Source: Trichoplax adhaerens (taxonomy: Eukaryota; Animalia; Placozoa). From it: 64,000 nucleotides of DNA. Of the stretch, positions 1 to 64,000 are shown piece by piece. The notes beneath the pieces are model-generated. The model saw only the letters and a list, made by a program, of their open reading frames with translations, was not told the DNA's origin and ran no database searches. The stretch is from assembly GCF_000150275.1 (NCBI RefSeq), contig NW_002060951.1, forward strand, positions 374,775 through 438,774. Direction: 5' to 3'. How positions within the stretch are numbered: the first letter of the stretch is position 1; the number at the start of each line of letters is the position of its first letter. A program made the translations under genes and the position numbers.

Positions 1-3000
1 GAATATGAGTTTCAAAATGACATTATTGATTAGTCACAAGGTGAGAGAATAAGTTGTTATTATTTCATGGAAACATAATCCGGCCAATGAGTCAACTTAA
101 AAGATGAAAGGAATTTAATAAAATAGTCATTTTAACTATTGATAACGTAATTGAATTGTCATTAAAGTGAATCAAAATAAAATCTAGATTAACATGCAGA
201 TGAATAATTCACTATCATTTGTCATTATTAAGGTAACAATATGCAATTAAACTGTGATGTAACATCTTCTTATTTAAAAAGAATTGCCTGCAATCCAACT
301 GTTTTCATTCTCTATGATCATCGCTAGATAATTGTAGGCATTTGATCAGCAATTAATTTTACTAGATATCTTACGAAAGAAAAATAAATTTTATCTTTTC
401 CCAATTTGATGAAATGGATTAAAATCGTTTTATTGATGATGGGGGAAATGATAGACTGAATTCGTATGGCAGCTGCCACACGTCTCTTTCGTTACCATAT
501 GTTTTATTATATTTTAATCATCTTATTTCTTTCCATCTGGTTGCCGTTGACCATTATTCTATATTTATTCATCTTTTGATTTCTTACCCCCTAGTGTTAG
601 CTAAAAAAATCAAGGCGGTTTCTTTAACTGTAAGCGCCACTAAATTGATATTTAGTTAAAAGCTATTGAATTTATTCAAGTCAAATAGTCTATTATAAAT
701 TTGAATTATCTCATTATTACTTGGACGTGTGTGCTTGCCTATGGAAGTGTGTAAAAGCGTGTAAGGTTAATCTATCTGTCATCATTAAGGATTTGAAGAT
801 CAATCAATCAATCAAATTATTCACGTCATGATCTTGCTTTTGTCACATACTATTATCGAAATTATAATATTATTCATATTAACAATCTAGCTTTTCTCTT
901 CCGTCCATAACATAGATTTTGTAATTTGAGATTTATCTACTGTAATACTTTTTTTCACTTAATCCTATTGAAAACATGATCAGTTTAGATTTAAAATAGC
1001 TTACTACCGGTATTGACTTAAAGCTAATGGAAATCATTAGTAAATTAAGACATCTACGGGTAAGCCGAAAAAACAGATATATCAACATTAATGACTTATA
1101 AACGGAAGGAAAATTCGCAGATGGAATGACCCCTCCAAAAAAATAGATGAAAACAACATTACCATTGTTCATGATCAATTCAGTATCGTCATCATATTTC
1201 TATTTGGGGATTGTTATATAAGATCGGAACGGATGAAGAATCGGTTGTATTATCTCATTTCAAGATAAAGCAGTGTATAAAGATAGAAAATGATGGAAAG
1301 AATAGAAAATTATACAAATAGTTAATCTATTAGTTCAATCGACCCAAGTTTGAAGTTAACATTTGCATAACTTGATTTATTTATTATCCTGATAATACCG
1401 TAACAAAATAGAATTAATTGAAAAGCACTTGACACATGGCTACAGACAATAGAATAATAGGAAAGCAATTTAGTCAATGGTCATAACAATGGTCAAAGTA
1501 GATAATTGACATGTAAATAGTCGTCAGTTAGTTTTGTTTGTTAAATCTAATAACAACAAAACAATTAATCTGATTAAGCTTTTTGAATGTGGACTAACAA
1601 GTCTAGTCTATTCGCCGAAGATTAGTATAATTGAGTGATTTACTAAAGACTTCTCCTAATAAAGTAGGGTTACACTTAAATAGGAGATAACGGGATAAAT
1701 TTTATTAGATAATATTGTATGAACATGTCATAACAATAGATTAATGTATCATCAAACAAGTATAGTTAACAAAAGCAGGGCACAAATCAGTGATTGGAAT
1801 AGAAGTCTGTACTGCTAGGAGGTGGCTTTGTCTTTTAATTTAATTACATTTGACAATAGTGCAAGTAGCATTGTGTACGTGTTTGTAGGTTTTCAATCGA
1901 GAAAGTTTTTTTCAATCCAAGAGTCTTTCAACTGTCTAGATCGATAGTTGGATTAATTAAAACAATAACCAAATTAGAAAAGAATAGAAAGGGGATACAT
2001 AAATACTTTACACATAGTCTACTTCCATTTCATACTCGGATTATCAGATAGTCAGCAAACCTATCCTGTTCCTTTGGCTAATTTAATTCGTGACCTAAAA
2101 TATCGCTACTTTTTAGGTAAGATTTTATTTTTTTCTGTCATTGGAACTTATCATCATTTTTATCATGACTACGTCCGTGTGCACTGTGCTTAAACTTGCT
2201 TAAATTTTTAAAGTTATCCTCCATCTTTATACGCTTGAAATATTACAGTATTTTGGAACTACATTTCGTCTGCAGGAGATTTACATTTGTTGTGATTAAC
2301 AGTATAAGTTTGTGGTAATAGCAACCGTATTTCACATATTGTTCATGAGAAGAAAGGATTTCTTTCAGTTTATCGGTTACATGATCTTCTCTATGAGCCA
2401 AAAAAATCTTGGCCAACTTTTTTAAGTAATTCTAATACTGCTAACTTAATACCGAGAATCTTTGATCGAATAGTTTAATCAGTACATATATAATGACGGA
2501 TTTAATTTTAATCAATGCAATTATTGGATACATGTCTACGACAACATACTATAGAAGTGTACGTTGGAATATTGGTAGCACCAAAGCAGAAATGATTTCA
2601 TTAGATAATTAAGTTGGCTTCTCAATATTAATCAGACGATAAATTAATTATATACCATTACTACTATTAGGCGGGGATAGAAGATATCTGAGAATATCTA
2701 GTCCTTTTGATGATTGACTTTAAATTTGTGCTGATGATTACTTCTTGCGTCTTCATATTTTCAATATATGCCTAGTTTCGTGTCGTATGTATCAAATTGT
2801 CCACTTAATAAATCTATTGATTTTTAATTGATGGAGCTAACCATGGCAATTCATTACCGTAGCAAAAGCCTTCATCATACTAGTATATCGCTATACCAGC
2901 TGATGGTTCAAAGTAGTACCGTAGTGAGAAAAAACTTCCAAGCTGATCGAATAGTACCTAAAACAACAAAACATATCCTGTACAGTAATTAAAATGGCGA

Positions 3001-3446
3001 CTAATGTACCAAGCGGTACCCATTCTTGGCATGAAGAAATAAATTTAGAGATAATAACAATAATAATTGATAGGCTAAGCTATTTAGCAAATTGAAAAAA
3101 CCTGATCACCAGGTTAATACAGAAAAGAATGTGCAATTCTTCCCATTTAACAAATCGGTTAACCACTGCACATAGGGTATATTATACACACTACAGCACA
3201 ATGTATATTGTATTCTATTAATGACAACCATATTACAGTAAATGATGATATCTTGTTTCTATGATGAGTTACATATTTGTCAAGGTGTATGTTAGAATCT
3301 TTTCGAGGGAATTACATAACTACTGCTTACGGCTAATCTTCTAACTAAAATAATCTTGCTTTGCATTATTAAAGAGATAAATCCTTTTTCTATGTTGTAT
3401 AGATTCTAATCTTCATATCTGAAATTATTTCCTATCAAGAACAAAG

Positions 3447-6400
3447 ATGAAAAATAGCGACAAGCAACAACGCTCACCTAAATGTGCTCGCTGCCGCAAT
3501 CATGGGGTTATTTCTATCTTAAAAGGGCATAAACGTTATTGCCGTTGGCGCGATTGTACATGTGCAAAATGTATCCTGATTGCAGAAAGGCAAAGAGTTA
3601 TGGCTGCTCAAGTTGCGTTAAGGCGACAACAGGCACAAGAAGAAAATGAAGCAATTTACTTTAATTCAGCATCCAGTAATGCCACTAATACAGCCGCAGC
3701 ATCTAATATCCTCCCTTCGATCAATCACGATGGCAGCCATTGCCGTCAGGATAAAGAATCTATGGTGATCCATCACGGAATGAAACGCTTTAAAAGAGCA
3801 GATAGTCAAGATCATGATCGTCATGGTAAGTTAAACTTAGTAAGGTATAATAAGTAATCATCTTCAATATTAATCAGTAATGTATGTATTTATGACAAAA
3901 TAGTTGTTAATAATTATAAGTTAAGGTATAAGCTATATACTGCTATGTATTGGCCTGATTCCTGTTAGTAAATGCGACAATGTTGTTCAAATAGCTATCC
4001 AAGTAAATATGTGATGATGATGAACCGAAGTACTACTTTTAATGCGGTTAAAAAAATATTTCCTTCTGAGTGATTGCTCTATCAGTTGAAATATCGGGGG
4101 TAAAAGTTTTCCTCAACCGAAGTCATAAATGAACATATTTACAAAAGCATTTCGTTGAGGAATTCAGTAAAGAGAATTTATTTAAATTTGGTAACTGAAA
4201 TACATAATCACTGCACTTTAAACCTATCCTCGTAGTGTATTTACAATATTTACTTTTCTTAGTCATTAAAACAGACTGTAGAATAGCTTTAGTTTAATAA
4301 TCATTTTTACTTAAATCAGTGCCGTCGGCTTTCATGACTGAAAGAGAGTTACAAATTTAAAGATTTTATTAGTATGTTGCCACATATTAAAGCTAACGCA
4401 CACGTCTTAGATAATTTCAGTCGACCCCCTCCGGCCTTACTATTGAGCTATAACAATTGCTTGGCATGTTTTCAAAAGAAATATAAAACATCATTTGATT
4501 CTTCTTGCTGGTACCGCGTGCTGCAAGTCGATTGAAATAATAATTATCCCCTATGGCATCTAATTCAACATTACACAATATTGTCATCATATCTTGATTA
4601 ATGACGATAAAAGTATCAATCATATCTACTTTTTATACTATGTTAGTAACTTTTTCCTATTAATGATGATAGTTCATACTTACTGATAATACTAAGATTG
4701 GAAATTGATGTTTAGTCATCTATTATTTAGCAAGGTTATAAGTCAGGTGGGCTTAAGTTAACATCGTTGCCAATGTGGGTATATATTGTTTTACAATTTT
4801 TTTTATCTGATTCATTATATTCATTTCCAGTATGAAATAAAATTATATTAATACAATGAGTCAAAGATCTTTCCGTAGGTCGAACTGACTTCGTAGAGAT
4901 AGGGAGGGAGAGGAAGGGGAAAAGATATTATTAGTGTTCCAAGGCTTTCCGACTACCTTATCGATGATGCAAAATATTACTCATTTCTTTATGGTTTATA
5001 TATAATTTAGTTGATATTACCACTATTTCGTCTGAGAAATATTTTTGGTTATACAGCTGCTACAATACTCCTAATTGATACGTCAAGTAGTTTATAGATG
5101 GTGCGATAGGAATTGGATTGGTATACCGTTTAGTAGTATATGTTGTTCAGACTATGAAATGTACCTTTATAACCTGCAAATTACTATAAGAGAATCATGA
5201 AATCATTGCTGTTAAACATTTTCGCCAGAATTATGACTACTCTCGACAGCAGATAAGAATAGATTCAGTTTTTCACCTTGTCAACTTGTTTATCGTTAAT
5301 AATAATAGTGATTAGAATAAAAATTAAACAACTACAGCGGTTAACCATTGCAATCATTTTACGCTTTTCGGCGCTTCTGCCATATAAGATTTAATTCGCT
5401 GTCATTAATCCATTCTTATATCATAGCTTAAATCAAGTCAACTTTCTTAATGAGCAGAGTAGAGAAAGAATAATCTAGATTTATCGGTTTGACGGATTTA
5501 AATTTAAAAAACTGTGAAGTAAGTGCGTTTAGCCTAGTAACTAAACTTGATTGAATATTTAAAGATCTACGGAGACCTAGTAATACATGCTATTACTAAA
5601 CCAGACGTTTAAACATACAGTGTATATTAGAAAGCAATAATTTCAAAATTTTCCAACGCAGTATTTGTGGTTCGCCCTCCCTTTCTAATATCCTTCTAAT
5701 CCTACATAATTCTCTGAGATGATCGTTTGTTATTTTCAATCAACTCTGATACTCTGTTTAATTAAACAATGCGGTAGAAAACAATCATAGACCCCGTCAA
5801 GTTGGCCAGACAATCGAGTAGAGTTTAAATATTAATATAAATTGGATTAAAGGATTTAAATTTCACGTACATTGTTTATGATTATTTTGCTTGTTCCACC
5901 CGTTTTTCCTATACATTCTTCTCGTACATTGACTTACAAATCAGTTTATCATGTACGTATTCATCAGCCAGAATAAATTATATCTAAAGGATTAAACGAT
6001 GAGTACTAGATATCGACCATAATTCATATCTCAATTGTAAGTTGTAAACTATCTCAAATATTACTATGAAACTATAAGAACAGATTAGATAAAAGCAGAT
6101 CGTTTACTTGAATGAAAAGATTATTTGTCTAAACAGGTAAGAAATTGATGGCGTTAGGGCAGCCACACGATCTAGAACAACAAAATGTCGTATAAATTTT
6201 AACTTCGTCGATCAGCCTGAGGTGATATTCAAACACAAATGATCAACAATCTCTCGACAATTGTTTTACCAGGTGGTTAAACTTAATCAAGACAACAGAG
6301 ACAACATTACGTAAATTATACTTGCTATTATTTATTATATAATTAAGCCCTAACAATAAATCAAAATAGACACTATTACTTCATTTGTGATAGTTTTCAC

Positions 6401-9289
6401 AGAGGCCTAGGGGTGGAGTATACACACATTACCGTAGCTGCTGATTATCCATTTTTCTATAGTTATAGACATATCCAGTAAAAGTATGTCATAGCGATCA
6501 TACTGTTGTTGCACAATTCATTTTAACTTAGCAGAAAAATTAATGTAGTAAGACAGTCAAATGTTATGCCAATTAAATATGTTATTAGTCTAATTTTTAA
6601 CCTCAAGAAATTTCTCAGTTGTAGTCTTAACCGTAATTGTTAATAACCCTGGTTGTTAAATATTACCCTTGAAAGTATGAATATCATCATATCAGATCAT
6701 AAAATATATTGTATAGATAGTAGATGACTTCATTTCTCTTGTGAAATTACGACAACGTTGCTGTTGTTGCTGTTATAATTATATAATTTATTGTGGTTGT
6801 TCTGCCTTTAACAATAGTGTTGTTAAAGGAAATTGCAATGTAGTTACTTTGAATAGTAATATCGATACAATTTCAAATTCAAAAGTTTTCTAAACAGTAC
6901 CCTTACGATAAAAGAATCTACATTTTCTCGAATATTTCTGTCCTTAAACTAGATTAGAGTATGATGCAATCATCTTGGGATATTGTTTGCGATTTGAAAG
7001 TGGTTACAACATCAAGTAATTTTTTCTTAAAAATAGAGAGGGATAAAAATATGTTTTATGGACAGTAATAATTAATCTTTGATTAGTTTACGCTAACTGT
7101 CAAATATTTTCATATACTGCTTTATACCGCCACTTATCGCTATTTTGCTACGTCTTACTAGTGTAAGACGAAAAAAAGAAGGAAAAATTTCAATAACACC
7201 GGTGTTACTTCGACCGTGACCAACTTTTGTCCTTTCGGTCCTTTACCGTTTCGAAATGTAGTTAATACTAGACTAAGTTACCGTGGTTGAGAATTTAAAC
7301 GAGGTACGGATACTTTTCAATGACTAAAATCAATTTATCGCACCAATAGTATCTGAAGGGATTTATAATGGTAAAATTAAAGCTTTCTCTAAAGTCTATG
7401 AAATGCGAACGTTAATTAATATGAAAGAGTTCATAATTAGAGAAAAAATTGATAGCTAATGGAGATTATACTTAATTTAGGTCAATTATAGTATAAATCA
7501 TTTTATTAAGCGTTAAAATAGCTATATAAGATGTGTAATTACATCATACAAAGAAAACCTTATTTCATAAATGGTCAATTTAAAATGACGGCAATCAATT
7601 GATTTGAGTCTTTACAATCCTTAAAGTTACTATAGTAAGAAAGATGGATATCGTCTAAAACTCTTACTGTCCCATTAGAGTAGGCGTAATGTAGATGTTT
7701 GCTATGTTAGTTGTGGCTAGCCTCTTTAACAGCTCCATTTTATGCTCTATCGAAAAAGTAAGCATGATTTTGATAGTTTTATACTAAAGTACCATCACAA
7801 TCAATTGTATTCGTAGCTGACTGATGTAATCAAATTCTTCGCTTTCTCCGTTAGCTATTGCTACGCTTAGTACGCGTAGCAGATAGAATTTGGCTGTAAA
7901 TTCTAATTCAATCGACAGAATGAATGTTTAGAAACATTCAGTTAAAGAATGCAATTCGCTGATACTCTATTTTGACTCATTAAAATAACAGTCTGAACGT
8001 ATATAACATTATACAATCAAATAGTTGTCAAACAATACTGTTGTATACTAATTGTTTCTTGACATCGCCGCCTTTCTTTCTTTCAGCTTTTGTATGCCTG
8101 TCTTAACGGTTAGCGTGTTGTTGTCAACGTCTAACCAATATACTACCATCTATAGCCTGTCTCGATAAAAGCTATAGAAAGTAATTATTAATCCATCTCT
8201 ATTGTATCGAATCATTTTGCTATTGCACAAACAAATTACCGAAATTAAGCAAATGATAAACGAATTGACTACTGTTGACCAAGTCGTAAAAAAATCGACG
8301 ATATTCTCTGGACTGAAAATTATATATACAACACTACTAGCATGCCATCTAATACCCTTAATCACATATGACTCTATTCACTACTACTGTATTATTGACA
8401 GCACAAAATTAGAATGGCCCTGATTTGTATCTTCTTTCTTACCAGTATATCTTCGTTGCGATACCGTTTTCTTATTGCGCTACTGTGATATAAGTTTAAA
8501 AATAATAGGAGAAATTATTCAACAATCTCCTTCTTAACATAGCTTTTCTACCTGAAACTACTAAACTGAAGGTAGCATTCATTATTCTTTTAATCCTATT
8601 CCTTATATATATATTATTTTAATTTGATATGATTAGATTTAAAACGCACTCGTTTAAATGATAAAAGCGACGGGAGTGACGATGAAAAGATAGATAGCGA
8701 CTACTCAGATGAAAGTTCTACCAAGGATAGAAACAATTCAATTCTGTCACCTCAGCAGCAAACTAATGGAAATGGTGACAACAGCAATAGTAGCAAGTCC
8801 GATTCTAAAATGACATTGATGAATGGAAGTATGTTAGTTGGTGTCAACGGTGAAAATCGATCTCATGATTCTCCATTGAATGTTCTGTATCGTGTTTTTC
8901 CTCATCGCAATCGTAGTTTTCTTCAATTGATATTACAAGCTTGCAATGGCGATTTAGTTCAAGCCATCGAACAAATTAGTCGTAGTCCAATTAATCGTGG
9001 CTCCGGTTTACCACCATCGCAGTTGATTTCACCAACGACAGCACCCTATTTGGCTTCTTCATTTGTTCCACCAACATCCTTATCAGCAAGCAGTCAACCA
9101 ATGCGGTTATCTTATGGATCGGATAGTTTACTAACGATGGTGAATCCAAGTTATCCACCCCATCTGCCGCTAAACAATTTTACTGGATTTACATCACGCG
9201 ATATGCAGTCACAGCAAGTTTCTCATGCCTCGCAAGGTTTGCATTCACGCAATTGTTACCTTTGCAACCTTTATGGGCAACCAAAATAA
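3447..9289 (+). CDS. DMRTA: DMRT-family transcription factor with DM and DMA domains (DMRTA/dmrt4-5-like), ~343 aa; exons 3447-3825 and 8637-9289 (possible alternative last exon 9360-9391)
   Basis: Exon 1 encodes a complete DM zinc module [61 protein letters not shown]. Phase-1 donor G|GTAAG at 3825/3826 joins acceptor TTAG| at 8636 in frame with ORF 8810-9289, which has a DMA-type motif [36 protein letters not shown]. Confidence 0.9.
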
Positions 9290-10340
9290 TATTATTGAGC
9301 ATTTGATTAGAAAAATTGTACGAGTATCTGCAATTTATACTTTGTATTATTCTGTATAGTTCCAGGCCTAACAGCAGCAATGATGTACTGAAATCAACAA
9401 AAAGTGATACACAGTCATCCAAATATGAATATTGAAATGAACGAATTTATTACCGGCGTGGAAGAACAATCCAAAAATCGCTTAGATTTTACTCCAATAC
9501 AACCAACTTATCTTACAAATTTCTTAGTTTAATTAATTAGTCATAGCAAGAATGTATTTAGCGCTAAATGCTGATATCAATGAAATTTTATGATAGTCTT
9601 ATTATTGAGCTGATTGGATTTCTAGTAATATTAGCGGTATAGTTATAATAGTATTTAAGCATATCATTAGTACAGATTGATTCCAGTTTACGATAATGGG
9701 TACTGTATAATAATTATATAATTATCGTATCGGTTTTATATATTCTCTACAGAATATGATGGTTTTCCTTTGCCGGTATTTTATGGCTTAAGTTAAGACA
9801 TTGGTGTGTAGAGCCGTAGTCATACACATCTTTTCCTAAATTAGAGAATGGAACGCTGAATATTAACGCTTCTGTCATCAGTTTCAGCGCTGATGTGGCA
9901 AATCTTTTGAAAAGTCACAGTCACTGTGTAGTGTGTGCAGTCTAAATAATAGTCAGTCATTATATGATTATATTGCAATATCTGTCTATCTTTAAGTGCT
10001 AGAATAAGTTGAAACTGAGTGATTCTGCTAACTTTTTTTCATCAAATACTTCATTTTTATTAATATATTGCAATAATCCTGGCATGCAATGATTATTTTA
10101 ATCGAATTTAGTTATAGCAGTGGAATTATAGGAAATGCCATTGGTTTCGTAATTGTTATCAGCTTACGTACCGTAACCTATATACCATCAATAATTCTAT
10201 TAGGCACTGGATTTTTGCCATCTTATCTAGAAAAATTGATAGATTTAGCCCTTGATTATTATGTTCGCATTAATTATGGTGCCAATCGACATAAAAGTTT
10301 GTCAATCCTTGTAATATACATATGCATTACCTTATTCATT

Positions 10341-10390
10341 TATATATATATATATATATGTATATGTATATATGTGCATATATATATATT
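10341..10390. repeat. (TA)n microsatellite, imperfect
   Basis: tatatatatatatatatatgtatatgtatatatgtgcatatatatatatt read directly. Confidence 0.9.
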
Positions 10391-13300
10391 GACGGCCAAT
10401 ATATTTATCTTAAATATTATCCGAATATTTATCTGTATACAATTATATCTACCACAGTACAAGCTAATATACTCATCTATCTCATTTGAACATGGTTTTC
10501 TTTTAATCATATTATATTAACTATCATTTCTATTATTGCTGTTTCTCGGCTACAGCAATATAGCCAACTATAATCTGATCAAATGACTACCCTTCTATTT
10601 GCCATTTGATCACTTTAGATCATAATAAAAATATCAAATTAATTAAATTGCTATCAATCATTTCAATTATATTCCAAATAGATAGTACTGGTTAGGATAA
10701 CTTTGATAACATAACATTAAATAATGCAATTATTGAAATATAATGGTAATCAGTATGATAAGGAAACATATCCTTAGTATAATACGAAATTAAGTGGGAA
10801 GACGTAGACATTAAGCTAAATTTATTATAATATTATCTACCAGGATCTTAGCTTGCAAAGAGTGAGTTTATAGCTAGCACTTTATTCTTACTATCTAGTA
10901 TCCTGGATAACTCAAAAAACTGATGATTTTATCGTTATCAAAGAAGAGACCAAGCCACATCTATTTTCGATTGATAATGGTTAAAAACTCATTCATTACA
11001 GGAAGTTTACAGCTATATGGTACAGCAATGGTGTGCTATAGACTACAGTAAATAGTGAAGGAGAGTTGTACGTATAAGAGCATTGAGTTCTAATTGAAAT
11101 ATCGGCTGCAAGAAGAAGGAATAGCTTCTCCATAGTTTAGAACACAAGCCAAATATAGTTTGTCGTGTATAGCAATTACGGTTTCCGATATTTTCTACAG
11201 TCGTTTGCTATTACATAGCCTGTTATGGTATATGTTGTATCTAATCCTTCAGTGTTGTTTTCTAATTGATTCATATCCTCTCACTCCTTCATCATCTCAC
11301 ACAATTTAGTCTAGCCTTGCAACACGCGCGATTGCTGCTTTAACATTACCTTTCCTAAGTAAGCAAATACATATATTCCGCTGTTCTTTCTCTCACTATT
11401 TTCCTCGTTCACATACTACCTTTCAGATTATAATGGCTATTGCTGACCTACACCCAAGGCTAGAAATCAATCTCACAGAACCCTCAACATCACAATAAGC
11501 ACAGGATTTCGTATAAGGGAATTACTCTGACAGTGAGCAAGTTGCAGATGACACAGCCACAACAGCAAATTAATATTGTAAAAGTCTTAAAATAGTAACT
11601 AAATATACTTCCTTTTTAGCCGTTGGCCAGGAAATTAGATTTAATGAAAATATAAATCAGGGACTTGGTTTATCTTTTCTAGTATTTTAAATTTGCCTAT
11701 GTTCATTTCATTCTTAAAAGTATGTACGGCAATTGCGCACTAATTTGCCTCAGGATAATTTTTTGAAAATTCTTTGCTGTAATAAAACTATAGCTGAAAA
11801 ATTTTATCTAATTTGCATCGTTGACTCCAATTAAGCTGTAATGTTTTTAGTCGATAAATAATAGAATTAATAACATGTCAAGGGTAAAGCGAAAATATAA
11901 CTTATCTGCCCAGATCACATGTCGTAAATATCAGGGCTATTTACCTCAAAAGAGCAAACAATTGCAAATTTTGCTTAAGTTCGGATTGAAATATGTCAAT
12001 ATAACATATAATACTACTTTCGAACCTGTATTATTTAACCCATTCGTCGGAATTTAACTTATTCGAGCTATTCATTATATAGTTAGTAAACTACGGACAG
12101 TGCTGATGAGTGAAGTTCTGTAAGCAACTCTGTAACTGTGTCTATTAAGATTACTTCAAAGCTATGAGATATTTGTCACCGTAATCAAAATCGTAGTTGC
12201 GGTGGTAACACTGACTACTGTATCTAGTCTCACGACGTAAGGTAAATGGTGCATGAAGATATCGTAGCAAAAATGGTAGATTATCATAATTACACAACAC
12301 TGACTGTTTATCGTGAGAGCGATGGTGTTAATCGTGCCAATAATACACTCAATGTTCTATATTTACGGTGGTTTTATAGATGTTAGATCAATTCAAATAA
12401 AGAAGCAAAGTTAGCTAGAGATATTCTGGACAAAAATTACCATGTTGAATACAATAGAATGCACTTGAAACCTTTGAACACTTATCAAAAAACACTTTCC
12501 CTTTCAGAATTATGCAATCCGGATTAGAATTACAATGCTTCGCTAATAAGATAAAACCTTCAAATTCGCGAAACTGCGAGGGTATGCGAAAACCTTAAGC
12601 TCGCTGGAAATAAAAATTAACCTAGTCAATATTGGATTGATTAAGAGGTTTATCCAGCTATTAATACAGTAATAGCTTTATGGCAGTAAAATTAATGACA
12701 TTAATTAGATTAGCTTCTATTGATCTTTGCTGAATAATACAGCATATAAAGGCAGTAATTACTTGCCTAGATAAAACATCAGTTTTTGAAGTTAATCTCA
12801 AATTTATTGATAATCCCTAAATTTGGATAGATAGGAATCTTGATACATATAAGTAATCGTAGATAGGCTGGATGTAACGGAGGCCTTCTGTTAGGCACTT
12901 CGCATGAGTTGTCTTCTTTGATTGGACGAAAATGCTCAAATCTATTTCTTTTTACGCCATTTTGAAATGACTATTTAAGCTATGACACTCGTACATATTT
13001 ACTTTATTATTATTAAGAAGCTATACAAATGAAATTCTAGTCATTATCTACTAAAAGTGACGTTAAGCTTATTATAGCATTACAGCAGAAAGAGAGATGT
13101 TACTTATAACTACAGAACTATAGTTGGGAAGTTACTAACTATATGGATAATCCGAATAGAGTAGTTAAAAATTCTGTATCCTTAGTGCAAACGATTACTT
13201 CTTTGTTATATCAGGGAGATTGTACGTAAACGTCCCTTTGTAAAGAGTTTCGCATAATAACCCTGAATGGATTTAGTATATTAGTTTTGCTACCTATTAT

Positions 13301-16300
13301 AATTAAAAGCGTTATAAAAATGCATCTATCGCTTAATAGAAGTAAAAAAGCATCGGAGATTTAAAATTAAATTACTTAAAATTCTGTTAATAGATAGAAC
13401 GCTACAATAGGCACTGATGATCTTATATTAATTGCCTGCAAGCAAAGATTATTTATAAAGCGTATCCACTTGTCCATTTAATAACAGGGAAGTATCGTTA
13501 AACCTTTTCAGAATATGGAATGTACATTGTACATGTTAACAGTAGTTAAATAAGCTTTTAAAGTTTAAGAATAATCATGCCAGAATATCTTTATTGTTCA
13601 GATATTTATTGCTAGTATAGCTGATTTCATCGTCATGTTTTAAAATAATCTATAAGTATAACGCTAATTCTAATCAATGAAAGTATATAAAATATAACAT
13701 ATTTATCATTATATGAAATATATGGTAATTATATAATTAGAATGCAAATTAATAAACTTACGATTGTTCTCACCAATAATATAATTTGATGCCGAGAATA
13801 ATTTTGATTCGCAAATAATTTAATAATATTGGAATCGTGAAATATCAATGCTAGAAATAACGCAACAAACGGCAATTAAGCTAGTGCGTTAACATTCTAA
13901 TATAGAAAAATTTAAGAGAATTGCATTATGGAAAATAATTATTAATTTAATTTCTATTTATCTACATGACTATACTATCACATGCAACTTTTCCATTATT
14001 AATTCTAAGCAACTAGTATAATGAATGCAAAGAAGTTAGGAATTCTTTGTAAGAATATTTATAAAAATGATATTGAGTTGATGTGCTATTGCATATGCAT
14101 TTTATGGCCCTTGTTAAGGATTACTTATAGTCAATTTGATTCATCAATAAACAATTGTGTATTTTATACTGTATGAGAAGACAATTTTAATTTCAATCGA
14201 TTGCAATATTTTCAATTCAATTAGTACACAATCTTGGAATATATTTAAAGATATCCTAAAGAACAGCTGCTTAAGGGTGGCATCCATCATTCAGATATTC
14301 TAGCTCAAGTCGTAATTTAGCAAAGACAGAGCCAAGTATCTCATTGTTATAGTAGTACGAAATAAGTTGTAAAGATGGAGAGGTTGAGATTAATAAGTGG
14401 TACAGCAGTGCTTAAAATTATTAATTGCCAACAGTATGAGAATTAAATTTATGAATCATTAATGCTGAAGCGACGGAGAAGAGGTATCAGAGTGCAAGCT
14501 GTTTCATTCTAAATATAATCTTAAATTAGTAGCTAAGCTCTGGTGTTTAATCCAACTGATTACAGTATTGACGCAACAAGCAGCAGTAAAATATTTACAT
14601 TTGAGAGATTAAAGAAACAACACACTACAATCTCTTGAATGATTTGAGCTAAAGACATTCCTAAAGATTCAAAAGTCGTCTATTCATAAGTATATTCTTG
14701 CGCAATGTGCATGTGTCACGGTCATCAAAATAACTTAGATATGTGTGTGTAGTTTATGATAACATTTTGTTTTTAAACTTATTAGAAGTATGAACTACTA
14801 CTTTAGGAATTGTTATTGTTAGTAATAAACTAAGTTTATTATAATATTATGACGATATAGCAATATGTTACAAATAAGTACCGAGAATATAGGAGTTTGG
14901 TATAACTTGCAATCGAAGTAGGCTTACGTGTGAAATTGTCTATTACCCCGAATGTCCGTATTTGATAATTTAATCGTAATAACATGTTGGCTATTGAAAT
15001 ACGTTGATAGCATAGTAAATATGTTATAACGACTGAAAAAGTATATAAGTAGGATTGTGATCAATAAAAAGTGGTTCAGGTTAAGGCGAAGTTGTGTGAG
15101 AGTTATATACCGTATACTGTGTTGAGCGAGTTAGTGTGTACTTTGCAAGAATTCCAATCACTATACTGTAGGCTAGGGAAGTAGTTCTGCGGATTGAGGT
15201 AAAGTTTATTATAAGTACTGTCTTGTTTTCTTGAGTTGCAAGGGTAGTTGTGGCAGCATGCTTATGAAATATCTTTGGGAAATAACGCAAGCTATAACAG
15301 CTACTTCTTTATTTAGTTCTTCATATTATTAGGTATTATTTAAAATTTAGAAATTATAAAACCTTTTTCGCTGAACACATAAAATCTCTAGAAATATTCT
15401 TTATTCTATAGACGTTTCTAATTCCACTGCTAGCTTAGTTTACAATTAGTCATGACTAGACCAGACTTTAGCAGCATAGTTCTGCACTAAGCTGATCTAA
15501 CCAGCAAGAAATAGTTACTCACCTGCCGCATTGCAAAGGAGGAAGATTCTATTTGTAGATTCAATAGCTAGACAATGTTTCATTATTTTCGAATTCTTAT
15601 TCAATTATATTCGAATTAAGTTCATAAGTTCTTAAATATCACCCATCAATATTAAAATCAATTAGTTTAGCATTATTTTATCGATTTAATATTTATTTCA
15701 TATATACCAAGAACTTTAGAGTAGATAGACAGATAGAAATTCTCTCAGAAGCATTTTGTTTTTAATATTTTACTGCGTCCATCGTTGGTATTTAGATAAA
15801 TCTGTGTGTTACAGCAGTAAGTTCTCTTCCTTTAATTAGCATCTAGAAGGTCCATATGTCCTAGGCCATTTTTATTAAATTATTAAGATTTTACTAATAA
15901 TTTTAAAGCCAGTAGCTGTAAATTAATTTTAAGAGTAAATATAATAATATCTCTATTATATGAAGGTGGAAAATGATAACTGATGGTGCATTTTTTATTT
16001 ATTGTCGTATTAGAATATACATATATAAACAGCGCCTCGAGGATGCTAGTGATCTTTTTATTGCGTTGAATCGGAGCGGCAATTGCGTACTGTTTTTGCA
16101 TAATAATGTATACCAAAAGCTTAATATGAATGCCTATGCAAAAGGTATACACGTATATATATAAATCACCAAAAATAGTCCGAAAGAATGAAATTGAAAA
16201 TCAGTGAGGAGAAGGAGTAAATTGAGATAGAATTACTGAAGTTTAGTTACTGAGGATTAATAGCAATCTTCATATTCTTAAATCTATTTTACATTATGGG

Positions 16301-19300
16301 TAGATTTTGTTTTACTTCTCTATTAATTCTTCATTTCTAAACTAAGCATCTTCTTTGTTGCTATAAGATTTAATACTAAATTACACATTACGGGTGTAAT
16401 TTATATTCAATTTAGATGCAAGAATTATAGAAAGAATCCATGAAATAGAAGGTGAATTCTTATTTACAATTCACATTACAATGGAAGGAAGAGAAAACAT
16501 CCTGCATCATGTCACGGCTAAAATTACAATAAAATGTCATTTAAATCAATTCACTTTTATGACTGAGATGACTGACATGCATCCAGTTAATTGCTTTATA
16601 GCAAAATATTAACATTATGAATAATGGAATAATAAATGCATTTTCATTCTATATAAAATTAAATCAAAATATTCATATTTCTTAATAAATTCGTACATAT
16701 TACTAATAAAAAAAAGTTGACACCTAGCTATTACAGCATTCTTTTATTAATTTCAAAACCATTTTTCGATATTTAAGTTAAAATAGAATAAGATTGTTAT
16801 CACACCGTTTTCAACTTAATATAGTTGTAATTAAGTGATAATTAATTTCAGTTTATTGCAATATTAGGATAAGTACCAAACATGTCTGATGATAGCATAA
16901 CTAAAATAAGCTATTCTAGAATACTTTAGCTTGCAGAATTGGTGTTGATAGTTTTACAGTTCGGGAAAATCTCCTTGAATACTTACTAAATAGCATTCGC
17001 CCGTTTGAAAGATTGAAACCTGTACGACATTTTAACTGATCTATAGCAAGCGTTATGGACAACAATGGACATGATTATTTTTCTTAGTGGTCATGTTTCA
17101 TTGATAGTCTATTTGTACAGTAATTACTAAAGACTACCGGAATCTATTTATCTCTGCTGCTTACCTTCGGTACTGAGAATACCTGATAAATCAACAATAA
17201 TAATATGATTAACTTCAGCATGTTCATCAAAGTACAGCATATACCTAGATAGCATTAATTACAATAGTTTAAGGAGAGAACTTTGGCAATAAAAATAGAA
17301 AATTTTATTCCTAACAACCGTCATTTAAACGTGAAACATTATTAAAAATAAAAAATTCGATTAAATTTCTTTCAGTTTTAGGAAATAGCCGTCAAAACTA
17401 ACAATATAATGAAACAGCTGCATGAGGGTTGCAAGAAAAGTTACATCATAATTCAAGACACCATCTAATTTACCAGAATTTTTGACATAATTAAAGACCT
17501 ATCGGTAGACCATCCATTTCTGCTATGCCTACTCTCTGTCCTATTGTTAATATGATACAACAAAATCGATTTCCAACATTGGAGAAAGTCATAATTTAAA
17601 ATTCCAACTCTTTCTTCCTAGATCACGAAATTAAGCAATTACATTACAGGGTCCAGAGAAATTAATATTTATTGTTGTTCGATAGGCACAGAAGTGTTCT
17701 TAACTGATGAGGTCAATATCAGGCTTGTCTATGAATAGTATATTTTTACTGGGTCAATTCTATGTAGGAAAACAATATCTACCTTGTAACTTGGGTAAAA
17801 TCTGAACAAGGTGTACAATACAAAACGCTATCTTCTTCGATGAAATACAGAAATCTTTTAGATTCAATGAACCAGATCAATTAAAAGTTTATATTAATAT
17901 AGTGTTGATCATTTCTCTGTCATTAAAAATTTATAGATGTCGTTTGCAATACCGACAAGATGAAGACGGTTTACAAACATATTGGTCAGCTATACTAAAG
18001 ATACCGTTGGAAAAAATTTCACGAAATAAACTTATATTCCTATTAATAGTTAACTATCGTGGCTGACACAACGTTCACTTTATGTTTTGTCGTGATTTGT
18101 CGCCGTGGTAAAAATATAATTCAAATTCTATTGCCGGTAGGAGATTACAAGCTTGTTGTTTTATCTTGATCAGAGTATTATTTTTAATTGCTGTCAATTT
18201 TGAACTACTTTGATTGTAGAACAACTGCCCTCCCTTCCTTCCTTTCTCTTCATTTCCTTCTGTTTTCCATGGTATTATGTTCGTCTTTAACGGATAATGA
18301 AACAGATGGTTTCATGTTCAAAAATTACATGAAAAACAATAGCCACATTTTTTTTGTGATCTTATTTAATATTTTATAATTATCAAGCTGATATAATGCT
18401 TTTAATACTGTTTACTTTAATAGTCAGAAATTTCAGAGGATCTTCTCCAACCTTTTGCATTGACTAAAAGCTGATATAATCTATTTCATTATTGTTATTA
18501 TCACTTTTCTTTCAATTCTTATCTTTGTTGTTTTAGAGGCCAGCATAATTCATGTCAATTTTGAAAAATAGGATTTAAGATAAAAAACCGTCAGTTTATT
18601 AATAATGTTGGTGTAAAGCCAATCAGCGACGACTTTTTGTTCAAATTGTTGTTATTGCCAAATTTATTTTACTAACTTGTAGATGGAATATCAAAATGTT
18701 TAATGCCAATGTCATAACATTGTTGAAAGTTACAATTACCCAATTTTAGTAAGGCTAACTAAAAGTAGTATAATAAATGAACCGGGTAATGCATTTTGCT
18801 TCCTATAGCAATCTTTGTATTTTTTAGTATATCCCTGCTGATAAATATTATATATCTTGATGATCGTATCTCGGGCCTTCTTCTATGGAATAGCTAATGA
18901 AGTAGAAGATTAACGTGTTTCTTTATGGGCATTTTCTAATTATTTGTAGTTTTCATGATCGCCATTTATCATATAATTTAACTGACTGGTTGTTTGTACT
19001 CATTTACTACTTTTGTGTTATGGAAATGGAATACAGTAAAAAATATCATATGCATGTTTTATATGATTTCATTTATAATTAAAATTGCAACAAAAAATCT
19101 GCCATACTTACAAGAATTTCAGTCACTGTAATTTAAGCAATATATGCTGCTGACTTCGGCCACATATCGTTCATAGATTCAATAATGTGGTTATGATATA
19201 ATCTAAACTACTTTAATTACCGATTGATAAGATCGAATTTTTAGCTTAATACGACAACAATTATATCATCAACAAACAAATCAAAATGAGAAACTTTTTA

Positions 19301-22139
19301 CTGATGCATTATTATATGCGGTGATAAATGTTTAATTATATCTCTTGGTAAGCGAAATGATAATCGTCTATTTAGCTAATTTTAAGTCTGTATTATTGAT
19401 CTTCTTTATCGACCCCTATCTTAATGTTTTCCCCAAGTAAATTTTAAAACAGCGTAATTCTCGATACTGTGGTCATAGTTCTTAAAAGTAGAGTAAATAT
19501 ACCTCTAATAATAAATTTTAGTTTAGTATCTTCTAATACTTATACTTGATACGGGTCGATCATGTATTAATATATTAATACCCATATTGACTCATTATTA
19601 TTGGTTTTATTGTACTAAAGTATGTTTAAATGATCAGCATTATTGAAATTGGTTAGGTCAATTTAATCTAGGTTTTTATCAACTGTCAATGTTTAATTTT
19701 CGTAAGTAGGACTTGACGCCATATACTGTATATATATAGACGTTACAATTATAATTGAAAGAGAAAGCTTCGATATAGTCTAATTAACTTATTTCGTTTC
19801 GGCCAATTGTTAGCAGCTCGGTTAGATATATTAAATCTAAATTTTTAGTTAGTAAAACTGCCTATTTATAGCTCAACATGATATTTTCAGCATTTTATTA
19901 CTATATTGTACTATTTAAAATAATATCAGCAATCTCATTGAGAGCTAAAAGGACGTAGTGGCCATACAGATTTCTTTGCATCGAACTATAGAATCTTAAT
20001 TAATTGTTTTACTGTTTAAGTAAGCAGTTTCTCTCGATATAAGAATCTATAAGCAAAAGCCATTGACATCACCAGATAAGAACTTATGACTAAACCCGAT
20101 ACCATAGGATCAGTTAGCTTCAAGATGAATATAATTGTTACTATACTGTACATCATTTCATATACTGTACTATCACCTAGAGCGGAATATTGTATCGGAG
20201 TTGTAGTTAACGCTTAAGCTGTATCCAATAGTTGTGGTACTAACTTCAAATAGTGACATAGTCACTGATGTTATGATTGAAATCCTCTCATGTTAATTAA
20301 AATGTTAATCAATTTTCGCTACTCACATGTTATTGTTAGATGTTTTGTGGCCAGAAAATATTATAATCGTAGTTGGTAGCCTTCACAAGGATAACAAAGA
20401 AACCAATAGCCAAATGAAGTCGTTTCGGAGCGGCAGAATTAATGTAATATAGCGCCATCCTTCTCTTGCTTTAAAAGCAAAATTGAACAAAAGAAAGATA
20501 TCAATATTCGTCGCAGCTGCTAATATGTTGCTGCATATGGTATAGCAACTATTTCTATTTCAAGATATTTGAATGAGATAAGGATGGATGATCAACGTGT
20601 TTTAAAAAGTTAGCTAGATTTTACAGATCTTCTCGACCTTAAATTTCTTTTAGTATGCGGATTTAATTACATTGAATATAGCCATTAATAGGTCAATTAA
20701 TTCCCTTATTTCATTTAGTTTTTATTTAATTGGATTACTTATTGTTGAATTTCTTCATTATTCATGGATTACATATTCTTTCAACTTTAGATGAGGTAAT
20801 ATTTACATAATAACTGGATCTCTATATTTTCCCTTGTAGTAATCTTCGCAATCAGTATCTATAGCATGTACTGTAATGTAATTAATGAATAATTTTTGTA
20901 ATGAATAACATAAAAATAGGAAATAAGTTAAGTAATCAGAGAAGAAATTAATAGATTTTAGCAATTTTTAAAAGTTTGCTCCTTAATAAATATTTTTTTG
21001 CATTTCAATTTAACAAAAATTTTACTAATAATTGTTAATTTTCAGATTTTGGAATGATCTATTAAAATATTAAGAATTGAAACCTTCGTTGGTCATAATT
21101 TCACGATGATGAGATTAAATGTTACAGTAGTGAAGAGCTTTAAGTTTTTATTTCATTGTTAAAATTTTTGATAAATTGGCTTCATCTTAAGTGTTAAACT
21201 ACGATGGTTATCGTACTATTTTTATTTATTAAGTATTAAAATAATTGTTAACTTATCGAGTAAGTTAAATTGGTATATCCTCAAATAAATTTTAGTAAAT
21301 AATGTAAAACGATTAAAATTAGCATAAAGAAATAAAATAACATAGCCTAAGCAGATGGTATTTTTATAGTTGACAATCAAGACTTATGAATCAATTAATT
21401 TTATTTTAAAAGACAGAAATTCTGCAATTATATGGCTCAGTCTTTGCCTTGAACCAAAAGGCTTAGATTTGATATAAAAAGCTATAGAGTGATTCAACTG
21501 CATTATTTCAAGTGAACGGTACTTAATCGTCTACTGCAATATTTAAATCACTTTTACTGAACTTTTTTTAATGTACATGCAGAATTACGATGATGCTTAC
21601 ATCTCACACAACTTGATATACGAGTATTGTATCTCAATGGGTCATAATCTATCAATTTTAAACCATCAATACAAAGTAACAAAAAATTTGCATAGATTAG
21701 GTTTTACTTCCAGATTATTATACTGATTTATCTTTGTAAAGAAAATCTAAAATCATGAGCCAAAAGCATTTAACAAAAAATTAGGATTCAAGGTTCACGT
21801 ATTGTAGTCTATAATCCTTATCTATAGAATGGCAAAACGTGCCTAGATTTTCTATATGTTTCGCGGATGCTTAAAGATTATTGTGCATAATAGTTTTTAT
21901 TAAAGTGAGGTTAATATGGATCTGATAAATCCGTTAGAAGATGATTATAATTGCAGTTAGACTTGTTTCACATTGTCTTTAGACACAATGAATAGTCAAT
22001 CGTTATTGCATGATTAATCATTAGAGACATTTTGGCGGCTAGATATTGAAAAATATGTTCCGCATGTATACAAATTTAGGCAAATCATAATATTTTAGGA
22101 ACAAATTTCTTGTTATTCTGTTTTATTTTAAGGTATAAT

Positions 22140-22229
22140 TGTTACGGCCATTCTTAGGAATGGCCACAGTCTTAGCATTAGCCGTGGCCAACCTTAAGGA
22201 TAAAATCATTCTTAGGAATAGCCGTAACA
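22140..22229. mobile_element. 90-bp MITE-like element with TGT...ACA termini, ~23-bp imperfect TIRs and a 4-bp TAAT flanking duplication
   Basis: Left end TGTTACGGCCATTCTTAGGAATG; reverse complement of right end TGTTACGGCTATTCCTAAGAATG (20/23 identical). TAAT at 22136-22139 and 22230-22233. GC-richer than its flanks. Confidence 0.55.
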
Positions 22230-25200
22230 TAATCAATGAATAAAATAAATTTCGAGGCACTGTAAGGTGAATTAGCTGATTTATAACCTGAAAAAAATAA
22301 TGCTTATTAAAAATATCTATGATAGAATTGCATGTGCTTTCAGAATAATGTTAAAAGCCTGATGACTCATGATGACTCACAAATAATAATTATTATCACC
22401 AAATGATATGGACTTTAAATACAATTACTCTTATAACAATGATTCGGTATTGACCAGGAGCGTCTATCTTTCGGTAGATTATTTTATTAATGAGATTCAG
22501 ATGGAAAACCATGTGCTTATTAGGGCTATATTCTGAATCATGGATAACTAATGGCGAGAAGTACTAGTAATAAGTCTGCTATTCCGTAAGACTGAAGTAA
22601 TCGTTGAAAACAATAATAATTGAAGTAATTCGTTGAACGCTAAAGCAATCAATAAAGGCAAATAACCATTATGTAATTTATTGTATCACAGAGTACAGAT
22701 GACGAATTTTCGATTCGATTAATTTTAGACTTGAACGGCTTTAAAAGCTACGGAGGTATGTTTACGCTCATTATTATTCGAAAATTATTGCTAATTATTC
22801 AATTTATTTGCAATGGCTTCGATCTATATTATTTCTATATTATGATACGATATTTTCATGATTACAACTGCATCTTAATCTAAATCTAAGGATGCCTTGA
22901 TTTCACTTGTTATCAGTTGCTAGGTTATATAAAGATAGCAATAATAGCATGTAATCATATTACTGGAATAATTCAATCAATATAAAATGACTATCTTTAT
23001 AGTGCGAACAATATCTGATATATTATTGATAATGACTGCGATAGGAATCTAATTTGGCGTGAAATAACAATGAAATTGAGTTAATATTCTAGGTTGTCTT
23101 ATAGTAGCAATCGTAGATAAACGCTACTGTTCATGTTATTGATATCAACGTACACGCAATGCTAAAATAAACATGCGAATTAACAAATTTCACCTTATTA
23201 CAGTCGATTATAGATTCTATGTTAACGTGATGTAACGTACGGTGTAGATTAATTAAGCACATATCATACTTTACAATAACTAGATTTTCCTAAACTTCTG
23301 CAATCATCAACTAATCATATAACTTTAAATTTGTTTAGCTACAATTTTTCAACATTTTTAATTATTATAATTACTTACATCAATAATATAATTCGTAGGC
23401 AAGATGCTTCGATGGTTTTAAATATTATCTGGTGAAAGAACTAAATTAAGATAAATAAATAGACTAGCTTTTATTAAAAGCAAGACTTTACTTGAGTATA
23501 CGTACTTCGTGTAGATCGATATAAATGAAGCTTCTATGTGATAAAATAAATGTTAGGATAATATGGCAATATTCAGTCTATTAGTAGTGCAAGTAAAGTT
23601 ACGTATAGTAGTCGAGCTAGTGATTAAGACCAATACTAGAAATGATGACACTCGCTTATGTATTCAGAGCCACCTCATTAATTTCCAAAAGAGATAAAGA
23701 ATTTATAATATTTATATCATACATATCGTTTGCTAAAGTAAGGACTAGGTTATACAGCTTTAGAAACTCACAAATTTAACATTAATGATAACAATTGTGA
23801 ACAAGAAAGGGGTTGCTCGTAGATGAAGCTATTATTAAGGCGTCCACTTAAGAAATACGGGTAAAGCACGTGCTTTACTTCGCAAAATTATCGAATAAAG
23901 TGTATGAGATGCACATCTTCAGCAGCAAGATATTTATTTTATACCTTATAAGGACTAGCATGATTGAGATTTTCTTGCCTTTGTAGCCTATTTACAAGCG
24001 AGAACAATAAAAGCATTCATTATCTTTCGTGTGCTAATGATACACAAATGTCGTGAACATATGATCGTAAAGGCTGGCCAGTCGATTTAATCGTAATCAA
24101 TAATATATAACGGAAAGTATTATTGGCTTTAAATCTCTTACTACCCCTACCATATCGTTTGCAAATTGTTGTTTTGTATCTATATACATTGTGTTATATA
24201 TTAATAATCAAAGCTACATGTGTATTGAGATCGCAGAATATAGCGAAACTTAAATTACAATATAGACTACTACATAGGGAATTATGTTGTCGTGGTGAGT
24301 GCTGTGAAACTTTACCGAAATTTGAATACATACTATAAGTTATTTGAAGTATCTACATGGATTAAAATGTTGCTATTGTTGTAGTCTATAGAGTTCTTTA
24401 CTTGTTTGCGCTATTTTCTATTTCTAGTTATAGAGTTATAGAGGTTAAACTGTGAAATTATATACAAAAGAAAATGGAGATTATCTCACGTAGTCATCAT
24501 TGAGACGTGGTACTAAATTGAAATCACAGTTAAATGAACAAGTTTCGAAAGAGAATAAGAAAGACAGTGGGGAAGAGAGAGCAAATAAGAAACTGTTTTA
24601 GTATGATCCAACTAACAATAACAGTAGCTCAGTCTGGTTATTTTAATCCGTCAATTTTGATAGAAATCAGCAGAATGATGCCTTGGTCGATCTTATAGTT
24701 TGAATGAAATCCTGTTAAATTTGTATTGTAGGACCATTAGTCAATAACTATTGTTTTGTTTAGAAGATTTTGCTCGCGGCTTTAGCATGGCTACACGATT
24801 TAGCGTTTTCTTTGTCTGAAATTCGTAAATGGGGAAAAAATTATATATTGCCAACCATTGAAGTTATAAAGCGTTTATTTTAATCCTGGATGTAAGAGCT
24901 ATTGTTTACTTGCATTTGATTCGATGATTAAAATTAAAAGAAAGACAGACAAGATTGTGTCCAAGCCTAAATGATACAATATAGCAAACACCTTCATCAT
25001 CAATTCTTTACAAAGGTAATGCTGACCGAAGGCAATTGTAACTAAATTAATTTTTCATTTACTGAAAGGATTACGTCAAGAATTAATGTCCACAAGTATC
25101 CCAGCATATATAGTGAATGATAGTCTACAACAATTGCATTGTTGATTCAAAACAAAATCAATTATTTTTTCTTTTTCAATCATCAATTCAATTATAAGAC

Positions 25201-28200
25201 AATATTATGATTACATTTCAATCTATACCTCAAGGCAGGTGGATCAATTGGATGTTTAAAGCTGTGTTGCTTGTTTTCTTCTTGATATCTCCCTTCATAA
25301 TTAAAATAGTACCTTCAATCACAGCAATAACTCTATTTACTTCTTTGTCTGTCATCACCTAGTTACAATTACGTCCTGTTTCCTATTTCCTTTTTTTCAT
25401 TTAGTGACGGCACTAGACAGTAGATTTATACAACAACTAGTCGTTTTTCATGTCTACAATCTATTGATAAGTTACTTGTCTCAAGTTATTCTAATATCAA
25501 CAATCGACAACATATAATGATGTTAAGACAAGTGGCTGATATTGACCTTCAACAACTCTTACTTTAACTCTTAACATTGTTCTCTTACCATCGAAGCTGC
25601 ATCATCTGATCAATGTGATTAAATAGCAATTGGATTACCATATTGCAGCGATAGCATTGGCCCAACTTTTCAATTATGTTATTCTATCAACGGATCGCCA
25701 TTTTAGCTTAACATTCGCATAACATGTCCGCACAGGTAGATATCATTAGCATAGCTATCGATCTGTAGTGATGTCTTAGATAGTTTTTCAGACCTTTATT
25801 CTGTCGATTGCTATCAGAATCTTTTGTTTCTTTCATTTAGTCAATAATCTATTTTCCAATATTACGCAAGATTGATTCCCATAACACACCATCAATTTAT
25901 TCTATTACAAGCATATCTTAATATTACTTTTAAATAGAAATTCTTTTCAGGTTAAACTTTAAATTGATTATAATTAAAGTAATTTTTTAATGATAGTGTA
26001 GCAATAAAAGCTTACTTGAAGATGATATAAATTCTATATATCGGAAGCAATTTGCCTTGTGGGTCATAAATTTGCAATGAGAGCATTCAAGAGTAGATTT
26101 ATTTTAGTAACAATGATTTACAGCTATTCAATTAATTTATGGACATAGAAATATAGTATTTTTATAAGATTAGTTACATTCTTAGTATTTAATTAATTTT
26201 TTTTCTTGACGATTACTGGTGAAGTCAACAATATAAAATAGTTACGGTACAAAATTTGTAACGGAAAATAGAAAGTGGATGGAGAGAATAGCTTATACTA
26301 ATCCGTAGAATATAGATTCTATTATATTAATAACACGGCACGCAAGCAAATCAATCCTTTTTATTAATTTGAATAGAGGCGATTATTCATTTACTATGAT
26401 ATGGGTCGAATTTCTCGTGAGATTTTTATTCTATCAAAGTGTTACCTATTCAATTGTTGTGTTGCTTCTCTTATTATAGCAGTAACGTCTGATATATTCA
26501 CATGACGATAATTTAATATTCTAAAATATCAATATGAACGGAAATTATTCTTCTACTAACCTGGTATCAAGACTTTAATAGGAATCGATTTTTTTATTGC
26601 AAGGGCAGTATGAAATCAATCAAGAAAAATATTTGTCTGGGATTAGATAAAACATCATTGTCCATATATACTATCTGTAATACACAGCGAGTTTTTAAAT
26701 TTCAAATTTTCCGTTGCCGTGATAATCGAAAACTAAGTTGATAAGCAGCATACTATAAATTACATTAACAATACTGTAGTTAGTTAGTTACGATTGATCA
26801 TATGTAGATGTTAAGGGATATACTTGGATTGTTGCAATATTAAATTTAAATATTAAAAAAATTATATCATTAATTCGTATCATGATGGCAACAATGTCGA
26901 TAATTATAATTAATGTCCCTAGAAATAAAAAGAATAGCTAGAGAAGTATATTTCCTTACAATAAAATTATAACGCATAAATATTTGTTTAACAACTCAAA
27001 TACAATTTGTTCGATCTATAGCAAAAATTTTTTAACGGGTAGTGTTATCGATACTAAATGTTATTTTTTAAAAGAAAGCAGCTTAAATTCTCCAAAAAAT
27101 ATTGCAGAAAATAATTGTTTTTCATACAGCGGAGGCAATTTTGATGATAAATTCCATCGATATTTTATTTTAATTTTGAAGAAGCTTTATTTTTAATTTT
27201 CGATCTTGGATGTCGTCTCACTGGGAAGTGTTTTCCCTTTGAGTTGAAAGCCTTACTGTATCAATTACTCAAGATTAAAATTGATGTAATGTAGTGGATA
27301 TTAATTTAAAAAAGAACTGTTTGACTCTACCTTAATGCAAGCACTAAGTTATTGTAATGACAGTTAATCCCCAAGCCCTTTATGTCCTTAAATTAATCCA
27401 TATAATTATTGCTGCACCGATATTTTTTAATTATTCAGTTTTTAATCGCTATCAATAGCTAGTATGATTGATAAAATGCTTAAAATTGAGTGATTTAAGG
27501 GTACGAGAGAAGAAGGTTGGAATTAATAACATAATTGATAACATATAATAATTGTAGTAATTATATTTAGTAAAGTTGGATAATCTCAATTGTCTTAAAT
27601 ATTGCTATTGGGCAAATATATGCAGTTGTTGAGTAATTTGAGCTACAGCAGGTAATACACAGAGCTGAAACGATTATTCCTTCACTGTTTGTATTAATGT
27701 TTTTGTTCTGTTTAATATGCTAACAACTTCAATAAGATCATTCCAACTTGCTAGTAACTTTGATCCAATCCCTCATGAGCAAGTAAATTAGTCATCGATG
27801 CTAAGAGAAAAACTAATTTGTGTTGATAATATTTCATTAATGTTACAAGAGAATAATTTTTTAATTAACTGTACATTATTTTCCATCGTTATGATAGCTA
27901 TAAATCTGACATAATGCTTTGGTATTTTCATCAATATTTTTCTATACATTTTTTTTACATCCTTCAATTTGAACTATGAGTTCGATATTAAACCAATGTT
28001 GTGGATGATTAAGTAGAAGAATCGATTTGGACATTATATTGGCATCAACTTTCTAGTATTAAAGTTATCGATTAATTTGGTGTATTCTTGAATGTTTCGT
28101 CTTGATTAACTAGAAATAAAGTGACAACAAAATCAAGCAAGTCATTGATCTATCAAAGCGACACCTTGATTGTTTGATGATAATGTCGCATTAAAACCGC

Positions 28201-30877
28201 CTGCGGTCACTTTCCATTTGTTCTATTCTTTTAATGTTTATAATCGAATTTGTCGGTCGATATTAATCGAATTCAAAGTAACCTTGGCGGGCCTGTTGTT
28301 TGTTTTCTTAATTTAATCTATAACGATATTACAAATGAAATAGAATAAATAAATTTAAAAATAAAACTCTTGACTAGTCCTATCTATTGACTTTCTATCC
28401 GCTGCCAATTACAATAGTCCGATTATCAACGTAGAAGCAAAATGATATTTCCATGAAGAGTAGGGAATATCTTTCTCATCTCCTTTTTACTTTGATCCGT
28501 ATTGTTATTAATACTTAGCCAGTAAAGTAGATAAAATCAAGTAGGGTTTGTGTATGCTAGTCATTGCGGTATTCATCAATTTCTTACTACAGAACAGATT
28601 CTTACTTTCCTTCTAGCATTCCCACCCCCGACTGATCAACCAATCCTTCTATTTTGTTATCATTGTTATGAGAATGGTCGATAGCTATGATGAAGATGAT
28701 GATAGCAGGTCATCTTTTTTTAAATTTTTTTGATTACTCTTGATTTACATAAAAAAATAACCAACGTTTCTCCTCCTCTCACTCCTCCATTTGTTTGCTT
28801 TTGAGACGTTAGCAACAATCATGCAGGAGTGAAAGAGCAGGTGGTAACAAGTGAATTTAAACAATGGCTATCAACGGACAATATTGGCCTTAAATTATAA
28901 GCCTATTCAGAATTGAAGGCTACCGATGGTGAATCAGAATTACCATTTACAAGAGGAATTAAAATGAAAATGGATAATTCAATCGCTTCATTGTACATCT
29001 ATTTCTTTCTATTATCATCAATGACAACACGAACTGGCCAGATGAGTTATATCATCATAACAACAAGATAAAAAAGAAAAAAAAGGAAGATAGACGGATT
29101 AAATAAAAAAAGGGATGGAAAGAATTGATAAAATGTGATGTCCTTATTGAAGCTGGCTACCTTAAAATACGATATTATTTAATTGTCGTAATTGCTAATT
29201 ATTTGTTTCAAGGTAACACCATATGTAAAAAAAATAAAATATTGTATATTAACAATAGTGTAAGCTGACCATCCAATCCAGAAAAATCATCTTCATTATT
29301 TGTTAAGTAAATTATTGTAAAAAATCAGGTTACGAGTGAGGTTACATAAATTATAAAAATTAAAAAATGTAATAATTTAGCTACGATTGACTATTTCATC
29401 ATTAAATGTTTATTTTACTACACAGAAAGAAGAAAGAAACAAGCGAAGAAAACTTAATTAAAAATATGAAAAATTGATCGATTGGTAACTGGATGATCAT
29501 CTTCGATGTTGTTTCCCTTGTAGGATGGATAAATTATACGCGTAGATCAAAACCAATTAAGCATATAATATGTACAAATAAAAATATAATCACGACTACT
29601 TTGGCTATCAATCTCTGTCAGTACATTTGAACGTATAGTATAGAAATATAGACTGTCCAAAATTAATAAAAAGAAATTCATCTTAGCTAATCCATTGTCC
29701 GTTAGGATTACTTATTAAATCGTCTGTTATTTTTAAACTTCAAATGATATTGTCTATTCAATATTTTCACTAAATTTATCTTAATCGTTCAATACTCTGT
29801 CTACCATTTATGTATTGTCTTATTAGCCTAACTGCTGCTGTTGTTGTTTGTTGCTTTACGTAATCATTGAATAGATGCCACCCACTATTTAAAGCCCATC
29901 ATTTTTGCTCCTTCATCATCTTATAACCAGTTCATCATCTGAGGATTTTTAAGCATAACTATTTCTATTAGGTAAAAGCAATTTTGCCTCCTTAGGAGAA
30001 AAAAATATTGCAAAGGACTTTAAAATTGTACCAGTTTTCATCGAAGAACCATTTGGGAATAACCAGGTTAATAAAAGTTTCAATGATAATGTTTAAATTT
30101 CTTATTTGATATCTAAAATTTTCATCATTTTAAATAGATATATTTCTTTCAATTTTAATCCTTACCATTCTATTTTCAATCTTGCAACATTAAATTAAAT
30201 CCTTATAAACTATAGTATTAATTATATACAAAAAGTTACTGTCTCAATCATTCTGTTAGCTAGATTATCGTAGAATGAGTCATACAGAATAAAGACTACA
30301 GGAAGGAATGTGATCATTGATTGTAATTTTTGTTCAGTTTGTAGTAATGATTAAAACTATATCTCGTTTCATCAAAAGTGCCATACCAAAGTAGGCAATT
30401 TTCTATCTCATTTTTCTTGGCTAGGAAAATAGTCTCGATACTCCTAAATTGCAAATAATTGTATTTAAATTGTTTTAATATAATTCTAAAATCCGAGTTG
30501 CTTTAAGCTACTACATATATTTACTCTATTGAGTGAAGTTATGCATTCTATTCGGTAAATATTGACTTACCTATGATATTGCAACCAGCAATATTTATTT
30601 AAGCCATTCAAGGGAGCAATTGCAAATATGTCATTCATGCCTATCGCTCTTTCTTTTTCTTTAATTTTCGACCATGTCAAGATAGAATTTTAATCGATTT
30701 ATCACGTAATGAAAAAATTACATGTGTGATTATCAACTGACTGGCAACAAAATTATTATAAGCTAAAGAGATTATCGCTAGCAGCAATATTGAGTCAATA
30801 TCACTAATGACTGAGTCTATAATTGCAATGATAATGCTTAATAAGAGGGAAATAATGACAGCTAACTTATTTCTTTG

Positions 30878-33800
30878 ATGACGATTCAAGGATCGACTAT
30901 GACAGCCAAATCGCCTAAACTAAGCAATTCGCCATCAATCAGTGATATAAATACAACAACAAGTAATCATTCTGCCGATGGATGCCAGTTATTAGATGCG
31001 AGTGACAAAGTTCAACGTACACCAAAATGTGCTCGTTGTCGTAATCATGGTACCATATCCATATTAAAAGGCCATAAACGTTTCTGTCCGTGGAGAGATT
31101 GCACTTGTAGTAAGTGTAATTTAATTGCTGAAAGGCAGCGAATTATGGCGGCGCAAGTTGCGTTGAGGAGACAACAGGCTCAAGAAGAAATATTGATCAA
31201 TGAATGCGGTCACGATGGCCATGAAGGCGATAGATCATCATGTTGTAGTAGTGACGAATCTGTCGTTCATGTCGATTTTTCTAGACAACCAGGTGGTTTG
31301 AAAAGAAAGCACCACTCTAAAGACAACGCAGATGATGCCAATTCATCAGGTATGGTGGACAATCGATGTAGTATAATCCATGATGAATATATTTATTTCT
31401 TAAAAGTACTAGTAAAATTTAGATAGAATTATTTTCGGCTTATTATCTAATTATTAAACTAGAAATTATTCGCCTTATTAATTATATTCTCTCTTAAACA
31501 CTATAAATGTACCCAAATTTATTCCAAAATGAAATTTAATTACTAAAAAAATAGCAAGTTAGGAGTAACTATGAATAATTTATTGTCAATAGAGAGATTA
31601 AAACGATTCGTATTCTTTTCACTAAATTCAGTTTCCAAAATGTCTTGATTAAGATGAACGATAGGTCTTCATTATAATAGACAATAATTATAACTACGGT
31701 ACTATAATATGGCTTTCTTACACGATTATCTGTAATGCAATGCTATTGCGTGGCATACTCGTACAGTGTATTATTTAGATCAGAAAATAGCTTTGAATAT
31801 TTTATTAGTTACTGTCTAATTAAGTAATTTCAGCTGTAGTGAAGTGATAATTGCTCGTTAAATCAGCAGATAATGCTGCTGCTAAATTTTATTTCCTCTT
31901 CTGCCATCATTTTCAAATTTTGGATATCGGTTTTATTTATTTTAGAAAAGACAATTTTGCACTTATTTGAAGGACTCGATCGGCTACAGTAGCACAAACG
32001 AGAACGTATTTTGATTTATTTTTCATCGGATGATTTCTGTTGTTTTAGAGATAAAGACATCAACCAAATAGCTTTTGTTGATCATAAATCGAGTTGTTAT
32101 TCTTTTTATCTACCAAACTATAATTAATGTTAGCAGATTATAGTGACATGTATAGGAAAAATATGAGTACTAGGAACAAGTGATAGTTCAGCCAAAGTCG
32201 TTAGAGTAAAGCATATACAAGAAATATTTTATAAATATATCAACACATTGAAGTCGACGGATTATCTTGCAAAGATAAAAAAATATATATTGTGTAGACA
32301 TTTGGTCTAAAATGGTAGATATTACGTCGATTAATACAATAGCTGATGTGGACTAAACTGACATTTTATTTCCTAAAGTCCGACCATAATTGACATAACT
32401 ATGGTATTCACCGGCCGCAGAAGATGTTATTTCATAATTTTGAATCACAGTTTAGTTTTTAGCGACAAATAATACATTCACAGTCTGTCGGTGATGTTGT
32501 CGAGTTAAAAATATAAGGACATTATTGTATTGATAATCGATAAGTACTCTATTTTCTTACAGCCAGTTCGTGATTTATTTTATGCAAGTATCTAAAGCCT
32601 TGATAACGATAAAAGTAGTAAAAATGGCTAACTGATCGTATTCATTAAAGTTCAATCCAATTTACTTTAATTAACCAAGTTGATTCTTTATTCATACTTT
32701 CCTGTAAATTGCTAGATCTATTAATCATTATTATGTTACAATTGCTCTCTGATGTAATTTTTACATCAATTTCTTATTGTTGCTTTTTATAGCTTCGACT
32801 ATGACATATTGACTGTCTAAAATTAGATTACAACACATGATTCACATCAGTATTAGAACTATAGCAAATGATTATCGGATACAATTCTATCGTCTAATCG
32901 CTACGTATACATTAGCTTATTTTTCTATTTCTTCCGTCAGCAATAAATCTAATTATTGACAATAATATCTTTTATCGCCTGCAATTTCGTTGACCGAAAA
33001 GGATAAATATGCACCTGTTAAAAAGGAATCATTTAATTTGAAATTGGACCATTGTCCCCATTAACTTTTACTGCTTATTTAACTAAGCCGATAATAATAT
33101 TACTGGGCTTGGTTTTTGTGTTACACTATTCTTGGTTGCTTGCGATAGACTAATATTAAGTGCTGTTTTATATATAAGCATGTAGATGCAGCTCATACTG
33201 TATATAAGCACATAGATGCAGCTCATACTGTATACAAGTAAATGAAATCCGTTGAAAATGATAATTAAAACATAAATCATTTAAATAATAATGAAAAATA
33301 TCACTTTGTTTTAACTTATTTCATAGATTAAGGCTAGGATTAACATCTAATTGTTGTTTACAACTCTATCATACCATAGTCAATTGAAATTATATGAAGT
33401 AATCTTTTCTAATATATGTTATATTAGTAGCGATTTGTCAAATTTTAGCATACAAATATATGATTTTTAGGGGTAATTTCTCGTGATTAGATCATCGTAT
33501 GTTGTTTTTATTTACTTAAATATTGGCAAGAAGCATTTACTAAAGCTATTAATAATAATTGACATATTTAAAAGAAATCAAATCCGATACAGTATAATTA
33601 GGTAACGATGACAAATTTATCAATGATGGAAACAATCAATAGATTTTTTCTTTTTTATGACGTAAAGTTAACACAACGATAAACAATTAAGATTTGTTCG
33701 CGCAGATAACTATGATAAATTATCATGTATTGAATATATCCCAGGTGTACTTCATTTTATTGACTAGAATTGATTCTATTCTTTATTTGTTAATAGGAGC

Positions 33801-36082
33801 AACATCGATTAGTGAAAGTAATTTAGAGTTAACTTAATCATTGATTATAATACTTATAAACAAAAGATAGCAAAAAAGCTGTGTCGTAACAACAATATGA
33901 AAAATATTTTTATTCTTTGTTACAGTCAACATTGATTTGATAGAAATCCAATCGTTTTAATATTTAGGATAATATTGCTATGTCACCGTAAGCGACTATC
34001 ATCGAATAATATGATTCTCGTTGAATTTTTTTCATCAATATAGAGATAGTGTATCGGTATAAGTGATCTGGTTGGCACCGGCTTTGCCAATACAGTATAT
34101 TTCAATCTAGTATTGTATAACTAGAATTTTTATTAGCTTTTTACAAACTGCAAAGGATTGTTTCATTACATGTTGACCCTGGCATGGATATACTACCTAT
34201 TGAAATTCTCTTTATTTTAATATTCAGTATTTGCGTGTACCGAGATTCTTCATTCTATCTTAATTTTTATCAGTTTATAATGCGGATAAATGATTCCTTA
34301 CATGACAAATAGGCATTTTTACAAGTTAAAGTTTGACATTAATCTATGCTAACAAGTTTTCATTTTGTATTAAGATTCAAACTTCGCTTGGTTACAATTT
34401 ATATTACGTGATTTTAAATTAGATTTGTGAGCTATTATTACGGCTACTCTTTTGTTTATTGAAGGGAAAGATAATTTTGTTATTTCTATTTAATACATTA
34501 CATTTAGCTATTACTGACAATTTGAGAATGTCGATAAAACTTGCAAAATTGCATATGGGCTTAATTACTAAAGAGACAAAAAATTCAATTTTCTATTAGA
34601 AGGATATTATTACTAATTTCTGCATAATCTTTCAATTATTCATAATAGCTCTTACGTCATTTGTCTGTTAAGCATTTTGGTGACGACATTTTTTTGTGCT
34701 AAAGCTTGATTAATTGTATTATTACATCCCACCATACTTGCAGTTTATTTTTTATTACGTATTATGGTAATAAAATTTTATAATACAGTAGCTTAGCCAG
34801 TCGGGAGTGAGTTCAGAGGGTAACTGCGATATCATGAAAACGACACAAATCATTACTGACGAGGCAATGATTACGTGCTTTATGGAAAAATCGATAACGG
34901 CCAATTACATTTGTCTTGATGGAGTCACTAGTTATCGTAACATTTATTACAAATGTCACAGTATTGGTTTAAAAATAAAATGATTGAAGAAATGATTACA
35001 TAATTGCTTTGTTAAACTGTTTCATTAATCGAGTGATGTAAAATTGGATTCATTTCTCAAGATGTTATAATATGCATGATTAATTAGTACCTTGTTATAA
35101 CATTCATTTTTCATCGTGCTTTCATATAATAGGTGATGCTTATTAAATATCACGAAATTTCACTAGTTATGCATATTCTATCCTTAAATTACAAGAAGTT
35201 ATTACAGACGTTCGCATCTAAGTTAATAAATTCACTTCCTTATATAAATAAATATACAGTATACAAAATTTTTAGTATCACATCACAGCTTCCATTACGT
35301 TTCAGTAATATTTACGAGAATTAAAGTACATTAATTAGATTATCCTAGAAAAAGCTTTAGTAATTATAATCAATAATACGTAAGGATGAAACATAACCCA
35401 TATTTTCGCTTCAATTTTCTCACATATTCTTTGTTGTATATAATTAGATAACAAAATTACAAAGCTGGAAGACAATAATGACGTGGGAAGAGAAAGTACT
35501 AATAATCCATCACGACTAAATAATCAGGACGCTAATAAAACTTTGAACACAAATATGACCTCTTCAATAGTAGCACCACAACGTGAAGTCCAAGTGTTGC
35601 GTGTTACCCCTCCAAATCATGTAGTGCCGACTTACCATAATCAAGTTTTACAACAGATGTTACAAGGTTATGGCAGAAACAATTTTGTAGCAACTCATGA
35701 TCACATGAATATAACTTCTAAGCCGATAGCATTACCAAATGTTATGCCGCAAATAAATCCGACATTAATTGGTTTGACTGCACCATCAGCACCTCACATA
35801 CCATTTAACAGACCAATTATGACTACTTTTCCACACCTAGATAATTCACGAATGGTAAACGATCTAATGGCACTTGAGTCTTATAAAATGCAAAAACTAA
35901 ACAATCCCTTGGTGGGATCTGGTAATGTTGACGAATTTGCTGGAAAAATTCCACCACCATTCTACGGCATGCATGCAACTGGTACAGAGTTATTACCACC
36001 ATTTCCTGTGATGTTCGATACTTGCCGAAGTGGACGAGAAGAAGCACGATTGAACAGCCCACGCTATGTTCCTAAATTATAA
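30878..36082 (+). CDS. DMRT: Second DMRT-family transcription factor (DM domain, no recognisable DMA domain), ~368 aa; exons 30878-31349 and 35448-36082
   Basis: DM domain [58 protein letters not shown]. Phase-1 donor CAG|GTATG at 31349/31350 joins acceptor TTAG| at 35447 in frame with the Pro/Met-rich ORF 35483-36082. The start could be ATG 30878 or 30899. Confidence 0.88.
33171..33240. repeat. 30-bp tandem duplication (~2.3 copies) in the intron of the second DMRT gene
   Basis: tatataagcatgtagatgcagctcatactg / tatataagcacatagatgcagctcatactg / tatacaagta. Confidence 0.9.
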
Positions 36083-37329
36083 CTGAGTCGATAAAATGCA
36101 TTTGTTAGAGAAATCCTACAACGACTTATGAGGCTTCACTTCATACAACAATTGTTTAGAATCTATAAATTATATTCTGTGACTTCTCTAAATAGCGCTA
36201 AATGAATGCAAGCCATAGAGAGAAAGCATCCGTAATTCAAGATACTACACTTTAGCGTGGCTTAATTTTGTTCTTTCTTTGATACCGGTGTATCTTCATA
36301 ATAGAATACTTCTATCTAAAACGGTTAGCCTTTATTCATACTACTTCAGTTACAGTAAGTCTATAAGTTAGGATCAAATTTCGTATTTAATTTCTAGGTT
36401 GACTTTGGATGCATGTCCTTACGTACTTAAAAGTATTGTATAATTCACTTTCACGATGTAATATTTGTGCTAAAAAGTATTCTTATTCACTTGCGCCAAT
36501 ACTTCTAAATATTTTGTGTCGTAACTCGATGCGTGCATATCCAGTATCGATAGATATTTAATATAGCAGTAATAAAATTGCATTAAAAACAATTTGGTAA
36601 TTTTCAACATGTAATTAATTCATTCAGTTTATTGTAACAGTTCATTACTAGTCTAGCTGAACGTATTGCGTTCGATTAAAATGTTTTTGTTAACTCCTGC
36701 TAAGTGAGTGGATGATACTGTATTAATTTTTTAATATAAATAAATCAATGCAATAAATCTTAGCTTATATCAGTAAGTGAAGCATCAATTGTTACGTAGC
36801 AGGTGCTGCCTAAATCATAAGCAAGGTAATATAATATTCATCAAATATCCTGGGTTTCGATTATAATACCAACGATTAATTCAATTTAGTATCGATCACT
36901 CGTTGGAAAGCATATTAAATTACATAAATTCCGAGATTACCATTAATTATAGATTATATTTAAAATATTGAATTGTATTGAATAGTATCTGCTACTTTAT
37001 ATAGTAATCTTGGATACTCCTATAAATATTTACATTATAATCTTGCATACAAGAAACGTTGTTACTAAGGCACCAAAAATATTTCTAAAGCTTTAACATT
37101 GATCAATAAAGATTTGTGAAACATTAATTATTTAATAATAAATGTATTATAGCATTGAAAATGCAACAAATTATAGCTATTCAAGGCTTATGATCGAATA
37201 AATTATAACGTAAAATTGAAATTAACGGTAGAGCTAGCCATGTACTAAAGATTACTAAATTTTCATGTAATCTACAGGATATCTATGAAACGGAGCCGAT
37301 ATTAACCTGCAATGCAATTATACAAAATT

Positions 37330-40300
37330 TTATGCCACCGCGATGATTGTTTCTACCTGCCGTAATAAGCGTTGCTTGGATGAGCTAGAATTGTTTAATA
37401 CAAAGAATCATGCATTTTCAATTTCATAAAATTTATCGGAGGGAAAGGATAAATGATCAATTCAATTTAATAATGATAAAAATACACGTATACTTAAACT
37501 GACGTTGGTGATATTTGTGACGATCATGACATTCATACAATGTCCACATTTGATTTAACTAGAGAAAGAGAATTCATTTATAAATTCTTTGTTTCTGTAC
37601 TTTATATTCCAATAAATGTGTATAATATTCAACCTCAGTCATTCGTTCTTTAATCAGGTCAGCTCGTTTTTGATGTGAAGGATGTGTCGACAACCACTCT
37701 AACTCCGCATTTGATGGGTCTTTATTAGCGAGCATTTCCCAAAAATAAGTCGCAGCACGGACATCATAGCACGCCTTCGTAGCAAAATGATATTTTTTAT
37801 ACAATATCGTTGGACAACGGATGCAAATAAACAAGGTAAGTAATCTAATAGATCAAATAAAATATCAGTAAATCATACTTTGGTTGCAAGGTTACTGCCT
37901 ATTAAATCAGCTTCTACCTCCAATTTTCTCGAATAGGGTCTATGCAAGCAAATCTAGCATAATTTTCCACGCGAGTTAGTGCATTAATAAGTTTTCTTTA
38001 TAAAGCTAATACGTATAACATAAGTATACTTACTGAAGCTATAGAATTATGGAACCAATGGGTTACAGCAGCTACAACATCAGTTGGCATTAGTGCCCAA
38101 ACAAGCCCCAGAGAGACCGCTGCTAGCAGATCGAAGATATTGAAAAAGCTCAATTGTTCAGCCTGTGAAAAATTCGATTATAATTCATTAATTTATCCGC
38201 CTATTTCATAGACACAAAGTGACGTTAATACTAATCTGGGACAAAAAAAAATTTAAAATAGAGACATTAAAATTCTGATGTTATAGTCAGTCTTACCGCA
38301 TGTGATAGCAAGGCATGAGCCATTTCATGTCCTAGTAAGAAGGCTAAAGCATCATCGTTGCCAAGTGTTGATAGCATGCCTTTGTATACAAAAATTTGAC
38401 CATCCTAAATTATATTAAATGATTATCAGTTTAATTGGATCATTCCATTCGTCCAATAATTGAACGGACATCATGTGCTACTTTCAATATTTTTACATTT
38501 ATGGTATACTGTTCTATAATATTAATGTTATGTATAGAATTATTATCCATACAAGGATTTATTTGTAGTCATAGCTTCATGGTAAACAAATAAAGTTTCC
38601 TAGATTAGAAAGGCATTACCGGTAAAACGAAAGCATTGACTTCATTAGAATCAATTATATTGATTTCCCAATGTAGCGTATTGATTTGAGGGATGTCGCC
38701 ATTGTTTTTAATCAAGCGTGAAACTACGCTCTTTACTCTATGATATTGAGATGAGGTGGTAGGCAGAAGATGTTCACCATTTGCCTGAATTTGTTCATCG
38801 TACAACATTTTCCCTAATGCAATAGATACATTTATTGACAAGGGTAAATTAATCCCTTATACCATATTTTTAACGATTGATAAAATCTATTACTAATTCG
38901 TAGTATTGCGGTAGTAGGGTAGATAGAACGAGTGCTAACTATAATTATCATCATCTAGCGCAGTACCTACAGTAGAATACACATAAGTGTATGTCAATAT
39001 TATTTTATTTAGGTAATCTTTTCATTCTTGTAAATTTACAATATAAATTTCAGTAGTAATTTTCAATAGCGATATATTTTAATATATCATACCTAGTCAG
39101 TATAGACCGAGTAATGTTGTAGCGAGTTGGAGTAAACACTGAATACAAATGCTTTACTAGAATTATGAATATATGAATAGTACAGTATTTAAAAGTTATC
39201 GTGTTACATCTTTGCTGTCAGCTGGTGAGGAAACTACAGTAACACACATCAGTAAACTTCGCTATAAATTAAAACCATTACCTAATCAAGTGTTATGCTG
39301 ATAATTATATGTATAATTAATACAATTTATATGTACGCGTATACTAGTCGATCTCTCGCTCGTTATGCCTAGCGTACTATAGTTGTATCTTTTACTTTAC
39401 ATTATCTAATATATGATACAAAATTATCATATCTGCTAATACTAATTATATTCTATTGATACTACATTAACAAACAAGGACAATACAGAATCTAAGTTAG
39501 CACTCGTTCTCAGGAATACAAAGATGTAATACCCGAATTGTAGTTGGTGCTGCGTTATGGAAGCTAAAAGATTTGACTAAATCTTATAGTTCTCTAAATT
39601 TTATTGAATAGCTGAGGTAGGTTTTTGAATAGATTCCTATTGCTCTTTTGAAATATCCTTGGAGTTACCTAGCTCTTGTAAATGTTCATGGCTTAGCATC
39701 ATTAATCGCGTTCGACCAGTTAATGGAACGCTTTCGATGTGATTATATATGTAATAAATTCCAGCACCGGTACCGAATAATGCAATAATGTACACTACTT
39801 GCTGGTGTCGTTTTAGCATTCGCTTGTAGTTGTGCTTTTTATGAGTCGGTAGTTTATTCCACCAATACTTTGCAATCCTAAAATATGGTATACAAAATTG
39901 GTTGATAGTTAGCTTAAGGTAGTTACATGCACTTATATACTTGTATTATAATATCCTGCATAATGCAGTATCATCTCACTATCATTAAATGTATTTTGCG
40001 AATGGGTTTTTTAATGATTACAATCTATTCTACGCGAATGTTCTTATAGACTTTCTTAAAAATAATCTAGGGTATTTGTTAGCAATGGCGATAATTTAGT
40101 AGTTCATGTTTATTTAGTAATATAATAAATATAAAGCACAGTAACGATAATGTTGCAATGCCTTTCATTACTGTATGCTGTAAACTCGATACCAGATTGT
40201 TATAGTTGATCGTCTGCAGTATATTGCATTGGTAGTTAATGCAGCACTGTGATCCCTTTCATACTTGATCAATGCACACGTTTGCAATCGATAATTATAA

Positions 40301-40760
40301 TTTTCATGTAGCAAGACTGATTTGATGTAACTTGAGCTATTTTATTAGTGCTATAATCCGTATCTACGCGCATAGACAAGCCATAATCTCCATGAGCGTA
40401 TCTTTGCACTATTTTTGTCAATATGACCATTAATGAATAGTAATAATGCTAACTTGATGAATAAATAGGTGTTATCATTATAGGTTGAACAATTTCTCCT
40501 AATTTCAAAATGAATTCTTGAGATTCAAGTATTTATACAAGCAGTACATACCTTGCACCCACAATTGCAGCTTTCTTAGCTAAAGGCCCAACTAAAATGA
40601 TCGCATGATTAGTATTGGTAGTATGAATGCTTCTAGTCGTTTTTAATTGAAAATTTGAGGATGGTTTTGCTATCTTGTTTGCAGAGTTATAGGATAAAAT
40701 GGATGTATAATTGGTTTTCCAGTTAGTCAATAAACAACGGCGTAACATAATAGAAGACAT
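37330..40760 (-). CDS. OMA1: OMA1 mitochondrial zinc metallopeptidase (M48), ~394 aa; exons 40760-40552, 39877-39669, 38813-38620, 38404-38297, 38162-38034, 37953-37879, 37774-37634, 37558-37494, 37384-37330
   Basis: Arg/Ser/Thr-rich presequence-like N-terminus; RIAKYWWNKLP; ESVPLTGRTRLM; NAFVLPDGQIFVYKGML; HEMAH (HExxH); RPYSRKLEVEAD; EWLSTHPSH. All junctions are phase-compatible GT-AG. The last two exons are less certain. Confidence 0.9.
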
Positions 40761-41329
40761 CCTTGGTTGCTACCGGTACTTTTCTTTCTCTTACATTGCA
40801 CACACTAGACCAGTGGCTGTCATAGAACAACCAGATTCGACTGTAGTAACTATCAAGGCGTAAATTTGCTGCAATTCTAATTTTAATCAGTACATTTATA
40901 TTAGTTATGGTTTGACGTAGGCTGAAAAAGGCGTGCCAACTAACTCGTTCTACAGCAAGTACAGGTAATTGAAAGTTGTTTGTTGATAAGTGTTTGATCG
41001 ATAGTACTCTAAATCACAGTCTAAGTAGCATCTCTATCTTCACTTTATTACAGCATAATGATGAATCGTTGGACTATTTTAATGTCCACTTACTGTATGC
41101 AGTGCGCTAGTACTGTAATGCTGTAAGTTTGACAATAATTGTATTTAGGGTTTTACTGTCTGATATACGCGAAGTATCACGGGTGGTTACTGTATTCTAC
41201 TAGTTAAAATAGTAGAAGAATGATGCAGTAACAAGTTAACAAGAAAAATAATTTTTACCGTAGATGATCTATTGCGTCTTCTTATGATCAATTTACTCGT
41301 TTAACTCTACTTTTGCTTTTCCTGTGCAC

Positions 41330-42205
41330 GAGAATGTACACTCATTGTACGGTGCAATGTACTGAATAGTACCGTATGTCATCAAGTACTGTACACTGTA
41401 CAGCACTTGCATTGCTGAAGCAGTCAGCCTTCGTCAGCCTTATGACCCATGACGAAATCTACAGTACTTTCACCTTTTGAACTGAACTGCAGGTGAAAAT
41501 GTTATACTGTAGTGTACTGTACAGTACTGTATTACTCTATACAAGCATCGCCAATGTCACTCCAAGCTCCCCTTAGTAGACTTGACTGAGCACTTGTACC
41601 ATGGACAATTGAGTCATCCGTAGCCGACTCATGGTGACTACAGTACAGTGTACAGTACAGTGTACTGTACTGTACTGTAGTCACCTTGGTTCTTTTTTTA
41701 CAGGCGTACCGTACAGTACAGTATAGTACAGTATGCAGTGTACAGTACTTTACTGTACTGTACTGTACTGTACACTGTACACTGTACAGGATGGTCAATA
41801 GTCAGTCCTTTGTCTTCAAATAGTACTAGTGCAAACTCCCGTCGCTTTGCTGACGGTTTACGATAATGTGCTCATTTAACAGATAGTACAGTATTACCAT
41901 TTGATAGACCTGTCAGAGTTTACAGTACTTTACTGTACACTGTACAGTAAAGTACTGTACGCACATTACAGTATACAGTGTACTGTACTGTACACTGTAC
42001 AGTACTGTACAGTACTGTATTCCGCGGAATAATTTTCCACGGGTTTCGCTAGTACAGTACAGTGTACTGTACACTACAGTACAATAACTAGAAAATGATA
42101 CTGTACTCACTACTGTACTGTACTCTCACTCATGTGCACTGATACAGTACGGCACACAGTCCAGTGCAGCTAATTTATAATACTGTATTTTGTACTGTGT
42201 ACTTG
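41330..42205. repeat. Clusters of (TACAG)n/(CTGTA)n pentamer repeats with perfect palindromes, in the divergent OMA1/CAAP1 intergenic region
   Basis: Many cagta/tactg units. Perfect 17-bp inverted arms at 41633-41649 and 41669-41685; 39-bp palindrome (19-bp arms, 1-nt spacer) at 41921-41959. Confidence 0.85.
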
Positions 42206-42233
42206 CATACTCTCCGATTTGGAAAATTCAAGA

Positions 42234-44153
42234 ATGAGTGAACATGAATCATACGGGGAGAATCGATCTTCAAAAAGGCGAAAAAGGAAAGAAAAGAAAA
42301 AGTTAGAGTTAATTTAAAGTTAAACTAAGCGTCAATAGTGATATTCGTACCACTTTGCATGAGCATTTTGGGATTTCAATCACTGATAGAGAACGTACTG
42401 TACTCTACACTTATACAGTTCTGATCAACAGCTCGAGCAAACATCCCCACCGCTTCTCCTTGCTTCATTTCTAAATTTGTTTTGTCTGCAACTTTCCTTA
42501 GGATGAATATTAAAATTTTCGCATGACATGATCTGCTTGACATATCGAGATTCATAAATCGCATTTCTATATTTGTTCCATTCTGCATGCATAGCTACTG
42601 GCTATCTTATATGATTATTATTATTATTTATGAATAGAGTTTACTGCAAAGCTCTACAGTATATATATATTAATATATACTAACTAAATACAGCACAGCG
42701 AATTACGTACTGTACTGTATGTAAGCCATCGACAGTATGATTTATATTTATTTATATATAGTACGCGTATAATCAATATACGTAATCAGCCAAAATAAAT
42801 CTAGGCTATGGAAACTTGAATACACGTATGTGATATGCGATACTGCCTCTTAGTGGTCTTTCGTGATCTTGTATTCTGGAATTCAGCACTGTACCCTACA
42901 GTAGTTCTAGATCGTGACTGGTGATTAGACTTGATCTTTGTTATTCTGTAATACGTATAATGTCTTTGCAAAATTGCTGTGTGAATACTACTACTGCTAA
43001 TAAAAAAAGTACAAGTTGAATAGTGTAAATCATTTTACGTTTTTGCAACTATATCATACAGTACTTTCTACTAAACTGAATATGATTTTTTTGGAAAACT
43101 TGTTCCTAGTGGATCGCTAACGATAGAAATGCTATTAATTTTATTTTATTCTAGGTCTAAACATAGAAAAGTAAAAAAGAAGAAGTATAGCGCTGAATCA
43201 CGTAGTCCTTCACTATCGCTATCATCTCAATCACCGTCAATATCAGAATCTGAATTAGCAAATGATTATCATTCCAGAGTTTTACCGGTGGAGGAACAAA
43301 TAAATAATTTTCGAGAGCTTAGAAGTTATTACAATGACAGGGAGCAATTGTTAAGCCTAGCTATCGATCACTTAAATAATGAATTTGAAGATATAATACC
43401 TGAAATTTTACGGGTATGCCGTCATTTCTATATACGTATACAGTCATAGATAGCTGTAATCAGTATATTAGACTGTTCTGAAACCCTAAAAATTGAAATT
43501 TTCTTTACTCCTTTGTGCCGCATCGAAGTAGTCATACTTCTGAAAATGGTAGCAATTTTTAACGGTTCCTCTAGTTTACAGAATATTTTGTAATAACTAT
43601 TACTAATGAAGATAATTTAATAATTTAATTTATGTAATAGTATGCTAGTCGATGTTCAGGTATCGTTTTCATCACTAAAGTACGAGTATCTTTGAATTTT
43701 TGTTATTATCAGGAAATTGGTCTGGATGAACTTAAGGCTATGTGTCTATCGGAACTATCGACATTAAAGTCTAATACTTTACGAGACATTTTGGGAATGG
43801 AAAGAGCAAGTTCCGATGACGAGGATTTACAAATGCGAGAAGAAGAATTACAACAGTGTCAATCTAGCGACCAAGATATTAGTAGTTCTGCGAGTGTAGA
43901 CAAGGAAGTCCAAATAGATGGTAACACTCTTGCTGATACTGACGCCACTGCAGTCACTGAAGATATTCAAATAGCCGACAAAAATCCAAACTCAAGCAAT
44001 CAACAGGGATCCACATCAACGGTTACCGATATACCTGATCGTACCGATTCAACAAGTGATGACTCCGGCTCAGATAATGAGGTGTTGGAAAGAAAATTAA
44101 GAGAAAAATTATTAAGGTCTTTACTGGAAAATAAAAAAAAGCGAAAATGCTAG
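42234..44153 (+). CDS. CAAP1: CAAP1 (caspase activity and apoptosis inhibitor 1, C9orf82)-like protein, ~255 aa; exons 42234-42301, 43155-43413, 43713-44153
   Basis: Basic K/R-rich N-terminus. Core FRELRSYYNDREQLLS...IIPEILR|EIGLDELKAMCLSELSTLKSNTLRDILG matches the CAAP1 domain as I recall it (human LKPVSFYISDKKEML...MLPDVLKNCSIEEIKKLCQEQLELLSEKKILKILEG). C-terminal LERKLREKLLRSL resembles LELEMRARAIKAL. Junction phases are compatible. Confidence 0.75.
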
Positions 44154-47100
44154 TCCGGCATTTAGACTCAAATGTGGATCTAATTCAGTACTGCCTGTTG
44201 TATAGTATTTGTTACACAGTTACGCTAGTTTGTCCTATTTTTTACACTGACTCTGATCAGTATGGCAACATGCTACACGTTTGTATCAAAAGTTTCTTTT
44301 CGTGTATTGATGTTGATGTAGTTTTTCGTGCCGACTAATTGGCATGCTTCAAAGTGTACAGCACAGGTCTGCGAAATACTTGTATGTTATTATTCGGATG
44401 TATACTGCCGAGTGTACACTTGTACAGTTAGTAATCCATATATTATCATGTAAGTATTTTAGTCTTTTGTTAATTGTAAGTTAATGTTTTTTCAAGACAG
44501 TTGTAAATGTCTTAAGAACCTTTCATTAGGAATTTCTACCGAAACAAGAAATGATTTAATTTAATAACTTGTTCATGAAAGTAACCGCTTTATTGTTTGA
44601 AGAATTATACAATATAATAACAAATTTATCTCAATACAGATCTAAGATAATGTGAGCGGAAGATGCATGATATACTTTCAATATAATCGCTTTTCTGTTA
44701 GTAAATCATTTTTAAATAGATACCATGAGCTGTATCATGCTTGTATGCAGTAGGCTACCTCTTTAGGAATTACTTCGTGTTATTTAGGTTGCGAATGATA
44801 GCAATTCAATTCTTATGTCGAGAATTTATGTATTTATTGGGGGCAAAGGCAGGATGAAGTTGTTATTGCACGAGTATTTAATTACTGTAATTTCTCATTG
44901 CACGATCAAGACATCTCTGCAGCATACGCAATTTGAGTCTGCGGCTAAAGGTCGTATCAATGGAAAGTAGTCATTTGAAGAGGAGATAATTTACCTAACT
45001 TAAAAAGGTCTACATTTCTCAATTTATTTTAAACCCTGCTGTTGCCCGCTGTGATATTTACAATAGAATTTAGACTAGTAAATAAGTACGAATTAGTAAG
45101 ATGTGCCTCGAGCTTTAAGGCTGTGAACTATAGTAAATCCACTATTTTTCCGCATCGAGCCTTCAGATTAATTTCTCCTTGCTTGGTTGTAACGATTCAC
45201 CAATAGGTAAGGCAAATACGTGTACTGAAAACGAATTATAATTATGATTAGACGTTGGATACAAAATCAGTTGAGAATTCAGCGGCATTTTGGAGCGGAA
45301 ATTGTAAAATATTAAATCACGTTAAACAATTTATGCTTATTTCCATGATTGAGATACAGTAAGAACTACTTGAATATCGCAATGTTTAGAAAGGTTCAAA
45401 GCAATTTCGAAAAGATGCATTAATAAGTACGTCAGATAGAAAATGCTATGTCAATAGTTATGGGAATAAAAACCAAAATTTAATTACACCTAAAGTTAAA
45501 TAACGAGAAGTCGCTATGAAAGGAACGCGATCAAATGCATTAATATTCATCGAAATGGTTATTATTAGCAAAATTCAGCTAAAAATATGTGCAACGTTTG
45601 GTCAAATGTTAGGAATAGTACAATTAATGAAATCAAAGAAATCTTTTGACACCTTTAGATTTCAATTATCCTTCTAAGCAATAAATCGCGGTAGTTTATC
45701 CGTTGTATGCAAGAAATCAAAGAGTCAACGCTGGCATTTCTCAGCAATATATTTTGTCCATGATTCGCGATGACTACACTATTCGCACTTGCTCTTTATG
45801 TGTCGTACATACTGCTTACATTTTAAATACAGATTGTGGCTGTGTTAACCTCAACATCTCCGTAAATGAAATTACCTTATAAAGGTACGGTAATCCGTAA
45901 GGTACTGTACATCACGAAATTTTAGTGTTTAATACCGTGATGTTAATATTTTTAACAGAACGACGTTGATAGCTATAACAGAATGCAGTAACGTAAATAT
46001 TTTAGAAGGACTTCTATCGAAACTGATAAGGATGCTGCAAAATCTTAGGAACACAGTTATAACATCGCTATGGGCGTTCTTCACTGGATAACACGAGTAC
46101 TGTAAGTATAGTACAGTGTACATACTGTACACTGGACGACGAACGTTGTAATGCAGAAACAGAAATCTACTGTACTTGGGCTAATTGCCATTACGTTTCT
46201 ATGTACGGTCCATCGTTATATTATAATTATATATTAATTATTATTAATGCAGTAGCATCCAAATATTAAAATAGATTCTCTAAATAAAATTATAATAATT
46301 ATTAATTAATTTCCTTAATGTATCCACTTTTAATAGGTGATACATACGTATAACTCAGGACCGCGCTGTACAAAAGTGCATGTACACTGTAAATGTACCA
46401 TGGACTTCTAAAGAGAATTTTCTCTCAGAAGTCCCTAACTGTCGTGTACTGTACTTTAATTCTCTTATAAATAGACAACAACACTTTAAAGTCAATCGCA
46501 CTATTTCATCTGGGGGCAAATAATAATATAGGACGTCGAAATGAAATGAATTAAACTAATTAATTAACTTAGAGAATTTATCGATTTTATGTCTTCCTAC
46601 ATTTGCAAATTGCAAAACTTATAATGGAGGATAAGGCATAATGTCGTTTAGAGTAATAAGAGGTCAATAAAATATTTCGATATAGTTGAGATCGATAATT
46701 GTAAATTTAAACCAGTATTGGGTAACGAAAGGAAATGATAAGCAAGGTGCGATGGATGCGCAATTTTAGTCATTATATTGCATGCTAATCAACAATTCAG
46801 CACGGGGCTCAATCATAACAGAATAAACCAAATATTACCAAATTTACAGAAACACATTACAATTCAAAGATTGCATAACAGATTCAAAATATTGGACAAC
46901 AGAAAAGTTAAATGTATAAAGGAAAAGCACTTTCTACGCGCTAGACAATTCCAATCACGATACAGCACTAATTATACTCCTGCTAAGGAATGCAGGAAAA
47001 TTCGTAACTATCAAACGTAAGTTAAAATAACGATTAGAGATTACCGATGTAGAACGAATAATGCCTACGATAAATTATAAATTATAGAGTATAATTAATG

Positions 47101-47550
47101 TCACAAATGATGAAAGATAAAAAATAAAATAAAATTAGCCTTTCGATGGTCAATAATAATTAATTAATCGATGGACTGATAGTATGTTGACGTTCAACTG
47201 CAGCAGCGTCGTTGGCAGAGCTACAGTACTCGATAGCAAGTTTCGATCAGCATCCATTAGTTTTACCAGTCATGCTAGCAAAATATATTCGCGATGGAGC
47301 ATCTACTAGCTCACGTCAGCTTTATAATATATCGTGAATAGCCGGCTAGTGACTAGAGCATAGGGTACCGATATTTTTACGTAGATAATTAACATCGAAT
47401 ATGACACTGTCTGCAGAAATGAGGACATAAATTATATTAAGGCTGCCTAAAACTTAGTCCTGTAAAGTACTGTGTACGTGTGTAGTTCTCTGTAACTCGA
47501 ATAACTTTTCTCCAGTATTAAATTATAAGGTTAATTAATAACGATTTGCA

Positions 47551-49811
<2,261 letters not shown>

Positions 49812-49894
49812 TCAATCGTACGAGAAATTAATTCCAAATGTTGGTCCAAAGATTTGAGCTTTTACTTGCTGATACAGTGACATGCAATCACCTA

Positions 49895-50075
49895 TATACT
49901 GTACACAGTGTACAGTACAGTACTGTAACACAGCTCAGCTTCAGTACAGTGTACTGTATGCTATACAGTCTTGAACAGTGCAGTACTGTACAGTATACAG
50001 TAGTACAGTACAGTACTGTATCCTACAGTGCGAAGAAATCCATTGTACTGTACTGTACCGTACTGTACTGTACTA
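49895..50075. repeat. (TACAG/CTGTA)n array in the divergent ELAV/METTL4 intergenic region (putative bidirectional promoter)
   Basis: tactgtacacagtgtacagtacagtactgta...tgtactgtactgtaccgtactgtactgtact; lies ~100-275 bp upstream of the ELAV ATG and ~350 bp upstream of the METTL4 coding start. Confidence 0.8.
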
Positions 50076-50419
50076 ACAAAAGATTAGCACGTCTCTCGCT
50101 GAGGGTCCGTTTAAGGACCACTAGGAAGCCTAGTGGACTATGCTACTATGCAAATGATGCTTCCACCTTGAATACACTGAAGTTGCTGCGGACTTTACTT
50201 TTGCGTTTTGGCATCGTTTGCAGATCTCTAGCTCGAGCTATACCTAGTTGCATCGAAAGTGATTGAAAACCGATCCAACAACAGTGGTGCATGCGACTTT
50301 AAATAAATAAATTTGGTAACGGCTGGCATTTACTGGTTTCTTTCGTTGTTGCCACTCCAAGATGCTAACACAACCCAGCATTTATTTCTATTAGCAGTCT
50401 CTGTACGTTACTCATAAAT

Positions 50420-53094
50420 CTGGCTGTTATTGCTGGCCATCCATCTGGGTGGCTAATTAGCCATAAGAAAGCCGTTGATGATGCATTTGCGTTGCATACA
50501 GTTTTAGCGTATGATTCGCAACAAAATGTATGCACTGATATAGGCAAATATTCCTATCTGGATATTCTGTTTGATTTACGGAAACCTCGCATTCCTGCCA
50601 ATAGAAACTTGGGTAGTGACCCTACAATACCAAAGGTACAGTTCTTTTTTTATGGTGTCTTGCTGAAACTGTACTGTATGATTGCTTAATAGCACTTTAT
50701 GCTATTATTAATCGTAAATACTAGTAGAACTCTCGCTCGTGATACTTTACGTACTGTACTAGTACTTTTACTTTACATCATCTCGTGTGCAGTGTATGTA
50801 TATAATTTTCATAAAAATATAATAAATACTGTCATTAATTACTAATGATTACGGAATTATTGTCTTATTATTCTTTATACAAGAAAAAGAAACGTAAGAG
50901 GAAGGCACCTGTAAACATTGGAGAGCTTCAACAGCTACAGTATCATAAGAAGGTATGAAATATGCGTTATAGAATATGGACTGTTTAGCTTAATATATGA
51001 CGTAAGCCATTAATTTAATGTGAATCTGTGCTAGGCAAGTTTTGCTCTAAAATTTAAAAGTTTATTCTATTTTTTGATTACTTATTGATAAAGGCGATAA
51101 TTACTCTACCAAATCGTGTAGTTAGCCGTGAATTGATTATTTCTTAGCCGCTTAACTAAATTGTGGCGTGTGCTTTCAAGAATTCAGCGACAATTATAGC
51201 ATAAGTGTAAAACTTATAATTATTACTGTATTTATTTTATAGGTTAGGAATTGCATCGTTGCGAGCTATCGACAAATATTGGATTCTAGTTTAATAACCG
51301 GTTATTTTCTGGAAGGTGGAAATATGCGTAATAATACTGAATCTTTCAACTCTGAGGGGGAGTTACAACAACATACACTTTTACCATCAGGTATAACCAC
51401 AATATTCGTTGCCATTTATTGCGTGTTTAGTATTCGCCTAAATCGGTTGAGATGCGCTAGACTACTCAGTTTTTTTTAATTGTTGTATATTAAAATAAGC
51501 AGATACTTTCAATATTTGTAGAGGGATCTTCATGCCTATTATCACAATTATGCAGCTTATCGAAAATTACTACTAATGTTGACGATTGCAATCCTTTCTT
51601 AGTAACTGAGAAAAATATTTGTAAGTTTCTTAAACTGATATAAGAGATCATATAAGGTGTAAGATTGCATGTTATTAGCTATGTTTAGCTTGATATTATT
51701 TATTTTTCTTACTATTTCTATTTTAGGCAAAATTTCAAACCCGAATTTTTATGCGTTTAATCGGCTAATTAAGAATACTCTCCTTCAGCCGATTGCCATT
51801 GAAGTAGCCGGTGGAAAATACTTTGTACCGCCGAAAAGCAAATTTGTAATGTCAGATATTTCTTGTCTGGATGCTTTACTGAAAGGCAAGTATATGACTA
51901 TAGCTACTGTATTTATCACTTGTTACTGTTACCAAGACTTTGTAAGTATAAATGTAAGTACTGCCAGTACTGCTATTGCTATATGATGTAGAAATAGCTT
52001 ATGTATGTTACTTCTCAGTATAGGATTTGTTTACTTTAATCGTCATGCTTCGTTCCTTTAGCAAAGCCTAAAGATGGTTATGACTTGATAGTAATCGATC
52101 CTCCTTGGGAAAATAAGTCAGCTAAGAGAGGCAGTCAGTATGTAGCGTGATGTGATCAAAATTACAACTTTAACTAAGTGTGATTTGAAAGCAAAGAATT
52201 GCTTGCTGTTAACTACCTTAAAATGACTATGTTTATAGATATCATTGGTTAACGACCGATCAGTTACTTCAGTTACCCATCACAGAATTACTGGCCAGAC
52301 ATGGACTTGTCGTGGTATGGATTACTAACAAACAGAAATTGTTAAGGGATGTCAGAGATGTATTGTTTCGAGAATGGAAATTAATTGAAATAGGAGAATG
52401 GCATTGGATTAAGGCATGAAGGATAAGAATTCTGCGCTTTAAATTAGAAAGTAAAATTATAAAAATGCTTACTTTCTTATTTTTTTCTGTTAGCTGACAA
52501 CTGGCGGTGAATTTGTATATGATCTCGACTCTAGTCACAAGAAACCATATGAAATTTTGCTGATTGGGGTGAAATCAGGGCTATCTGAAGATCTCCCAAG
52601 TGCATGTAGTTCAGAGTTACCTGAAAGTATTGCCGCTTTTCCTAAACATAACGTTATTTGCAGTATCCCATCATTGGTTCATTCACATAAGCCTCCTCTT
52701 GATGGTAAATCGATCGGTTTAATTTATACTATTACTAGAAATTTCTAAACGAGTACAAGCTCGATTTTGGATGCCTTTCATATGATTAGTATCCATTTTA
52801 GATTTGAAAATATTTTACTGCAGGTATATTCGCTCGTTTTATCCGTGAACAACCTAACTGCTTGGAAATGTTTGCTAGGAGTTTGATTCCTCATTGGACA
52901 AGTTGGGGAAATGAGGTCTGTGATTCTAAAAAAATTTTATATTATTTAATGTGGCAAACGTTCTTGATTCGTCCTTAGAGCTAGTACCAACTTTTGTTAA
53001 GTTTTAGTTAGGCTGTATTGGTTGTAATAAAGTTTAAATTCTCTTGTAGGTCCTTAAATTGCAGAATTCAGTATACTTCAAGAAAATACTGTAG
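50420..53094 (+). CDS. METTL4: METTL4 N6-adenine methyltransferase (MT-A70 family), ~429 aa; exons 50420-50635, 50884-50952, 51243-51390, 51522-51620, 51727-51885, 52062-52137, 52239-52413, 52494-52704, 52824-52915, 53050-53094; start uncertain (CTG at 50420)
   Basis: Catalytic DLIVIDPPWENKS; PPKSKFVMSDISC; VVVWITN; WHWIK|LTTGGEFV; HKKPYE; HSHKPPL; CLEMFARSLIPHWTSWGNE|VLK. N-terminal GWLISH and KRKRK...GEL...YH motifs resemble METTL4. Confidence 0.9.
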
Positions 53095-54179
53095 TTTTTC
53101 ATTAGGAGAAGGCTGGATAGAATTATGTAACTACCAATAAGGATCCTTTCATTGAAATTGGACGAGGATTGTTTATTAATCTATATCTATCTGATCTGAT
53201 ACCTTACTGTAAATACTGTAGATTACTAAATTATTGATAATACCAAATTCTGCCCTCTTTTTAGCTTTCCAAGAAAGAATGATGAGTTGTGTAAAGTTAT
53301 TAACACACTTGAATTGCTTATCAAGCGTTAAGAGATTCTTATGACTGTACTGTATATTATCCTGTTCTGCGTATGAGACATCACTGTACTTTTAAATCGC
53401 TTTTCTGATACTGTCATATCGTAATTTCGGTGGTACAGTGATTTACTACTGTAACTGTATCTTATTCTATGGCATGGGTCTACTGTATTGTGAACTTCTT
53501 GCTCTGTTGCGCTCGAGATGAAGAACAGTTAGTTTATGTACAACATATCTTCATTGGCTGATCGCTTCAAAAGTGATTCACGGAAGAAGATTGAAATCGA
53601 TATACATTATTCAAGTGTAATAAACTGCGCAGTAATTTTCTGTGCATTGCTCTAGAAAGCAAATCAACTCTATCTTCATAATGATTTCGAAAATTTTTTT
53701 CTCCAGCAAATGGAAATTGCCAAACTCTATCTGATGCTAGAGTATAGTCAAGGAAAATTGACTGCATATCCTTGTGAATTATGGCGCATTTATTGGTATT
53801 TGTAGTTTGTACTGTAGTGAAATATTAAAACATTGCAACTGTCAAGAATTACTAGATACTTTGCCAGTAAGGTATCTAGTCCGCTGCAGAAGTACAGTGA
53901 GGTCAAACTTTCTTTTAAATGGTGTAAATCTGACTCTTTCAAAAGGAGAGTCTGTTGCAACTTTAAATTGCTATCCTAGCTCGCGCGGTTTGCTTTTGAG
54001 TTAGGATAAAATAGGGAAAAGCTCTTTTACACCTTTCTCTATCCCTTTCATAATGTGTCTTTAATGCAGTTAAAATATTATATTTGCTGTTAATATTAAA
54101 AAAAATAAATACTTGGTGTTTACGTCATCGTTTGAATGCTTAAGATTACTTAGGATTGTACACCTGTCGATTGTTTGCT

Positions 54180-54250
54180 TCAGTACTATACTGTACAGTA
54201 CAGTACAGTACAGTGCTGTACTGTAGACTGTGTACTGTACACTGTACGGA
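54180..54250. repeat. (TACAG/CTGTA)n array upstream of RANBP3
   Basis: cagtactatactgtacagtacagtacagtacagtgctgtactgtagactgtgtactgtacactgtac. Confidence 0.8.
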
Positions 54251-54314
54251 TTCGCGCCTGGCCATAGCAATCTGACGTTGCCCGCCGTTACTGTATTCCA
54301 GTAACTCATCCAGT

Positions 54315-54850
54315 ACTACTAATGTGCTCATACATATAATATTGTATGATACTGAACTGTACAGTACATTACATGTGAAGCTGGGGTAGTGGAGGAGTCT
54401 AAGATTGTACCGTAGTCTGTCCGGCAGTAAATAAAAGCGCGACGCGCAAGCTAACAGTAGTAGTCTTACCATTGTACAGGAAAGGCAATTCCACTACTAA
54501 TGTACTCATACATATCATACTGCATGATACTGAAGTGTACATTACATGTGAAGCTGGTATAGTGGAGGAGTCTAAGATTGTACCGTAGTCTGTCCGGCAG
54601 TAAATAAAAGCGCGACTCGCAAGCTACAGTAGTACAGTACAGTACAGGTAGTCTTACCATTGTACAGGAAAGGCAATCCCACTACTAATGTACTCATACA
54701 TATCATATTGTATGATACTGAAGTGTACATTACATGTGAAGCTGGTATAGTGGAGGAGTCTAAGATTGTACCGTAGTCTGTCCGGCAGTAAATAAAAGCG
54801 CGACTCGCAAGCTACAGCAGTTAGTCTTACCATTGTACTGGAAAGGCAAT
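54315..54850. repeat. Three tandem copies of a ~170-188-bp unit ending ~95 bp upstream of the RANBP3 ATG
   Basis: Copies start at 54315, 54493 and 54681 (actactaatgt.ctcatacatat...gtacattacatgtgaagctgg..tagtggaggagtctaagattgtaccgtagtctgtccggcagtaaataaaagcgcgac.cgcaagcta...gtcttaccattgtac.ggaaaggcaat) and are nearly identical. Confidence 0.95.
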
Positions 54851-54945
54851 TAAGGCAATTTGCTTCTTATTCATACACAGTGTGTTTATGTCCAGGAGCT
54901 ATACGACGAGGCTCGCAATTGAAAGTAAAAAATTTCCTTGATAAA

Positions 54946-57900
54946 ATGTCAGACGAGGTCGAGAAAGTAGAGGATAGAGCTGAAGGTATGTACTATATTA
55001 ATGATGAAGATCGTTGCAGATTAGATTATTTAATGGCTTGGAATATTCACCGTAAGATTGTTCCAGATGTGTCTAGTGTGTACGCTAGCACTGCACCACA
55101 TTACCATCTATGGAGTAGGTCGATAGATGGTAATCTCTTTTCAGCATATTAAATTAAAGCACAAACAACAGTGAAATTGATTGATTCTACACTAATATAT
55201 CGTCTCAATTGGCATTGCTGATGCTACTGCTGTACTCTTTTATGACTATGAAAGAGTAAAAGATTCTAGAAAACCTCAATTTACCAATTAATGGACTGTA
55301 GTATGTATCTATTGTACTGGCTCTTTACTGCTTGGCTGTAAGATCAAAGCATTCGTCCTGTGTATAGTACAGCCGGAAAAATAGCGCTTCTAGCTTGGGT
55401 AGCAATGCTTTGAATCATAGAATATGCGTTTACATCTTGTCTGTCCAATAGTACCATTTCCTATTATTGAAAAGTTGTAGTAGTAGAATAAAATTCTATT
55501 CACTGAACTTGCATTGATAATGATATGTCCAGCGCGTTTCATTCCAGCCATTATACTGTATAAATTTATTGTAAATGGACAGCACGGTATAGTAGTTTAC
55601 TACGTAATCCCTTGAAATGATGCGCTTTGTGACTACAGTTCCTACCTAAATGCTCGTTAAGCTGAGATCAAATATCATTTTCATGTTTCATTGTTTGGAT
55701 GTACTATATAGTATACACAATTTATAAATACAAGGATATTTAAAAATATTCTCTAAAAATGTACTATCATTTTTAGTAGCGGAGTCGAATGAAGATCACG
55801 TCGGAAAGGTAAGAATCTCTGAATAAACACTTTGTTCAAAAATTATTCCCAACTAATTAATGCCTGATTTGGATGGTCAATTTTACTGGCGTAGCTGTAT
55901 CATATATGCTTAAACTTACTATACATAAAAGGAAACTTGCATAGCAGTGATCGTTAGCTATACAATGAGTAATTTTTTCTTCATTTGCGAGAGACTGTAC
56001 AGTATATCGTAAAGTTCTCAACCTTTCTCTTTCTCGTCATGCAACTCAACTTTAAAATTAGCGTATTCGATGAATTAGAACGTACTCGTACCTTCAACTA
56101 TACACATAATAGTCCTTCATGTTAGTATACAAAAATTCGATAATTATATTATAATACTATTATAAATTTTAAATTTTTGTACTTTGTATGGATCTTCAGA
56201 TATCTACGGGTAGGTGCTCTTTTTATGCACTATGCTCTAGTTACAGCATGATAGCAAACGATGTGCAGTATTAGCTTTGACTTTAACAATCCAACATTCT
56301 TACTATTGGACTGAAGTAAGTTAGTGATCGTTGACTAACTTTAAGTGGGAACGTACTGTATATCGCAGTCTTTAGACTTGTGAACCGTAAAACTTCATTT
56401 TACAAAGTTGCTGAAATACTGTATAATAAATTGAAGTAAATTTGTAATCCATAAGCTCATAGGATTCTGAGGATAACACAAATCAAATGGATAATTGTTT
56501 GACTGAGTATCGTTGTGCTACTATAGACTGTCTACAACATGAATATGTCAGTACTGTTATGATAATACTATCACGCCATACAATTGTAAATTTGTGCACA
56601 AATTCATGAAATAGTAATGCGAAGAAATTTCATGCCTACGATATAAATAGCCATTTACGGGATGTAGGAGTATACTCTTCTCACAGTGGTTAAGTTCAAA
56701 GTAATGTAAAATTTTGAGAAAAATTAATAAATTATTATCGTTTTAATTTAATTACCTACTTTTGCAAATGCGGACCAATATATATGCAGCGAAAACTTGA
56801 AGAAGAAGAAGAAGTAAAAGGTGCGACTAGTCTTAACAAATAGATAAACAAAGTAAAAATGTTTAACAACCAAATGGATCTTTGATTTGGTTGAGATATA
56901 ATATTTACTTTCTAATAATAAGGTCGTGATCATTTTATAGAAAACAACCAAGAGACGGAAGGTCCTGTGATGTTTACTTCACAGAATACAGAATATTACA
57001 ATTTTTTTTTATTAGACGTACTTAAGTGTTCACCATTTACGTGATAATGCCGAGTTATGGACGGCAATGCATTATTATTAATATTAATGCTATCTTTTTT
57101 GGATGTTTAGAATGTAAACGTAAGAAAACTTCGCCTGACGAAGGTGAAACTGGTAAGGATTTGATAATTACATCAGTGGTACACCATCATTTGCGTATTA
57201 TCTTTTCTTAATCCTATAAAATATCTAATATCTTTAAATGCTTTAAATGTTATAAAAGAAAAAGAAGTTTCTGCGATAGGTATAAAATATTGACTATAGC
57301 TTGCTGACATATCATTATGACATGATTACATTAGAAATTTACGATTAAACTTTTATTAACGGAGTTAGCCTACTAGATAACAGTATTTGATGATAATGTT
57401 TTTAATTAATTTAGTAGCCTCTATTACATTAGTGATTTTATTTTTGCACCTATATTATCGTACTAAGTTAACATACTGCAGTAAATACTTTAAACATAAT
57501 TTTCAACATTTCTGATCACACTTAACGGATACTGCTAAGTTTATCCTTATGCAAATCGTAGGATCTGATATGGCGAGTGGTTTCTTCGCTCCATCCCGAC
57601 TAAAACCAGCAGCTATTCCTGTTATGCAATTTACTAACTTAACAAGTATATGCTAATGATGTTTTTGTAAACTTAAATTTATAATACTGTTGCTTATCAG
57701 TGATGTACTTTTACTCATTGCAGTTAGTAAAATTATATGAAAGTTTGCTTTAGTAATAAGCTTTATGCAACTGCACATTACTTCGTTACTACCTACTAAT
57801 GTTGATAACTATTCTTGTAGGCGAATCATCCAGTTCCTTCGGTGGCTCTGCATGGAAAGAAGCATTGGTATGTTAAAAAATTTTACTAAATATGGATACA

Positions 57901-59200
57901 AATTTTATAAATTTACAATTATTATGTGTTTAATTATATAAGAAACTAATTTTATTGCAGAATATCAAGCAACCATTCTCATTCATGAGTTGCCATAGTG
58001 AGAGTGTGAAGAGTTCTAGCAGTAACCAGGATAATGATAATCTACCAACAAAGGGCGACAATTTTGCTTTAAACGGTGATGATATAACGAAAGAAAACAT
58101 TTTTCAGAAGTTTCTAAAAAAAAATGATTCCCAAAATGCGAACTCAAAAAGCGAAACTAGTGAAAATAATCCATCGAAATCCGATACCAAAGTATGAGAC
58201 GTAGGAATTAGAAAGTTATAGCGGCAAATGCATGATGTTGATATTATCCCAATTTACTTATATACAATAATGCATTGTTTACATCTATAAAGATTACGGA
58301 AGAATCAGACCCGGAAAAAACACAGAAAATTAGCACTGAAGTTCAAGAAAGTAGCAAAGACGATGCAGAAAAGAACGGTAACACATAGCTTCTTTTTGCA
58401 TTACGTGCAAATGTTGAAGAAGAATCTGTCGAATTATTGTTATTTATTAGATACTGTACACTCTAACGTAGTAATGCTCGACTATGGTTGAATATGTAGA
58501 ACCTAGCAGTTCCAGTTTTGAGAAATCTCTGCCAATTGGAAGTACGAAACTCGATAGAAAATATGAAGAAGTTCCAGTGGTCACTGGCGAAGAACACGAA
58601 ACACAAATGATAGAGGTATTGGTCTTTACATATTGAAATTAGACTATGCTGTTGTCAGAAGTTTTTTTCACTTTTTTGTACTCTTATTATTAGATGCCTT
58701 GTCAATTATATAAGTTTGTACCATCTTCGAAAGTATGGCAAGAATGTGGCAGAGGAATTTTACATTTAAATGATTCAAAATCGCCAGATAATGAAGTATT
58801 GCAATCTCGAATAGGTACATTTTCTTATGAAAGATATAAGCTATTGCTACGAAAATGGTGGACCAATGTTAATTTCATTTGTTCTTAATGTACCCTTTTG
58901 TACTAGTTATTAGGGCTAACGCTACCCATCGAGTTATTCTTAATACAAAAGTATGGCCGAAGATGAAAGCTGAAAAAGCGAATAGTACATCACTACGTTT
59001 TACGGCATATGATATGAACTCTGAAGTTTGTATCTATTTAATTCAGGTAACACAGCATCAATAGTACCAGATACTGGAGTTATCAAAGTACACATAAATT
59101 ATAATATACATTTTTTAAAATTTTGATTATTTAGTCTCGAAATTCGGATCTAATCAAACAACTGCAACAAGCCATCGATGTTCGCACTAGATCACTCTAA
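54946..59200 (+). CDS. RANBP3: Ran-binding protein 3-like (NLS, low-complexity middle, C-terminal RanBD), ~351 aa; exons 54946-54985, 55777(or 55780)-55808, 56790-56820, 56941-56961, 57111-57152, 57562-57645, 57821-57867, 57961-58191, 58293-58377, 58500-58615, 58694-58814, 58907-59046, 59135-59200
   Basis: RanBD: EEVPVVTGEEHE..MPCQLYKF..WQECGRGILHLND..QSRIVIRANATHRVILNTKVWPKMKAEKA. N-terminal KRK..KRKK and RLKP motifs. The exon chain is phase-consistent; the small 5' exons are less certain. Confidence 0.8.
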
Positions 59201-60337
59201 TTCTATTTTAAGTATAGAGCTGAAAATATTTGTGGTATTTATGATCTCATGCATGAAAGACTTTGTACATTGCAGGAAAGTGCATACAGAAGGTGCACAA
59301 AATAGATGTAATGATATCGTTTAATGTAATTAAGCTTCCAATGTATCTAGGAAGGTTGAATTATCAATTTACACACGAGTATGTAGTAATTGTTACAAAA
59401 AGATTGAACGTTTAATAATGTATACTTTATGCGTATTTGTTGGTATGTACCTTCGTCTTCTTCTTTAGTTAAGTCAAGCGTAATGCCAGGTGGTAGCTGT
59501 AAATGCTCGGGCATTTTTTTGGATACTACAACCATAAAAGTACTAGTCATTAAATTTTCTTTATTTTAAAGTGATTTGATCGGGATTAGGATTATTTTTT
59601 GCAAATGTTATGCAAATTAGAGTACATAAACTAATTTCTAAATTCAAAGCCTTAAACGCATACAATAAATAAAATGGTAACGTGACTTATCCCGCGATTT
59701 TATCTTAATTATATAGTCTACAGTATCATTTTTCAATAATCAAGGTATCCCTTAAGTTTATATGGGGAATACGGCCTAAAATTTTGTAATATGGATCCTC
59801 ACACTGACATTTACCAATATTCAATTACCAGTCAATAACTACTTAACAAAATGAATATTTATTTTACACTACAATTTTCCAAATGTCTAGGTAAGTCCAA
59901 ACAATTCTAATAGCTATAGACCACTATTACAGGGGCGTGGTGAGCCCTCTAAAATGGTTGAATACTGTATGTTAAGCTATGGTGTTGCCTTAAATTATGC
60001 CTTTAAATTGTGAAGAAATGTACTTTAAATTTGGCTCGAAATTCCATGCAGACAGATCAGTACAACCTTGAGCTATTGGCTCTTGATATTTTTATTACAT
60101 TTTATCGCAGTATTGAATAATTCTATTTCTTTCAAATTTCTAATACAAACTATCAGTCGCTGTTACATGTTCGTGAACTCCAACTATTTTACAAGTCACG
60201 TCGTAATACCGGTCTATAATAGCTGTTAAGCGAGTCAAATAAGAAAAGAAAGCAAATATTGGCATAACTGCATTAACAATAATTATATAATCGGGTTTAC
60301 TTTAAATTATATTGGTATAACAGCAATATGATGATCT

Positions 60338-63300
60338 TCATGTATTTCTCGCTGCAAATGACACTTTATCGTATATTTCTGAAAAAGCATCTTTGCAGTT
60401 TGGAATGCTATCTCTTAACTTATTATACAACGTGTGATCAAACATCTTGTAAAATTCTTCTCTGGTCATGTACGAATCCGCATATAGCATTTGAAATCTG
60501 AGATAAATATTAGAATGCTTTAATTGAAGTTTACGGGACGAGCAAGTTTATTAAAATACAGTACTTTAAAAGATTTTACCCTTTAACACTCGTAACAAAA
60601 TGTTCAATTCTTCGGATAGTTTCTTTTGCGACGAAATTTTCAACTTTAGGCTCACCGTAAGCTCCTATATCAACATACATTTCTTCCACCTTAGATGCCG
60701 GTTTGACGAATCCAGGAACTTTATATAATTTCATAGGACAAAGCCATAACGGATAATTCTGAAATAAAAATATATAATATACGAATACCAATGCGTTATA
60801 GCGAGTTATTTGCTTCCATCGGATTGCTGAGAGCTACTAGCTATCATTTGCTTTACCATATGTAAATGAGAGACTAAATAGTCAACTACAATGACTGAAG
60901 GTTTATTAATGTTAATATGTCAATTACTGTGCCAATTGTATAGTTCTGCCGTGTTAGAGCGATAGCAAGGCATTAACGTAACTATCAGTGTTTTCAGTTA
61001 GGCTTTGCTTAAAAATTTTAAGCCCTAACTGCGCCAAAGCTATCAATTAATTCTTAGTACTACAGTTTAATATATATATTTAGTATCAACACTAATTAAC
61101 TTACTTGAAATTCTTTTTGAAATACGTCTAACGACTCGTTGAGACGTTGCATCGGCACAAGCATGTCTTGAACAATTTGGTGTTTCTCATACAGTTTTTT
61201 AATTGCTTCGGTTTGGGTTAATTTTAATAAAGAAATTTTTGGAGGTGTCATCCAACCAAAAAGATAGCGAAAAATTACGTTGTTACCAAATGGAATAATA
61301 TCCTATAGAACATGTATATCGTAAACTAGTTAGAATACCTATCGTTGGTTAACTGCAATGAAATAAATTAAGCTAATTACTATGGCAAATTTAAAGTATC
61401 TCAACTACAGTCCTATACAAGAAGCTAACTGCTGATATCATCATGCCTGTATCTCCCAGAAAATACTACGACTGTGTCGATGATAATAATGTCGTAAAGG
61501 AATATATTCCGTCTTGGGCCCTCCGCGCAAAATATTTTCAACATATTTATAAAACCATGGTTTCCAATAATCGCCAATACGGTTAATCTACATATACAAT
61601 GTTGCAAAGAATAGCTTATCTTTACAAAGTTTAAATATTATTAGCTATACCGAACACACAACCATTATATTTATAGAAAACTGTTGCTTATCTCATAAAA
61701 TCAAGAATAATACAGTAGTCATATCTCATGGTTGGATAAGATAGCCTTGGTTCGACAGTAGATTGTAATACTGTAACTGAGATATATTAATAATTAATAT
61801 GAATTGAGAATGCTCACTTTGTCTGGTTCTACATTGTCGGTCATGGTCCCAGTCATAATAACTGCCTCTTCAGAACTATACATCAACCCCTCCACAAAAT
61901 CGTTAGTTTCATCATTGGATGCCTCTTCAAATAACTTTATGCTTTCACCGCGGCTATGACTAGGTTGATAATTCAGCTTGACATATTTCTTTGCAGGTAC
62001 AATTTTGATTTCTGCGCTTACAAGAAAGCCTAGCGTTCCATACGACCAGGGTACAGCATAGAATAGATCAGAATTCTCCTTCTACAAGTGATTATATGCA
62101 AAGTGAGAATCTCTCTTACAGTATAAAGTGTAAGCTATTAACCTTTAAAGTAAAAGATATTATGTAGTATACAATATGTATCCTCACTCCTTATTTTGCA
62201 TACCTCATTAGCAACGACCACACGACCATCACTAAGCACAAGCTCATACGATACACAAATATGTTGAAATAATCCATGAACATGAGAGGAACTTTCAACC
62301 CCAGTGCCCATAATCAGACCACCTGTTCAGGTATATCATTTAGCTCATGATTTGAAATGTGGCATGTAGTATGTAGCCTTTGCTACATACTTTTGTAATG
62401 TTGAAGTTGCAGTTATAGAGTGCTAATAAATATTTATCAGTGCTCACCTACTGTTAAATCATCGAGTTCAGGTAACACAGCCAAAGTCCAACCTAGAGGA
62501 TTAAGCGTTGCGCTAATTTGCCCCATGGTAGCTAACGGTTCTACGGTGATAGTTTGACGTTTGGTGTCTATATTTAATATATCTACCAAATTTACTGCAA
62601 TTTGATGAGATCTTTTCTTATATTGCCCAGGCCTTAAAGAAACATTCATCCAGCCAGGTCTAGCAGTACACATTTTCTTACGTGGTTGTGAGTTTTGCCA
62701 TTGCTTAATCTGATTTTGGACATTTTCGACTCTCGATTGATGTTGTTTAGGAGCGCTTCTCATGGCAAAAATTATCTTGTTGCGAATAAAGAAATAGATA
62801 TCGAAGAAGAAGGAAGCAGGCAGGAGGAATAGAATGACAAAAACATAGCGATACTTGATGACAAGATACTCCATGCCAAGCGATCTAAGATGAAGTACGA
62901 ATCCAATCAACCCAACCGCAATTACGGCCGTTGTTAAATCGATAGGACTAGCGTCTAATAGATTCAATCAATGTAAGATTGATACAATAATTATAATTAA
63001 TAGCTTAGAGATTATCAACAAGCAAAATGACAGAATTGCAATCACGTAAAAGTAATGGAAGAGATTGGGAAGAACACTGAGGAGGTTTTACTTTAACACC
63101 TCAAGCTACAACGAACATCAGATGGATGTTGAGGTGGGTACATGGTTCTAACAGTAGGTGGATTTGTATAGTATAAATCAATGACTCATACTGCATTTGA
63201 CACCGGAAATGAAGGATATCTTGCCATCTTCTATCTTAAGTTGTATCATTGTTTTTATTTAGCTGAAAAATCTAGAGTATGCTACAGTAAAATAGCAGGA

Positions 63301-63746
63301 ATAGTGTTAGTGTATTTACGAGTATTACACAAATTTAGTAGCACAGGAACTTCATGCATTGATGACGCATATGCGCAGAGTAAACTACTTTGATACTTGT
63401 AGGTTGCAGCGTTTTTTTTACATTGACCGGCATGGAAGGCTAGCAAAGTAATCTCTAATAATGCACAGTACATGCAGAGATGATACACAGTTTGCATAAA
63501 CTAACTACTAGCCAGTAAGACGCGACGTCATAAAGCAAGGGATAAGCCGTGTTAACCTCCTGTGCCTAATGATTCATTTTCAAATTACCAATTATTTAAT
63601 GTATGCGTATGTTATTCATGCAGAAATTGTTCGTTTGGCTTGTAATTGATTGATTTCAGCAGTTGAAAGCTAATCACTTTCAAATTATTCGAATAGCACA
63701 ACATTATTAGAATATTAGCAGATAATGTGTTATTACCTAAGGTCAT
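60338..63746 (-). CDS. DHCR24: Delta(24)-sterol reductase DHCR24/seladin-1, ~525 aa; exons 63746-63737, 62954-62448, 62322-62204, 62081-61818, 61587-61447, 61302-61105, 60758-60580, 60497-60338
   Basis: [18 protein letters not shown]; MCTARPGW; [10 protein letters not shown]; [24 protein letters not shown] (FAD-binding); [13 protein letters not shown]; [12 protein letters not shown]; YPLWLCP; VDIGAYGEP; GFQMLYAD; EIYDKV. The start is placed in a 10-nt coding exon (caccATGACCTTAG|GTAAT). Confidence 0.93.
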
Positions 63747-64000
63747 GGTGGTGTCGTCGATAAGTTTCTCTTGCTATAAATTAGATTGGATACAGCAATT
63801 TTGATATGGCAGAGCTAGCTATTTCGTAACCTATTAGACGGATTTGTAGCCGCCTGTTGACACTGCGCTGTCTGGATTTTTGATACCAGGCGTAGTAGTT
63901 ACGGTAGTATCACGTGAAACGGCACACGGCCACGGGCATACAGTACGATACTGTACTTGCGTATACCGTAATGCAAAACGGATACCGTGCGTGCTATACT

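Follow-up and report, generated by a model that had tools for sequence, protein, structure and literature searches.

A 13-gene DMRT-ELAV neighbourhood in the placozoan Trichoplax adhaerens and its counterparts in a human paralogon set

The window under study is a stretch of 64,000 nucleotides from Trichoplax adhaerens (scaffold C1406:374775-438774, from an assembly of 105.6 Mb in 1414 scaffolds); coordinates are given as positions within this window unless prefixed by C1406. From left to right it carries a DMRT gene in which a DM domain is joined by a DMA domain, another DMRT gene with DM alone, OMA1, CAAP1, ELAV, METTL4, RANBP3, and DHCR24, which together occupy 59.5 kb (3447-62967). A first-pass annotation, made from the letters of the sequence, had described these eight genes as direct neighbours within 60 kb and in this order, and had drawn evolutionary conclusions on the condition of a non-bilaterian host such as a placozoan. 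The host is indeed a placozoan, and identity searches, made exon by exon or with database proteins, bear out the arrangement. A codon-usage scan trained on the flank genes revealed no further coding-like stretches between the eight genes, and independent gene calls on a contig of Trichoplax sp. H2 (98-99% identical) show Ran_BP1, MT-A70, three RRM, CAAP1, and M48 domains adjoining one another. The window forms the right-hand portion of a stretch of approximately 100 kb on C1406 that contains 13 genes in the order MTAP, PRKCSH, FAF1, two calcyphosin genes, DMRT, DMRT, OMA1, CAAP1, ELAV, METTL4, RANBP3, and DHCR24.

The first DMRT gene (3447..9289, + strand) is of the DMRTA type, combining a DM zinc module (exon 3447-3854, with the domain match starting from 3423; Pfam E 1.3e-25) with a C-terminal DMA domain (exon 8633-9286, followed by the stop codon at 9287-9289; E 1.9e-19). 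This is the sole DM-linked DMA domain in the Trichoplax genome. The second gene (30881..36082, + strand) possesses a DM exon at 30866-31423 (Pfam E 4.8e-25), while its second coding exon, at 35444-36079, contains neither a DMA nor any other known domain; since it has the DM domain only, it can be assigned to the DMRT family but not specifically to the DMRTA type. The DM regions of the two are 83% identical and their C-terminal exons are unrelated. Bilaterians have a tandem of dmrt4/5 and dmrt93B (PMC6737965), of which the Trichoplax pair may be the counterpart; alternatively, the pair may have arisen through a placozoan duplication. Approximately 21 kb between the two genes (9530..30860) hold no coding-like sequence, there being no stop-free segment with a positive coding score within 9529-29959, and the coding scan found no genes in the 13 kb upstream of the first DMRT gene, which reach into the left flank. 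Such gene-free stretches are confined to the surroundings of the DMRT genes in a genome that is otherwise compact; the six genes to the right of the pair fit into only 26 kb.

The OMA1-type M48 metallopeptidase gene (37574..40760, - strand) has exons at 40536-40760, 39640-39945, 38608-38856, 38270-38404 (with the zinc motif HEMAH), 38001-38177, and 37577-37852. Pfam Peptidase_M48 scores 38.7 bits on the HExxH exon, which is above the cut-off, and 21.4 bits on the final one; the H2 gene call for this locus carries PF01435, and the atlas puts the gene in M48. Its exons matched nothing in the PDB, where close relatives are wanting, and the atlas matches are at family level only. The choice of the OMA1 (M48C) clade over the other M48 clades therefore rests upon what we take to be a likeness to human OMA1, for instance in the motif WLSTHPSH. 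The adjoining CAAP1 gene (TRIADDRAFT_58836, 255 aa; 42213..44153, + strand) has two main exons at 43153-43413 and 43710-44150 and, as mapping of the H2 gene call indicates, a short initial exon near 42213. The database protein aligns with 43153-44150 and reaches 37.7 bits with PF15335 (cut-off 25), a single CAAP1 exon alone falling below that cut-off. When homologues in other phyla were sought with the exons and with a two-sequence alignment, nothing was recovered beyond the Trichoplax protein itself and a single placozoan-like fragment from a contig of 2.5 kb.

ELAV (47551..49799, - strand) consists of exon 1 (48894-49799), which encodes RRM1, RRM2, and the hinge, and exon 2 (47554-47841), which encodes RRM3 (Pfam RRM_1 E 2.1e-39 and 1.6e-19). 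The best 120 matches are all ELAV-like, with 57-67% identity over RRM1-2. Three RRMs, a hinge separating RRM2 from RRM3, and ELAV-like closest relatives mark it as a member of the ELAV/Hu family, and it is present in single copy in the genome. The contigs that bear a homologue with 75-76% identity are so short that its neighbours do not appear on them, and on a Mya arenaria ELAV contig the sole neighbour shown is a carboxypeptidase. ELAV and METTL4 share a divergent promoter region of 0.5 kb with (TACAG)n arrays, which are typical of the compact genes; no such arrays occur in the DMRT half of the window.

METTL4 (50838..53803, + strand, the span mapped from the H2 gene call) encodes an MT-A70 methyltransferase. 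Four exons were verified, at 52040-52147 (with DPPW), 52222-52416, 52494-52745, and 52808-52975, and Pfam MT-A70 matches all four; the H2 call of 390 aa carries PF05063. Among solved structures, the closest to these exons is that of Arabidopsis METTL4 (7cv6, E 4.9e-6), and METTL3 and METTL14 are absent among the matches, which places this DPPW-bearing protein nearer to METTL4 than to either of them. The span of RANBP3 (54946..59200, + strand) was likewise mapped from an H2 gene call, of 364 aa and carrying PF00638 Ran_BP1. Its Ran-binding domain is encoded by two exons lying within 58694-58885 and 58873-59061, for both of which the only clear PDB matches are to human RANBP3 (2y8f, 2y8g, 2crf; E 3e-7 to 7e-6); the domain is thus nearer to that of RANBP3 than to those of RANBP1, RANBP2, or NUP50. 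CAAP1 and RANBP3 had been named in advance as the weak points of the proposed linkage, and with the PF15335 score and the restriction of the PDB matches to human RANBP3 both stand.

DHCR24 (60338..62967, - strand) was recognised by FAD_binding_4 exons and comprises 62440-62967, 62141-62326, 61797-62081, 61099-61302, 60579-60833, and 60341-60547. FAD_binding_4 was detected on two of these, below the cut-off in both cases; the exons found no match in the PDB and presumably resemble human DHCR24. No second copy is present in the genome, and the atlas places one exon in the FAD-oxidase/ALO clan. A Trichoplax protein that may be the product of this gene, TRIADDRAFT_50623, falls in the DHCR24 clade (PMC3124498). 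To the right of this gene only a GPCR is recognisable in the flank, and beyond approximately C1406:465 kb the scaffold is all N. The gene assignments of the first-pass annotation hold, those of OMA1 and DHCR24 as probable ones that draw in part on the presumed similarity to their human namesakes.

Within the left 100 kb, the DMRT genes are immediately preceded by MTAP, PRKCSH, FAF1, and the two calcyphosin genes; further out are TTC39 (C1406:270-274 kb), ALKBH7, NDUFB7, and a ZFYVE9-type gene, in which FYVE and SARA_C domains were detected. The best match of MTAP is human MTAP (1cb0, E 2.5e-42). FAF1 matches the FAF1 UAS domain (2ec4, E 2e-9) and, in Pfam, the FAF1 model at 27.1 bits (cut-off 27) together with UBX; PRKCSH scores 36.8 bits with PF13015 and terminates in HDEL. 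A possible parallel with ZFYVE16-MSH3 was dropped, as the MutS homologue in the flank fits no definite subfamily. No CDKN2 gene was identified in the Trichoplax block.

From fish to human, dmrt5 (DMRTA2) is linked with elavl4 and faf1, and dmrt4 (DMRTA1) with elavl2 and caap1 (Front Genet 2020, PMC7689362). The same families make up the Trichoplax stretch: because FAF1 lies upstream of the DMRT genes, DMRT is situated between FAF1 and ELAV as is vertebrate DMRTA2, and CAAP1 is on the ELAV side (PMC7689362). Compared with the vertebrate arrangements, to which that study is confined, Trichoplax differs in having one unduplicated copy in approximately 100 kb, two calcyphosin genes between FAF1 and the DMRT genes, and OMA1 and CAAP1 between the DMRT genes and ELAV. 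Outside the vertebrates, elavl is close to dmrt2/3 in amphioxus, cdkn2 and faf are near dmrt4/5 in the acorn worm Saccoglossus, and ttc39 is near dmrt93B in Aplysia (Mawaribuchi et al. 2019, PMC6737965). Trichoplax likewise possesses a same-strand tandem pair of DMRT genes with FAF, ELAV, and TTC39 nearby. The vertebrate and deuterostome part of the linkage is, therefore, already in print (PMC7689362, PMC6737965); the latter survey covers no non-bilaterian, and no literature extending the DMRT-ELAV neighbourhood to a non-bilaterian was found. For Nematostella, a published supplement puts an ELAVL4-like gene on chr1 (2.67 Mb), with USP24 on the same chromosome at 6.56 Mb, and lists no DMRT positions. 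With FAF1, DMRT, CAAP1, and ELAV lying within 77 kb in Trichoplax, unrelated families adjoin in at least two distant lineages, which is what is understood by microsynteny.

At the level of the human map, on which most positions beyond those in the two dmrt papers are provisional, 12 of the 13 block genes (MTAP through DHCR24) correspond to one paralogon set comprising 1p31-33, 9p21, 19p13, and chromosome 5 (CAPSL, RANBP3L, FAF2). The linkage to human 1p32/9p21/19p13 that had been proposed for the window is, therefore, real and denser than envisaged, since MTAP, PRKCSH, FAF1, and the calcyphosins are added upstream of the DMRT genes; METTL4 (human 18p11), which had been set apart as the exception, remains a misfit to the paralogon. 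On human 9p21, MTAP presumably lies beyond DMRT as seen from ELAV, and the same is true of Trichoplax. Conserved linkage between Trichoplax and human was reportedly described by Srivastava and colleagues in 2008, and metazoan ancestral linkage groups are said to have been defined by Simakov and colleagues in 2022. Such frameworks predict a common chromosome, not close neighbours, whereas the Trichoplax block mirrors several immediate human adjacencies: FAF1-DMRTA2-ELAVL4 and DMRTA1-ELAVL2 and, as we take it, PRKCSH-ELAVL3 and CAPS-RANBP3.

Conservation of the neighbourhood is a mosaic. PLAA, TIMM44, ECSIT, and an AGBL/CCP-type gene, which we take to be close human neighbours of CAAP1, ELAVL1, ELAVL3, and ELAVL4, are not in the block and are located on other Trichoplax scaffolds; HOOK is also elsewhere in the genome, and KANK was not found. 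Estimates of chance, in which genes are shuffled inside a single linkage group, are rough, being calculated from partly provisional human positions and for a window chosen for looking linked, which introduces ascertainment bias; for the core they amount to P ~1e-3 to 1e-5. When 15 random genes were simulated in a linkage group of 400 genes, 2.6-3.1 "near" pairs were expected, and at least nine, as observed, arose with P 0.002-0.008; for a group of approximately 200 genes the corresponding P for nine near pairs was 0.08-0.15. The triple FAF1-DMRT-ELAV, which was specified by the vertebrate literature, falls within 8 genes and 77 kb (P ~1e-3 to 5e-3 within one linkage group), and a hand calculation for three named genes within 8 of 400 positions gives P ~1e-3. 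Also by hand calculation, finding four of the approximately eight testable ancient neighbours of human DMRTA/ELAVL/CAAP1 in a 10-gene span has a binomial P of ~3e-5 to 4e-4.

We consider it likely that the 13-gene stretch is a surviving piece of a neighbourhood predating the placozoan-bilaterian split. The claim of the first-pass annotation that the DMRT-ELAV neighbourhood is older than the bilaterians agrees with the match between Trichoplax and the published deuterostome syntenies and, with its basis limited to placozoan and deuterostome data, is probably correct. The core of the ancestral neighbourhood would have been FAF1-DMRT-ELAV flanked by MTAP and CAAP1, an order like that of vertebrate FAF1-DMRTA2-ELAVL4 and MTAP-(CDKN2A/B)-DMRTA1-ELAVL2-CAAP1, and the two vertebrate genome duplications would have dealt it over human 1p32-33, 9p21, 19p13, and parts of chromosome 5. 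One could hold instead that the genes shared nothing closer than an ancestral chromosome, their proximity within 60-100 kb having resulted from scrambling and been picked out by a pattern-seeking reader. The 200-gene linkage group, in which nine near pairs arise in 8-15% of simulations, is congruent with this, as are the failure of the four neighbours tested a priori (PLAA, TIMM44, ECSIT, and the AGBL-type gene) and the spread of the eight genes of the window over what we take to be 8 Mb on human 1p32. The low probability of the FAF1-DMRT-ELAV triple, which drops by further orders of magnitude when MTAP, CAAP1, and PRKCSH are added, and the independent recurrences already published (PMC6737965) argue against it, and we regard mere linkage-group conservation as very unlikely.

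While gene identities, gene order, and the match to the published vertebrate and deuterostome syntenies are observed, the cause of the block's persistence is one that we infer. Tentatively, we prefer the explanation that a wide DMRT cis-regulatory landscape keeps the block together: it would extend past the small housekeeping neighbours, such that breaks inside the block would be selected against. The model is that of a genomic regulatory block with "bystander" genes, and the 13-kb and 21-kb gene-free stretches in which the DMRT genes sit could accommodate such a landscape. Conserved ancestral microsyntenic pairs and genomic regulatory blocks, for instance Otx-Ehbp1, are known from placozoans to human (Irimia et al. 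2012, PMC3514665), and the arrangement described there, a developmental transcription factor in gene-poor DNA beside unrelated bystanders for more than 600 million years, resembles the present one; Dmrt, Elav, FAF1, and MTAP are not mentioned in the main text of that paper. DMRTA2 has been cited for ancestral human-zebrafish enhancers that jump bystander genes (PMC7049698), and Trichoplax does have distal promoter-enhancer contacts. However, chromatin contacts in Trichoplax are mostly hubs between housekeeping promoters, those between promoter and distal enhancer amounting to only 7-10%, which counts against a regulatory mechanism (PMC12221973). About equally likely is that the block, although ancestral, is held by nothing; since placozoan and vertebrate genomes rearrange slowly, some ancestral neighbourhoods would be expected to survive by chance in these two lineages. 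The mosaic conservation, the interleaving of unrelated housekeeping genes among those of the block, and the prevalence of promoter hubs in placozoan chromatin are all in keeping with passive survival, whereas the recurrence of FAF, ELAV, and TTC39 linkages with DMRT in two vertebrate paralogons as well as in amphioxus, Saccoglossus, and Aplysia, and the exact coincidence of the gene-free stretches with the DMRT genes, are not. DMRTA and ELAVL genes both function in bilaterian neural development, and it is conceivable that in Trichoplax common enhancers, or one chromatin domain, serve both in neural-like cells, namely the peptidergic progenitors. In placozoans, Elav is a marker of peptidergic progenitors that show signatures of neurogenesis (PMC10580291), so that the earlier remark that a DMRTA-ELAV link would be striking in an animal without neurons applies only in softened form. 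Dmrt is unmentioned in the main text of the same paper, OMA1 and CAAP1 separate the DMRT genes from ELAV, and the ELAV promoter region is divergent with METTL4 and bears (TACAG)n arrays, which the DMRT half lacks; functional co-regulation is, in our view, highly doubtful. Even when added together, chance and DMRT-ELAV co-regulation are an unlikely explanation of the block. Returning to the DMRT landscape, a bolder and rather improbable version would see FAF1-DMRT-ELAV with MTAP and CAAP1 as a genomic regulatory block whose DMRT landscape arose before neurons and has constrained the chromosome segment for more than 600 million years, perhaps coupling DMRT and ELAV in placozoan neurogenic-like progenitors.

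The Trichoplax block is a fresh case of an already familiar kind of conserved gene linkage, and it leaves knowledge of each individual gene unchanged. It constitutes an unduplicated 100-kb version of the human 9p21 MTAP/CDKN2A/DMRTA1 and 1p32-33 FAF1/DMRTA2/ELAVL4 intervals. Should cnidarians and further placozoans prove to share the block, it would offer a well-defined, testable instance of a developmental regulator within deep microsynteny, and would aid in reconstructing the pre-duplication order of the vertebrate paralogon. It would also provide a compact setting in which to ask whether the regulatory DNA of the DMRT genes crosses their neighbours, for which Micro-C, ATAC, and single-cell data exist from four placozoan species.

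All eight genes assigned to the block by the first-pass annotation (window 3447-62967) are present, as indicated by exon-level domain matches, the gene calls of a Trichoplax sp. H2 contig (98-99% identical to the window across 22 kb) and a codon-usage scan trained on flank genes only. The window (C1406:374775-438774) is part of a 3.21-Mb scaffold, has 31% G+C and carries intron-bearing genes; every stop-free segment was listed and then searched one exon at a time. The H2 gene calls Ran_BP1, MT-A70, RRM (three), CAAP1 and M48 are direct neighbours, and the codon-usage scan found no coding-like sequence between the eight window genes. Genome-wide counts refer to the assembly of the placozoan Trichoplax adhaerens (105.6 Mb, 1414 scaffolds).

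Profile matches identify DMRT gene 1 by a DM domain (E 1.3e-25) and a DMA motif 5 kb downstream (E 1.9e-19), and DMRT gene 2 by a DM domain (E 4.8e-25), its second exon being without a known domain. Their DM regions are 83% identical and their C-terminal exons unrelated. The genome contains three DM loci, two of them within the window, and one DM-linked DMA. The third DM locus (C1377:180050-180175) matches 42 of 47 profile positions; a DMA-like motif (28.6 bits) is found at C1409:1730063-1730158, where no DM domain lies in the vicinity. The two DMRT genes span approximately 46 kb, including gene-free stretches of 13 and 21 kb, and the next six genes occupy 26 kb.

The gene tentatively assigned to OMA1 shows M48 matches on two exons, the one with the HEMAH zinc motif scoring 38.7 bits, and the atlas is concordant at family level. 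CAAP1 and RANBP3 had been named beforehand as possible weak points, and both assignments hold: the full database protein for CAAP1 (TRIADDRAFT_58836) reaches 37.7 bits (cut-off 25), one exon taken by itself falling below that threshold, and the two Ran-binding-domain exons of RANBP3 have human RANBP3 as their sole clear PDB matches. ELAV, a single-copy gene, possesses three RRMs, and its best 120 matches are all ELAV-like proteins. METTL4 carries MT-A70 on four exons, one with DPPW, and its top solved relative is Arabidopsis METTL4. The probable DHCR24, also single copy, has FAD_binding_4 on two exons with scores under the cut-off and is placed by the atlas in the FAD-oxidase clan; a Trichoplax orthologue has been published (PMC3124498).

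The 9-mer GTACAGTAC occurs 44 times in the window, where 0.3 occurrences are expected, and builds palindromic (TACAG/CTGTA)n arrays (window 41386-42715, 48635-48692, 49910-50073 and 54193-54645). These form three clusters, in the OMA1/CAAP1 and ELAV/METTL4 divergent promoter regions and upstream of RANBP3, and the DMRT half of the window lacks them entirely. The arrays might represent the loop-anchor motif, with its link to Mutator terminal repeats, that has been reported at placozoan promoter hubs (Kim et al. 2025). Just upstream of the RANBP3 start, beside the TACAG arrays, lie three tandem copies of a 188-bp unit (window 54315-54851; 86% matches).

The flanks were examined for 100 kb on either side. 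Outward from DMRT gene 1, the left flank begins with a gene-free 13 kb (L018), followed by a tandem pair of same-strand calcyphosin genes (C1406:355177-362287; L017:403-1993 and L017:6023-7513) with PDB matches to CAPSL and CAPS. The pair is located between this gene-free stretch and FAF1, and the searched exon of copy 1 is nearer human CAPSL than CAPS. FAF1 (L016:2787-8174) was recognised by its UAS domain (2ec4, E 2e-9), Pfam FAF1 (27.1 bits, cut-off 27) and UBX, with UBA-like and ubiquitin-like exons recognised by eye. Beyond it lie PRKCSH (PF13015, 36.8 bits; C-terminus HDEL), MTAP (human MTAP 1cb0, E 2.5e-42), a Med26/TFIIS-N domain gene, ALKBH7 (4qkd, E 1e-9), a MutS homologue assigned at family level with no subfamily, NDUFB7 (E 8.6e-26), a ZFYVE9/16 family gene (FYVE and SARA_C), a HECT ligase and, outermost, a TTC39 family gene (C1406 270-274 kb). 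The MTAP-DHCR24 interval holds 13 genes in 100 kb. In the right flank, a GPCR alone is recognisable, and the sequence reads N past approximately 465 kb (L021-L028, C1406 ~465000 to 538774), as an assembly gap or as withheld sequence.

The human map runs as follows: ELAVL4, DMRTA2 and FAF1 consecutive at 1p33-32.3; MTAP, CDKN2A, CDKN2B, DMRTA1 and ELAVL2 in an unbroken row at 9p21, and CAAP1 a few genes beyond; PRKCSH next to ELAVL3 at 19p13.2; CAPS next to RANBP3 at 19p13.3, with ALKBH7 ~0.4 Mb off; CAPSL and RANBP3L near each other at 5p13; TTC39A, ZFYVE9, DHCR24 and OMA1 at 1p32; NDUFB7 at 19p13; and METTL4 at 18p11. On this map, 12 of the 13 genes in the MTAP-DHCR24 interval belong to one human paralogon set. 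The order agrees as well: vertebrate DMRTA2 stands between FAF1 and ELAV, as does Trichoplax DMRT, and 9p21 resembles Trichoplax in having MTAP on the side of DMRT opposite to ELAV, and CAAP1 on the same side as ELAV. Both dmrt4-elavl2-caap1 and dmrt5-elavl4-faf1 are conserved from fish to human (PMC7689362). In a study of bilaterian species only (PMC6737965), the dmrt4/5-dmrt93B tandem recurs across bilaterians, elavl shows four-fold paralogy in gar, an elavl gene lies near dmrt2/3 on one amphioxus scaffold, cdkn2 and faf genes are near dmrt4/5 in Saccoglossus, and a ttc39 gene is near dmrt93B in Aplysia.

Human AGBL4 is next to ELAVL4, and USP24 lies near DHCR24 at 1p32.3. In Mya arenaria (L008, CP111024.1:48370210-48412072), an M14 peptidase gene of the cytosolic-carboxypeptidase type (Pepdidase_M14_N and Peptidase_M14) is found 1.3 kb upstream of an ELAV gene, a pairing that may be another old ELAV adjacency; both Trichoplax M14 genes of this type are on another scaffold than the block. 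In Nematostella, an ultraconserved sea-anemone element (chr1:2674734-2674836) lies 81 bp from the ELAVL4-like NVE8968, and a second in a USP24 intron on the same chromosome, at 6.56 Mb (PMC10719294 supplement).

Since chromosome sharing between Trichoplax and human is already known, the fair null is shuffling inside one ancestral linkage group. Nine near pairs (at most three genes between, in any of four paralogons) were counted in the block; rough simulations drawing 15 genes at random per group gave a mean of 2.6-3.1 and P(>=9) of 0.002-0.008 for 400 genes, and P(>=9) of 0.08-0.15 for 200, a test biased by ascertainment because the window was picked for looking linked. Cleaner is the FAF1-DMRTA-ELAV triple, which the literature had specified beforehand: its occurrence within 8 genes has P ~3 x (8/G)^2 = 1e-3 at G = 400. 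Close human neighbours were also tested without prior knowledge of the outcome: the genes for an AGBL-type carboxypeptidase, PLAA, TIMM44 and ECSIT map to other scaffolds. Four of approximately eight testable neighbours (FAF1, MTAP, CAAP1, PRKCSH) fall in the 10-gene span (binomial P ~3e-5 to 4e-4). By these rough nulls, the closeness is probably real but mosaic, and plain chance is an improbable explanation. The proposal that the DMRT-ELAV neighbourhood mirrors human 1p32/9p21/19p13 is partly supported: its positional linkage is strengthened by MTAP, PRKCSH, FAF1 and the calcyphosin pair, and it is tempered by the genes located elsewhere.

The gene arrangement is observed directly, and we infer the reason for its persistence. 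Gene-free stretches around a developmental regulator are the usual signature of a wide regulatory landscape, and such a landscape at DMRT, acting as a bystander-type constraint, would hold the block together. At vertebrate DMRTA2, ancestral enhancers are cited as jumping over bystander genes (PMC7049698); Trichoplax has distal promoter-enhancer contacts, the majority of contacts being housekeeping promoter hubs (PMC12221973). Given the gene-free stretches, the DMRTA2 enhancers and the predominance of hub contacts, we favour bystander-type constraint only tentatively, and passive survival of an ancestral neighbourhood is about as likely, each reading being credible but short of probable. Shared regulation of DMRT and ELAV seems unlikely. 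Elav marks placozoan peptidergic progenitors (PMC10580291), so that ELAV in Trichoplax is unsurprising in itself.

Irimia et al. 2012 (PMC3514665) mention no block gene in their main text, and our literature search found no report of the block in a placozoan or any other non-bilaterian; the bilaterian half has been published previously. We read the block as a probable case of deep microsynteny, centred on a developmental regulator, that may approximate a pre-bilaterian arrangement.
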